Assembly: GCA_976551045.1 (NCBI GenBank)
Contig: CDPCPM010000014.1
Span: forward strand, 10,664,001 to 10,728,000
DNA length: 64,000 nucleotides
Source of the DNA: Glaucostegus cemiculus
Lineage: Eukaryota
Reading direction: 5' to 3'
A model generated the notes under the pieces. The model ran no database searches, was not told the origin of the DNA, and saw only the letters and a program-made list of their open reading frames with translations. The position numbers were made by a program, and so were the translations under genes. Numbering within the stretch: the stretch's first letter is position 1; each line of letters starts with the position of its first letter. Below are positions 1 to 64,000 of this stretch, piece by piece.

Positions 1-649
1 AGAGCAATAAGTCAGTGATATTCAACAAGTTTAAGGCCAGAAGGGGGAGTGTTGAATGAAAATTAGTTGAAGGGATGCTGAAAGTAGTTACTGACTGTCC
101 AGAGATGACTTCCAGCTGTGAGGAAAAAGGTTGTTAGTATTCTGTGTGAATCTATTCCAACACAGCATAATGTTGACATCGAATCATCAAAGGTTATGAG
201 AGAAAATAGGAAAAATCTTGACCAGTGGTCTAGAAAAGGAAATTGGAAGCTTTTTGGTCAGTAAATATAGTAGGGTAATAAAATGATTTCTTTGTACAGG
301 AGTCAATAGATGCATTTGATATATTTAACTGGGATGAATGGCCAATATATTGCTTTGCAAACATGACCGAGTGATGAGCCTGTGCAGATTGGAGGTTCTC
401 TGAATTATTTTCAAGCATCAGACTAAATTCCCTTCTTTAATGCGGGTAATAAAAAAGAACTGGGATCAGAAGCTACCCTGTTTTTTTCTATTACAACCTA
501 TTACTGCCTAAAACATACAGAGGAATGCATTAGCTAAACATGATCTTGTTTCTGGTCTGTCACATCAGTGGGCTATTTTGTGAACCATTTGCCGGGTATT
601 TTGCTAAAGGGAGCATTGTGTTCAAGTGTTTTTCATTAGTTTGGTTGTG

Positions 650-900
650 AGGGAACTTGGCAAGGCTCCATCTACTGCTTATTCCTAGTTGCCCAGAAAA
701 GACAGCTGTGGGCTATTCCTCAAACCACTGTAATACACAAAGTGATTGTGCTGCAACAGTAGTATTAAGTGGAACATCTGGACAGTGTGTGCTTTGGAGG
801 AGAACTTAGAGGTGATGTTCTTGCAATATTTCTGCATTTTCACTTCTACAGATAGAGGTCATGGGGAAATAATGTACTCTAAGTGCAAACTTGGCAAGTG
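650..900 (-). mobile_element. Highly decayed CR1-like LINE 3' fragment
   Basis: ggcaaggctccatctactgcttattcctagttgccc and ttggaggagaacttagaggtgatgttc resemble the reverse-complemented 3' end of a common chondrichthyan CR1-like LINE; no ORF remains. Confidence 0.35.
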
Positions 901-2047
901 GATTGAGCATTCCCTGGGCTGCGAAAACAGTAGCAACATTAGATGTTCAATCTAGTGTTGTACCAGGAGTACAAAACATTGGTATTGAACCTGTTGCCTA
1001 TTTTCAGTTTGATTTTCTTTTGACTAATTTCAGTGGGAGATATACTTCAACATCAGAACTGATACACCAATATAGTAAGTCAATTTGTTATTAAAAAAAA
1101 CATTAAGGGATTTTTTGCTTCAGCACAGCTTTTAGGTCATTAGTTGACATACTATTTTTAAGTTTCTATTTAACTATTTTACTATATCGACATATTTAAT
1201 TGGATTAATATTTGTGTCCAATAGTGATTATTAAAGTTCCATGTGTGGTATTGTGTAGTGTCATGTTAAATTCACTTATCTACTTTTTTGCACAAAATCC
1301 ACATTCTTCCTTACATGCACAATTGTTTCCATTATAGTTGTCGACTAACCAATGAAGTTTTGCAGTATAAAATCAAGGAGGCTATTGTAGGATTACCATT
1401 CTTTAAAGTATCATGTATTTATTTTTTGTGTATAATATTTATGTTATTTCAGATCTGAGATGTATTTTTTTTCTTTCACAGTTTCATTTGCCTAATAAAA
1501 CCTTTATTAGGTTGGATAGCTAAGGATTGATTACTAACCCTGTATTCCCAATGACGAGCTATGCTTGATGAAAATGTGGGATGTAGCATTGGAACTAAAT
1601 GATCACAATCTTTTAACTCTTCTCAACACTTTGCAATGATCAAAGGAAAGGAAGATTAGGCCAGGTGTATAATGACCAACCTATTCAATATTTCTTATTT
1701 TACATCATTGCTCAAAGTTAAATTAACCACTTTTGATAGCTGTTTACATAATTACCATGGAGGTTTTTCACAACTTGAGTGTTATATAACCAGAAATTTT
1801 TTTAAAAACTTACCTCATTGTAAAAGAGGCTCTTCTTTGATATGAAAATAGTAACTTTGCAGTCTTTAAGTTATATTGGATCACATCTCAGCAAGCCATG
1901 CAGAAACAATTCAGAAAAATGTTTTCAATGTTTTATTTTCATCCACTCAGTCAAACAAGTTGTTTTGAAATACTAACCACCAAGGGATTTACTTAATATG
2001 CAAATGTATTTAAGGTACTCAAGGGCATATGTCATATATAATCTGAC

Positions 2048-2086
2048 ATGAAATGAAACAAATGAAACAATGAAATGAAATGAAAT
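2048..2086. repeat. Imperfect (ATGAA)n microsatellite at the 5' junction of a CR1
   Basis: atgaaatgaaacaaatgaaacaatgaaatgaaatgaaat is read directly from the sequence. Confidence 0.85.
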
Positions 2087-2366
2087 GGAGTTAGGCAGGA
2101 GACTGAGGAACAGGACCTCGAGGGTAGTGATCTTGGGATTGCTGCCAGTGCCACGCTATAGTGAAGGCAGAAACAGGAGGAGGTGGCAGATAAATGCGTG
2201 GCTGAGAAGTTGGTGCAGGAGGGAGGGTTTTAGATTTCTGGATCATTGGGATCTCTTCTCGGGAAGGTGGGACCTGTACAGACAGGACGGGTTACACCCG
2301 AACCAGAAGGGGGCCAATATCCTTGCGGTTAGGTTTGCTAGAGTGGTTGCGGAGGGTTTAAACTAA
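2085..2366 (+). pseudogene. CR1 ORF1 C-terminal SGNH/GDSL esterase-like domain (5'-truncated)
   Basis: VVILGLLPVPR...INAWLRSWCRREGFRFLDHW...DGLHPNQKGANILA contains the SGNH block V DxxH motif; esterase-type ORF1 is established for CR1-clade elements. Confidence 0.88.
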
Positions 2367-2378
2367 TTTGTGAGGGGG

Positions 2379-5289
2379 ATGGGAACCAGAGGAGTAGGGC
2401 AGAGGAAGAAAGGGATGGAGAAGAATTGGATCGAGCAGATAGAGAGGCTTTGGGGAAGGAAAGGCAGGGTGCAGGCTATAAAAGTGGCAGTGGATGGACT
2501 GAAGTGTGTTTACTTTAATGTGAGAAGTGTCAGGAATAAGGGAGATGAATTGAGGGCTTGGATAAGTATGGGGGACTATGATGTTGTAGCTATAACTGAG
2601 ACGTGGCTGTCGTCAGTACAGGAGTGGATATTGAACATTCCTGGTTTTCAGTGTTTTAAAAGGGATAGGGAAGGGGGGAGAAGAGGAGGATGGGTGGCGA
2701 TATTGGTCAGGGACGATGTTACGGCTGCGGAAAGGGTGGATTTTGTGGAAGGATCCTCTCTTGAGTCGGTGTGGGTGGAAGTGAGGAACAGGAAAGGTGC
2801 GGTTACGCTGCTGGGAGTATACTATAGGCCCCCCGGTAGCAGTAGAGATATAGAGGAGCAGATTGGCAGACAGTGTTTGGACAGAAGCAAAAATAACAGG
2901 GTTGTAATAATGGGGGATTTCAACTTCCCGAATATAGACTGGGACATGCTCAGTGCCAAAGGTTTAGATGGGAACGAGTTTCTTAAGTGTGTCCAGGATG
3001 GATTCCTGATGCAGTATGTTGACAGGCCGACTAGAGGGAATGCGGTGTTGGATCTGGTTTTAGGAAATGAACCAGGACAGGTGAGGGATCTACTGGTGGG
3101 TGAGCATTTGGGGGACAGTGATCATTGCTCGATAAGCTTTAGAATTGTCATGGACAGAGGTAGGTGCAGAGAGGACAGGAAGATATTTAATTGGGGAAGG
3201 GCAGACTATGAGGCTATAAGGAGAGAACAAGGAGTGTAAATTGGGAAGTCCTTTTTGAGGGGAAGTGTACTGTGGAGATGTGGACGTTGTTCAGGGATGT
3301 TTTACAGGATGTTAGGGATAAATATGTCCCAGCAAGACAGAGGAGGAATGGCAGGGTGAAGGAACCATGGGTGACGAGAGAGGTGGAACATCTGGTTAGG
3401 AGGAAGAAGGCGGCTTACGTAAGGTGTAGGTGGCAAGGCTCGGATGTGGCCCGTGAGGAATATAGTATAGTGAGGAAGGAACTTAAGAAAGGGCTGAGGA
3501 GAGCTAGAAGGGGTCATGAAAAGATGTTGGCTCATAGGGTTAAGGAAAATCCCAAGGCTTTTTTCTCGTATGTTAAGGGCAGAAGGATGGCTAGGGTGAA
3601 GGTAGGTCTGATTAAGGATAAAGGTGGGAGGATGTGCCTGGAGGCGGCAGAAGTAGGGGAGGTTCTAAATGAATACTTCTCTTCCGTATTCACCAAGGAG
3701 AGGGGACTGGATGACACGACAGAGAGTGCTGGTAAGGGTAATGTTCTTGAGTGTGTAGCTATCGAGAGGGAGCAGGTGTTGAAATTGTTAAATAATATCA
3801 AGACAGATAAGTCTCCGGGGCCTGACGGTATATTCCCCAGGCTGCTTTGAGAGGCGAGGGAGGAGATTGTTGATCCGCTGGTGAGGACCTTTGAGTCCTC
3901 GTTGTCCACGGGGATGGTGCCGGAGGATTGGCGGGTAGCGGATGTTGTTCCCTTGTTTAAGAAAGGTAGTAGGGATAGTCTGGGAAATTACAGACCGGTG
4001 AGTCTCACGTCTGTGGTGGGTAAGCTGTTAGAAAGGATTCTGAGGGATAGGATCTATGAACACCTGGAGAGTCAGGGACTGATTAGGGACAGTCAGCATG
4101 GCTTTGTGAAGGGAAGATCTTGCCTCACGAGCCTGATAGAATTCCTTGAGGAGGTGACGAGGAAGCTTGATATGGGCAGTGCGGTGGATGTAGTCTATAT
4201 GGAATTTAGTAAGGCGTTCGATAAGGTTCCTCATGGCAGGCTTCTTCACAAGGTCAGAGGTCGAGGCATCCAGGGGAGTTTGGCTGTGTGGATCAGGAAT
4301 TGGCTTTCCTGTAGAAAGCAGAGGGTTGTGGTGGAGGGAGTGCCCTCGGATTGGAGGGCTGTGACTAGTGGTGTCCCGCAGGGATCGGTTCTGGGGCCTC
4401 TACTCTTTATTATATTTATAGATGACTTAGATGAAGGAGTGGAGGATGGGTTGGTAAGTTTGCGGTTGACACCAAGATCGGCGGTGTGGTAGATAGTGTG
4501 GAGGACTGTTGGAGCTTACAGAGGAATATTGATAGGATGCAGAGCTGGGCGGACAGGTGGCAGATGGAGTTTAATCCAGGGAAGTGTGAGGTGGTGCACT
4601 TTGGTAGGACGAACTCCAGGGCAGAGTATGAGGTAAATGGTAAGGTACTTGGTAGTGTAGAGGAGCAGAGGGATCTAGGGGTTCATATCCACAGTTCACT
4701 CAAAGTTGCCTTGCAGGTGGATAGGACAGTTAAGAAGGCTTATGGGATGTTAGCTTTTATAAATCGTGGGATTGAGTTCAAGAGCTGAGAGGTGATGATG
4801 CTGCTTTACAAAACTCTAGTTAGGCTGCACTTAGAATATTGTGTTCAGTTCTGGTCGCTGCATTATAGGAAGTATGTGGAGGCGTTGGAGAGGGTACGGA
4901 GGCGATTTACCAGGATGGTGCCTGGATTAGAGGGTATGGAATATGAGGAGAGGCTTAAGGTGCTCGGGCTCTACTCGTTGGAGAGGAGGAGGATGAGAGG
5001 GGACTTGATAGAGGTGTATAAGATATTGAAAGGAATAGATAGAGTTGACAGCCAGCGCCTCTTTCCCAGAGCGCAGATGCACAAGACAAGAGGGCATGGC
5101 TTTAAGATATTGGGTGGAAAGTTTAGGGGAGATGTCAGATGGAAGTTTTTCACCCAGAGAGTGGTTGGCGCATGGAATGCGCTGCCTGGGGTGGTAGTAG
5201 AGGTAGATACGTTGGACAGGTTCAAGAGATTGTTAGATAGGCACATGGAAGAATGTGGAATAGTAGGATATGTGGGAGGAAAGAGTTAG
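2379..5289 (+). pseudogene. CR1 ORF2 (apurinic endonuclease plus reverse transcriptase), disrupted
   Basis: APE motifs YFNVRS, ITETW, GDFNFP, SDH; RT motifs [25 protein letters not shown]. Frameshifts near 3230 and 4445, in-frame TGA stops at 3848 and 4786, and the catalytic FADD reads FAVD (tttgcggttgac). Confidence 0.95.
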
Positions 5290-6177
5290 ATTGTGAGAGG
5301 TTTGAAGGATGGCACAACTTGGTGGGCTGAAGGGCCTGTTTTGGGCTGTATTGTTCTGTGGTTCTAAAAATAAAGCCTATGCTGGGACAGATATTGCCAG
5401 GGAAAATTGGTGTACTTAAGTTTGAGTCTATGCTATCAGCTGAAACCTAATTTCTCCAGCTGAAATCCAATTTAGAAGGATCCCTACCTTCATTGCAGGG
5501 ACACAGGTATTAAAGCAAATTTTACAAAATTCTCATTAACTATGCAAAATGACATTAAATGCTGAACATCGAATTCCGAGTAAGCAGAGTGCTGCAAATT
5601 CAAAAGTGGGTAGGTTGGAGAAAGGAAGACCAGTGGAAAAATTGAGAGAACCAATGTCATATTGGTTGCTAGTGATGAATAGATCCAGGGAGGGGAAAAG
5701 GTCAGAGGAAGACCTCAAGGTGAAACAGGAACTCTGAAGTTGCAAGAAAAAGTCCACTATCTGCGATGAAAATGTTTGGCCAAAGAAATGGGTACAGAGA
5801 CAAAGGTAGGAGAAGAAGAATAGATTGAGGTGGAGTCATCACAAGAGGATGAAGGTGAGGCCTCTGTTTGTACACTGATAGTTCAGAATCAGGGAGATGG
5901 AAGATTAGAATGTAGTGAAAATGTGTGGAGAGATGGGCTAAGAGGAAAGTGAAGAGAGAAAAAAATCCAGTGGAATTTTAACATTCAAAAGTTGTTGGTG
6001 CTTGCAATCACTGATGGTGGAAAGGAAGGAAAACTTTCTTTCATTGAAGCACAGATTTAAAGAATGAAGTGCATTTGTAGACTAGTACATCTTTGGAGTG
6101 AGTAAGTGCTGTTGAAGAGAAATGTCAAGAGCATGCATTGAATTAAACAGTGCCAGATAACAGCCCTTCCAGTCTGT

Positions 6178-6310
6178 ATCAGAACTGGTCAGTTCTGACT
6201 TAAGGTCATCAACCTGTAATGTCAACTCAATTTTTCGCTCTCCACAAATGATCTACTGGACATTTCCACAATGCTCTTCTATTTCAGGTTTCCAGCAACT
6301 GCAGTGTTAT
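6178..6310 (+). mobile_element. PLE pseudo-LTR fragment (family A), decayed
   Basis: cagttctgacttaaggtcatcaacctgtaatgtcaact...tccacaaatg...atttcaggtttccagcaactgcagt matches the other pLTR copies in this window. Confidence 0.6.
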
Positions 6311-6485
6311 CAATCTCACAGTTCCAGCGCTTATTTTTGTTTTCTATCCTCCGTCATCATTTCTTTTAGTTTTGAATTCTTTAGACAGATCAGTTGTGAT
6401 TAACAAGTCTTCATCGATCTCTCTCAGCTAGCACCAACGTTATTTGTGCCACTCAGTCTCTCTACTGCAGGTACAGTAGTGTGTG

Positions 6486-6788
6486 GGCAGGCATGGTAGT
6501 GTAACGGTTAGCGTAACGCTATTACAGCGCCAGCGACCCGGGTTCAATTCTGGCTGCTGTCTGTAAGGAGTTTGTACACTCTTCCCGTGACTGTGTGGGT
6601 TTCCTCTGGGTGCTCCGGTTTCCTCCCACATTCCAAAGACGTATGGGTTAGCAAGTTGTGGCAAGCTATGTTGGCGCCAGAAGTGTGGCGACACTTACGG
6701 GCTGCCCCCCAGAACACTCTACTCAAAAGATGCATTTCACTGTGTGTTTTGATGTGCGTGTGACTAATAAAGATATCTGATCTTATCT
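6486..6788 (+). mobile_element. tRNA-derived SINE with V-domain
   Basis: A-box-like tggtagtgtaacgg, B-box gggttcaattc, V-SINE core gtgggtttcctctgggtgctccggtttcctcccacattccaaagac, tail aataaagatatctgatcttatct; a second copy lies at 54627. Confidence 0.92.
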
Positions 6789-6789
6789 A

Positions 6790-7010
6790 GTCTCTACCTT
6801 ATCAGAGACATTCCATTTGTTCTCCCTACCCTTCCTCTTATTCTGAAATTTAAAACATCCTTGACTTGTAACATCACATTGTTCTGATAAAAGGTCATTG
6901 GTCTGAAATGCTAGCGCTTCTCTTTTGTCAGATATTGCCTGACCTGCTGAGTGTTTCCAGCATTTTCTATTTTATTTCAGATTTCCAGTATCTGCAGTTT
7001 GTTTTTCCTT
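6790..7010 (+). mobile_element. PLE pseudo-LTR (family A), interrupted upstream by the SINE
   Basis: gttctgataaaaggtcattggtctgaaatg followed by gcctgacctgctgagtgtttccagcattttc...atttcagatttccagtatctgcag. Confidence 0.75.
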
Positions 7011-8374
7011 CTGCTGTAATTGCAAGTGTTGTAATCAATGTCCAAGCCCAGAGATCATAATAGGGAGCAACTTTTCTATTTACTGCCTCTGAGTTGCCAC
7101 ATGTGCTCTTCAAAATGTGGATTGAATATACACTCTGGGCAATCAAAACCCTGATTCTGAACTTAACAATGGCTTTTTGTTTACAAATGACCAATGATTT
7201 AACACCATTTGGCAAACATCAGTGATGTACATGGTTCACAATCCTTCAACATACATGAAATAATTAAGACTTCATGGTAAATTTGCTGTGGCTTCACACA
7301 GGCTGTTTTCCTGCTGCTCTAGCACTGATCAACTAGACGGGCCTTTTGTGTTGGTTGAAACTGAAAGTGATCTTCTGGATTTTCCACAGAAACAGAATTT
7401 TTTGAAGTTGATTTTGCTAACCTTTGCCACTAGCAAGGAACTTACTCTGGCTCCAGATACTTATCCTCCAGATAGCATTTCACACCTTAGCAATCTCACT
7501 GTGGTTCCTTTTCCAACTCATGCATTTGGAAGTCTACTAACATCTGTTCTCTGAGCTAATTTAAGAAGTATTTTTCTGTGTACATCAAAATACAGAAGAA
7601 CATATATTTTCGCATTTTTTTAAGAGCAGTCAGTCTGGTTGAAGTGACCGCACAGATATAGTTGATCAAATAGCTTTCTGTTGATCTTTAAATTCTGTGA
7701 TTATAGTATCTAGTTGTTCAGAAATTATTTCCATTCTGCCACTCAGAATGTTTATCCAAGCAGAATACAATGTAGTTACTTGTAGTGATGTGCATATTCT
7801 TGGTCTGTTCAATGTGTTTCAATCTCTCAACAAATCCCTCCATGAGAAGTTTCTCCCAAACTCTGCTGTCACTGTGACAATAATTTTAATTGATAACCTT
7901 CATTACTGATTCTTCAACTGGAGGGGATTATTCTTGCTCATTCTATCAAAATTCCCTGCAGCAGTCTACTTCAACTGAATTTGAGCCTTATTTTTCAATG
8001 ATCTCTCCAGCTCTATGCCCTTAATTATAAACCAGAAGTTTTGTTGACTGATTTGCACTCACCTTTTCAAGGTAATAAACATTTCAATTCCCAGGCTCTT
8101 CTGATCATCCACATCTTTCAGTATCTTTCCATTTTATCTTTCCACTATCTTTTGTTTGTTTATGCGTGGTGTATCTGCCACTCTTCTGTCCATTCCATGA
8201 ACATCTCCATTTCTGCCCTAAGTCCTTTACTGTCCCTCTCTATCATGCCTTTGTGCCATGAGGAAATTTTGATATCACACACCTTGTGCTAAAGTCCAAA
8301 TTATCAGTTTCTGTAAGAAAAGAACAGGCACATGATCCCCAACCATCTTCCTAGCTGAACAATAACTATTAAGT

Positions 8375-8915
8375 CAGAAATAACAACAGAATATGTGAGA
8401 AATACTCAGCAGGTCAGGCAGCACCTGTAGAAAGAGAAATAGAGATAAAATTTCAGGTCAGGGACTCTTCATCAGAACTGGGAAGTGAGAAGATAAGTTT
8501 TAAGTCATAGAGAGGGTATGGGAGGGATGGATGGGATAAAGTAGGTATCTCTGGTGGGGTGAGGCCAAAGTTGCCCAGATGACCCCAATGTTTACAGAGT
8601 CCTCTGCTTAATTAAATAATGAGAGTGGTTCAAGTGAGAGCAAACAAGCAAAGGGACATGTTAAAACTGAAGTGCAAGTCAGATTAATTGCTAAAAACTG
8701 AAACCAAAAGGATAATATTGCTGAAAAGGTCTAGCAGGTCAGGACGGTTTCTATAGTGAGAGAAGAACTGTTAAGGTTACAGAGGGATAATTTTGTATCA
8801 GAATAAGCCAGTTCTGCTGTAAACAGGAAAACAGGTTATCTAAAATTATTGAATTTGTTATTAAATCTTGAAGGCCACAGCATGTTCAGAGTGGAAGGTG
8901 AGCTGCTGTTCCTTG
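8375..8915 (-). mobile_element. PLE fragments (family A): pLTR, second decayed pLTR piece, endonuclease 3' remnant
   Basis: aaatactcagcaggtcaggcagcacctgtagaaagag at about 8400, a second agcaggtcagg at about 8733, and a decayed match to the GIY-YIG C-terminal coding end at about 8830-8915. Confidence 0.7.
8441..8480 (-). ncRNA. Minimal hammerhead ribozyme motif (PLE-associated); core intact, cleavage triplet lost
   Basis: Minus strand reads cagtt-CTGATGA-agagtccctgacct-GAAA-ttttatctct. Confidence 0.6.
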
Positions 8916-10035
8916 TTAAGCCATACCCCTTCTTTCATTTTTGCCAATGACTTTCTATCCACTGTGCTACATTACCTTGAGCATAATTTTCTCAACATGT
9001 AAGACAAAAAGCACTTACCAAAAGCTATCAGAACTTCATATACCTTGTATCTGTGGCATTACCTGTATAGAAGAAACAAATGAAAATTGTCAACACAAAA
9101 GATTTTCAGAAGTGAAGGAATGTGTGGAATGTTGCCTATTATAAGTGTGACTATGGAAAATCAAATAAATAGGAAGCTGATGGACCTCGGTGGAGGCTTT
9201 ATCTGACCAAGTTACATTTTTGTTTCATAATTTTTCATATCACTTCATTGGGATTGTTCACTACAGATTATATGCAGGCTCTGTTCATTAGAATATGGCT
9301 TGCATGCCATCGTGTGACATAGAATGGAGACACATATCTGAGGGTTTCTGTATTTGAAAAGTATTGTCTATATTTCCTCTTAGTTGCTAGCAGAAAGGAA
9401 CATGTAAAGCTGAAAAAGTCCTTGTAGAGTGAATGATACCACTTTCTACGTTCTTCTGGGAGTTATCACACATTGAAGATCATATCCATTGTACCTCTTG
9501 GTGGGCAAAATCTACACTCCATTTCAGGAAGCTGCACTTTGGTTATTGGGAGGAGGTGACTAGGACCCTGGCAATGACTTTCCCTGTGGCAGATAACAGA
9601 AAAACCATTTTCTTGTTACTGCAATTTGATCTGATTCCTTTCTTGAAAATTAATGATCATATTTTTACAAATGCAATACAAGTTTTTGAAGAGAAAGGAA
9701 GCATATTTCATCCTGGAACCTTTTGAAAGAAACTGAAATTCACAAGCAACTTCATAAGAAATTTTGCACCTCATGGTGCAGCACATTTAGGAAGTACACA
9801 TTGGAAAATTATGTACTTCTCGTGCATGTAACAACTTCCCATTCCAACCTCTTTACAAGAAGGAGAGACAAAACTCAACTTCATACATGTGTTACAGATC
9901 TTCTAAGAATGGGGGTGCCCTGGCAGATCAGTATAATGAACTAATTGGGTTGGTGCAGTAGTAAGAAACATAAATATTGGCAGGATTTTATTGGTACTTT
10001 ATACAGAGATAGCCTGGTAATTGGGAAGACACTTT

Positions 10036-11879
10036 ATAGACAATAATAGACAATAGGAGCAGAAGTAGACCATTCGGCCCTTCGAGTCTGCTCCGCCATT
10101 TTGAGATCATGGCTGATCCTCAACACTCAATATCCCGTTCCTGCCTTGTCCCCATATCCCTTGATTCCCCTATCTATAAGAAACCTATCTAGCTCCTTCT
10201 TGAAAGTGCCCAGAGAATTGGCCTCCACTGACCTCTGAGGCAGTGCGTTCCACAAACTCACAACTCTCTGGGAGAAGAAGTTGTTCCTCACCTCTGTCCT
10301 AAATGGCCTACCCCTTATTCTTAAATCATGCCCTCTGGTCCTGGACTTCCCCAACATCTGGAACATACTTCCCGTCTCTATCTTGTCCAATCCCTTAACA
10401 ATCTTGTATGTTTCAATCAGATCCCCTCTCAATCTTCTCAATTCCAGCATGTACAATCCCAGTCTATCCAACCTCTCTGCATAAGACAGACCCGACATCC
10501 CCGGAATTAACCTCGTAAACCTACGCTGCACGCCCTCCATAGCCAGGATATCCTTCCTTAACCCTGGAGACCAAAACTGTACACAATACTCCAGGAGCGG
10601 TCTCACCAGAGCCCTGTACAAATGCAAAAGAATCTCTTTGCTCTTGTACTCAATTCCCCTCGTAATACAGGCCAACATTCCATTAGCCTTCATCACCGCC
10701 TGCTGCACTTGCTCATTCACTTTCAGCGACTGATGAACAAGGACTCCTAGATCCCTTTGTACCTCCTCTTTACCTAACTCCACACCATTCAGATAATAAT
10801 CAGCCTTCCTGTTCCTGCTCCCAAAGTGGATAACCTCACACTTATCCACATTAAACTTCATCTGCCAAGTATCTGCCCACTCACACAACCTATCCAAGTC
10901 ACCTTGAATCCTCCTAACTTCCTCTACACATGTTGCACTGCCACCCAACTTTGTATCATCAGCAAACTTGCTAATGTTATTCTCAATGCCTTCATCTAAA
11001 TGATTAACATAGATGGTAAACAGCTGCGGTCCCAGCACCGAGCCCTGCGGCACCCCACTAGTCACGGCCTGCCATTCCGAGAAACATCCATTCACCCCTA
11101 CCCTTTGTTTCCTATCTGCCAACCAGTTTTCTATCCAAGTTAATACCCTCCCCCCAATTCCATGAGCCCTCATTTTACCCACCAATCTCCTGTGCGGCAC
11201 CTTATCAAATGCCTTCTGAAAGTCAAGGTATACAACATCCACCGAATCTCCCTCGTCTATTTTCCTGGTTACATCCTCAAAAAACTCCAGTAGATTAGTC
11301 AAGCACGATTTGCCCTTGGTAAATCCATGTTGACTCGACCCAATCCTATCATTGCTATCCAAATATGCCGCTATTTCATCCTTAATAATGGACTCTAGCA
11401 TCTTCCCCACCACAGACGTCAGGCTAACTGGAGGATAGTTCCCCGTTTTCTCCCTCCTTCCTTTCTTAAAAAGTGGGATAACATTGGCCACTCTCCAATC
11501 CTCAGGAACTGACCCAGAACCTAGGGAACATCGGAAAATGAACACCAATGCATCCACAATTTCTAGAGCCACCTCCTTCAGTACCCTGGGATGCAAACCA
11601 TCCGGTCCTGGGGATTTGTCAGCCTTCAGCCCCATTAGTCTACCCATCACCATTTCTTTCCTAATGTCAATCCACTTCATTTCCTCCATCACCCTCTGCC
11701 TTTTGTCCATCCGTACCTCTGGGAGATTTCTTACGTCTTCCCCAGTGAATACAGATCCAAAGTACTTATTAAATTCGACTGCCATCTCCCTGTTACCCGT
11801 AATAATTTCACCCAATTCAGTCTTCAAGGGCCCAACATTGTTCCTAACTAGCTTCTTTCCCTTCACATACCTAAAAAAG
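10036..11879 (-). mobile_element. CR1 LINE, young 5'-truncated copy (different family from 2085-5366)
   Basis: Open RT frame; minus-strand 3' UTR ...gaagggccgaatggtctacttctgctcctattgtctattattgtctat with a short tandem tail; abrupt end of homology at about 11879. Confidence 0.97.
10127..11878 (-). pseudogene. CR1 ORF2 reverse transcriptase, 583 uninterrupted codons, no endonuclease
   Basis: [31 protein letters not shown] and SKFADDTKL are all intact; the CR1 part starts at FFRYVK. Confidence 0.95.
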
Positions 11880-12426
11880 GTATCCCCAGTATCTCCTGCA
11901 GTAGCAGCTCCTGCAGTAAAACAGAATGGGGGAGCAAGAAAATTGACAACTACCCCCCCCCCCCCCAACCCATCACCATCACCACCTTCTACAAAATAAG
12001 GCAGGAGTAATGCTTTAATCAGTCTGCAGACAATGAATATTAGATTAAGGCTTTAATATAGTAACTCCATAGAGATTAAATGGCATAGGTTATAATAGTC
12101 AGTTGGAACGGTCAAATGAATCATTCCTAGAAAATGCTGCAATATATTTGCTTTAACCTGTGTCCTTTCCAATGGAATATTTTTATATAAGAGTACTCTG
12201 CCATTGTTATAGCCAGTATCTCATCTAAGTGGCAGTTGTTCACGTGAAGCCAGCAGATAAGTATGAAACAAGTCATCACAACTGGCATCACATCTAACCC
12301 TGGCACTGATGCCCATTCACTTATTTTCCAGTAGGAATTGGTTAGAGATAAAGAGCGACAATTTTGCCCCCACCCTCTTCCCTTTCCTTAAATGAAGGAG
12401 TACTGCCATTGGACAGACATCATTAG

Positions 12427-12650
12427 AGACAAAGAGACTGCAGGTGCTGAAATCTAGAGCAAAAAACAAACTGCTGGAAGAACTCAGCGGGTCAAGGAGC
12501 ATCTGTGGAGGCAAAGGGATGGTCAGTGTTTTGGGTCAAGATCCTGCAACTTGTCCTGATGTAGGGTCCTTGACCCAAAATGTCAACCACCCCTTTGCCT
12601 CTACAGATGCTGCTTGACCCGCTGAGTTCTTCCAGCAGTTTGTTGTTTTG
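12427..12650. mobile_element. PLE-derived fold-back mini-element (family B), about 85-bp inverted arms
   Basis: aacaaactgctggaagaactcagcgggtcaag... is the reverse complement of ...cttgacccgctgagttcttccagcagtttgtt, with a spacer of about 11 nt. Confidence 0.9.
12553..12587 (+). ncRNA. Decayed minimal hammerhead motif
   Basis: gtc-CTGATGt-a-gggtc-ctt-gaccc-aAAA-tGTC-aac; stem II is a perfect 5 bp; G12 lost at a CpG. Confidence 0.55.
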
Positions 12651-12799
12651 GGATGGACATCAGTACTTGCTTTACAATTGCCATCTGGGCTGGGAGCAAG
12701 TACTTTAGCCCAAATTTTTGCTTACAGTTAGGGTCAACACCACTGGAGCCAAACAGTGGAATGAGGATAGTATATTAATCACTGGCGTATTTTCTTAGT

Positions 12800-13160
12800 G
12801 GTATTGCTGTGTTGTGTTTAAACTGCTGGACTTGCAGTCAGAGTTCTGGATTATAGAATCAGAGATGTGAATTCCAAACCCATTGTGGTGGTTGGAAATT
12901 TAAATTCAAGTAATTAAATCAAGCTGGAATAATTTTTTTAAAGCTTCATCTCTAAGGTTAACCATGAAACTGCTGGAGTGTTGTATAAACCAATGTGGTT
13001 CACCAAATTCCTTCAGGGAAGGAAATCTGACATCCTTATTTCATCAAGCCTATTTGTGACACTAGGCCCACCAATGTGGTTGACTTACTTGTCAATTCAG
13101 GGACAACTGTGGGCAGGTGATAAGTACTGCTAGCAATATCTGCATCCTATGAATGAATAG
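12800..13160 (+). mobile_element. Old SINE, chondrichthyan family with gggaaggaaatctg core
   Basis: ccatgaaact...tggttcac...ttcagggaaggaaatctg...catcctatgaatgaata; a related decayed copy lies at about 44600. Confidence 0.65.
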
Positions 13161-13199
13161 AACAATACTGGCTTGAAAATTTTGATCATCAACTATCAA

Positions 13200-13636
13200 A
13201 AAAGTTGCATTTTTGTGGTAAAATGCCCAGTGGCAGAAGGGCGATGTAATGGAATGGTGTTATGTGCCAACAGTGTGTTTTGCAATAACTGAAATATGCT
13301 TGAAATATGGTCATTGTTGTAATGTGGGAAAACTCAGCAGCCATTTTGCATTGAACAGACTCCCACAGATTACAAACTGATAATGATAATCTAAGATATT
13401 TTAGTGGCATTACTTGAGGGAATGTTATTGATCAGCACACTACAATGGAGAGGACTTCTCTGCTCATTCTCAAGATAATGGGACTTGTTATGTCCATGCG
13501 AGAAACAGATAGGAACTCAGCTGAGTAACTTCAATAGTGCAGCATTTCCTCAGATACTGTGCTCAAGACTCTGGAGTAAGACTTGAACCTACCACCTTCT
13601 GATACGGAGGCAAGAGTGCTCCCAACTGAACCACGA
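13200..13636 (-). mobile_element. DeuSINE/SacSINE1-like tRNA-derived SINE
   Basis: Minus-strand head cgtggttcagttgggagcactcttgcctccgtatcagaaggtggtaggttcaagtc with A and B boxes; body includes ctgtgggagtctgttcaatgcaaaatggctgctg. Confidence 0.75.
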
Positions 13637-15794
13637 GGAATACAAAGAACAAAAAGAATGGGCTGTACCAGAAAGCTGTTTCTCACATAAGATTTTATCC
13701 TGTGTGAGGAATCTGCAAGATAATTCCATTGGTGATTCAACATCGTTAATATACCCTAATGAATTAAAATGTGTTTGTGTCCACTATGAGTGAAACCTGA
13801 GTAGTATATACTGAAGCTTTGTTAGTTAGGGAAGGATAGTTCCTGTAGTTCCTGTGATTGACCCCAGAGAACAGTCCCCAGGCGCTGAGTTTTTTTATCA
13901 CTCTATGTTCATAATGATACCACATCCTTCTCACTTCCTGTACCTGAGTGTTTGCTAAGCCAGCTGCTGGTGAACTGCTTGCCAGAAAAGGCTTAGTCAT
14001 CCCCGGAATCATAGTGGCAGTGTTCCGCTTTCCGGATATCAGCTGAGCTCTTGAGCCATCAAGTGTTGTTGATAGCTTGGATTCAAAGTGACCAGTTGAA
14101 CTTGCTTGTCTGGGAAGATAAGTTTTAGGTTGAATTAGAAGGAAAGGTGGCTGAAAAGAAATCAGGACATGTATTGCTGCTGTAAGACTTCATAATTTAG
14201 AATTTTATATGATAATTTAACATCATGGGCAATGCTGCAAATATTGTTCCTCTTGCAGGGTGCTGGAAACAGTTACTGCTGGAAGAGGCAGTACTTGCTG
14301 AATCATATTAGTGGTTTGGCACATCTGTCTTCATTCTTTGTGCAGCAGAACACTGGGAATGCCAACCAAAGCAGTGGTTCTCTATATGAATGTTTAACTT
14401 TTGCTTCACGTCACATTTTAAATAGCCTCAAAGACTATGTAAAACTGGTGCCGTGTGAGGGTCCATGTGAGGCTTCACTTGACAGCAATCTTCTGTCACG
14501 CTCAATATACAAAACCCATTGTGCAACCAGTGACAGAGGCCCCTCACCTGCTCCACAGTTTAGAAAAGTCCAGAGGTGTGGGATTAGTGATGGGAGGCCC
14601 TCAATGTGTATTATGGATCAGGATATCAAGGGTCAGAGATACAATCTGGTCTGGTTCCAACAATGGGCTGTTGGGACATGATTAGGCAGAAATCTAATGG
14701 GGGAGGGAGGTTGCGATTTGATTGGGAAGACTAAATGAAACTGGCAGTGAGGGGAGGGTGGGAACAATCACTAAGCCAAATTTTTAAAGCAGGGCTACTT
14801 TAGAGAAGGTCAAAGTCACTGACTCATGGACTGCAGAGCAGTTAAGTAATCTCCAACTCATTGTAAAGCAACCTTAGCTACATTGTTAAGTCCCATTTCT
14901 GTGTGAGTGGCCCATGCTGTTCATGGATCTTAGATGTGTTAAAGATCTTTCCACACATCACAGGTAGGGTAAATCAATTTCAGACCCACAATATGTTTAG
15001 TAATGGCATTAGATTAAATTTGTGTTGTCCACAGAAGTGGTGCATTATGAGAAAGGTGGTTTGCTTGGGTATGTACATAAGAAACTGGATAAAATGATTG
15101 ATTTCTGTTTCATGTGGAGAACACTGTAGATTAGGTATTGGATTAGGAGTGGTTAGCAGTGATTTACAAGATAGTGATTCTATTGTGGTTTTGGAACTAC
15201 TACTGAATGTTAAGTACAGAAACCCTGCATTTATATGAACTATAAAATGTGGTAATCACTCACTAAATCCAAATCAATTAAATGTGAAATGACTTTAAGT
15301 GTCTGCATACAATACAACAATACATCCACGTTATGACAAAAGTACTTGATAGTCCTCTCATCCATCTTGGCAGCTGTGTCTTCAAACATCTTGGCCCAAA
15401 GTCTAAAATGCCCTCACTATAGCTCTGCACTGCAATAAAGTCTATCCTTAAACCAACTTTCTTTTGGTCCCCCACCCCCCTAAAATATCTTCTGTGGCTT
15501 CTTATTGGTTTGCATCTTTGCCCTCCTGTAAAGAGTGTTAGAATGTTTCCAACAATGAAGGTGCTGTGTAAATGAATGTTTTTTCTTGTATAGAACATTA
15601 GGTACTGAAGGTTCCCTTGGCATCTGGCTGCAAACTTAAATGAAAACAATTGGGGAAGATTTGCTCTCTTGAGGAGAGAAAACTGGACACCATCAATATA
15701 ATGCTTAGTTCAGTCTGAATCTCATTTTGAATGAGGAAGTGTAAGGCAGCAGTTCTGGCCTGTAACAGTGCTGGGCAATATGAGAAGTGCCATT

Positions 15795-15860
15795 TCAAGA
15801 TTCAAGATTGCTTTATTGTCATTGAGCCGTTGAGACAACAGAACAACGAGATTTCATTGG
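15795..15860 (-). mobile_element. Short retroelement 3' tip
   Basis: Minus strand aatgacaataaagcaatcttgaatcttgaa is a polyA signal plus a tandem tail typical of LINE ends. Confidence 0.5.
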
Positions 15861-16039
15861 CACTCCCATGTCAGACAATAGGCACAGTACTTAAATATTA
15901 AATAAATAGAAAATAAATTTCCTTCCTAACGAAGTCTGAAATATTACCGCTGGACTGTCATCTGTAAGTCTCTTTTATATAGATTGATATGATTTGTTTG
16001 GACCTATTTCACACATTAGGAAACCATGGGCATTGTAAA

Positions 16040-16520
16040 TATGAAAAAACAGGAACGGAAGTAGGCCACCTAGCCTCTCAAGCCCGCCTTGTCACTTAAT
16101 ATGATTGTGGCTGATCTACTCCTCTTCTTCTTCTCCATACTCATAGGTTTAATTCCCCGATATTTCAAAAATGTATCCATCTCCACTTCAAATACTTCTA
16201 ATGATATACCCTCCACAGTTTCCCTTTTTCTCAACTCGAATTCCTTTGCAACAAAGGCCAACATGTGATTTGCCTTCTTAACTACTCGCAGCTCCTGTCT
16301 GGTAACTTCACTGTGATTCATACACAGGAATACTTGGGTCCCTCTATACTTAGCTCATTTGCAGTCTCCTTCTACTTAGATAATCTGTCTGTTGATTCCT
16401 CTCATCAAAATATGTGATCTTATACGTTCCCACATGTAATTCCATTTGCCAAATTTTCACCCACTCAATCCAAGCATTGTCAAATATGTTTTTATGTAAA
16501 TTACATTTGTCTCCCACAAA
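16040..16520 (-). mobile_element. Decayed CR1 3' fragment
   Basis: Minus-strand ORF remnants VKKANHMLAFVAKEFE and WVKIWQMELHV; 3' UTR-like gaagtaggccac...gattgtggctgatct. Confidence 0.75.
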
Positions 16521-16659
16521 CTTAACCCTTCCATTGCATCCTTTCCTGCATAGGCTAATCCTAGGACCCAATAATTCCAGGGTCAAGCATTCATTGTGCT
16601 GGAGAGGATTGGATTTGGGCACAAGGAATTATTTTTTTTCTATGGTATCTCACTCAACA

Positions 16660-17410
16660 GATGGCTTGATTGATGGGGCAAATTGGTCTCAGTGGAAGGA
16701 CATGTTTCAGGAAATGATCGCTACTGCGAAATATGTTAAAAGGATCAAAAAAATGAGGATGTGGGTTAAACTAAAAACAAAAATAGCTGTCATTCGATTG
16801 GGATATCTTCAAACAATCTGAACGAAATAGAAGAGTAGATTTGGTGGCAAGTAGCTAACAAGTGCAAAAACAGTGAGCTATTTTAATGTCCCTAATGTTA
16901 ATTTGGCATACAATCAGCAATAAGGATAGAGGGCACAGAACTGCTAAGTTGCATGAAGAAGAATATTTCTGGTCTGTGTAGAAAACTGTACCAAAGGGGG
17001 AAAATCCAGATTTAGTTTGGAAGAATAATGCTCACATGTGGAAGGAACATGACTGGGAGAGCACATTTGGGTAGAGATTTTAATTCTGTTAGATTTAGCG
17101 TAATTATGGAAAAGACAAAGATAAAATGGGAGTAATGGTTCTGAATTAGAGGAAAGCCAATTCTACTAGGTTGAGAAGTGAATCAGCAGAAGTGAACAGG
17201 AAACAAAGGTAGAACCGTTTCAATGCAATGGGAGACATCTAAGAAAGAAATTAAGGGGTTTGGGGTAAAAACCTTTGCACAAATAAAAATAACCTGGAAG
17301 GCCAAATCTACAAATCCTGGAACACAAGGTGCATAGATGTAGGATAAGACAATAAAGGGAATCTTATGTCAGACACAAAGAGGAGTGCTGGGGTTCAGTT
17401 AAAAGGGAAA
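16660..17410 (+). mobile_element. Highly decayed CR1 endonuclease-region fragment
   Basis: gggagagcacatttgggtagagattttaattctgttagattta resembles the GEHLGDSDH region of the CR1 at about 3100. Confidence 0.55.
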
Positions 17411-20034
17411 TCAATTAGTTCCTGTGTAGTAAATTTCCTATGGTTCTTTGTTGGGTTACAATACCATTGAGAAACTAGTGAAAGGAGGATCTAATGGCAG
17501 GACATCACAGGAAAGTTTGTAGAAGTTTTGTGGGATTATTGAGATTGTAAGGAGGTTTACAATTAAGTAGAAGATAAACACTTTTGTTCTTCCTAGTCTT
17601 CAAAATGCCCTTTAAAGACTAGTCTGAGGAGTCTTAGCTTAAAATTTTTCATGTTTCACCTGACCCAAACGAAAATGTTTTTTTTTCACTGGTTCAAAAT
17701 TACCACTGTGTTAGCTGAATGGCACGGCACCTTATCCATATTGTGAGCCTAGATAGTAGTATCATAAAGCTTTTTCATATCCTAGTCAAGCCAATGCAAC
17801 ACCTTTACGTTCTCCCAGCACTCATACATTCAGTATTCAGCAGGAAACCACGGTGGTAACTAAGAACTAAATGTTAGTTCTGTTGTTAAATGGTAATGCC
17901 TCAAATATTGATATCAATAACTTATTGTTTGTTACTGTCGTCAATGGATCTGCAGCACCGTTAACGGCCATTGGCCCATTTAAAATGGAAAGTAGGGCTT
18001 GGTTACCATTTTTGGACTGAACTGGGTGTATTCTGGGCTGTGCACCCTCTGATCAAAGATCATGTAGCACTGTGGCTAAGGAGAACCCAAAAGTTAAGTT
18101 TCTCTTCAATGTTGGGTTGGAGAGAGAAGCTGCAGTGCACATCTGAGATGTCATAACCAGGCCAGGCCACTGCTAGTTTGATATCGTCTCCTACTGCTCT
18201 CACCTTATATCAGAGACATTCAAGCTCAGAGGTCACCTGGACTGATTGACGTTGTGATGATCTGCAGCCCATAAACTTACCCAGAGCTTCAACCGAAGCC
18301 TGCTAGTTTGATACAATGCAATAGTCTCTTGGCAGTTCTACTGAACTCTGAAGGAAATTCCATCTAAAGAGACAGAACCCTGGCCGATTGTTATTTCCCA
18401 CTTTTTATAAGTCATGAGAAACTCGTCCCGTATTCGCCACTGAGATCAACTTGATTACTTCTGACCAACACCAGCTGCATGGATAAATATGGAAACTAGT
18501 CTAAAAACTAACCACACCCAAAAAGACCTTTCAGATAACAAGTTTAGTATGAAAATGTTATATTCCTCTGAATTTTCTCCCAGTTTAAATGCTTCTCACC
18601 AAAAAGTTGGTGCAGTTCTGCACACTTTGTTCTTTGGGGTCAGAGACTACTCCTAGTGTTGTTAACATCTGACTGTATTGTTTGAAGTCCAGCCAAAGCA
18701 GCAATGAGTTGGGCCTTTCATTGGCTGAGTGCAGTTACTGTGGCTGCTTTGTCTTTGTGCTTTGAAGAGGCACAGCCACTATTTGATCTTTAGCTCTTGC
18801 ATTAACAATTATTTGAATTATTTTTGTTAACCAGCAGTGAGGCTTTTGAATTGCTATGGAATAAGTGACTCAGTAGCCTACAACTGGCATGTATTTTACA
18901 CATCGAAACTGGAGGCCATCATGCATTGGAGTTGAATTCCACAATTTTTTTTGACTACTTGGTAAAATAATCATAAAGGAAACTTACCAGGAACAGCAGG
19001 AGTTGTGAAATAAAGCAACCAGATGAACTACGGTAAACCTACACTTATCAAGTTGATTGCTTTCAGCCATTCTTCAATTTGCAAAAGGGGATGTATTCCT
19101 GGAAAACATTTAGTCAAGTCAAATTTCCTAAATTGAAAATGCTGGGCAAAATGCATTGGAGGAACTTTGACGAATGCTCCTGTGCATGGCCTGCAATTCA
19201 TTACAGTGAGAAACAGCTTTGCAAATCAAAGATAACTGCTTATTCTCTGGTGAGGTTGGACCCTTGTGTAGCCACTGAGAGCTAGAATTTCCCGGCCTTT
19301 GCACTGACATCAGCTATCCAATTTCATTGAAATTTTTTGGCACAAGTGGATTGCCAAATGGTGGGAGGTGTCTGGCAGAGTGAGACGTGACCATAACTTA
19401 GACTGGGACTTGGGGTCGGATGGGCAGGGGAGGTGGGGTGAGGCATGGCATACCAGGAGACCAGGCAAATTGTTTTTGGACAAACGAATGAAAGCCCTTG
19501 GCCTTTTGCTTTAAATATTAATCTTTTATTTCTAACTTTCACCTCCTGCTGGATGGAAGTCCTGGTAGCTTCTCTCATGCTCCATCACAGGTTATCCTTT
19601 ACCTTAGGTACACCTTGGAAACACAAGAGACTGCAGCAAAAATCTGGAGCAAAAAATAAACTGCTGGAGGAACTCAGCAGGTCAGGCAGCATCTGTAGAG
19701 CAAAGGAATGGTCGACATTTTGTGTTAAGACCCTGCATTAGGACTAAGGGTGTATAGGGGAAGTAGCCAGCATGAAGAGATGAGGGGGAGTGGTGAGGCA
19801 GGAGCTGGCAAGTGATGGGTGGATCCAGGTGAGAAGTGGTTGATGGGCAGATGGTGTCCAGTGGGCACGGGAGGGGTGGAGATAGTAACAGAGGCTTGGA
19901 GGTGATTGGTGGAGACCACAAAGGGCTGCAGATCAGAGACACAAAAAATTCTGCGGATGCTGGAATCTGGAGCAATACATAAAAAGTGCTGGAGGAACTT
20001 AGCAGGTCAGGCAGCATCTATTGAGGGAAATAAA

Positions 20035-20072
20035 CAATCAACATTTTGAGCCGAGACCCTTCATCAGGACTG
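20035..20072 (-). ncRNA. Minimal hammerhead ribozyme motif, CpG-decayed
   Basis: Minus strand cagtc-CTGATGA-a-ggg-tctcgg-ctc-aAAA-tGTt-gattg; stem I cagtc/gattg and stem II ggg/ctc still pair using G-U. Confidence 0.7.
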
Positions 20073-20402
20073 GGAAAGAAGAGGGTAGAAGCTGGAATAA
20101 GAAGGTTTGGGGGAGGGGGAGGAGCACACGCAGAGGATAGGTGAGTCCAGCTGATAGGCAAGTCCAGGTGAGAGGGGATATGTGGGAGGGGGAGAAGATG
20201 TAATAAGCTGAGGGGTGATAGGCAGAAGAGGCAAGGGCTGAAGAAGAAGGAATCTAGTAGGAGAGGGCAGTGGACCATGGAATGAAGGATGGGGGAGGGA
20301 AGGAGAGGAGCTGGGCAGGTCATCAAGGTGGGGAAAGGGAACCATAGGAATAAGGGAAGACAAAGGAGTGGGGGGAGGAGGGGAGAAGAAAAAGGGGTGG
20401 AG

Positions 20403-20620
20403 TTACCGGAAGTTAGAGAAATCGATGTTAAGGCCATCAGGTTGGAGACCCCCAAGGCGGAATATGAGGTGTTGTTCCTCCAACCTGCATCTGGCCTCAA
20501 CGTGGCAGTAGAGGAGGCCATGGATAGACATGTCAGTATGGGAGTGGGATGTGGAATTGAAGTGGCTGGCCACCGGGAGGTCCTGGCTGTTGCGGCGGAC
20601 GGAGTGAAGGTGCTCAAGAA
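20403..20620 (-). pseudogene. PLE GIY-YIG endonuclease C-terminal remnant
   Basis: FLEHLHSVRRNSQDLPVASHFNSTSHSH...RLEEQHLIFRLGGLQPDGLNIDF has the EH, VAxHF, RxxxE and PxGLN hallmarks of PLE endonucleases. Confidence 0.88.
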
Positions 20621-21584
20621 ACCAGTTACCCAAGCTGCATACAGGAGCCACAGCGGGAGCAATAAATGACACCCTGGCTGTTGCTGTGCGCTGCAGATTA
20701 TGGAATCTGATAAGAGATATGCTAAAAATCCCCCCATTATCTGGTTTCACTGATCACCTTCTTCATCAGATTTCATAATCTGCCTCCCAGCAATTCCTCT
20801 CAGCAACAAAGCACCTGCATTTAGTTGGGACATTTAACTTTAGGGACAATTGATATTCTGTTACTACAAGTCCTCCCCAGGTTGCAAATCCCCAACTTAT
20901 TTACAGAGACTGGTGGGATGAATTTGCCAGCTGCTGCGGGGCTGCAGGTATTTTCTGCTAGTGGGAACTTGGTTTGCGGCAATATCATTGCATCTTGCAG
21001 AGAAATCTGAATGTTTGAGTTAAACGCCATGGTTTAACTACAGTTTGCCCTTGGTTGGCCTATGTTTTTATTTAAATGTATTGCCACCTAGGTGGTCGCA
21101 TTTCCCACTAGTGAACTGTTGCAAACAGTTCTTAGGAACCAAACCCTGCTGTAACCTGGGGAGGACATTTAATGGGTTTCTTTCTGAGATGGGAGTCAGC
21201 AGTTTAACAATTGACATCATTCTACATAACTCAGATTCCAAACTGTTGATAGTACGTGAGGAGAGTGGATTAAGTATGTGCAGAGCCAGACAGTTTTGTT
21301 TTGTGAACTATTGGATGTTGTCACATACCTGTCAGTGCTTGCATCATTTATTCCGGTACCTTCAGGTGGAAGAGGTGATTTCAATGAGGAGACTAGCAGT
21401 AAATGCACATTGCTACAGGAAGAGATTTCCTCAGTGACAGTATATGAAGCAAATTGTTAAATGTGTTTATAAAGAAATATAGAGAGAAAAAACTAAAATG
21501 TCCATAAACTCTGTCTTCCTTAAACAAACAACCCACAAATCACCTAGGAAACATTAGTAACTTTTTGATGTCAATTACCTTGCA

Positions 21585-21700
21585 CCAGAACCTAAAACAC
21601 TAACTCTGCTTCTCTCTCCACTGTTGCTGCCTGACCTGCTGAGTATTTACAACATTTTCTTTTCAGATTTTTAGCATCTGCAGTTTTTTTTTTCTTTTTG
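21585..21700 (+). mobile_element. PLE pLTR 3' end (family A)
   Basis: cctaaaacactaactctgcttctctctccactgttgctgcctgacctgctgagtattt...agcatctgcag. Confidence 0.75.
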
Positions 21701-21974
21701 CCTCTCATAACATTGATAGAGATTAAGGGGAGACTTTTTTGCTAGCACCTAATGCCCAGGAAGATTATTTGTGGCTGTTGAAGGGCGGTCATCTCAGCTA
21801 TAGAATGTCATTATGAGAGTTCACTGTGCTATGTCCAACCTTCTTCATTTGCTTCTCCAATGAGATCCAAGGGAGACTGTTTTTCCGTTGATTGCTGAGT
21901 TCAGTGTTATCAATTCCTCGGACAATGAGTCAATTCCTCATCAGATGCAGCATGAGCTGAACATCAGGCTTTGC

Positions 21975-22400
21975 ATTATGTTCACAAGCAGTAGGTTAAG
22001 ATCATCCCTTACAAGGGTGATTAATAACATGCCCTCAACATTCAGTGGCCTTATCATTGTTAATCCTCCCAATATCAACATTTTGGAGCTTTATATCACC
22101 AGATGTTTAATGGGCCAGCCACATCCATGCAGTAGCATCAGGAGTAGGTCAAAGGCTGAGATTTTTGAGGCAAATGACTCCTTTTCTCCCCCCAAATTCG
22201 TGCCAAGACCTGTCAAGATCCTGATGAAATACTCTTCATTTGCTTAGTTAAGCAAAATGTCAGCCAGGACAGAGTTGGCCATTTCTTTGGTATTTCATCC
22301 CCCACCTTAAATTTTTCCTGCCTACTAGCACATCATGGTTGTGACATATAACAATCATCAAAGCTACCTCAACATAACTCCCATGACTCACAATGCACTA
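21975..22400 (+). mobile_element. Decayed CR1-like LINE RT C-terminal fragment
   Basis: acattcagtggccttatcattg...cccaatatcaacattttgg...gagtaggtcaaaggctgag...atgaaatactcttcatttgc resembles a common shark/ray LINE; no intact motif. Confidence 0.55.
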
Positions 22401-24689
22401 CCTTCACAATGAAATGATTATTCTGCACAGCAGCCGCAGCAGAAATTATATTCTGAGTGGTGAGTTTATGTGCTGAACAAGGTGCTGCAGATGCAGATAT
22501 GATTGGTTAAGGAAACCCTGATGTACCTAGCAATAAGCTACTATATTTGCCCTGTGTTCTACTGGTTGAACTGTGTATGAGTGAATAAATGTGGAGTATC
22601 AATGTTATTAGAAAGTGGCATGATCATGGATCACCCAGGAAAGTCATAGAATCTGCCCGATGTTCAGGCATTCCCTGTTCCTAGGCGATCCAGTGTGCCT
22701 GGTTGTAGATTCAGAACCATTTCTCCAAATTGAAATATCAAACTAAGCTGTCCAAGCCAAAAGATTTTGCAACAATGGTTCTGAACGCTGGGTTTCTGTA
22801 GGATAGCCAGATCATTTCACTGGTTAACTGTTTTATGAAGAGTGGATGTTGGTCTAAATGTGAACAGAAGATCTGCCCTCAAGTTCCAGTTGACCTTTTT
22901 TCCCCACCAGCCTCTCCTCCTTATGGCCCTGGATCCAGCCACAGTTATGACTAATTTCCTTTGTGTTCACCACACTGTCAAAGAGTGCAGATGAAAAGCC
23001 TCACCTCCTGTAAATTCTGTTCAGAAGTGCACAAGCATGTTGCTGTTGAATTTCCTGGTGATAGGCCCATGATTAGCAACTTTCTTGGTCCAGAGCATGG
23101 CAACTGCCTAATGTCAGAGCAGGCATCAATGAAATTCAACACCCCAGTGGGGGATTTAAGGTAACACACCTCAAACCAGTTTTTGACCAATACAGTCAAC
23201 AGTTGTTTGCAATGCATAAAGCTGTGGCTCTGTACTCTTGCTGAAGCAAGTCCAGTAAGATTAATAATAATTATCAATCTAGTTGAAATTGGTTGACTTT
23301 TTTAAAAGGAAAAATGTTCTAATTGTTGCATTTCCCAGAGGTAACTCATAGTAAGAATACCTTGGTGCTTCTATATTGCCCAGACTTTGTTTTACCACAG
23401 TGGGGTAAATATTCTGAGAAATTTGAACTTTTTTTTGATTTACGCATCCATTGTTTACCAGGGGTTAAGAAACTTTACAGGGCATAGGGGAAGGGAAATG
23501 ATGAATGTGTTTTAGCAGCTTTGCCTCTTTACATTAGCCTATTTTTGTGGTTCCTGTCGGCCAAATGAAGCCAGGCACTTGTGATGCCATGGTGACATGT
23601 AGCCATAGTGATCATAGTGTGGTGCTCTCTTCTCAGTGGATTGGTACATCAGACATGCTTGGTCATAAGAAAAAAAATTAAACACATTAAAGTGAACTGA
23701 CTTTTTTTTACAATAAATAGCTTTTGCACTAGTTGTCTCCTTAGTAGTACAGAAAAGTTATTCAGTCAATATTTGGATATGCAGTCCATAGCATAAGCAC
23801 GTTATGTCTGCAGAAGAGTAGCAACTACCCAAGGGACTTGGTGTAGCAGAATCACTTGGGCCAGAATTTGAATCCCGTTCCCAGTTATTTGAGGTGCAAG
23901 TCACCTTTATCTGTTTTGGGAATTTCACTCCAGTAATTTATTGTAGCTCCACAACACGAAGACAATTGGGCGCGAGCTTGATGAAATTATTAAAGCGGTT
24001 GGAGTAATAAGGACCTTCTAAACTGGCTACACCAAATAAAAGGCCACCTGTGCTTTAACACCTGTGCTGTTTCTTACCTGACAGTACTTAATCCTAAACT
24101 GTGGTACCTGCAATAGCAAAATTGTTCACCACTAAAATTTTCGATCATCCCAATGTCACTGGAGGCATTTGTTACTTCAGGGGTCCAAATTATACTTAAT
24201 TTGCAGATGTTTTAGCTTGTTTGTCCTTATTTTATTCTGTGTACCTTTCCTTGAAATGCGAAACAGATATCTGTAGTTCAATACTTTCAAGTGAAAATCA
24301 GACAATTTAAATATGCAATAAACAATATTTTAAATTTCTAATTACAAAGAAATGACTGCTTGCCCTAGCTTTTGGGGTTCTTTATGGAGATATTACTTTT
24401 GATTTTTGTTCCCGGTGTCACCAAGACCTCGCTGTACCTCTCACCTGATCTCCTGGTACCTTTGTCTTCCAGCTGCCCGTTTTGAAAACTGTAATGAGCG
24501 TAAGACCATAATTATATAATTTGGATCATTCCTTTTAAATGTTGGAAAGGGGAAGCATGCAGGCAATGCTTTATCCTGCCTGGAGGATGGCCTTTTCTTC
24601 ATAAACACATTTTTCTTAAAATCATTCACTACTGCTAACAAGACAAAGGTGGCCAGAAGTGGCAAATCAGAATAAATGGCCTTTTAAAT

Positions 24690-24965
24690 CAGTTTTTCTG
24701 GGGTTTGTTGAGGGAGCAACACTGATCAAAACAAGGGAGAACAACCACCTGTCTTCAAATGTCTGGAGTTATCTGATTTTTCCTGAACTACAGAGAAAGA
24801 CCGGATCTTATATTGGCGTCTAACTTGAAAGAAATAATATGCCAAACAATGAACACTTAGTTAGTGTTGCACCAAAGTATCTGATTGTGTGCTCAAGTAC
24901 TTAAATGTAGCTGAACAAGTCTTTCTGACTTAGAGGTGAAGGCATTTTAATTAAATCAAGCTAAT
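24690..24965 (-). mobile_element. Decayed DeuSINE/SacSINE1-like copy
   Basis: Collinear with 13400-13636 (ttgaggga..., tgtgctcaag..., ttctga..., gagg). Confidence 0.5.
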
Positions 24966-26071
24966 CCCTAGTATTCTATTGGGCATACTGTTCACGTGAA
25001 TACTGTTCACGTAAAAAGTAAATGTTCAGCATTGACATCATATGGTAATAGTGTAGGCAGTGAAGTTCTAATGAGTCTATCATTTTTCTCAATGTCATGT
25101 GTTATGACGTTGGTTGTTGACAGGAATATCTGTAACTGAGTATGAAACTGAGTCACTTGTATTACTCAAGCAGTTTGTGCTTTACTTTTGAAGACAAGGG
25201 AAAGAGGGAAGTAGGATTGTAACAGTGGGAACATTTGGGTGGAAAGTCATAAAGTACTTTTATCAAGAACAAATTTTCAATGTTGTCCCCCTTCTGATAA
25301 ATGTCCACAAAGTAGGAATATGTTAGTAAATTGTTTTCTTTTAAGAATCCATTATCTTCTTTCATTTAAAACTACAGGTATCTGTGGAAAAGGTTCTCAA
25401 AATAATGAAGGAGAATGCAAACAAGGCATTGACAATAATTCTCGCTGCAGTTCCACAAATTGCATCCATGGATTGGTGTGAAAACATAAAGAATTTGAAA
25501 GTAAGTTGAGAAAATACAACGTAACAGCATTTTGATGGAACCTTATCCAAAACATCTTTGGTTTGGTGCATTGTAGCTATGTGTTAATCCAATTCTTAAT
25601 TGTAAGCCAAGTGACTTCAAACCTGACATTACCTGAAGCATGGTATAAATTACTCCATTGTTTGCACTAAAAGTGCACATATAATAATGGCTGGAGATTG
25701 TACTCCACCTCTGAAATCCAGCTTTGTTGAAGAAGTCAATAGAATTTCTACAAGTGAAGAAGTTATGCTTCTAGTAGGTTGGCAATAACTCTTTTGATGT
25801 TGTTCAATTGGTAAAATCTTTGTTCTAAGTGTGGAAACTCAGTATTTAAGTTTTGTAATCCAAATGAAATCCCGCACACCAACCACAATTTTCTAAACAT
25901 TGTATTAAAATCATGAGCCATTTCATTGCAGAATTTCTATATAAACTGATTTGGTGAGGCTTTATATCAAAAATTCAGAGCTGAAAAATTATTCTTCCTG
26001 TGTAATCTTAATCACTTTTTCATCTTCTGATTTGCTCTATTGACAGCTTTAGAACAGAACAGAGCAAACAT

Positions 26072-26250
26072 GAGGAAGTCCCAGCTGAGAAGTCATTTAA
26101 CAGTCCGGAATTTCCCTATTTGAAAGGAGCTAGAAATCTTTCCAACAGAGCCATTTGTTTACACAAGCATACATTTTAGGGAAAGTCCATTAGTAAGTGT
26201 GCGCCTACACAGCATAGTACATTTAAAATGTCATTTTAACTGGGTTTTCC
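26072..26250. promoter_or_regulatory. Candidate NF-kB/ETS/FOX site cluster
   Basis: gaggaagtccc (26072), ggaatttccc (26107), tgtttac (26156), gggaaagtcc (26179) and gggttttcc (26242) in unique sequence. Confidence 0.35.
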
Positions 26251-27675
26251 TCAATGGGTGGCAATTGCCTTATTGTCCTTTGATTGTAAAAGATTGACAA
26301 ACTGCAGTTCCTGTGTAGGCTGTTTAGTATTGCTTTTCAGTGAGGCAAATAAGAAGATAAAGTATTTTTATTATAGTCTCTATTTAAGGCTGTCAACACT
26401 CAACCGATAGCAGTAGCTAGTACAAGATTGTATCAGAAAGGTCATACCACATGGGATACACAGTTCTTAAAGATATATGCACAGTCATAAACTACTCAAC
26501 TTTCCCATCAATATAATCAACAATGTAAAATTATAGTTAATTATTTTATAAAGACATAGATATTAACTAAAAATTTAGCCAAATAAATGTCCTTACTTTT
26601 CAGTCCTCAACTACAATGCTATATTATAAACTTTACAGTATTCTTCTACTCTATAGTATTTATCCCAGTACAGTTACCACAATATATCACTTCTCCAAAG
26701 TCCTCATGTATGATTAATCTCATCATATCCATTGCAATACCCCAGCTGGACCACAGCTCAATACACCCATCCACTACTTAAGTAATTACAGTTATACATT
26801 GTTTCCAATATTTTTTCAAGTCCCACAAATCCAATAATAATATTTTCTAATTTAAATTCTTCTTATTGCTTCCCATCTTATTTGCCTTCATGCTCACTCT
26901 ATCTCACACTTTGGTTTCCCATTTACACTAAACATCTCTGCTGACCCTATTGAAGCTAAAACCTCCCATTTCTTATCATTCCCAGTGGATGCAAATCTGT
27001 TATCAAGGGTTTCAGCCTCGTCTGCTGCACCTTGGCTACCCTGTACTGACTTGATATTAGTAAGATAACATCTGTAGGATTTTCACAATGTTTAAATCAT
27101 CTGTGTCTTGCTGTTTCCCCCATTGTCAGGGCATTGAGCTGGTTTGGTTCAGGTCATTCAGAAGCTTACAAACGGCATAAACGCTATACTCTTTTCTCAA
27201 GACCTGCAACATCTCATTCACCATGATGTCACCATCTGACTTCATAGAAATTCAGTACAGCACTTTGCTGAACTTCTCACATTTTAACCTTCCCTGTAGA
27301 TTCTGCATTGTGCCTTTGTCTTAACATCCCGGTGTACTGGTTGTTCAGATTATTCATAAAAGTCACAGGATCCTTTTCCAAGCTGCTTGCTGCTGAAGAC
27401 CAAATACAGCCTTTACTCAGAAATCATCAAGCAACACCCAAATGGTACTCAAAGTGCAGGCTGCTCAACCCAGGCAATCCTCCACTTTGGGACACCTCAC
27501 CATAATCTGAACTTCAGACTTGCTTGATGACATGCTTCGTAATTTTGTATCTTCTCCTTGAGATTGGCTCCACTATAAACTTCCATCTTCTGTCCAAGTA
27601 CTTAACTACCAGTGCTGCCTCATAGTGAAGGAAACATGTCTGCAACTCTTGCTGGTAGATGTTTGCACACTCACT

Positions 27676-27780
27676 GTTCCAATGAAGATTCATTGACTTG
27701 AAACATTAACTCTATTTCACTCTTCACTGATACTACCTGCCCTGCTGAGTATTTCCAGCATTTGCTGTCCTTATTTCAAA
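27676..27780 (+). mobile_element. PLE pLTR 3' end (family A) with decayed hammerhead
   Basis: gttccaatgaagattcattgacttgaaacattaactct...cctgctgagtatttccagcattt. Confidence 0.7.
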
Positions 27781-29834
27781 ATTGTGAGCCCCTTATTTTT
27801 GAAAAACAATGTTCTCTTAAATGTCCCTGAAAGTAGATTCTTCGTGATATTATCAATTTGCAGTTCAACACCATGCCTTGGAATATCGTGCACCATGGTG
27901 CGACATCACTGTAGCCCTCAGTTTTATACAAATAGATCTTTTTGCAATTTGTTGTCCACACAATTCGGTCTACCCTCTCTTGAAAAAGCTTTCATCTATT
28001 GGTTTCTGTTGCTTTTTTTGGCCCAAACCTCATGCACTTCTTCAGATGGTCTCTCCTCAGACTCTATCTGAACTGTGCACAGTCCACTGCTTTCACTTTA
28101 CTTTCCTCCCCAGTCTCTGATTTTCTCAAATAGTAGAATAGTGGTCATGATATTCTCGTACGCCATGTTAGAGCTGCACCTGGTAATCTTGGTGCTTCTT
28201 GACCCCACCTGAACAGTGGACTTTTGGGGCAGGGCTGTTGCAGCCCAAAGCTTGAGATGTTCCTAAATCTTGTCACTGTCCAATGCTGCAATTTTTTGAA
28301 ACACACAGTCCCTCAAGCCCAGTGACTTGATCCAATTGTTGGTAACGATTGCAGGTTCATGGTTCTTGCCCATAACCATTGTCATAACTGGATCCATCTG
28401 CCTTGATTAGCAAGCCAACAGCTTATTTCCCCATAACTTAGAGAGTCCCTCCTACATAGTTGTCAACACTAGTTTATTCTTCCTCAATAAAAAGTGATGT
28501 GTTTTCAGTACATATGTTGGCCTATAACTAACCAATGCTGCACTGTCAATAAGCATAACCTCATCTGCTGGTGTGCATTAAATTCAATTTAACATACCCA
28601 ATTCTAGCATTTCACTCTCCATTTACGGCACATGAATGGTTTCCCAACAGGACTGTTCTAAACTCTTGCCCCCCTATATCAAATGCAAATGCGACCACTG
28701 GCTTAATGAGCTGGTACTTCCTTAGGAACTTGCACATCCATGCAACATACACTGTTCAGTGGGAATTAAAACATTGGATTGTCTTGAGACCACCCACACT
28801 CTACAGCCATCCTGGCTCTGACACTCATATGACAAATGGATTTCCTGCCACTTGTAAGCATCCACGTGACTTGCAAGTAGTAAAGGTAACCATGCTGCCA
28901 ATTCCATCTTTTGCTCCCGCCCGCACCTCAGACTGGTTTCACATTTTTCAACACCGATACTACAGGAGTGGTTATTCTGTATGCTCTCCCAAAAATCAAA
29001 TGCAGTTTTGTATAAATTTTTTTGTTAGCCAGTGCACACACCAAAGGATCCTTTGGCGCTTGATCTAAAAATGGCTGAGAATTGTACCTTTTGATCAATG
29101 TCTTTAGTTTGATGTCATCACTTCTGGTCCTTGGTTGCCTGTGCCAAACCTCTAACCCTTGAAAATACCTGAAGGTGCAGGGTTAACATTTCATTTTTTT
29201 ACAATATCCTTGTACAAGACCTCAGACATGATCTGTGGCACTAATAAATACAGCAGCCTTTCAAATTGTTCCAGCCTTTCTACTAGTAATAATTGCCTTC
29301 CAACATCTGGCTGTGTTGCTCTCACCTGTGTACTTCCTACAGGACCTTAGATGTATCCTTCACCCTCAGATAATCTTCACCCATCCCAAGTAAAAAACAA
29401 TTCATTCCTGGGAATGCATCCTGAGGCTAAGAGGGGTTCTTGAGGATTGTTAGATGTACACATTTTACTCCACATGTAAAAATTTGATTCCATTGAAGTC
29501 AATGAATAATATTTTGGAAGCAGCTTGCAAAGCCCATGTTTTTCCACAACCATGCATTTAGAGCAAACAGTCAAGGACAAATTTCTGCCCTGTGAAATTT
29601 CAAATAGGAGAAAACTAGATATGTTTTCAGACCATTTCTCAATTTTAGTCTTATAATTATCATGTCATGATCTGTTCACTTAATTTGCACAATTAGTGAT
29701 AGCTTTTGCATTATTTAATTTCATGTAAAGTTTAATTCATTTCCTCATACATCCATCAGGAATCTCAAATGAGAAGGTCCATGAAGTGCCAAAGGTTTAT
29801 CGTGCATTACCCTGCATGATACCACAAAATTGAG

Positions 29835-30225
29835 TTATAGAAACTCACAGCACAGACAAAGACCATTCAGTCCTTCATCCCTCTGCTTTGAAAGAGAAGT
29901 AAGACAGTCCCATATCTTTTTGCACATAAATCTGCAAAGTTCCACATTCTCATTTACCTGTCTGACACCCTCTTTAAACTATATATGGATTTGAGTTCCA
30001 CCAGCTTTGTTATGTTAAGTATTCCAAATCGCAGTGGAGCAGTGTAAATAATTTTCCTCACTTTCCCCTTGCCCTCCAAGATACTTTCCAATGATTTTAA
30101 ATCTATAATCTTTGGTTATGAACCCACTCACCAGGGAGAATGATTTTCCTTTGTCCATGTTATCATAATCTCTAATCACAATGAAAACCTCAGATAGTTT
30201 ACCACTTAACCTTCCCAGTTGCAAG
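29835..30225 (-). mobile_element. Decayed CR1 3' fragment
   Basis: Tail atagaaactcacagcacag...; minus-strand ORF remnant KDYRFKIIGK. Confidence 0.5.
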
Positions 30226-33200
30226 AACATTCCAGCACAGGAATGAACAAATGCTCCATTGTTAGGGGTGTCATCCATCAGAAAATTTTAGAACAAAATC
30301 TTGGTTGTCTGGTACTAAAGATACCATGGCACAATATGACGAGACTAAGCACTGGCACTATATAAAAAAAAGCTAATTCTTTTCCATTTATCAGATTTTG
30401 TAGTATCTGTCAATGATATCTGCTATTTTGCCCACATAAAAAGGAACTGAACTTCGTAATAATCAGTTGTGCATGAAGGACTGTTCTTTCATTTTCTGTT
30501 TTTCAGAAGAATTTAAATATAATTTTAAAAACTTATTTGAACTTCTTCTGACCTCTGATTATTCACTGCCATTTCCTGTTAGACTTCCTAATTAAAAACT
30601 GTGTTTGGGTTCTGCTGGTGTGTTTGGGAAATGATATGTATATGCTCGAAATGATCCCAGCAGCTTTCAGTAGCTCTTGGTGTTGCTTGCTAAAATGAAT
30701 AGCTTAAAGTACATGCTCTTCTCAGCCTCAGGACATGAGCAATTATATTCACTCATCTGTCCTGATTTCTAATGTTAAAACTACCCAGAATCTGCTTTTG
30801 CTCTGATAGAACAGAAGGACATCATAAATAGAGGCAGGGTGAGCCGCAAAGCCCTTTGAGTTTTCCCCAACTCATGACTGATCTTCCATAATACAGTTTT
30901 AATTTTGTCAATATAATTGTACTCTGACCTGACAAGTGGTCCAAAAACCATTGGCAAGTTTAGTGCAAACATTCTGATCTTTTCCAGGATACAAAGAACT
31001 AGTGTAACTTTCAATTACCACCAAGGCAGACACTTAGTAGCATTGGATCAAACACATGATACACATCCTGATCAATTATGTGGGATGATACAGTAATGTA
31101 CATATCTGTTCCCACTAAAGTTCAATGTTCCCTCTGTTTGCAGTTACAGCATTAGACAATTGTGCTACCATTCATTTCAAAGAACATGTTTTAATGGGTA
31201 TCGTCTTTGATTTCTAGGCCTCTCAAGAAGCATCAGTTATTTTGCCAAAGTATTGAAACTCCAGTGGTTGAAGATAGTCCCGCTGCTCAAGAATAGTTGA
31301 AAATCCTGGTGACACATTTCACTCCAATCTTCCTGGTTAATGTTACATTAATAAAATATTTGGACTACAGAACCAGAGTTCAGCTGGTAATGGATGGATT
31401 ATAAACTGTTGTAATTTTGTCACTGCATGTGGACTGAAAGTCAGCTAGTGTTGATGAAATAGAATCAATTTTAATGAGCATTGATGAAGTTAATGAATAA
31501 TTTATTGAAAAAAATGTCAGAATGGAGCCCATGTAGTACAGTTTCTTTTGTGCTCTAATTATTTCCTAGTTGGAGCTGACCGGGGTACAAACAGAATTTT
31601 CTAAGCAGAACATTGAGAACTGAAGATAAAAATCAGTTTTGAATTTAACTGATAGCTTTTAATGTACAATTTTGTCTAATACCTTTTGGAAATCCAGTTA
31701 TTCAATCTTCTAGCACTTTCCTTCAGCTACTTCAATAAAGAATTGATAGAGGTGAGAATTGTTAAGACCCTTCTCAATCTGCATTGGGTATTGTTCACTA
31801 GGGTAAGAGTCCACAGGTGAGATTAGTGCATGACAATATCGAACAACAGAGGTTAGGTTTTTTAACACCCACTTTCTTGCAAGGCCCAATTTTCTATTTG
31901 TCAGTTACTGCTAGTGCCTATTTTACCCATAATTTTCAGGTATGCTCTTGGTAACTGATTTGATTATTGTACATGAAATAGAAGTTAGACGAATGAAAAA
32001 GCAGTTCCTTTCTCAGCCCGTTCTAAGTTACAATAATTAGAGGAAGCTTGTATTTGATGGGCCACCACAAGTAAACCATCAACTCTTTCAAAATCACATC
32101 ACAAACTGAGCAAAGTCTACATGAGTTACTTGGCCTTGATTTTTGTAGTGGAACTACTGTTGCTGTGACCCCCTCAGACTGGATTATTAAACAGAGACTC
32201 TAAATAACGAAAAAAAATTATAATCACTTCCTCTATTCAGTTTGCACTTTATAGTGTTATAAAACATGTTCCAACTTAACTTTCCCTGACTCACACCACA
32301 CGGCAGAAGTTCTCTTATCAGCCAGCAGGTTAGAAAGTTGACTGTTTTACATTAAAATAGGGATGGCAGGAAACAGGCCGTCAATTTTCTAACCTGTTGA
32401 CCTGCTATCAGTCACTTAATTCCCATTGTTCCATTCTATCCTGAACCAATTTCACCTATTATTGGTGGAATCATAGACTAGTAAACTAGTAAACTGCAGT
32501 TTGACAATGGGCATATCCATTCCCTCCAATATCAATTGATTGTGAAGTAACATCCTAAGTATCTTCTGCTACCTTGATTGCTGATCATCTGCACCCTGGA
32601 CCAGGCTGTTTTTCTCCAGTGTGGTCCAGGGTGCAATCTTTCCCTGTGTGCCCATCTCCCAGGGCATTGGTGTGGCACGGTATATCTCCAGATCAAGTAG
32701 TGGGTGCCAGTGAGCACTGAGCACCAGACCTCACTGGCTGTCAGATATTTGGAGGAAATTGTGGAGAAATAAGTTTGTAAGTGGATCTGTATGCTGTTTT
32801 TTGTGAGTTGGAAACATTTGAAACACAAGTACAGGAAACAGAAGAAGAGACAGCTTACCTACAATTTAATCATCTTCTGATGGCTTTTTAATTTCCCTTT
32901 TTGGCTGATTGCTTAGCATTCATTATCTTGCTGAATTTCTGCCAGCTCTGTATACAAAATTTTCTCTTAAATCTGACTTAACATTCATCTTGCAAGACAA
33001 ATATCAAACCTGTACATAATGAAGGAATACTATTTTATTATCACAGTGTAAGTGGTAAAGGATTTATTTTAGTTTTCCTGGTTATTTATTTCAGTGACAT
33101 TTAAAAAGCAGCTTGTAACTTGATCATGTTGCAAATGAAAGTTAGGTTTTGACAACCCATTCAATGGCATCAGAAATTACTGATTTATCATGCTAATAGG

Positions 33201-33871
33201 GAAGGTAAAGCTTAAGCATAAATTTTGATGACTACACATTGAAAATATGTTTTGTGCCCTTGCACTGAAGCACTGGAAATATTCCAGGGGAAAGAGCTAA
33301 AATGATTTTAGGATTGGATCTCCAAATTATGATAGCATCTTTTTCATAATTCTTAATTAGTTTTGATATTAGGGAAAAATATGAAACATGGATGCTTTTT
33401 GCAGTAGCAATAATGACAAAACCATCCAGGTTTGGGATTTTTATGCCCGTGAAGCTCACTGCATAAAATCTGTTTGACACCTGTTAATAAGCCCTCTTCC
33501 ACGGGCTTCAGTATTTGTTGCCTTCGCATTGCAGTCAAGGGAAGTCACTTGAATTGTAATTCAAACTAGTTACAAACAGGTTCAACTAAAAAAAAGTAGG
33601 ATGCATTATATGAGGGCTGAAAACACTGGCCAGGTGCGGAGATGTCTAAACGTTCTGTTTTGCTTGAGTATGAATCCTTAATCCATTCTTCAACATCTGG
33701 ACCAAGTAAAACAATGCAGGAGACCATGACTCAGTTGGCAAGGGCACTTGTTCTTGTGCTCAGCCTCTCCCTGACTTGGTGAACTTTCAGACCACGGAAG
33801 AAACATGGAACCTCAAGCCATTCATAAGTATTTCAATGATGCTGCAAAAACAAAAAGAGAAATGTTTCCTG

Positions 33872-34100
33872 GATAGCTCAATGAGTCTGTCTGGAGCAGG
33901 TTATACATACAAATCATGAAGATACCAGATTCAACTCCAGTCTGTGTAGCACTAGCTGATCTAGATTTGATTATGGTATAATTGGCTTTCAATCCTTGAG
34001 CTGGAAAGAGAAAGGTTGGTTAGGACTCCTACAGCTTATCACTAACCTTAGACTTCTGTTGGAAGTATGAATGTGTGGACTCAGTAGTGATGTTCTCTGC
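33872..34100 (+). mobile_element. Old tRNA-type SINE remnant (possibly LF-SINE-like)
   Basis: tagctcaatgag (A-box-like), agattcaactcc (B-box-like), tagctgatct and ctgttggaagtatgaatgtgtggac; heavily decayed. Confidence 0.35.
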
Positions 34101-34428
34101 AGTCTAATTAGCTTACATTACCAATTGTTAGGTTACACATAATGGAAGTGTCTACTTCAGGGTGATTATTCCCAGCAAGAATTCAATGCTATTGGGATTG
34201 GAGACAGAATTGGCACCATAAAATTGATTCAGATTCCCGGAGAAGAAAGAACCACTGAAAGGTGGACATGGAATTATTCACTTATGCACCTATCAAAGCT
34301 TACCGAAAAGCTTCCTAAGTCTGTTAATGGTCTCAACTGATCTCTTTCAAATCCATTTTCCAAAATAATAATGAACTGCAATCATGTCCTTTCAGTAATA
34401 TACATCATCTTAATGTTTGATACTGTAA

Positions 34429-35170
34429 GACATTTTTAATATTATTTCAGATGTACTGAAGATCAATTTACAACCTCACCCTATTACTGCAATTTTTGGA
34501 TTGCCATGGATAAAGTCTGGCCATTTACCTGCTTCTGCTAACCGTATGATTGCTTTTGTTACATTGATGGCCAAATGAGCCATTCTGCTTAAATGGAAGG
34601 ATCCAATACCCCCCAGTACCTTTCAATGGTTTTCTCAAACTATACCATGTCTTAATTTGGAAAAAATTAGGAGTGGTACTGTTGATTCTTCGCTTAAATT
34701 TGAAGATATTTGGAGTCCATTTATTCAATTCTTTTACATGATGTAGTTTCCCCTTCTATAACTTTTTTATCAATTCAGAGGAACGGAGCTGACGACATTA
34801 TATTGCTCTGTTTCTATTGAAAATTTTAGCCCAGTTTTTTTTTTCTTGTTTTGTTTTTTCTTTTTTTAAAATAATTTTCGGTTCAATTTACTGTGTATTG
34901 TTATAATTTTTTTATTGATTTGGGTTTTTTTTTCTTGTTTTTTTTTCTAATTATATAACAAATCTTTTTCTTTCCTATCTTTTACATTACACTTATGAAC
35001 CAAGAGATTGTTGGAACTATTTCTTTTATATATATCATACTTTATTACTTTTTTTAATGATTACCTATGATTGTTACCTGATATCTCTATAATACATATG
35101 TAGACATTATTGATATATATATTAACCTGTATTGATTTGTAATCAATAAAAGGATTGAAAAAGAAAGAAA
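34429..35170 (+). mobile_element. L1-clade LINE 3' end with 10-bp TSD
   Basis: Frame 34429-34746 reads DIFNIISDVLKINLQPHPITAIFG...LMAK*AILLKWKDPIPPSTFQW...LNLEKIR, a fish-type L1 ORF2 C-terminus. T-rich UTR, aataaa and (gaaa)n tail; gatactgtaa at 34419-34428 and 35171-35180. Confidence 0.9.
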
Positions 35171-36899
35171 GATACTGTAATGAAGCTGGGATGATATGAC
35201 AGTTAAGGCAGGACCATTTGCTTAAAAGCAACTCCATAAAACTGCACTGTGTATCACAGTAACAACAGTAAATACCAGAACCTAGATTTTAGCAGTGCTA
35301 TTAATTAAATGCAGCAACAAGTGTGGAAGAGAAAAAAGCACCACCAGCATGGTGGATGGGGAAGCCCTTGATAGTAGCCAATGAGGCTACAGATCATGGT
35401 GTAACAGTAGATGGAAGGTTAATAACTGTGTCACTGAAAAGTATATAGGAAAATAACAGAATATATAAAATTCTGGGTAGTTTTGCAGTTTCCTGCCTAT
35501 TAAAAGTACCTTCATAATGGTCTTTAAGTTGTTATTCCACATATTAGTTGCACTCCATGTCAAAGAATCTTAAATTGCAAATGAACTAATATCTAACATT
35601 AAGTTCTTCAGTGCAAAATGGATTAAGTGCTTTAGAGAAGGTTTTGTAGATTGGGTGCTATGTTTAATTGGACAATAACCCTGGTTTTATGGATAGAGAT
35701 GAGACCACCCATACATCTGCCACCATCCTGAGTACTAAGTCCCCATTTGTCTTCTGAGGATATCCTGCATGCACATCCTGGATGAGATCAGCTCCAACAT
35801 CAGTGATAAGGTGCAAAGCATCGGTCGTGGCACCGCACTCAGATGCTATCATGAGATTGGAGGGAGGAGGCAGATCTGACTAAACCCTAGCATGGAACTG
35901 CTGAAAGCAGTTTGACTGCATTCTAAAGCAATGAATGATCAATTAAAAATTCTGAAAAATGTTGAATTGAAATAATTGATATATATTTAAAACATTTATA
36001 TAAACAAATATTTTTTTTTCCCTTAAATAATTTCTGACATTTATCTTATTCCCTTGTAACTGTTCTCTATTGAAGTCAATAGAGAACTGCCTATGCCAGG
36101 TATATTCAGGTACAAGCTCTTCAAGCAGGATCTCTGAGTATTGGCTGCAACTTTACACTCTGCCACTATAAAAGATATGTGAAAAGCTATGGGATGTTTT
36201 GAACTTTAATGTCTGTGCATGTAGGTGCAGTAAACCTGGACTTCCTGGCATTCGCAGACAGAAATACAGGGAATGGGGAATGAGCTGACTGCTTTACTTC
36301 AACTTCCAAGGATCTGTCCTTGCATCTCCCTGTCCTTTGCCTCTCTCATTTCCCTACATCTTGTTGCCTCTTGGTGATATTATCTGAAAATTTATTAGGT
36401 TTCACATGTATTCTAACAGCACCGCTCCTGTCTATCTTAGAGACATTATTACAGACTGATCCCACCATGCAGAGCTCCCTATTGGAAGCACTGACTCTCA
36501 GATGTGTTAATTAAAGTCCCATCCTTTCTCTGTCTTACCAAGTACAGATTGTATGGACGTTATCACATGACATCACAGTGCATAAAGTGCCACATTTCCT
36601 TTGTTATAATTGGGTTGATTGAAAGTTGTTGGAACATTTCAAGTCTTCTTTCTTATTTCTGATACTCTCTCTTTGGAATTCAGCATTGGATAAGCAGAAA
36701 TGTCCTGCTTCTAAATGCTGTGAGGATCAACGTTATTGTCTTTAGACCCTGCCACACAAACTATTTCTCATTCATTGACTCTATCCATTCCAGTTGCCCC
36801 CATGTGGGGCCAGCACAGATTGTTCATTGTGAGAGTGGCTTTATCGATGCTGAATTGAGTTCCTATCCAATATTCTTTCCATTTTCGAAATTGTCTAGT

Positions 36900-37570
36900 T
36901 CCACCTCTGCTTCAGTTAATCTGGGTTTCTGCTATCTCTAGGCAAGACCCTTCCTGACCTTGCACCCTCAACCAAAGCATTGTTGGTCACACCTTCACTA
37001 GCACCATGTTCCATTTATATATCACCCCTTGCATCCTGATTCAGGAGTGCCCTGATCTTAAAATTCTTATTTTCAACTTCCTCCATGATGTCTCTTCTCT
37101 TTACTTCTGCTACTTTCTCCCGCCCTACACTCAGATCTCCAAATCTGGCCTTTTGCTTTCATCACTTTAGCATTTAGAAGCCATTCCATCAACTTGCATC
37201 CTGATACAGGAGTGCCCCGATCTTAAAATTCTTATTTTCAACTTCCTCCATGATGTCTCTTCTCTTTACTTCTGCTACTTTCTCCCGCCCTACACTCAGA
37301 TCTCCAAATCTGGCCTTTTGCTTTCATCTCTTTAGCATTTAGAAGCCATTCCATCAACTGCCCAGATTCCAAGCTATGGGATCATCTCTTTGAATTTCTC
37401 CTCATCTTTCTTCTGCTTTAAAACCTACCTCCTTGACCAAGTTTCTATTTGCCTATTCTGATGTGTCTTTATATTGCTTTGTCAAATTTTGTCTGATAAT
37501 GTTCTAGTGAAGCACTTTGAAGCTTTGCTCTGTTAAAAGGGCTGCATAAAAATAAGCTGCTGTAGATGTT
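36900..37570 (+). mobile_element. L2-clade LINE 3' fragment
   Basis: ttaaaacctacctccttgaccaag, gtcaaattttgtctgataatgttctagtgaagcacttt and ttaaaagggctgcataaaaataag form an L2-type 3' end. Confidence 0.7.
37029..37358. repeat. 165-bp tandem duplication
   Basis: 37029-37193 versus 37194-37358; 3 substitutions by eye. Confidence 0.97.
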
Positions 37571-38485
37571 GATTGGCTATATGTGTGATGCTTTCAGAAA
37601 ATGATTTTAAAAAATAGCTCTTTAGATATGGAAAAGGAATTGTGGCTTCTTATACTTTGAAAAAGTTTGTAATTTCATTGGGCTGTTCAATTTGAGAGGC
37701 TTGTTGCCTGGTGAAGCTGCAAACTACCACTGAGAAAACCTTGGGGAACCATACATTGTACTGTGGTAGTTTACAGCTGCAGTGTGAACCTGCACTATAT
37801 ATCCCTGGATCCTGCCACAAAACTACTGAAGCTCCACAAAGACATTTCATGGCGTTACTTGCCTGTTGCAGGGGTGTTAGTGTGAGCTTCACATTCATAA
37901 TTTATTTGGTTTAAAATATGTTCCTCTTCTAATAATTCTATTGCTGTGATTTATGGGGAACACAATAACAAAGAAGATGCCCTCTTAAAAAAATTTAAAA
38001 ATTATACTTAATGATACATCTACTGTCTGATTTTGAAATTAATTAAATCCTGTGATAACTTTCTAATAGAACTACAATATGTAGGATCAAACTGTACATT
38101 AAACAAGACTCCTGGGTATTTTGATGAAGTCTATATTGTAGTCATAATAACTTGATCATTACAATCTCCTTTTAAGTAAATGTTCCTCTGATCACCAAGT
38201 TTAGTACTGCATAAATGTCTTTATGACTTCTGGCAAATCAAAATTGTGAGAGGAAATAAATAAATGCAGCAATGTTTTTTTCAGATTAGAAAATAAAACC
38301 TGATGTAAATTGAAAATCACAATGATCGTCAAACATTTGTTTTGCCTTGGCTTAAGTGTACAGCAGAAGATGTAACAGAAAGAGTCTGTCCATACAAGTG
38401 CAACAAAGCTAGATCAAGGTTGATGAAAATACCACAGAAATCAATATCTTATATTAAGAATAATTACAAAATTGCAGAGAAATTG

Positions 38486-39346
38486 ATTAGGAAGTTTACA
38501 AATGACATCAAAACTGGTGGTGTGGTGGACAGTATAGAAGGTTATTTAAGGTTACAACAGGATCGAGATCAACTGGGAAAGTGGGCAAATGAATGGCAGA
38601 TGGAATTTAACTCAGACAAATACGAAGTGATGCCTTTTGGGAAACAACAGGTCCCTGGCGGGGACTTATAGAACAGAGAGTCCCAGGGGTATAAGTACAT
38701 AGTTCCCGGAAAGAGATAATGCAGGTAGACAAAGTGGTGAAGAAGGCGAATGACATGCTTGGATGAAGCATTGAGTACAAGAGTTGGAATGTCATGTTAC
38801 AGCCATATAGGATGTTGGTGGAATATTGTGTGCATTTCTTGTCCCTAGCTATAGGAAAGGTGTCACTAAGCTGGAAAGAGTGCAGAAAAGATTCTCAAGG
38901 ATTTTGCTGGGACTTGAGTTATGAAGAAAGACTGGAGAGCCAGGAGGTATTTTCCCTGGAGTGAAGGAGGCTTGGGGGTGACCTTGTAGAGGTTTGTAAA
39001 TTCATGAGGGGCTTAGATAAGGTGGGTGATAACAATCTTGTTCCCAAGGTAGGGGTGTCTAAAACTAGAAGGCATAGGTTTAAGATGAGAGGAGAAAGAT
39101 TGAAAGGGGACCCAAGAGGTGAGTTTTTCACAGAAAGGGTGGCAAGTAAATAGAACGAGCTGCCAGAGGAAGTGGCAGAGGTGGGTGCCATTACAATTAA
39201 ATTACATACAATCTGGACAGGTTCATGAATAGGAAAAGTTGAGAGGGATATTGTCCAAATGCAGGCAAATGGACTACCTCGGAGGCACCTTGGTCAGCAA
39301 GGACGAGTTGGGCTGAAGGCCCGGTTTCTGTGCTCTTTGACTCTAT
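38486..39346 (+). mobile_element. CR1 3' fragment
   Basis: KFTNDIKTGGVVDS...WQMEFNSDK; ends gggctgaaggcccggtttctgtgctctttgactcta. Confidence 0.9.
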
Positions 39347-39824
39347 ATCCTTCTCAAATACATATATATTTTTCCTTTGATCATTACTGCTGGACTTGCT
39401 TTCACCACCTTCTCAGGCAGCGCACTCCAGATCCTCTCTGCTCGCTGAGTTAAAATCCACATCTCCACTTCAATTAACACCAGAATGAATGTTTCGGAGT
39501 ACTGAAGGAAACTCAGAATTCAAAGGTAAAGTCTGGTAAAAAGTCTAAGTTTCTGAGTGTGTATTGAAAAGAGGAACAGGGGCAAGTGAGCCTGATCCAG
39601 AACAGATGTAAGATGGTTTTGGCAAAACCTGAGGCGTTAATGCCAGAGAAGAAATGATGAGACACATCTAATCTTACCCTACCACCCCCCTCACCCACCC
39701 CCAGCCGCCCAAGATTCAGTAATTCTAACCTGATGTACTGGAAGTACAATCTCCCAGACTGTCATTCTTTGGAAATTAAAGTTGAACTTTGATGCTAGTG
39801 GATTTGAACTGAAAGTTGAGATGT

Positions 39825-40360
39825 CTTACTACAATGATACTTGGACTTGGTGAGACCACACCTGGAGTAATATGTGTTGTTTAGGTCTTCTTACAAAACA
39901 TATACTTTCTTACAGAAGAAATGCTTCAAATTTTCATAAACCATTTGTTGAGTGGCATGTCTGTCATGTGAGGAGAAATTGAGGAGGCTAGGCCTCTGTT
40001 CTTGAGAGTTTAGAATAATGAGATGACCTCATTGAAATACATAAAATTTTTAGAAAGCTAGATGTCAGGAGGATGTTTCTTCCTTATTTTTGAGCTTAGA
40101 AATAGTGTCAAAATAAAGTCTAGGCCTTCTAGGACTGAAATGAGAAATTTAACTATGTAGATGGTGGTGAATCTTCGGAACTCACTAGCAGAGATGGGGT
40201 TTGGTCATTGATTTTATTCGGAACTGAGAGCAATAGATTTCTGGATATTAGAGGAATTGAGGGATAAGGGGTAGGGCAGTAAAATGGTTCTTCTGGTAAA
40301 AGATCAGCATGTTGAACAAAGGAACAGAATCCAAGGGTGAAATGGACCAGAACTCCTAGT
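39825..40360 (+). mobile_element. Decayed CR1 3' fragment
   Basis: cttggtgagaccacacctggagta (LVRPHLE), gatgacctcattgaaa, gtggtgaatcttcggaa. Confidence 0.75.
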
Positions 40361-41229
40361 GTTAATTACCCAAATACTTCAAATGAACTGGTTTTAGGAC
40401 AAAAACCTCAAAACTAAGAGGAACAATCTTCCTCTGACTGACAAGCTCCCTCATTGCCTTTCCTCAGCTGCCAATGTTTTATTTTGGAGCAAACTTCAGG
40501 CACAGTTGTCCACTGGGAAGCTGATTAGTGAAGCCCCCTGGAGCACAGGCATTCTCTAAAGACAAGTGCCAGGTTCCAATCCCAGATGGCACTGATATCC
40601 TCTCCCAGTTTACTGGATGTCAAAGATGGCATTGGGGTTGATTGTGAATGCTTTTGACATTCAAAAACATTCAAATAATAAACCATTATTAATGTAAATA
40701 TATTTTTTAAAAATAAATGAATTAAACACCAGAGCACAAGTAAAAACAATTAAATGTGTTTAATTAACTGAATGAAATTTGTAAAAGAAGATATTTCTGT
40801 CCTTGTAATTTCTGTTCATGTTCTGTCCTTGCCCTTTTCTTCTTGAAATCAACAGACTTGCCCCAGACCCAGCTAATGGATTTCCAGCCCAACGGTTGGG
40901 AAGTAAATGGAAGTTAGCCCAATTTCATCTTGTACTGTCCAAGATTGTTGGGCAGCAGAACAAAATTCCAGACACTGTGATTGGGAGACCCAACCTACAA
41001 CCCTTTTAAGCAAAAGGTCCAACCCAATGTGTTCAGGGAACCAAAGGCTGAGAAGGGAACTGGATATGGAGAAAGAGCATGTCAATACTTGTCAATAATC
41101 AAGAGCATGTCAATAGTCATAATGGAGGAGAGTTTTAGGAAGTAAAAACAAGTGCAGGAAAATCTCGAGCTCAATCAGCACCTGTGAAGAGATCAAGTAG
41201 ATTGAGCTATCGAGCTTAATCCTTAAATA

Positions 41230-41475
41230 CAGGCAACCCCTGGGTTACGGGGGTGGGGGGCGGGGTTGCATTCTCAGAAAACTGCCTGCATTGCAATTTT
41301 CTGAAATGCAAAGCCACATTTGCACATTCATTAAGAAATGGGAGTTGGGGAAAATTTTGACGCAAATTCCCTGAGAGCAAATTTTCATTTCACATCTCAG
41401 ATTTTATTGGTAGTGATCTGTGAATTCTGTAGGGGTGAATCATTAGCTGAATAGCAGTAACACCGGGGTTGCCTG
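41230..41475. mobile_element. pogo/Tigger-like MITE with TA TSD
   Basis: ta|caggcaacccctgggttac ... gtaacaccggggttgcctg|ta; the terminal inverted repeat (TIR) matches at 17 of 19. Confidence 0.88.
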
Positions 41476-41676
41476 TAGTTTACTTGCCAGATCTGCTTTC
41501 CAGATTTCCCACATCTGCATTTTTTTTAATTTCTGAAGTCTAGGCTGTAGAAGCATCAATTGCTTTGCCATATTAACTGTCTGATCAACCTGTGGATGGA
41601 AATTTCAGACACTTGAACTGATTTATACAACTATGAGGCAGGCTGCACGGCATCTTCAGACAACATTCTGGGACGG

Positions 41677-41935
41677 AGATGCAAGCGATTGCAGAAGCTG
41701 GAATCTGGAGCAAAAAATAAACTGCTGGAAGAACTCAGCAGTGCAAGCAGCATCTGTGGAGGCAGAGAGATGGTTGATGTTTCTGGCTGAGAGCTTGCAT
41801 TAGGACTGAGAGAGTAGCGGGGAGATAGCCAGTACATAGAAGTGAGAAAGGGACTGGTTGGTAATAGATGGAACTAGATGGGAGAGTGTGTGGATAGTGG
41901 GCAGATGGAACCAGTTGGGGGAGGGTGCTAAAATG
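41677..41935 (-). mobile_element. PLE pLTR (family B)
   Basis: gctggaatctggagcaaaaaataaactgctggaagaactcagc... is collinear with 19621-19870. Confidence 0.85.
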
Positions 41936-41953
41936 GAAGTTTATTATTAAGTG

Positions 41954-42170
41954 CAGGACCTGCCCGGGTTACAGCAGGGTTCTGTTCCTGTGTAGTGTGA
42001 ACCCAAACAGTACGCAAGTCAGAAATCTGGCCGTGAATTGTGTTTCCACCTAGCAGAAGATGCCTGCAGCCTCACAGGAGCCAGCAAATCCATCCCGCTG
42101 GTCTCGCTAAAGCTCATTCATATGTACAGGCTAGACAGAAGTCTGGTGTTCATAACCTGGGGAGGACCTG
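41954..42170. mobile_element. Second pogo/Tigger-like MITE
   Basis: caggacctgcccgggtta ... taacctggggaggacctg inverted ends resemble the TIR at 41230; the flanks read tg/ca rather than ta. Confidence 0.7.
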
Positions 42171-42242
42171 CACAGTGCTTAGTATTTATCATGAATCATG
42201 ATACAACTTGGAAGCAGTGGGGAAGGTTGCTTATGTTTAAGT

Positions 42243-42410
42243 AAAACAGAAAATGCTGGAAATACTCAGCATTTGTGAAAACAGAAACGTGCAGGTTAAT
42301 CCTTTATCAAACTGAAACATTAACTGTTTCTCTTTCTACAAAGGCCGCCTGAATATCTCCAGCATTTTCTGTTCTTATTTATTATTTCTACCATCTGCAG
42401 TAATTTGCTT
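42243..42410. mobile_element. PLE-derived fold-back mini-element (family A)
   Basis: aacagaaaatgctggaaatactcag ... ctgaatatctccagcattttctgtt inverted arms. Confidence 0.75.
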
Positions 42411-43444
42411 ACAAATGTGGAGTTCCTGGACTGGACCCATCTTTTTATAAGTTGCCATTTTATCCCTCCAGTTAATCTTCACTGCAGTTTGTAAATTGTG
42501 TTTCTTTAAGTTAGGATGCTCTCTTTAAAAAGTGCAATCCAGGTAAACTTCTTATCAAAAAGCAATTTGTGTCATGATTCTGAGTACTGGCCCTTGATTT
42601 GGTTCCTTAGATGCCTTGTTGTACAGCACATGGATTCCATGCTGGACTGATTGTATAATGATGCACACCTGAGCCCCATCAGGGGCCTAGCATAAGTACC
42701 TGGGTTTCTCTAGCACTAGTTGCCAGAGGATTGGTCAACCTTTGGGTATACTTCAGTTCCTAGCTGCTTAGAGTGGTCTCCGGAGCAGTCCTGTGTTCTC
42801 TATCCCTGCTTAAAGATTCAGTTTGTGTTGGGATTACTACTCAGATCTCTGAGGCAAGATTTCTTTCCAATTGCTGCCTGTGTTTGGTCCTGAGGAAGTA
42901 TCCTGACTCCAGTCTTGTACCAGTGTGCTGCATTTGGGTTCTCTGTGATCTTGCCCTTCAATCAACATTGTAACAATTTGGGGTCTCACTGTTAAGTTTG
43001 TATTGCTTAGGACAATCATATTGGTCTTGCATTATCAATGTTCCCATGTGAGATGAGAATATCAAACAAAATACATGACACTGACTTATAATGAAGTATT
43101 TCTCAACTGCACAATCTGTTATACAGTCATAGTTATACAGCATAGAAACAGGCCCTTCAGCCCACTGGTCCATGCAACAGGTAATGCCCAAACAATGAAG
43201 TTGCCATGTTTTTTCTAGTGAAATGAAAGCTATATTAAATATCTCTTGTTTTCTATAATCCATGAAAGTTCAGCATCTGAAGGGGAAGGTGCTGGGCAAG
43301 AGAGAAGATAATGAGTGCAATATTGAGTATACAATTCCTTTGTTCTAGGAAACCATGAGGAGCTACCAGGTCACATGACATTACCTTTACTGCATTCATC
43401 ATTCATTGTGAAGGTGGCTCACTGCTTTCTTTCCAATCAACAGA

Positions 43445-43761
43445 ATAGAACATAGAACATAGAACAATACAGCACAGAACAGGCCCTTCGGCCCATCAAG
43501 CTGTGCCCTCCTACAAACATCTCCCAAACTAACTCTTTCCACCCTCATATCCTACTATTCCACATTCTTCCATGTGCTTATCTAACAATCTCTTAAACCT
43601 GTCCAATGTATCTGCCTCCACTACCACCCCAGGCAGTGCATTCCATGCACCAACCACTCTCTGGGTGAAAAACTTCCCTCTGACATCTCCCCTATACTTT
43701 CCACCAATTATCTTAAAGGCATGCCCTCTCGTCTTGAGCATCTGCGCTCTGGGAAAGAGGC
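43445..43761 (-). mobile_element. CR1 3' end, same family as 2085-5366
   Basis: Peptide LFPRAQM...GDVRGKFFTQRVVGAWNALPG...EECGIVGYEGGKS is nearly identical to ORF 4792..5289; (ttctatg)n tail. Confidence 0.95.
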
Positions 43762-44599
43762 AAATGATATATTCCATTAGCCAAGAGGAAGAATTTATCT
43801 TCAGTATTTTACTTCCCACTTCAAATGTCTTACATTTGTATGATTTTATTAAACAATTTTTTTCTCATCCCCCTCCATTTTTATTTGTTTTTTCTTTATA
43901 TCTCATTTTATGTTCATATCTTGCATAATGCTGCTCACATGTTTTTGGTTGTTTCTATGAAAATTTGTCAATTTTCTCATGCCTCTTTTTTGTCCGTGTC
44001 TGATTCAGCTTTCCCTCACAAGTACGTTCCCATTTCTAACTTCCCCATTTCTGGGCTTTTCTCATCCTGCAGCTTTCCTGTCACAAATCCTCAATCATTC
44101 ATCTTTCATTTTAATATTTCTTCTGCTCAGCTTGATCTACTTACAGTTACTCTACCTTTTCTTTTCCCTTTCCAGCTTGGTTATTATACCTCTAATTACT
44201 TTAGAATCCCCACCACCACCTTGTTTCTGACCAACTGACTCTAGTCCTTAATTCCCTCATTTCCAGATTACAAGTTCTTATCCAGCACTCCCCTTTCCAC
44301 TCAGTCAACTTGCTGCTTTGTACAAATTTCAGCCCACAAGATAAAAGATACAATAGTAATTCAAAAGGAGGTGGGAGTGGATGGTAAATTAGATAACTAC
44401 CCTCCCAAAAAATAGTAGGACTTTGGGATCTCCATGTGTGAGAAACATGCAGCTGGGACTTCTGATGCAGCTCATTTACATAAAGCCATCCTCAAGCTTG
44501 GCTGACACCCACACAAACACCAGGCAAAGGCTATCTCCAGCAAGACCAAATCTAACCATCCATTCTGAAAAGAGGTTTACTGAAGAATACTGGATCAAC

Positions 44600-44910
44600 A
44601 GCCAGATTTCTGGACCATTGATCCAACAACACAAATTTGAATCACAACTTTACACTAAGAATTTGAGTTCAATGAATTAATTACATATTTTTATTTAGAA
44701 AAACTAGTCTCCATAAATACTTCCATGAAACTAGACTGCAAAAACCTATCTGGTTCACTGATAGCTTTCAGATAGGGAAGACTGCTACATTTACCCTTTC
44801 TGGCTTCTGTGTGACTCTAGAGCCATTAATGTGATTGGCTTTTAATTGACAGTAAGATGCAGTTAAGGATGGGTAATAAATGCTGGCCATTTCTGAGATT
44901 TCGTCATATG
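44600..44910 (+). mobile_element. Old SINE, same family as 12800-13160
   Basis: ccatgaaact, tggttcactg, tgtgactctag and aataaatgctggcc occur in the same order. Confidence 0.55.
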
Positions 44911-45049
44911 AGTTGGCTATAATATATAGGGACATTGCATTCAAGAGTATGACATTAAACAGGCAACAGCCAACATTCATGGGATTAATCCATAGTTTAC
45001 AGCAAACACATCCCTTCAAGGCACAAAAACCCAACAGGGTAAGTGGTCC

Positions 45050-46400
45050 CACAGTGGCTAATGAGAGAAATCAAAAACTGCATTAAATCAAAGGGTTTTA
45101 ACCTTAACAGAATTCTGCAAAGAAAATCATTAGAAAAGGAAAGATACAAGAGTAAAAGTTTCTGTAGATATGGAATTAGGAAATGAATATGAACCAATGA
45201 GCAAAAATTAATATGGGTCCCTTACAGACCAAGAAAGGAGAATTTATATTTGAAATAAGGAAATCATATATAAACTAAACAAATACGTACTTCTTTCTGC
45301 CTTCATAGAAGGCACCGAAAGCCTCCCATAAATAGTGGAGAACAACAGGTCACGAGTGAATAAGGAGCCAAAGGAATTAGAATTAGTGCAAATGAAGTAA
45401 TGCAGAATTTAATGAACTGAAAGCCAGCAAATTCCCAAGATGTGATGCCCTGCATTCTAAGGTTTTGACGATGGAGTCTGTGGGTGTAGTGATTGTCGTC
45501 TCCCAAAATTCCATAGATTCTTGAACTGTTTCCACAAATTGGAAAGTAGCAAATTTAACCCCGCCATTTAAAAAATAGAGAGAGAAAACAGGAATTACAG
45601 ATTGGTTAGACATCAGTAGTAGGGAAAATACTGGATCTATTATCAATGAAGTGGTAACAGAATAGTCACAAAATAGTAATAGGGATTGGGCAGAGTCAAC
45701 ATTATTTATAACAGGGAAATAATGTTTGATAAGTCTGTTCAAGCTTTAAGGCTGTAACTATAGAGTAGACAATAGTGTGTATATGGTATATTTAGACCTC
45801 TGAATGCATGCCAGACAAGTAGGTATTTTATAAAATTACAGCTTGCCCGATTGGGGTAACCTACTGCCAAGGATCAAGGATCTATCAACTGATAGGAATA
45901 AATGAGTTATGTGTCATGAGATTATTATGGGTCAGGTGTCATAGGGATCACTGCTGGGGCCAGAGCTGTTATCAGAGATTTGAATGAGGGGGCCAGGTGT
46001 AATTTTCCCCCAGGTTATCTGATGCTACAAAGCTGGATGCCCGTGTACTTTGTGAGGAGGATGCAGAAGGGCTTCAAGGGGATATAGACAGGCTATGTGA
46101 ATGGGTGATGACATGGCAGATGGAAAGTAATGTGGAAAGATGTGAGGTCATAAATATCCTTCAGTAGCAAAGTCTAGGAAAGCAGAATATTTTATCTTAA
46201 ATGGTGAGAGATTGTAACGTATTGGTGTCCTGTTGGGTTTTTGTCCAATAACTGAAAGTTAACATGCAGATACACCAAGCCATTAGGAAGGCAAACAGTC
46301 TTTCAGCTTTAATTACAGATGGATTTGAATACAAGAACCTTGAATGGCAGAGCAGGCAAGATGGATCAGATGACCTACTCCTGCTTCTATTTCTTATGTT
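45050..46400 (+). mobile_element. Decayed CR1 ORF2 and 3' UTR
   Basis: Remnants tggaaagtagcaaatttaacccc, gggatcactgctggggcc and tggcagatggaa; end gacctactcctgcttctatttcttatgt. Confidence 0.8.
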
Positions 46401-46479
46401 AAAGGAAACAAGCATTCAGTGTTCGATCTGTCATCCAATCCATATATACAGCATACCATTGCTTACAGTGAATGCAGAA

Positions 46480-47090
46480 ATTTGGAACGATATTTCTAAA
46501 TGGCAAAGAGCATGAGACGGTGGAGGTCTGAAGAAAATGAATGACATTTTCATTAAATACATAGATCACAACATCATTGGTACAACAATCAATTTGGGAG
46601 AGAACCATGTTAGCCTTTATTGAAAAAGAATTTAAGTACAAGAGTAGGGATATCTTACTGCAATCATATAGAACTATGCTGAGACCACATTTGGAATATT
46701 GCATTTTCTCAAGGGAGGATATACTTAACACAGGAGTGCAATGAAGATTGGAATGGTGGGTTCGTTGTATGAAGAGATATTAAGCAGATTGGGCCTATAT
46801 TCTTGAGAAAAATAAGAGGTGACCTCATCAAAGCATATGAAATTCTTCAAGAACTAGACTGGGTAGCTGTTGGAGCATCTGGAACCAAAGGTCTTAGTTT
46901 CATAACAATAATAAATAAATTCTCTTTATTCTGAATGCAGTGAATCTTTGGAATTCCCCAAACCAGAGGGCAGTAAAGACTCGGTTACTGAGTAAATTAA
47001 AGATATATAGATTCTTAGTTATTAAGGGAGTCAGGTTATATGGGTTTAGTGTAGGAAATTGGTGCTGAGCTGAAAGATCAGCCATGATCT
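46480..47090 (+). mobile_element. Decayed CR1 3' fragment
   Basis: gagaccacatttggaatattg, agaggtgacctcatcaaagca, gtgaatctttggaattc and agatcagccatgatct. Confidence 0.75.
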
Positions 47091-48049
47091 AGTCTTCTCT
47101 TTCCTTCTACCCATATTGATTTGTCGTATCAACTTAATTTTATTGCAGTTCCATAATCAAGAATAGCTTCATCTGACAGATGTAGAACCTGGTCTCTGGC
47201 ATTTCATGAGTGTAATTGAATCACTATTGTCCTTTGGTCTTATCCTCCCATCAGGCGTAGAAGTTGTTCAAGTGGTGTAACTGTCAACAACTGAATTTGA
47301 AGGGCTATAATAGACAATAATGAGATTTAAAACCCTTTATATTGTGCTAGCAAATTAGACATGGTTCAGCAACAATTAAGTGTAATTAAAATTTTTACAG
47401 TGGTCCCATTAAATATAACTGACACAGGTACTGCACAGATGAGAGACAGATTAAAGCTCTCACCCAACACCATAAAAAATCCATAAATGAGGAGCACCAT
47501 GAGTTAGAATGAAAACTGTCTCCAACCAGTGCCAGCTCAGATAATGTACATGTGCAGCATATCAGGTCTCTGATATTAACCTGTGAAGCACATCAGTTTA
47601 GGTGCACATATTAAACATATAGAATGAAAAGCCTCCATACATGCCAATGAGAAGGCAGCTGGCTTTAAACACAGGTTAAAGCCCTGCACTAATGGCAATC
47701 TCTGTAAAGTCCATCACTTCAATTATTGAAACATTTTGTTTCAATTGAGATTTTTGGTTCTAACCAAAAAATGTGTTTGGCCATACAATTACCATTCTCC
47801 AGTCTCAACTTATGTGATGATGACTTGACTTATCTTTCTCCATAGATACTGATCACTTCAACAGTATTTTAATAAATCTGCAAATAATGCTAATTCTAGA
47901 ATCAGTAACAGGTACACAGTAGAAGAGTTTGGCAATGAACACCATGTGATTGTATGACTTGCATTTATATTAAATTGTTCTTTTTTCCTAATTAAATGAA
48001 CTAAAGGCACTCACAGCACCAGTCTGCAGTCCACTTCCTCCCAAAGTAG

Positions 48050-48645
48050 AGAATCATAAGAGTTGTACAGTGCAGAAATGGGCTCTTCGCCCATGTTGTC
48101 CATGCTGACTTTTTTGCCCATTTACACTAATCACATTTGCTAGCATTAGGTCTCTATCCCTTTACACCTTGCCTATTTAAGTGTCCATCTAAATGTCTCT
48201 TAATTAAATGTAGTGATTGTATCTGACTCTATAACCTCCTCTGGAAGTATGTTCCAGTTACCAACCACACCCTGTGTAACAAACTTTCCCCCCAAATCCC
48301 CTGTAAAACACCTTCCTCTCACCTTAAACCTATGCCCCTACCATGGGAAAAAGACTCTGATTCTCTTATAATTTTATGTCTCTGTCAGGTCACCCCCCTC
48401 AGCCTACTTCAGATCAGGAAAAACAAACCCAGCCTCTCCAATCTCTCCTATAACTGAAGTCCTCCAGTCCAAACAACAACCTTATGTATCTCCTTTGCAC
48501 TCTCTCCAGTGCAACCACACTCTTCCTACCATGTGGCAACCAATTGTGAGGACAATATTCTAATTGCAATCTAACCAGTCTTTGGTAAATGTTTCAACAT
48601 TGTCCCAACTTTTATATTCTATGCCTGATATATGAAGGCAAGCAT
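48050..48645 (-). mobile_element. Decayed CR1 3' fragment
   Basis: gaatcataagagttgtacagtgcagaaatgg tail; cctctcaccttaaacctatgcccct; ctttgcactctctccagtgc. Confidence 0.8.
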
Positions 48646-48685
48646 CAATGGACAAGATAAAGATTAAACCTCTGTCTCAACAATC

Positions 48686-49067
48686 TCAACAGGAAGATCT
48701 TCAGGGTCAATTTCATTGCTTTGTTCTGCCCTTGCCTCAAGAATGCAGTTAAAGTATAATTGAGCTGCATAGTGGAGGGCAATATGGTCTTCAAAGATTG
48801 TGGCAGGGCTGCACTGTAATGCAGCTTTCTAATCTACAAGCACCTGAAAAGTTACTTAGGCTCCATGGTAGCTGTAAATACCTGCTATTTGTTCCTATCA
48901 CAAATGTACAAGCTTGGATCATTTGGATCAAAAAGAAGGAATCATTGCTGGAATACGTCTTCAGTACAGTGTAGACTTACCTCTAAAGTATTTTACGTGA
49001 GAGTTAAGCTATCAATTTATTGCACTTGAAGAGATAAGGTCATTTAGTCATCAGTCAGCTGGTGTTC
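48686..49067 (+). repeat. 382-bp direct repeat, copy 1
   Basis: Collinear with 50146-50527 at offset 1460; about 17 substitutions and no indels by eye. Confidence 0.97.
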
Positions 49068-50145
49068 ATCTCAGCAAGGTCTGTTTTGATTGGACTTCAA
49101 TGAATCCCTCACCTTAATAATCATGGGCACAAGCCACTTCAGCCTGTCTTCAAAAGTTAGAGGTCTCGTCAAAGCAGATGTGCAGTGAATACAGTGACCT
49201 TTCTCCAATTCCAGTAGGCACGATGATGACTTCACACCTCCTTAAGACTTCTATATCTATATTAAATTTGTATATGTTTGTAATGAATTGTATTTATATG
49301 AAATTGTTCTTCTTCCTTTTCCTCTACTTACATGGACTAAAGTTTGTCCCTGGTCCAGCTCCACCCCATAGTGATTCCACTATTTAACCAGCAGCTTAAA
49401 CTTTTCTCCAGTTGACAACATAGAGGAAGGAGACCCAATGACAAAGCAGCCATTATCTATATCATAGTGAAGCCCTTCCCACTCAAAAGGTTGCATGGTA
49501 ACACGGCTATGCTCTCCCTCTGGTGTAGAATCTTATTAACATGATTGCATGTTGTAAAATCTGTCCTGTCCTCCAAAATATTGAACCCTCCAAATGATTA
49601 CATAAACCCTTGCCATACTCCAATCTGAGATCCCATTATTCAATTTTTTTCATGACTACCTCTTATTATACATGAGAACATTGCCCCTCTCTTTATATTA
49701 GGCAGTTTCTGTCCCTCCTGCCCTGTCAGTGTGAGGCAATTGGAGGAAATGGTGTATCATTTGAGGCATACAATCTCCTCTGTGTTAAGAAAGTAATACA
49801 TTCCCAAAAGACGGGAGGCAATTCATAGGAAATAAGTAGCGGGATCGTCAGGACTAACGGGCTGTAAAACTATCAAAACATTAATACAGACTTGAATAAT
49901 AAGAGGATTTTTGATGAGTTAATGTGTTGCTACGAATATTGGAACATAACAGAGACAGCAGGGTTGGTACTTTGGACCATCTGGATGGAAATAGAACCAT
50001 AGAATCATTACCATGTGGAAGGAGGCCATTCAACCCATCAGGTTCATTGGCCCACAAACGGTTCAGCGGAGCAGTTACTTAATACACCAGGTTTATTCAA
50101 TTTCCATTGATGAAACTCTGATGTACTTCTAGCTGTAAAGAACTA

Positions 50146-50527
50146 TCAACAGGAAGATCTTCAGGGTAAATTTCATTGCTTTGCTCTGCCCTTGCCTCAA
50201 GAATGCAGTTAAAGTATAATTGAGCTGCATAGTAGAGGGCAATATGGTCTTCAAAGATTGTGGCAGGGCTGCACTGTAATGCAGCCTTCTAATCTACAAG
50301 CACCTGAATAGTTACATGGGCTCCATGGTAGCTGTAAATACCTGCTATTTGTTCCTATCACAAATGTACAAGCTTTGATCATTTGAATCAAAAAGAAGGA
50401 ATCATTGCTGGAATATGTCTTTAGTACAGTGTAGACTTACCTCTAAATTATTTTACGTGAGAGCTAAGCTATCAATTTGTTGCACTTAAAGAGTTAAGGA
50501 CATTTAGTCATCAGTCAGCTGGTGTTC
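50146..50527 (+). repeat. 382-bp direct repeat, copy 2
   Basis: Runs tcaacaggaagatcttcaggg ... cagtcagctggtgttc, matching copy 1. Confidence 0.97.
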
Positions 50528-51544
50528 TGCCAGGAACAAATAGCATCTTAAAAAGAAGGAATCATTGCTACTATTTGGGACCCTATACCAACTTAGGTTG
50601 CTGATTCCTGGATGCCTGTAGATTGAGTAAATGAAGCTTCTCACAGTTTATAAACTGCATACAAAAGTTTGTATCAGCAAAGGAACAACATCAGTAATGC
50701 CCTGAATGAGAATTTGCCCAGTGGTTAATTAATGACAGTTCAACTTTGTAATTTTAAATATATTTTATTATTATTTTAGTGCTGACTTTGTGAAAATATA
50801 AAGGCATATAGGGAAGTTGAGAACAAACATGACTTTTTTCTCCAGCTGTATGTTTGACTCAAAAATTGTGCACCATCCCTTTACTGAGTGGTTCTATGCT
50901 TATAAGAACAACTTCATAAAGTGTTTTAATATTTTTAACTTTTATGATGGGTTAAGATAGTATGATTTAAACAGATATTTGGTAGTATAGAAAAGCAAGT
51001 ATAATTCTGGAATAATGGTTGTTTATTTTGTGTAAGACCTAATAGCATCTATAAATATCTACTTCAACCTAACTTTGACCAATACAGAGCAGTATCATCA
51101 CACAATACAAAACTCCAGCACAAAGGTCAGCCATAAATGATGCCACTTGACATTTTCTAAATTATATTAAACACATTGAGCTCCAGAAATAGTAAAAATA
51201 GCATCTTCTATTATTCTGGATTATTTTAATCAGTATTTTTTTCAAGGGAGTTAATTGGCTTATAACTTTTGGAACAGATATTTTATTGATACGATTCTGC
51301 TTCACTGAGTCCTTCTTCAGACTGAAAGGTTTCAGTTGATCTATTTGCTGAGCTCACAGTGGTGGTTCGAAACACTGAGAAAAGCTGAAGGCAGCTGACC
51401 ATTGGTACAATTATTCTCCATAGTTTCTCTGAAAAACCTCCTGATATCTTCAGTAAACCTCCAACCTTTGCTTTCAAAATATTTCTCAAGGTTTTATAGA
51501 CTAATAACATAAATGTTCTGTTCATTAAATAATAGGCATAGCTA

Positions 51545-51720
51545 AAAGCAAAGGTACAGGAAATTTAAAATGTAAACTAACGATGCAGTATCAACATGTC
51601 AGGTTGCATCTGTGGAAAGATGAAAAAAGTTAATGTTTTAACATGATGAACATGCATCAAAACAAGGAAACACAAGAGATGAAATTTTTAAACAAATACA
51701 GGGCGAGCTAAAATTGAGTA
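51545..51720 (-). mobile_element. Decayed PLE pLTR (family A)
   Basis: gtcaggttgcatctgtggaaaga...agttaatgtttt resembles the other pLTR copies. Confidence 0.45.
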
Positions 51721-53029
51721 GAGAAAAGAAAAAAAGGAGAATACCTTTGCTGGAATGGACAGTTGGATTATTGGTAAATATGAGTGGCACATGGAACAGA
51801 GAGTGACAGTAAGAGAAATAATGAAAGGAAGGATGTGTTGAGAGAAGCTGTTAATGATTACAGCAGAATAGCTGAGTGTGAGCAAAGTAGTGAAAAATGT
51901 CATCAAGGAGAAAGATCCATTTGGAGTTGGTTGCCCTATATGGGGTGGCAAATGTGGATATTGTGGGTGCCAGATTTTCGATGAGAAAGTCCTAATTGAA
52001 GTGCAATCCTTATCCCTTACCAAGGCCCTCATAGTAGAATTTTTTGTTGAATGTTCTAGCCAGGTATGAATTGCTGACAGCCCTTGGCATCCTCCTCTTC
52101 CCCACTCTTCTAACCACTGACGAGGCCCTGCAATGCCTCTGCTCATTCTTTCAGTGATGCAGCATTCCAAGAAGAATGTCCTCTGAGATAGTTGTAGCTG
52201 GAACAACCCAATTGTGCAGAAGACTTGTAATGAGGAAAAATCTTTCACCATCTTCCACATCATTCCCTTTAGACTTTTGCAACTTGAAGTGGGTTATAAA
52301 AAGCTCCAAATACGTAGTATTAAAATCCACAACTACAAAATGCCAACTACCTTAATTTCCATTGGTAAGGAATCCTCCCTGGTACCATAAAGCTCCAGTA
52401 ATCTGCTATTCCATTATTTGAAAATCGTTATGGTTCAGCATCAGGCTCACTGGGTGCTGATTCCCATACTCCCTTGCACAGACCAGGGCCCCAGTTCCTG
52501 TTTCTCATGCTACCTTTGACACATCAAGTTCCCAGTTCATACAGTCCCATTAAACAAATCAGATTCACTGGAAAATTTATTATATCATCAAAAAAGTGAA
52601 ATAAAAGTATTAATACTCCAGTATATAAAAGTGATGAAGTATCAACATGTTAGGTTGCATCTGTGGAAATATTTAAAAAATAGTTAATATTTTAAGTTAT
52701 TTACAGGAGGAGTAAATGGACAGCATTCAATAGTCTGGAAAATCTATCGATTTGGCAACTACCACAGACTTGAGCGTGCTGGATTAGCAAAGTTTTACTG
52801 TACTTGCTATGTGTTCAGATGTGTGCGATTAAGATAGGGCGTTAGCTGGAGACTAGACCTCAAAAATGTCACCAGCTCAGTACTACATTCTGAATCTGCC
52901 TATGATGGATTCTTCCTTTCGTGCTAACCACCTCATTTGAAGGAACACCCACAACACAATTACAAATCTGCATTTCATCCTAAAATGTATAAAAGTTACA
53001 AAGTTATACTAAGCCTACTGTATATAAAA

Positions 53030-53490
53030 TATTGGATTGGCCCTATTTGGAATATTGGGCACTATGTTTTGGGTCAGGCATGAAGACATTGGAAAAAATT
53101 ATGAAAGAAGCATACTAGAATGGTCTTGGGGTGGGTAAATGCAGTTGAAAGACAGACTAGAGAAGTTAGATTCAATCTTCTGAGAGGAGGAAGGATAGGA
53201 GAATTAACTTTTAAACAATAGGATATTTTGTTAGTGTCAGTAAAGACGCTATGTTCCTAACCAAATTATTGCCAGAGACCCCAGATTTTAGGACGCTTGG
53301 CAAAAGAATGTGTCCTCCAACAGTCTGCCGGAAACAGATTGATAGTATCCTTTAAAAAGGATTTGTATTTGAAGGTGGAAAATTGCAGGATTCTGTGACT
53401 AGAACAGTTGGGTGGAAATTATTAAAACATTCTTCAAAGAGCTGGCACTGATCCAATGGCCAATTGAATGTATGGTACTGTTGTTTGATT
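53030..53490 (+). mobile_element. Highly decayed CR1 3' fragment
   Basis: ccctatttggaatattg, tactagaatggt and caaagagctggcactgatccaatggcc. Confidence 0.5.
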
Positions 53491-54256
53491 CTGTCATTAG
53501 AAATTGGAAGAAAAGTGAATCCCATAATGAAGTCTTTTAATACGCAGAGTATTGGTGCAGAAATTTCACCCAGAGGTTATATACAGATAGGATCCATGAC
53601 AGAAGACGTGGGGAAATGGCATGGTTGGTGGACAGAATTTTCTTGTCCTGTATTTAATGTCTTTACAACATTTCATTCTTTATGCCTGCTCATCAGTTCT
53701 GAGGGTTCTTTCTGAGAAATGGTTTCATCCTTTAATTTTCTTTGCTCAAATGATGTTTCCTCTTATGCATCAAACAATGTTGGCTGCAGTTGCCAATACT
53801 AAATTAATGGTATAAATAAAATTATATCTGACTTGTATAACACTCCTGTCATATTTTGAACAGGGATATTAATTTTCCTTGTGGGATGGTAGGACAGGTT
53901 ATCACAATTCCAGTCAAGTGTATTCCTTCCATTACAATATGCTGACACTTTAGAGAGATTGGAAACAAAGAATAAGTAAAAGATAAGGTCACAGATAACA
54001 GAAGAACCTTTTTATCTTTATTGCATCTTTGTGTATGGATGTGGACCACACAGTGTATTGCAAAGAGACCAGTTTCACCGCTTTTGTCAAAGACTATTAT
54101 GTTCATAATGTATACTATGCAGACACAGGTGTTACATTTCAGTTGAAATGAAGACAAAAGGACTAGAAATATTAAAACCACAATCATAACAGCAATTATT
54201 TGAATAAATTCAGTTCCAGTTCGGAGCAATACATGAATATTCTGTGGAAATCAATA

Positions 54257-54372
54257 GAAACTGCTGATGCTGGAAATCTGAAATAAACATAGAAAATGTA
54301 GGAAATACTCAGCAGGTTGGGCAGCATCTGCGGAAAGAGAAACAGCCTTGGACATGAAACAATAACCGTTCT
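54257..54372 (-). mobile_element. PLE pLTR end (family A)
   Basis: ctgctgatgctggaaatctgaaataaac...gaaatactcagcaggttgggcagcatctgcggaaagagaaacag. Confidence 0.8.
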
Positions 54373-54626
54373 GTGTGGTTCCTTAGACTTGGCTATCTGC
54401 CTGTAAGCATGGCTCTGTATATATGGTACTGTGCACTGCTTATTGCATGTGAGAGTGTGAAAATTTTTGTTGGTGGTTTCAAAATATTGTCTTTTGTGTG
54501 CCTACCTGCATGTGAAGAAGCTTTTGTTTTCTGTTTGCATTCTGCTCTTAACATTATAGGCACTGGCCCTTGGTGAAATCCCACAGATGAGACCCATTTT
54601 CAATTCTTTGCTCTAAAAGCAAAAAC

Positions 54627-54917
54627 TGTAGTGTAGCAGTTAGCGTAATGCTATTACAGCACCAGTGACCCAGGTTCAATTCCGGCCACTGTCTGTAAGG
54701 AGTTTGTACGTTATCCTCCTGTCTGCATGGGTTTCCTCCAGGTGCTCCGTTTTCCTCCTACATTCCAAAGTCATACGGGTTAGGAAGTTGTGAGCATGCT
54801 TATGTTGGTGCTAGAAGTGTGGTGACACTTGCAGGCTGCCCCCAGAATACTCAACGCAAAAGATGTATTTCACTGTGTTTCGATGTACATATGACTAATA
54901 AAGAAATCTTATCTTAT
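54627..54917 (+). mobile_element. tRNA-derived V-domain SINE, same family as 6486-6788
   Basis: gtagtgtagcagttagcgtaatgctattacagc...gttcaattcc...cattccaaag...gactaataaagaaatcttatcttat. Confidence 0.92.
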
Positions 54918-55873
54918 ATGTCCAAACTATTAAAATGTGCCTCTTATTACTACAAATAGTATCTGCATGCTGTGTCTTTCAAATGCTTCTGTTTTAATGC
55001 CAAATACCACACAATGATAGCCTTTAATGTCTTACTCTTTGATTTTCTTATTTATTGGATAATCAAATGATGTTCACACTCCAGAGGAGAGCTGAGAAAA
55101 GGATTTGTAGTTTCTAGGGACACATCAACTTAGTCACTGCAATCAAGATGAGAAATGTTGGGATTGCACTGCAAAAAAACAATGTTCCATTGCTTCAATA
55201 TTCTGTGCATTTCTTCAGCCTGTTTCCTGGCTCTGTTACCTGGAAGATATTTTATGATCACATCTGATATTGTTCCTGGATTTCCTCAAGATTTATACCT
55301 GAAGAAACTCTAATTGCATGGTTATATCCAATATATGTTACAGAAGTAGCCCATGTCTCCCTTACAGTCCAAGCCAACATTTATGCCCTATTTATCCCCC
55401 GCCCCTACTATTTCCCTTTTCTAAGCACATTATCACGTTTTTCTATTGCTTTGTCCTTCAAGTGCATACCTAGGTTTCCTATAATGCATTAACACTGTTG
55501 GCCTCAAGTATCATTGCAAATTGGGCTGACTGGAGCTAGTTGTGGCTGCCAGTGTTGAAGGGAATTATTGACTCTTAGCCACCTCCATGTAATTAAGTCT
55601 CAGCCTTCCATAAGGGCATATGTGCTGACTGATGCTTTCAGCTTGTCCGTCAGGTTACTCCTTATTTGCTGGCCACCTTATGGAGACCAGTGAAGGAGGC
55701 TGTTAATGTCCAGGAATCCAGCTCTCTGATCCACTGGTGGACAAACAGCATTGGAGCACTGCCCCTCTTCAAATGAATGGGGATTTTTGGCCCTGTATTT
55801 TATTTTGGAAAAGGTAAGGAAGTTAAGTTCAGTTCTATAATTTAACTTAAAGACATTTAAGAACAATTGCAAA

Positions 55874-56701
55874 TGTTACGAAGTAGCTTACTTAGGCAAA
55901 TATCCCTTTAAGATGGGACGTTGTGAGTGTGTGCAACGTATTGCGTCAGCAGAAGATGGGACTAACGTGATGAGGTCATTGCAAGAAAGAAAAAGATAAG
56001 AGAGAGAGAGACAGACAGACAGATGGAAAGAGAGAAGAAGGAGAGACGGCAGCCTGTTTTGTTTCTGTCGTTGGATGAAGGACAGTAACTGTGTTTGTCA
56101 CTAAAATCCGTGGATGGATTTCTGGAGTAGTCCAGTGGAGTTCACTTTGTCGGTAACCTGTAGAAGGACACAGGTGTTTGCGTGAACAACCACATTTTGG
56201 ATGCTCTTCAGAGTGGCAGATACTGTGGAACAAAGTGACGAATTCACTTTGCTGCTAACCTGTAGAAGAACACAGGTATTTGCATGGACAGTCACGATCA
56301 AGGAGTTTTCAGGGTGAGAAAGTCACAACCGAGTAAGCCCTGAAGTGTCGTTTGAGTTCCGAGTGGAACATTCGGATTTCGTGATTCCTCTCTAATCTCT
56401 CTCTATATCTATGTTTTGTCTTCGGTGGACAGTGCTTGTGAAGAAGCCTTTATTTGTGTCATCTTACGGCTTATTGAACTGAACTTTAAGAACTAATTCC
56501 TGGACTTGGAGTTTAGGAACTTGCCGCACACACACAACGAGTAGTTTTGGGGTTATAGTTTAAGATTCTAATATTTTGTTTTGTACTAATATACTAACTT
56601 TTTCTTCTTATTTTACATATTATCGGATGTAGTTATTAATAAAGTAGTTTTAACACTGAAGTATGAATTGGTGTGCTTCTTTTGTTGCTGGTTTCGTAAC
56701 A
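55874..56701 (+). mobile_element. Solo LTR (828 bp), probably Gypsy-type
   Basis: TG...CA ends with a perfect 9-bp TIR tgttacgaa/ttcgtaaca; TSD gcaaa at 55869-55873 and 56702-56706; aataaa about 60 bp from the right end. Confidence 0.93.
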
Positions 56702-57669
56702 GCAAAGCTTTGACAGACTTTGACAGGAAATGAGGCCTGAGGCCTGGGGCCTGAGGCCGACTCACTGCCCAGCTGTCTTTATGCCTCCTGAGTGCAGGTT
56801 CAACCCTCCCCTCTGCAGGTAAGTGCAGGCAGATAGAATCTGACAGTTGGCCCAATTCACATTGATTCACTCATAGTTAGCACTCTTTGGGTACAAGATT
56901 TCTCCTTAATGCCCTATTCCATGTATTAATGGCTCCTTGGTCTAACATTGGTGCCATTTATCAGTGTAATTTGACTGAATTCAGTCAAACCAGCAAAAAA
57001 CATGGAGATTCTACAAACAAGCCACATAAAGCCAGACTCCAATTTCTATGACCTTTAGCAATGCTGTGAAAATTATTGTGATAGATCCTGGACCCACCAC
57101 AACAAAGCTACACCCCAGATCAAAGTAATGTGGAAGATATTTTTCAGCCAATTCAGTTATAGATTCATAGAAATATTACAACACAGAAGGGAGGTATTCA
57201 TTCCAATGTGTCTGTGCCAATTGAAAAAGACTAACCAGCTGAAGTGAGTTCCAGATTTCTATCATTCTCTGGGCAAAAATATGTTTCCTCTAATTGTTCT
57301 ACCAACTATGTACTTTCTGCTGTTTGAATAATAATGCACTAGATTAAATACATCAATGAATAGTTACTAATGCAAAAGAAGTCAAGATGCAAGATAAGGT
57401 GAATGCAGGGGCACAAAAATAGAAGAGCCTGAAGAAGCAACCAAAGTCAAGATTGTTTTGCTGGATTCATGGTATCCAGTTAGGTACCAAATAATTCTAA
57501 CTATTGTATTAGTTGATAGCAGTTTTATGTGGTAAGTTTTATGTGAGCAGTTTGTTTTTCAGATGTTACCCCAGAAAGATGATAATCCAAAGTATCTAAT
57601 GCAATTCATTCAATTATGAAGGCAATTAGACTAAAGCAATAAGTGTTTTAAATTATCTCCTTTTTAAAT

Positions 57670-58730
57670 TCATAAAGAAAGGCAGGAGAAGGCCATGTAA
57701 CCCTCAAGCCAGCTGCACCATTCAATAAAATGATGGCTAATGCTGTTTCTGCCTTGTCCACTTTCCCACATAATCCCTCCAAACCTTGATTCCCTTAATA
57801 TCCAAAATTCTATTGACTTCAGTCTTGAGTATACTCATAAACTGACCATCTGCAGGGCAAGCAGAGAATTCAAAAGGTTCAGTCTCCATAAAAAAAATAT
57901 TTTCATCTCATTCCTATATGGTGTCTCACCCAAAGATTGAGCCCCTGTGTTTGCATTCTCCAGGTTAAGAAAACCTCTTGGTATCTACCCTCTCAATACT
58001 TCATGGAATTTTTTATGTATGAATGAAATTACCTCCCATTCTTCTAAATTCCTCTGGGCATTGGCCAGTCTCAATCTCTCCTCTGAGGGCAGCACTCTCT
58101 TCTCACCTCCATCCCAGGGATCAACCTAATAAATATGTCCCGTTCCAAAGAGGATATCCTCTTTTAGGTACAGAGCTAAAACTGCAGACTGTCTCTCAAT
58201 GAAGTCTTGCCAAAGCCTTTACAATCTCAGGCAAGATTTCCTTCCTTTTCCTCTTGCAATAAAGGCCAACAATTAAGGCCTGCTTAATTCCTCACTGTAT
58301 CTGAATGTTTATGTTCTGTGTCACATGAACCAACACATCAAGATCTTCTGTATGCCATTTACAATTTCCCTCAGTATAATAAAAATTGTGCTTTTTAATC
58401 ATTTATCAAGTTACTGAACCTTATGCTTCCCCACATTATAGTCCATCAGTCACCTTAATACCACTCACTTATTCTCTCCATAACCATTTGCAGACTCTTT
58501 TCAACTTCCTTACAACTCACTTTCAGATTAGGTTTGTATCGCCATGAAACATTACATTATGTCTTTTAATTTAAATTGTTAATATCTATGAATAGCTAAG
58601 GCCCAACATTAATCACTGTGGTGCCCTCCAGTAACAGTCTGGTAACCTGAAAATGACCCAATGCGTCCTACTCTCCATTTTATGTCTTTTAACCAATCCC
58701 CTATTCACTTTGATGTATCACTCCCAACTT
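57670..58730 (-). mobile_element. Decayed CR1 fragment
   Basis: aggagaaggccat...caccattcaataaaatgatggct tail; ttgcaataaaggccaaca; ctgaaaatgaccca. Confidence 0.7.
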
Positions 58731-59944
58731 CAGTGACTACCAGCAAACATTTTAAACAGTAATCAGTTGTCTAACGAACAGTATGATATCAGTCCTAGTG
58801 TGTGTTTCAGCTGCTTTACTAAGCTGATATCTTATGCAACATGTTAGTTTAAAATAGTGTTGCAGTTTAAGGCTTCATCTTGGTTGACTCAACTCTCTTT
58901 GGTGCCTAAAGAATCAGCAGAAATCCCTTTACCCCCACCTCTACTGGTGTGTTACCATTCTCAGCCGACAACATGACTGCTGCTGAAAAGAGGATACCAG
59001 GAACACTTGTGGGATGGCATTCAGTCTGGGACAGATTCATTTGTCCATCTACAGTTTTGCACTCTATTTAAGAATAAAAGTTTGATTCGTAAAGCTTCAG
59101 TCCAGATGGTTGAGCCTAACTGAACCCATTCTAGAGAGAAAACCATGCAAGACTTCATCCTGAAGCATTATAGTGAAATGAAGTTATGACTCATTTTCCG
59201 TTCTGGTTGCTTTAGATTGACTTAAATCAACTAAAAGAACATTTTGTCCAGCACTGGAATAATCTAGCTTCAAATACTGTGCAACTGGTTTGAGCAGCTC
59301 CAGTTGAATGAGGTTGATTCAGTGTGCAACACTGTTACGTTTACAATTTACAATTCTCTCATCTGCTGAATGAACTTGGACTTGTCCAAGTTTGGTTCCA
59401 TCAGCACGTCATCCGCTGTGATTTTTCTTGAGGGGTAAATTTCAGTTGTAAACCAGCAGGTTTTTAAACATGGATATAATTCTAATAACATTCTAATCCA
59501 TTGCCTGCCTGGAGACTGCAAATATTGTGAGGGTGCCCATCCCAAAGGAAACCCAGAATCATTGTTGTCACACAGTGGGCAGGATGCCTAAAGGAACCTA
59601 TAAACCCATATATCCGTTCTGCAACAGATTAATTACAACTTTACCTTTGTTTAAATTAGGAACTAGCCCCTGAATGTAGCTGTAGAAATACTCCAGCTGT
59701 ACTCCATTTGTTTGAAGTGGATTCTTCTATCATTGCATCATTTAAGAAATGTTGGGCACCCTCGCAATATTTGCAGCCTGCAGGCAAGGAGAGGATTACA
59801 CTGGCTGGTTATTATTATAAAGAAATTTTAGTCACCTCTGCCCACTCAGGTTCTCCTGACACTGCTGCCACCAGAGACGTGGTCTCTTGGAATTCTCCAC
59901 CCTTTCCCTTCAGCCCACCTCCCTACTCCATGCTGTACATATAC

Positions 59945-60310
59945 ATAGAAACTGATAAATAGGATCAGGGGTAGACTATAGTTTGGCTTCAAATACTGTG
60001 CAACTGGTTTGAGCAGCTCCAATTAAATGAGGTTGATGACAAGGCTGTTAGGTTTACAATTTACAATTCTCTCCGCTTTGACCATGCTCCATTATTCAAG
60101 CTGATTGTGGCACATCCTCTGCCTCAGTCCTAGATCCCTACCTCTCCTCATGCCTTTGTGTGCCAAGAAATCTGTCTGCTTCCTTCTTAAATAGATTCAG
60201 TGATTTGGCCTCCACAGCCCCCTGTGGCAGACAATTACACAGATTTACCTCCCTTGAGTGAATACATCTCTCCTCATCTCATTCTGAGACTGTGACCCCT
60301 TGCACTAGAA
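59945..60310 (-). mobile_element. CR1 3' end carrying an inserted local duplicate
   Basis: aaataggatcaggggtagactat...tggcctccacagcc...ttacacagattta...ctcctcatctc. Confidence 0.65.
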
Positions 60311-60863
60311 CAGCCACCTCCCGTCCGCTCCGCGCATCTACTTTGTATTGACTTCAGAACAAACAGTCGGTCGTTGTTAATAGCCACTTCAACTATTACT
60401 CGGGACCAATATCGATCAGTATCGAGGACTCCACTAGTGTTTTGCAAAAGGGTGTGGCTCGAATACCCATTGGTTAGATATGGTCCGTCTTTTTTGTGTG
60501 CAGGCCTGCGGTGTATCTGGAAAGCAGTCTGGCTGTATTATCGGTTCTGTGCTTTCTATGTATGTGAACTCTCCAGCAATAGATGAGATCTGCGAGTCCT
60601 GCTGGTTATGCCCTTGAGAGTGAAGAAACGCTCAGTGCACTTATCGTTTCCAAGCTATGTCTCAGCTCTTAACAACTGTCTCCCTTGTGAACAAAGTAGC
60701 TGCCATGCAGCAGTGTATTCCAAAGCACTTCACATGTGGCAGAATATGGCACTTAGACTCATGCACAATAACGGAAAGAAATGCCCGCAAGCTTGGTCAA
60801 AAACGATTTTGAGGAGCATCTCTAAAATGGGGGAAAGTAGTGTGTGTCTGTTTCTCTCTTTCC

Positions 60864-60866
<3 letters not shown>

Positions 60867-60915
<49 letters not shown>
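60867..60915. repeat. (TG)24 microsatellite
   Basis: Perfect dinucleotide run. Confidence 0.98.
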
Positions 60916-60918
<3 letters not shown>

Positions 60919-62104
60919 GAGGGGGAGACGAGGGGGTTGGTACCCAAGGACAGATCCATCGATGCGTCCATGATAGCCAGTGGGGATAATCGTGAGGTCA
61001 ACACTGGAAGCATGCAGGGATCTCAAATACTGGAGGTTTTGAAAATAGGGAGGATATGCGGTCGGGAAAGGCTATGGAAGAATCTGGGCAAAGGATGAGA
61101 AGGTTAAAGCTGATGCGGCAAGGAAATTGAAATAGCTTATGCCGCGTAACTTATTCGGCAAAGCTGATAGACTATTAGGACCCTGCTCCATTATTCAAGG
61201 TGATGGTGGCAGATCCTCTGTCTCAGTGTTATATCCCTGTCTCAGCGCAGGCACTGGGAATTATACATTCCAATGGGGGCGAAAATGACTTTTCCCAGAA
61301 TGTCGAATGCTCCTTTCCCTGCGGCGTAGCTGCGGTGGCGGCAGGAGGCGGGAGGTTGGGAGAGGAAAGTGATTCCAAATACAGCTGATCATGGGGAAAT
61401 TCAGTGAACCTTTACGACGTAGAAAGTACATATGCAAAATAGTGCAATGGGTTGATACTCCAACAGGCTGTGCCACTGAGCGATAGGAAGAGAGATACGT
61501 GAACACTTAACTCACTGTGAATCTTTGTACTGTGTATTTTACACGAGGAAAGTGGTGAACATACTTCAGGAAGGAGGGTGGATGAATGGATAGAAATAAG
61601 GATAGACAACATGTTCCTTAGTGTATACAGACACTTAAAAACAATGGTTTAAGTAAATGTTTTAAAAGGTTAAGGTTGGAAGGTTTAATTTTAAAATAAT
61701 TCGCAGTTTTTCCGAAGTAATTTGATCAATTCGATACAAAATAACTGCTTCACTTTCGTTTACTGTTTGCTAAAGGTTGCTGGATTGTGCTTTTTTCCTT
61801 TGTTCTTTCAATAAACATGTGCAATGTATCTTCCCGCCACAATCACACGCATTTATGCTTACATTGTGAATAATTTCAGTACAAGAGCAACGTTACTCAC
61901 AGCTGCGCCTACGTCCACATTACGTTGAAACGAATGTGAAACAGGAATAGCAAAATAACAGTTGATTTTTTTTTTCGGAGGTGGTGACTGTAAATTGTGC
62001 GGTGAAAGAAAAGCACATTTGGCAATGTGCTTAAAGCTAAGCCATTGTCAAAGGAAACGAATGTGAAATCAGCCCGGCTCTGCTTTTGCCTCCCATATTA
62101 GGCT

Positions 62105-62225
62105 TCCCCTTTTCCTATCTTCAGTCCTGAAGAAGAGTCCTAACACGAAACATTAACCTCCTGCTTTTCTCCACGGATGCTGCCTGGTCTGCTGAGTTCC
62201 TCCAGCATCATCGTATTTTTCACCT
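62105..62225 (+). mobile_element. PLE pLTR end
   Basis: ttcagtcctgaagaagagtcc...ctccacggatgctgcctggtctgctgagttcctccagcatc. Confidence 0.8.
62122..62157 (+). ncRNA. Minimal hammerhead motif; both core segments retained, stems weakened
   Basis: cagtc-CTGAAGA-agagtcctaacac-GAAAC-att-aac. Confidence 0.55.
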
Positions 62226-64000
62226 GAAGTAAATATACCCGATGAGTAATTGCGAATTGCAGATGACAATGGCTTTACAATATTAAAATCAGCCACAGAC
62301 CACTGAAGACATTTCATGAGACCTACAAAATGAGGCTCAATTGTCCTCCTCCTATATACCCAGTTTCCACGAAAAGGTCTTTTCCTAAGGTTGACACGAT
62401 CAGAGCGTTTCAAAGTTGCAAGTTAACTCGGTTGATATCTTCCTAGTATACGAAAATAAGATAGTTAATCATACAACGCCACAGACTGGGCTCAATTAGT
62501 AATCGTACATCCTCACAACTCGGCGTGTGTCGAAAAGAAGTATGATTTCATCTTATGCTTCTACTGAACCATCTTCTATAGCTTATTACTTCAGATAAAT
62601 AACAAAGGAACGAGCGGGATATGATTCTCACGGCATATGCTGTCAAGCCTTACATGCGTAATGTTCCTACGTTTCTCCAGAAGAAACAAACAGAAATTAC
62701 TTAAATACGATACAGCTACAGTTAACACTGTTTATCAAATTACCATTTATGCCGATTTATTTGTGAACAATTTCCCAGTAATGCAAAGCATTCTGTTTGC
62801 AAATGTTGCTGCTTTACATATGTCGTGCCCCATTCGATCTATGTTGTTTCAAAACTATAGGTTTCCACCTTTAATGTTCCCAGTAGCCTGTCGCTAGTAT
62901 AAATAAAACTGTCAATTCTGAAAGTTTAAATAATATTAATAAAAAAAGAGAAAAATGCTGGACGTGAAGCTGTAAAGTGAAAGACATTTTTGTCACTTAG
63001 AGAAGAACTGGGTTTTGTGATTATTTTGTAGTATGTCACCGTTTGTGATTTGTTTACTTTTTAACTTGTTATAGGCCAGCAGGTCATTTAACGAGCACTC
63101 CCGTTAAATTTTAACATTACGAATCATGTTATGCTTAAAATGTTAAGAAGCCACAGATTACACCAGTACTGACTAATATCTCTGATCAGGCCTTCGTATT
63201 TTCTATTTGCTGCTGCACTTCCAGCATTTTCTGCTTTATTTTCGATTTCTACATTTTTTGTTTCATTTGTTTTGGCGATATCTCACAAGACACATGATCA
63301 AGCTCATAGCCACACTTTAAAATGACCGTTTCAATAATATGATTTGAAAACGACGTTTACAAAGAGAAAGCATTGCATTTACAAAGCAATGCACAAAATA
63401 AAAAAACCCAATAATTTCAATTGTATATGTCTGCGTCGGTAGGTATTTTTCAGTTTTATCATGATGGTCCAAATAACAGCACACGCGCTTTCAAAATCAT
63501 TTGGCTTGCCATTGGAACTGGAATTTAGTGTATCGGTTTTGAAGTTATGGAGCTTTATGCTCCACAAATCCTTCTAAACATTGATAAGGTTACCGCAGAA
63601 GGAAGCGGATCCTTTACTTTATCGGGGTATGTCGATGAATTCTATTGAACAAATTGTGGTCATCATTAAAAATATTACGGGTTTCTAATGTCCACATTGC
63701 AGTGAGTTAAGGTATTCTCCGAAACTCATAGTCTTCTTTTAAAAATAGTTTCCAGGGAAATATGTATTCGAATAGAAAAATTCCAAATGGAGCTACCCAG
63801 AAAACCATAAAAAACTGCCAAACCTGCACCAGCGTATTCCAAGCCATTTAAGGAACATTGGTCTATATGAGAGAATTCTCATTCAATCGAAGTGATAATA
63901 GACTTAACATTGTTAAAAGCCTCTGTCAAATACTGACATAACTTCCAGCTAATCTCTCTACAAAATAACTCGGGAAGTGCCCACCAGTCCAGCTTTCAAT

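Follow-up and report, generated by a model that had tools for sequence, protein, structure and literature searches.

Decayed minimal hammerhead ribozymes of several Penelope-like element families in a Glaucostegus cemiculus sequence

The nine motifs described here are very probably decayed minimal type I hammerhead ribozymes (HHRs) in the 3′ terminal repeats (pLTRs) of truncated Penelope-like retroelements (PLEs), likely of the Neptune clade, from four families, and the window copies are predicted to be inactive. The window is the whole 64-kb stretch of DNA analysed, and all nine motif strings were located and aligned at the positions and on the strands that an earlier sequence-only reading had given. 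That reading saw no fully intact copy, and none of the nine combines intact core, palindrome and stems: every window copy is missing one or more bases of the core or of stem III. The class itself is established. The minimal type I hammerhead of metazoan PLEs was described in 2014 (PMC4209133), and the dimer model, which the earlier reading had put forward as its own inference, is likewise published. Finding decayed copies in the genome of a shark- or ray-type animal contributes little to this; the family structure is what adds something.

Hammerheads and element remnants in the window

A profile built from the nine motifs, which match it by construction, returned seven further partial copies from the window at E<1e-5, while the reversed window gave one match at E 6.7. 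The seven weak Rfam matches in the window include no hammerhead family. An Rfam match to MIR904 at 12502-12607 is the inverted pLTR pair listed below. The features of the window are as follows.

5437..5805, minus strand: PLE reverse transcriptase (RT), decayed N-terminal piece, 33% to P0001, E 8e-9
6190..6227, plus strand: minimal hammerhead, decayed, family C (the oldest family); G8, A9 and A13 changed
6881..6915, plus strand: minimal hammerhead, decayed, family C; changes at G8, C15.2 and U16.1
8443..8480, minus strand: minimal hammerhead, decayed, family C; two boxes intact, stem III palindrome gone
8704..8831, minus strand: additional pLTR copy, strongly decayed, found with the nine-motif profile
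12436..12548, minus strand: 5′-truncated inverted pLTR of family D, facing the 12553 copy head-to-head, C at position 9 retained; absent from the earlier reading
12553..12587, plus strand: minimal hammerhead, decayed, family D; T at position 9 (family: C), G12 gone
19711..19745, minus strand: minimal hammerhead, decayed, family D with C at position 9; G5 and G12 gone
20035..20072, minus strand: minimal hammerhead, decayed, family B with an intact first box; G12 and C15.2 gone, both at CpG sites
20403..20627, minus strand: PLE GIY-YIG endonuclease (EN), C-terminal part, ending about 330 nt 5′ of the family B ribozyme, which shares its strand; no Pfam match
21590..21685, plus strand: family C pLTR fragment with the ribozyme 3′ half only, from the nine-motif profile and family assignment
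27676..27710, plus strand: minimal hammerhead, decayed, family C; U4, G5 and G16.2 changed
41773..41808, minus strand: minimal hammerhead, decayed, family D with C at position 9; G5 and G16.2 gone, stem II disrupted
42240..42402, both strands: family C pLTR fragments forming an inverted pair, from the nine-motif profile and family assignment
51591..51668, minus strand: pLTR copy, strongly decayed, with a ribozyme remnant; assigned to family C
54259..54344, minus strand: family C pLTR fragment without ribozyme, from the nine-motif profile and family assignment
62122..62157, plus strand: minimal hammerhead, decayed, family A (young; CUGAAGA box, GUU site); two boxes intact, G16.2 gone, mismatches in stems I and II

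The 6190 copy probably belongs to an old minus-strand element as its inverted end copy, because the RT fragment at 5437-5805 lies on the opposite strand. Beyond the window, profiles made only from sequence 3′ of the ribozyme gave 150 matches in 790 kb of the genome, and an exact canonical descriptor gave 3,068 matches genome-wide; the reversed control returned 0 in both cases.

Decay follows a recognizable pattern. The dinucleotide after GAAA is, as first reported, TG in five window copies and CA in three, the remaining copy having TT, and the proposal that these are deamination products of CG agrees with 352 copies not selected on the ribozyme, in which positions 15.2/16.2 read TG in 107, CA in 106 and CG in 77. 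Stem III is thus the loop-less ACGU that had been proposed, a palindromic 15.2-16.2 without loop 3, eroded in a CpG-decay pattern. G12 has become A in 20 of 42 family A, 30 of 83 family B and 27 of 57 family D copies. Copy decay shows no visible selection: core identity is about equal to flank identity among sampled copies, and 2 of 78 sampled full-length copies carry an intact motif. Family E differs, its core being better conserved (0.929) than the flank downstream (0.87), a flank with CpG sites and mixed subfamilies. Copies lose core bases at CpG sites.

Families, elements and fold

Clustering on sequence outside the ribozyme gives five families (A-E) where the earlier reading had two, and the nine window motifs fall in four of them; the genome therefore holds at least five element families. 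Subclustering of family C did not resolve clear subfamilies. In families A, B and C, CUGANGA, GAAA and an NUH site are the majority at every position, and the two youngest families, A and B, have the canonical core. The ancestor first proposed stands for A, B and C as CUGANGA with GAAAC-GU(C/U), but not as a single CUGAUGA box, since the first box is CUGAAGA in A, CUGAUGC in D and CAGAUGA in most of E.

The attribution of the motifs to PLE pLTRs is supported by their position: they lie in sense to the ORF and 150-440 nt (family medians) 3′ of a GIY-YIG endonuclease encoded on that strand. A pLTR follows within the next 800 nt of 113 EN matches (A 25, B 68, C 7, D 6, E 7), joining all five families to an EN domain; in the EN tree one family E row, on a long branch, is nested in the C clade and is probably a false link. 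Locus L314 has the order pLTR-RT-EN-pLTR, with RT and, C-terminally, a GIY-YIG EN between direct pLTRs, and a full element carries two direct motif copies about 3.1 kb apart. In L318, RT and EN are followed by a family D pLTR. Translations of L231 and L237 show RT motifs and a CX4CxxC linker ahead of EN. The elements likely belong to the Neptune clade because this linker matches the CX2-5CxxC that the available text of PMC8557442 gives for Neptune and Nematis; it is the basis of the placement, and Nematis shares it. The best named protein relative is from Chiloscyllium punctatum (56% over 39% of the query). Pfam matched neither the window EN piece nor any other GIY-YIG domain, and RT was matched below threshold in one of five other fragments. 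An ATG lies 23 nt past the cut site, in frame with RT in L314; in the family A majority it meets an in-frame stop 16 codons on. A pyrimidine tract and YAG at the stem I 5′ end and before this ATG raised the idea of a splice acceptor, for which the RNA matches listed contain no supporting joint.

Insertions are mostly short pieces of the 3′ end, and many have an inverted partner; head-to-head inverted pairs, as known for PLEs, account for 30 of 73 opposite-strand neighbours. The 5′ ends of copies are scattered, as expected of truncation, and alignment ends cluster at columns 110-119 and ≥135, like the PLE tail (PMC11167929). A DNA search toward the family B 5′ end mostly matched a 120-nt insert of another repeat.

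The predicted fold is supported by the distribution of variation. When the majority sequences of the five families are compared, differences occur in 2 of 13 core columns, as opposed to 8 of 8 columns upstream and 8 of 12 in the spacer, and the stems pair in 88.9% of cells, against 12-51% after sliding. The architecture fits the published consensus for minimal HHRs, including the extra base after position 9. The compensatory stem I pair noted earlier recurs among 266 copies (C-G in 119, U-A in 59); the 62122 copy, contrary to the earlier reading, belongs to a GUC/GAC family, and its AAC is a mutation. A family difference in stem II survives in the U at 11.1 of family C (90 of 113 copies) but is weaker than first claimed, 10.1 being G in 52 and A in 45 of 102 copies, so that the change is largely wobble. 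Structure-keeping variation thus consists of one compensatory stem I pair and wobble-type stem II changes, and the related copies represent few independent events.

The literature suggests how a live element would use this fold. Cutting of its transcript, after GUC or GUU, would require ACGU to pair with a second copy, either the other pLTR or another transcript, and would probably be helped by the element's own protein. Reverse transcription would begin about 70-105 nt 3′ of the cut site, explaining why nearly every truncated insertion retains the motif. In co-folding of two copies of each of ten natural intact motifs, under an energy model that lacks tertiary contacts, the double hammerhead through ACGU never formed and the stem II strands were swapped. 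Folded as monomers, seven of the ten intact motifs pair the first box with the cleavage strand; these seven are the ones with U7. RNA reads of a relative map to both strands and show no pile-up of read ends at the predicted cut, a weak test given the fragmented libraries.

Core variants of families D and E

Two families depart from the canonical core as families. Position 9 is C in 41 of 47 family D copies, compared with none of 42 A copies and 1 of 76 B copies, so that the C or T at this position in three window copies, first read as decay, reflects a family D feature. The C is common to two D subfamilies with different flanks (20 of 21 and 21 of 26), and the remaining core majorities are canonical in both. 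Of 48 D copies, 47 retain the A that follows position 9. The CUGAUGC descriptor of family D has 323 exact genome matches versus 98 for an A9G transition control. Family E has A at position 4 in 24 of 35 copies, and its descriptor has 381 exact genome matches. Lacking the CUGANGA box, families D and E are filed as motif variants and not as canonical members. Literature searches, which did not extend to Lunse et al. 2017, found nothing on either variant and returned no reports of chondrichthyan PLE hammerheads. If D and E are active, they are new natural core variants; if inactive, they are large families that spread without cleavage. Either outcome would bear on whether PLEs require ribozyme cutting, a question left by PMC8557442 and PMC11167929.

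The best guess is that D and E carry a weakened ribozyme that may have retained its fold while cutting was unneeded for copying. The ribozyme may even be dispensable for retrotransposition as a whole; D and E would then have multiplied despite a core without catalytic activity, and the motif would persist because it binds protein or serves folding close to where reverse transcription starts. This is a serious candidate, if somewhat short of probable. Catalytic HHR mutants of the Anolis PLE insert in vitro unaffected and no RNA-seq reads end at its cut (PMC11167929), a picture that the reads of the relative resemble, and Naiads are abundant though without canonical HHRs, according to the available text of PMC8557442. 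Of 169 sampled copies, 31 belong to family D and 26 to family E, so that 57 come from families with a shared core-position change. The canonical cores of the youngest families argue the other way. So do the core columns: 11 of 13 are unchanged among the five families, whose endonucleases form distinct lineages, a pattern that fits selection for catalysis where lineages are active.

It is possible, but rather unlikely, that the family D core works. An autonomous PLE lineage, family D (about 90,000 fragments by extrapolation), would then use a core rebuilt as CUGAUG-C-A, in which the extra A replaces A9 against G12 and C is bulged between G8 and A9, and would still cleave, family E adding a family-wide U4A. 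The near absence of this C from A and B, its sharing between subfamilies of unlike flanks, the kept A, the excess over the A9G control and the position of D pLTRs on RT-EN elements are consistent with such a core, as are published motifs lacking the extra base (2 of 44 rows in the available alignment of PMC4209133). However, the other four families also have an almost invariant A following position 9, so its conservation does not demonstrate a register shift, and core changes usually reduce activity sharply according to the available text of PMC3088659. Were the D core functional, D and E beside canonical A and B would make one genome a natural experiment on the PLE need for ribozyme cleavage, and fixed-box searches would miss about a third of such motifs.

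Most copies are 100-300 nt long and without coding sequence, and 9 of 44 same-strand neighbours lie within 500 nt; the family D copy at 19711..19745 lies 326 nt 3′ of the family B copy ending at 20072. Tandem retrozymes are reported from one chondrichthyan (Li et al. 2026, preprint 10.64898/2026.07.22.740005), and the copies could be independent units, non-autonomous retrozymes or SINE-like, that cleave where they lie as tandem dimers. This is quite improbable, as the window holds no tandem array of the motif, all five families are joined to EN, the 5′ ends scatter as in truncation, and the neighbouring B and D copies have both lost G12. That the host has retained at least one window copy as a functional ribozyme is extremely improbable: no support for it was found, each window copy lacks a core or stem III base, and sampled copies decay at flank-like rates.

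Comparison with known systems

The motifs most closely resemble the minimal HHRs of metazoan PLEs (Cervera and De la Pena 2014, PMC4209133). Both have type I topology, CUGANGA with one extra base, G10.1-C11.1, GAAA, an NUH site and a palindromic 15.2-16.2 without loop 3; both lie in pLTRs, with many families per genome, mostly single truncated copies and opposite-strand pairs. The fixed boxes of the published descriptor are, however, broken by family D, with C at 9, and by family E, with A at 4, so that it could have returned neither; neither change occurs in the 44 alignment rows available from that study, and its searchable supplement contains no shark or skate term. The natural core variants of Perreault et al. 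2011 (PMC3088659) are likewise rare core changes (U3-A8, A6C, A6a, U13a, U15.1-A16.1 and U4C). The available text of that paper does not name A9C, an insertion between G8 and A9, or U4A, and presents single cases, whereas the D and E changes are family-wide.

Among the elements themselves, Poseidon PAc of Anolis carolinensis (Frangieh et al. 2024, PMC11167929) also has an HHR in the pLTR upstream of the next unit's coding region, an optional 30-40 nt tail and head-to-tail arrangement. It belongs to the Penelope/Poseidon clade and its ORF begins at stem II, whereas the elements here have a Cys-rich RT-EN linker; activity has been shown only for PAc. Neptune PLEs (Craig et al. 2021, PMC8557442), in the available text, share the RT followed by a linker and C-terminal GIY-YIG EN, the inverted 5′-truncated pLTR and the tail, the linker being not Neptune-specific. 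Finally, the non-LTR retrozymes of Li et al. 2026 have a type I HHR related to that of PLE pLTRs. They are tandem non-coding repeats, whereas the copies described here are dispersed, truncated ends of coding elements.

Hammerhead copies and their families

All nine strings listed by the sequence-only reading are found at its window coordinates, and none of the nine copies is intact, as it had held. A profile made from the nine motifs also picks up 7 incomplete copies elsewhere in the window (E<1e-5); the reversed window, used as a control, gives a single match at E 6.7. The interpretation of the motifs as hammerheads in Penelope-like element (PLE) terminal repeats (pLTRs) holds; that of a change at core position 9 as decay does not.

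The genome searched comprises 2.85 Gb. A sample of 99 stretches of 10 kb (990 kb), taken from large contigs at round positions chosen by hand and so not strictly random, holds 190 pLTR matches, which extrapolate to ~550,000 per genome. The 632 matches in all loci reduce to 602 distinct sequences, 552 of which have enough downstream sequence for mixture clustering, which used non-ribozyme columns only. With 2 to 8 families tried, five (A to E) gave the best AIC. The 169 usable sampled copies divide into C (89), D (31), E (26), B (12) and A (10), with 1 unassigned.

Window copies by pLTR family, from clustering outside the ribozyme
6190, 6881, 8480, 27676: family C
12553, 19745, 41808: family D
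20072: family B
62122: family A

Families A, B and C carry the canonical boxes, CUGANGA and GAAA, in copies not chosen by ribozyme. Family majorities vary in 2 of 13 core columns versus 8 of 8 upstream columns, and the exact canonical descriptor has 3,068 matches genome-wide (reversed control, 0). The column pair of the palindrome, the loop-less ACGU stem III, shows a CpG-decay pattern (n=352: TG 107, CA 106, CG 77). The first stem I pair (n=266) is C-G in 119, U-A in 59, C-A in 45 (decay) and U-G in 17 copies, and the first stem II pair (n=301) is G-C in 126, G-U in 93 and A-U in 41. Stems pair in 88.9% of cells versus 12-51% when slid, in 13 aligned, related copies that are weak evidence by themselves.

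Coverage of the motif is gap-free in 78 of the 190 sampled matches; 15 of these keep both boxes and the NUH cleavage site, 3 the palindrome as well, and 2 also the stems. The core G12 belongs to a CpG, and between a third and a half of the A, B, D and E copies no longer have it. Copies match their family majority (A to E) at 0.96, 0.96, 0.86, 0.87 and 0.93 in the core versus 0.96, 0.94, 0.83, 0.86 and 0.87 downstream, where the figures include CpG sites. The copies are read as decaying neutrally once inserted.

Family-wide core variants

The three D copies listed in the window are changed at position 9, which had been put down to decay; C is present there in 41 of 47 family D copies, versus 0 of 42 in A and 1 of 76 in B. 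It occurs in both D subfamilies. A descriptor with C at 9 has 323 exact matches, mostly in D-type backgrounds among the matches listed. The control with G at 9 has 98, mostly in A and B backgrounds; G at 9 is a transition and therefore a likelier chance change than C. In family E, 24 of 35 copies read A at position 4, and the descriptor with this base has 381 exact matches; the transition control covers position 9 only.

The family D box at L251:1506-1514 has deep read coverage from organisms A, D and E (runs X16, X17, X21), and no difference from C at position 9 appears among the matches listed. Family D may be common to several species. At L251:1497-1586, run X21 has thousands of RNA reads, mostly in one direction, from a single locus of organism A with a family D-like motif, probably an exonised copy; 3,294 of them have a common loose end at position 1500.

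The carrier element and its surroundings

The window copy at 20035-20072 lies ~330 nt downstream of the C-terminus of a GIY-YIG endonuclease (EN), on the same strand. A genome search with this EN piece gave 47,534 first-look candidates, of which 150 were scored, and the motif lies at about equal distance from EN in the fetched loci. Longer copies carry reverse transcriptase (RT) motifs, a CX4CxxC linker and a GIY-YIG domain, identified by eye; Pfam returned nothing on them beyond one sub-threshold RT match. One locus (L314) reads pLTR-RT-EN-pLTR, with two direct, decayed motifs ~3.1 kb apart, and another (L318) has RT-EN with a family D pLTR downstream. The closest named relative of the element's protein is from a bamboo shark (56% over 39% of the query), which suggests a shark- or ray-type genome.

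EN linkage is present in 5 of 5 families (113 links). The tree of 24 EN pieces has separate supported groups for A, for B with canonical E, and for C; D is one row only, and one E row falls inside C on a long branch. An RT-EN linker of this type is a defining mark of Neptune and Nematis (PMC8557442). For a vertebrate host a preprint points to Neptune, the probable clade here.

All families share conserved complementary segments, CAGAUGCUG and CAGCAUCUG, 20-90 nt downstream of the cut site (for example, window 19946-20020, minus strand). They close a long hairpin, possibly a reverse-transcription start structure, whose 3' arm lies within an optional tail and differs between families in 2 of 17 columns. 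A pyrimidine tract and CAG precede stem I in 5 of 5 families, even without pairing to the partner strand. Tract sites lie at the 5' end of stem I and directly before a downstream ATG. The matching place in D. virilis is the end of an intron (PMC4209133); RNA reads show no splice joint there among the matches listed.

Other repeats in the window
2367-5289, plus strand: LINE copy, AP endonuclease and RT
10127-12052, minus strand: LINE copy, AP endonuclease and RT
43453-43761: LINE 3' piece, 91% identity to 5057-5366
6485-6790 and 54628-54917: abundant ~300-nt repeat with tRNA-like head, ~86% to copies elsewhere
37028-37359: 165-nt tandem duplication, 98%
48686-49067 with 50146-50527: 382-nt duplication, 96%

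Both LINE copies are presumably CR1-like; that at 10127-12052 retains a 641-aa open frame (RT match, E 1.4e-30). The ~300-nt repeat, in which ARAGORN finds no tRNA, we take to be a V-SINE-type SINE. The region 59259-61252 / 60001-64000, with short direct and inverted duplications and a (TG)24 run, is possibly a promoter region; CpG count is 110 in 60001-64000 versus 18-53 in the other 4-kb bins.

Activity and relation to known hammerheads

Location, orientation, truncation and inverted partners can be seen in the copies directly: 30 of 73 opposite-strand neighbours form head-to-head pairs within 500 nt, and 9 of 44 same-strand neighbours lie within that distance. The pLTR 3' ends fall into two groups. 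The motif would lie just inside the 3' end, the part copied first, and may be so abundant for that reason.

Live A and B elements would be expected to behave as the Schistosoma and Anolis hammerheads do. A Schistosoma minimal hammerhead did not cleave as a monomer and cleaved at a low level as a dimer or trimer (PMC4209133); the Anolis hammerhead cleaves only with the element's protein, and the Anolis tail marks reverse-transcription starts (PMC11167929). Co-folding of 10 natural intact copies, a weak test, gave no double hammerhead. Raw RNA reads of organism A, also a weak test, showed no pile-up of starts or ends at an A copy (three runs) or a D copy (one run).

For D and E, two readings concern function within the hammerhead explanation, not identity. 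Cleavage could be dispensable in these families, at somewhat under even chances; Anolis hammerhead mutants still insert in vitro (PMC11167929). That their core is a working register-shift variant is rather unlikely. Family-wide A9C and U4A are the sole part of the hammerhead reading deserving a bench test.

Lunse et al. in 2017 reportedly described PLE hammerhead variants that cleave as dimers. Literature searches gave no report of position-9 C or position-4 A variants, which that work or supplements may list, and nothing on chondrichthyan PLE hammerheads. The motif class and its dimer model, along with variation among several families and pairs on opposite strands, have already been published (PMC4209133).
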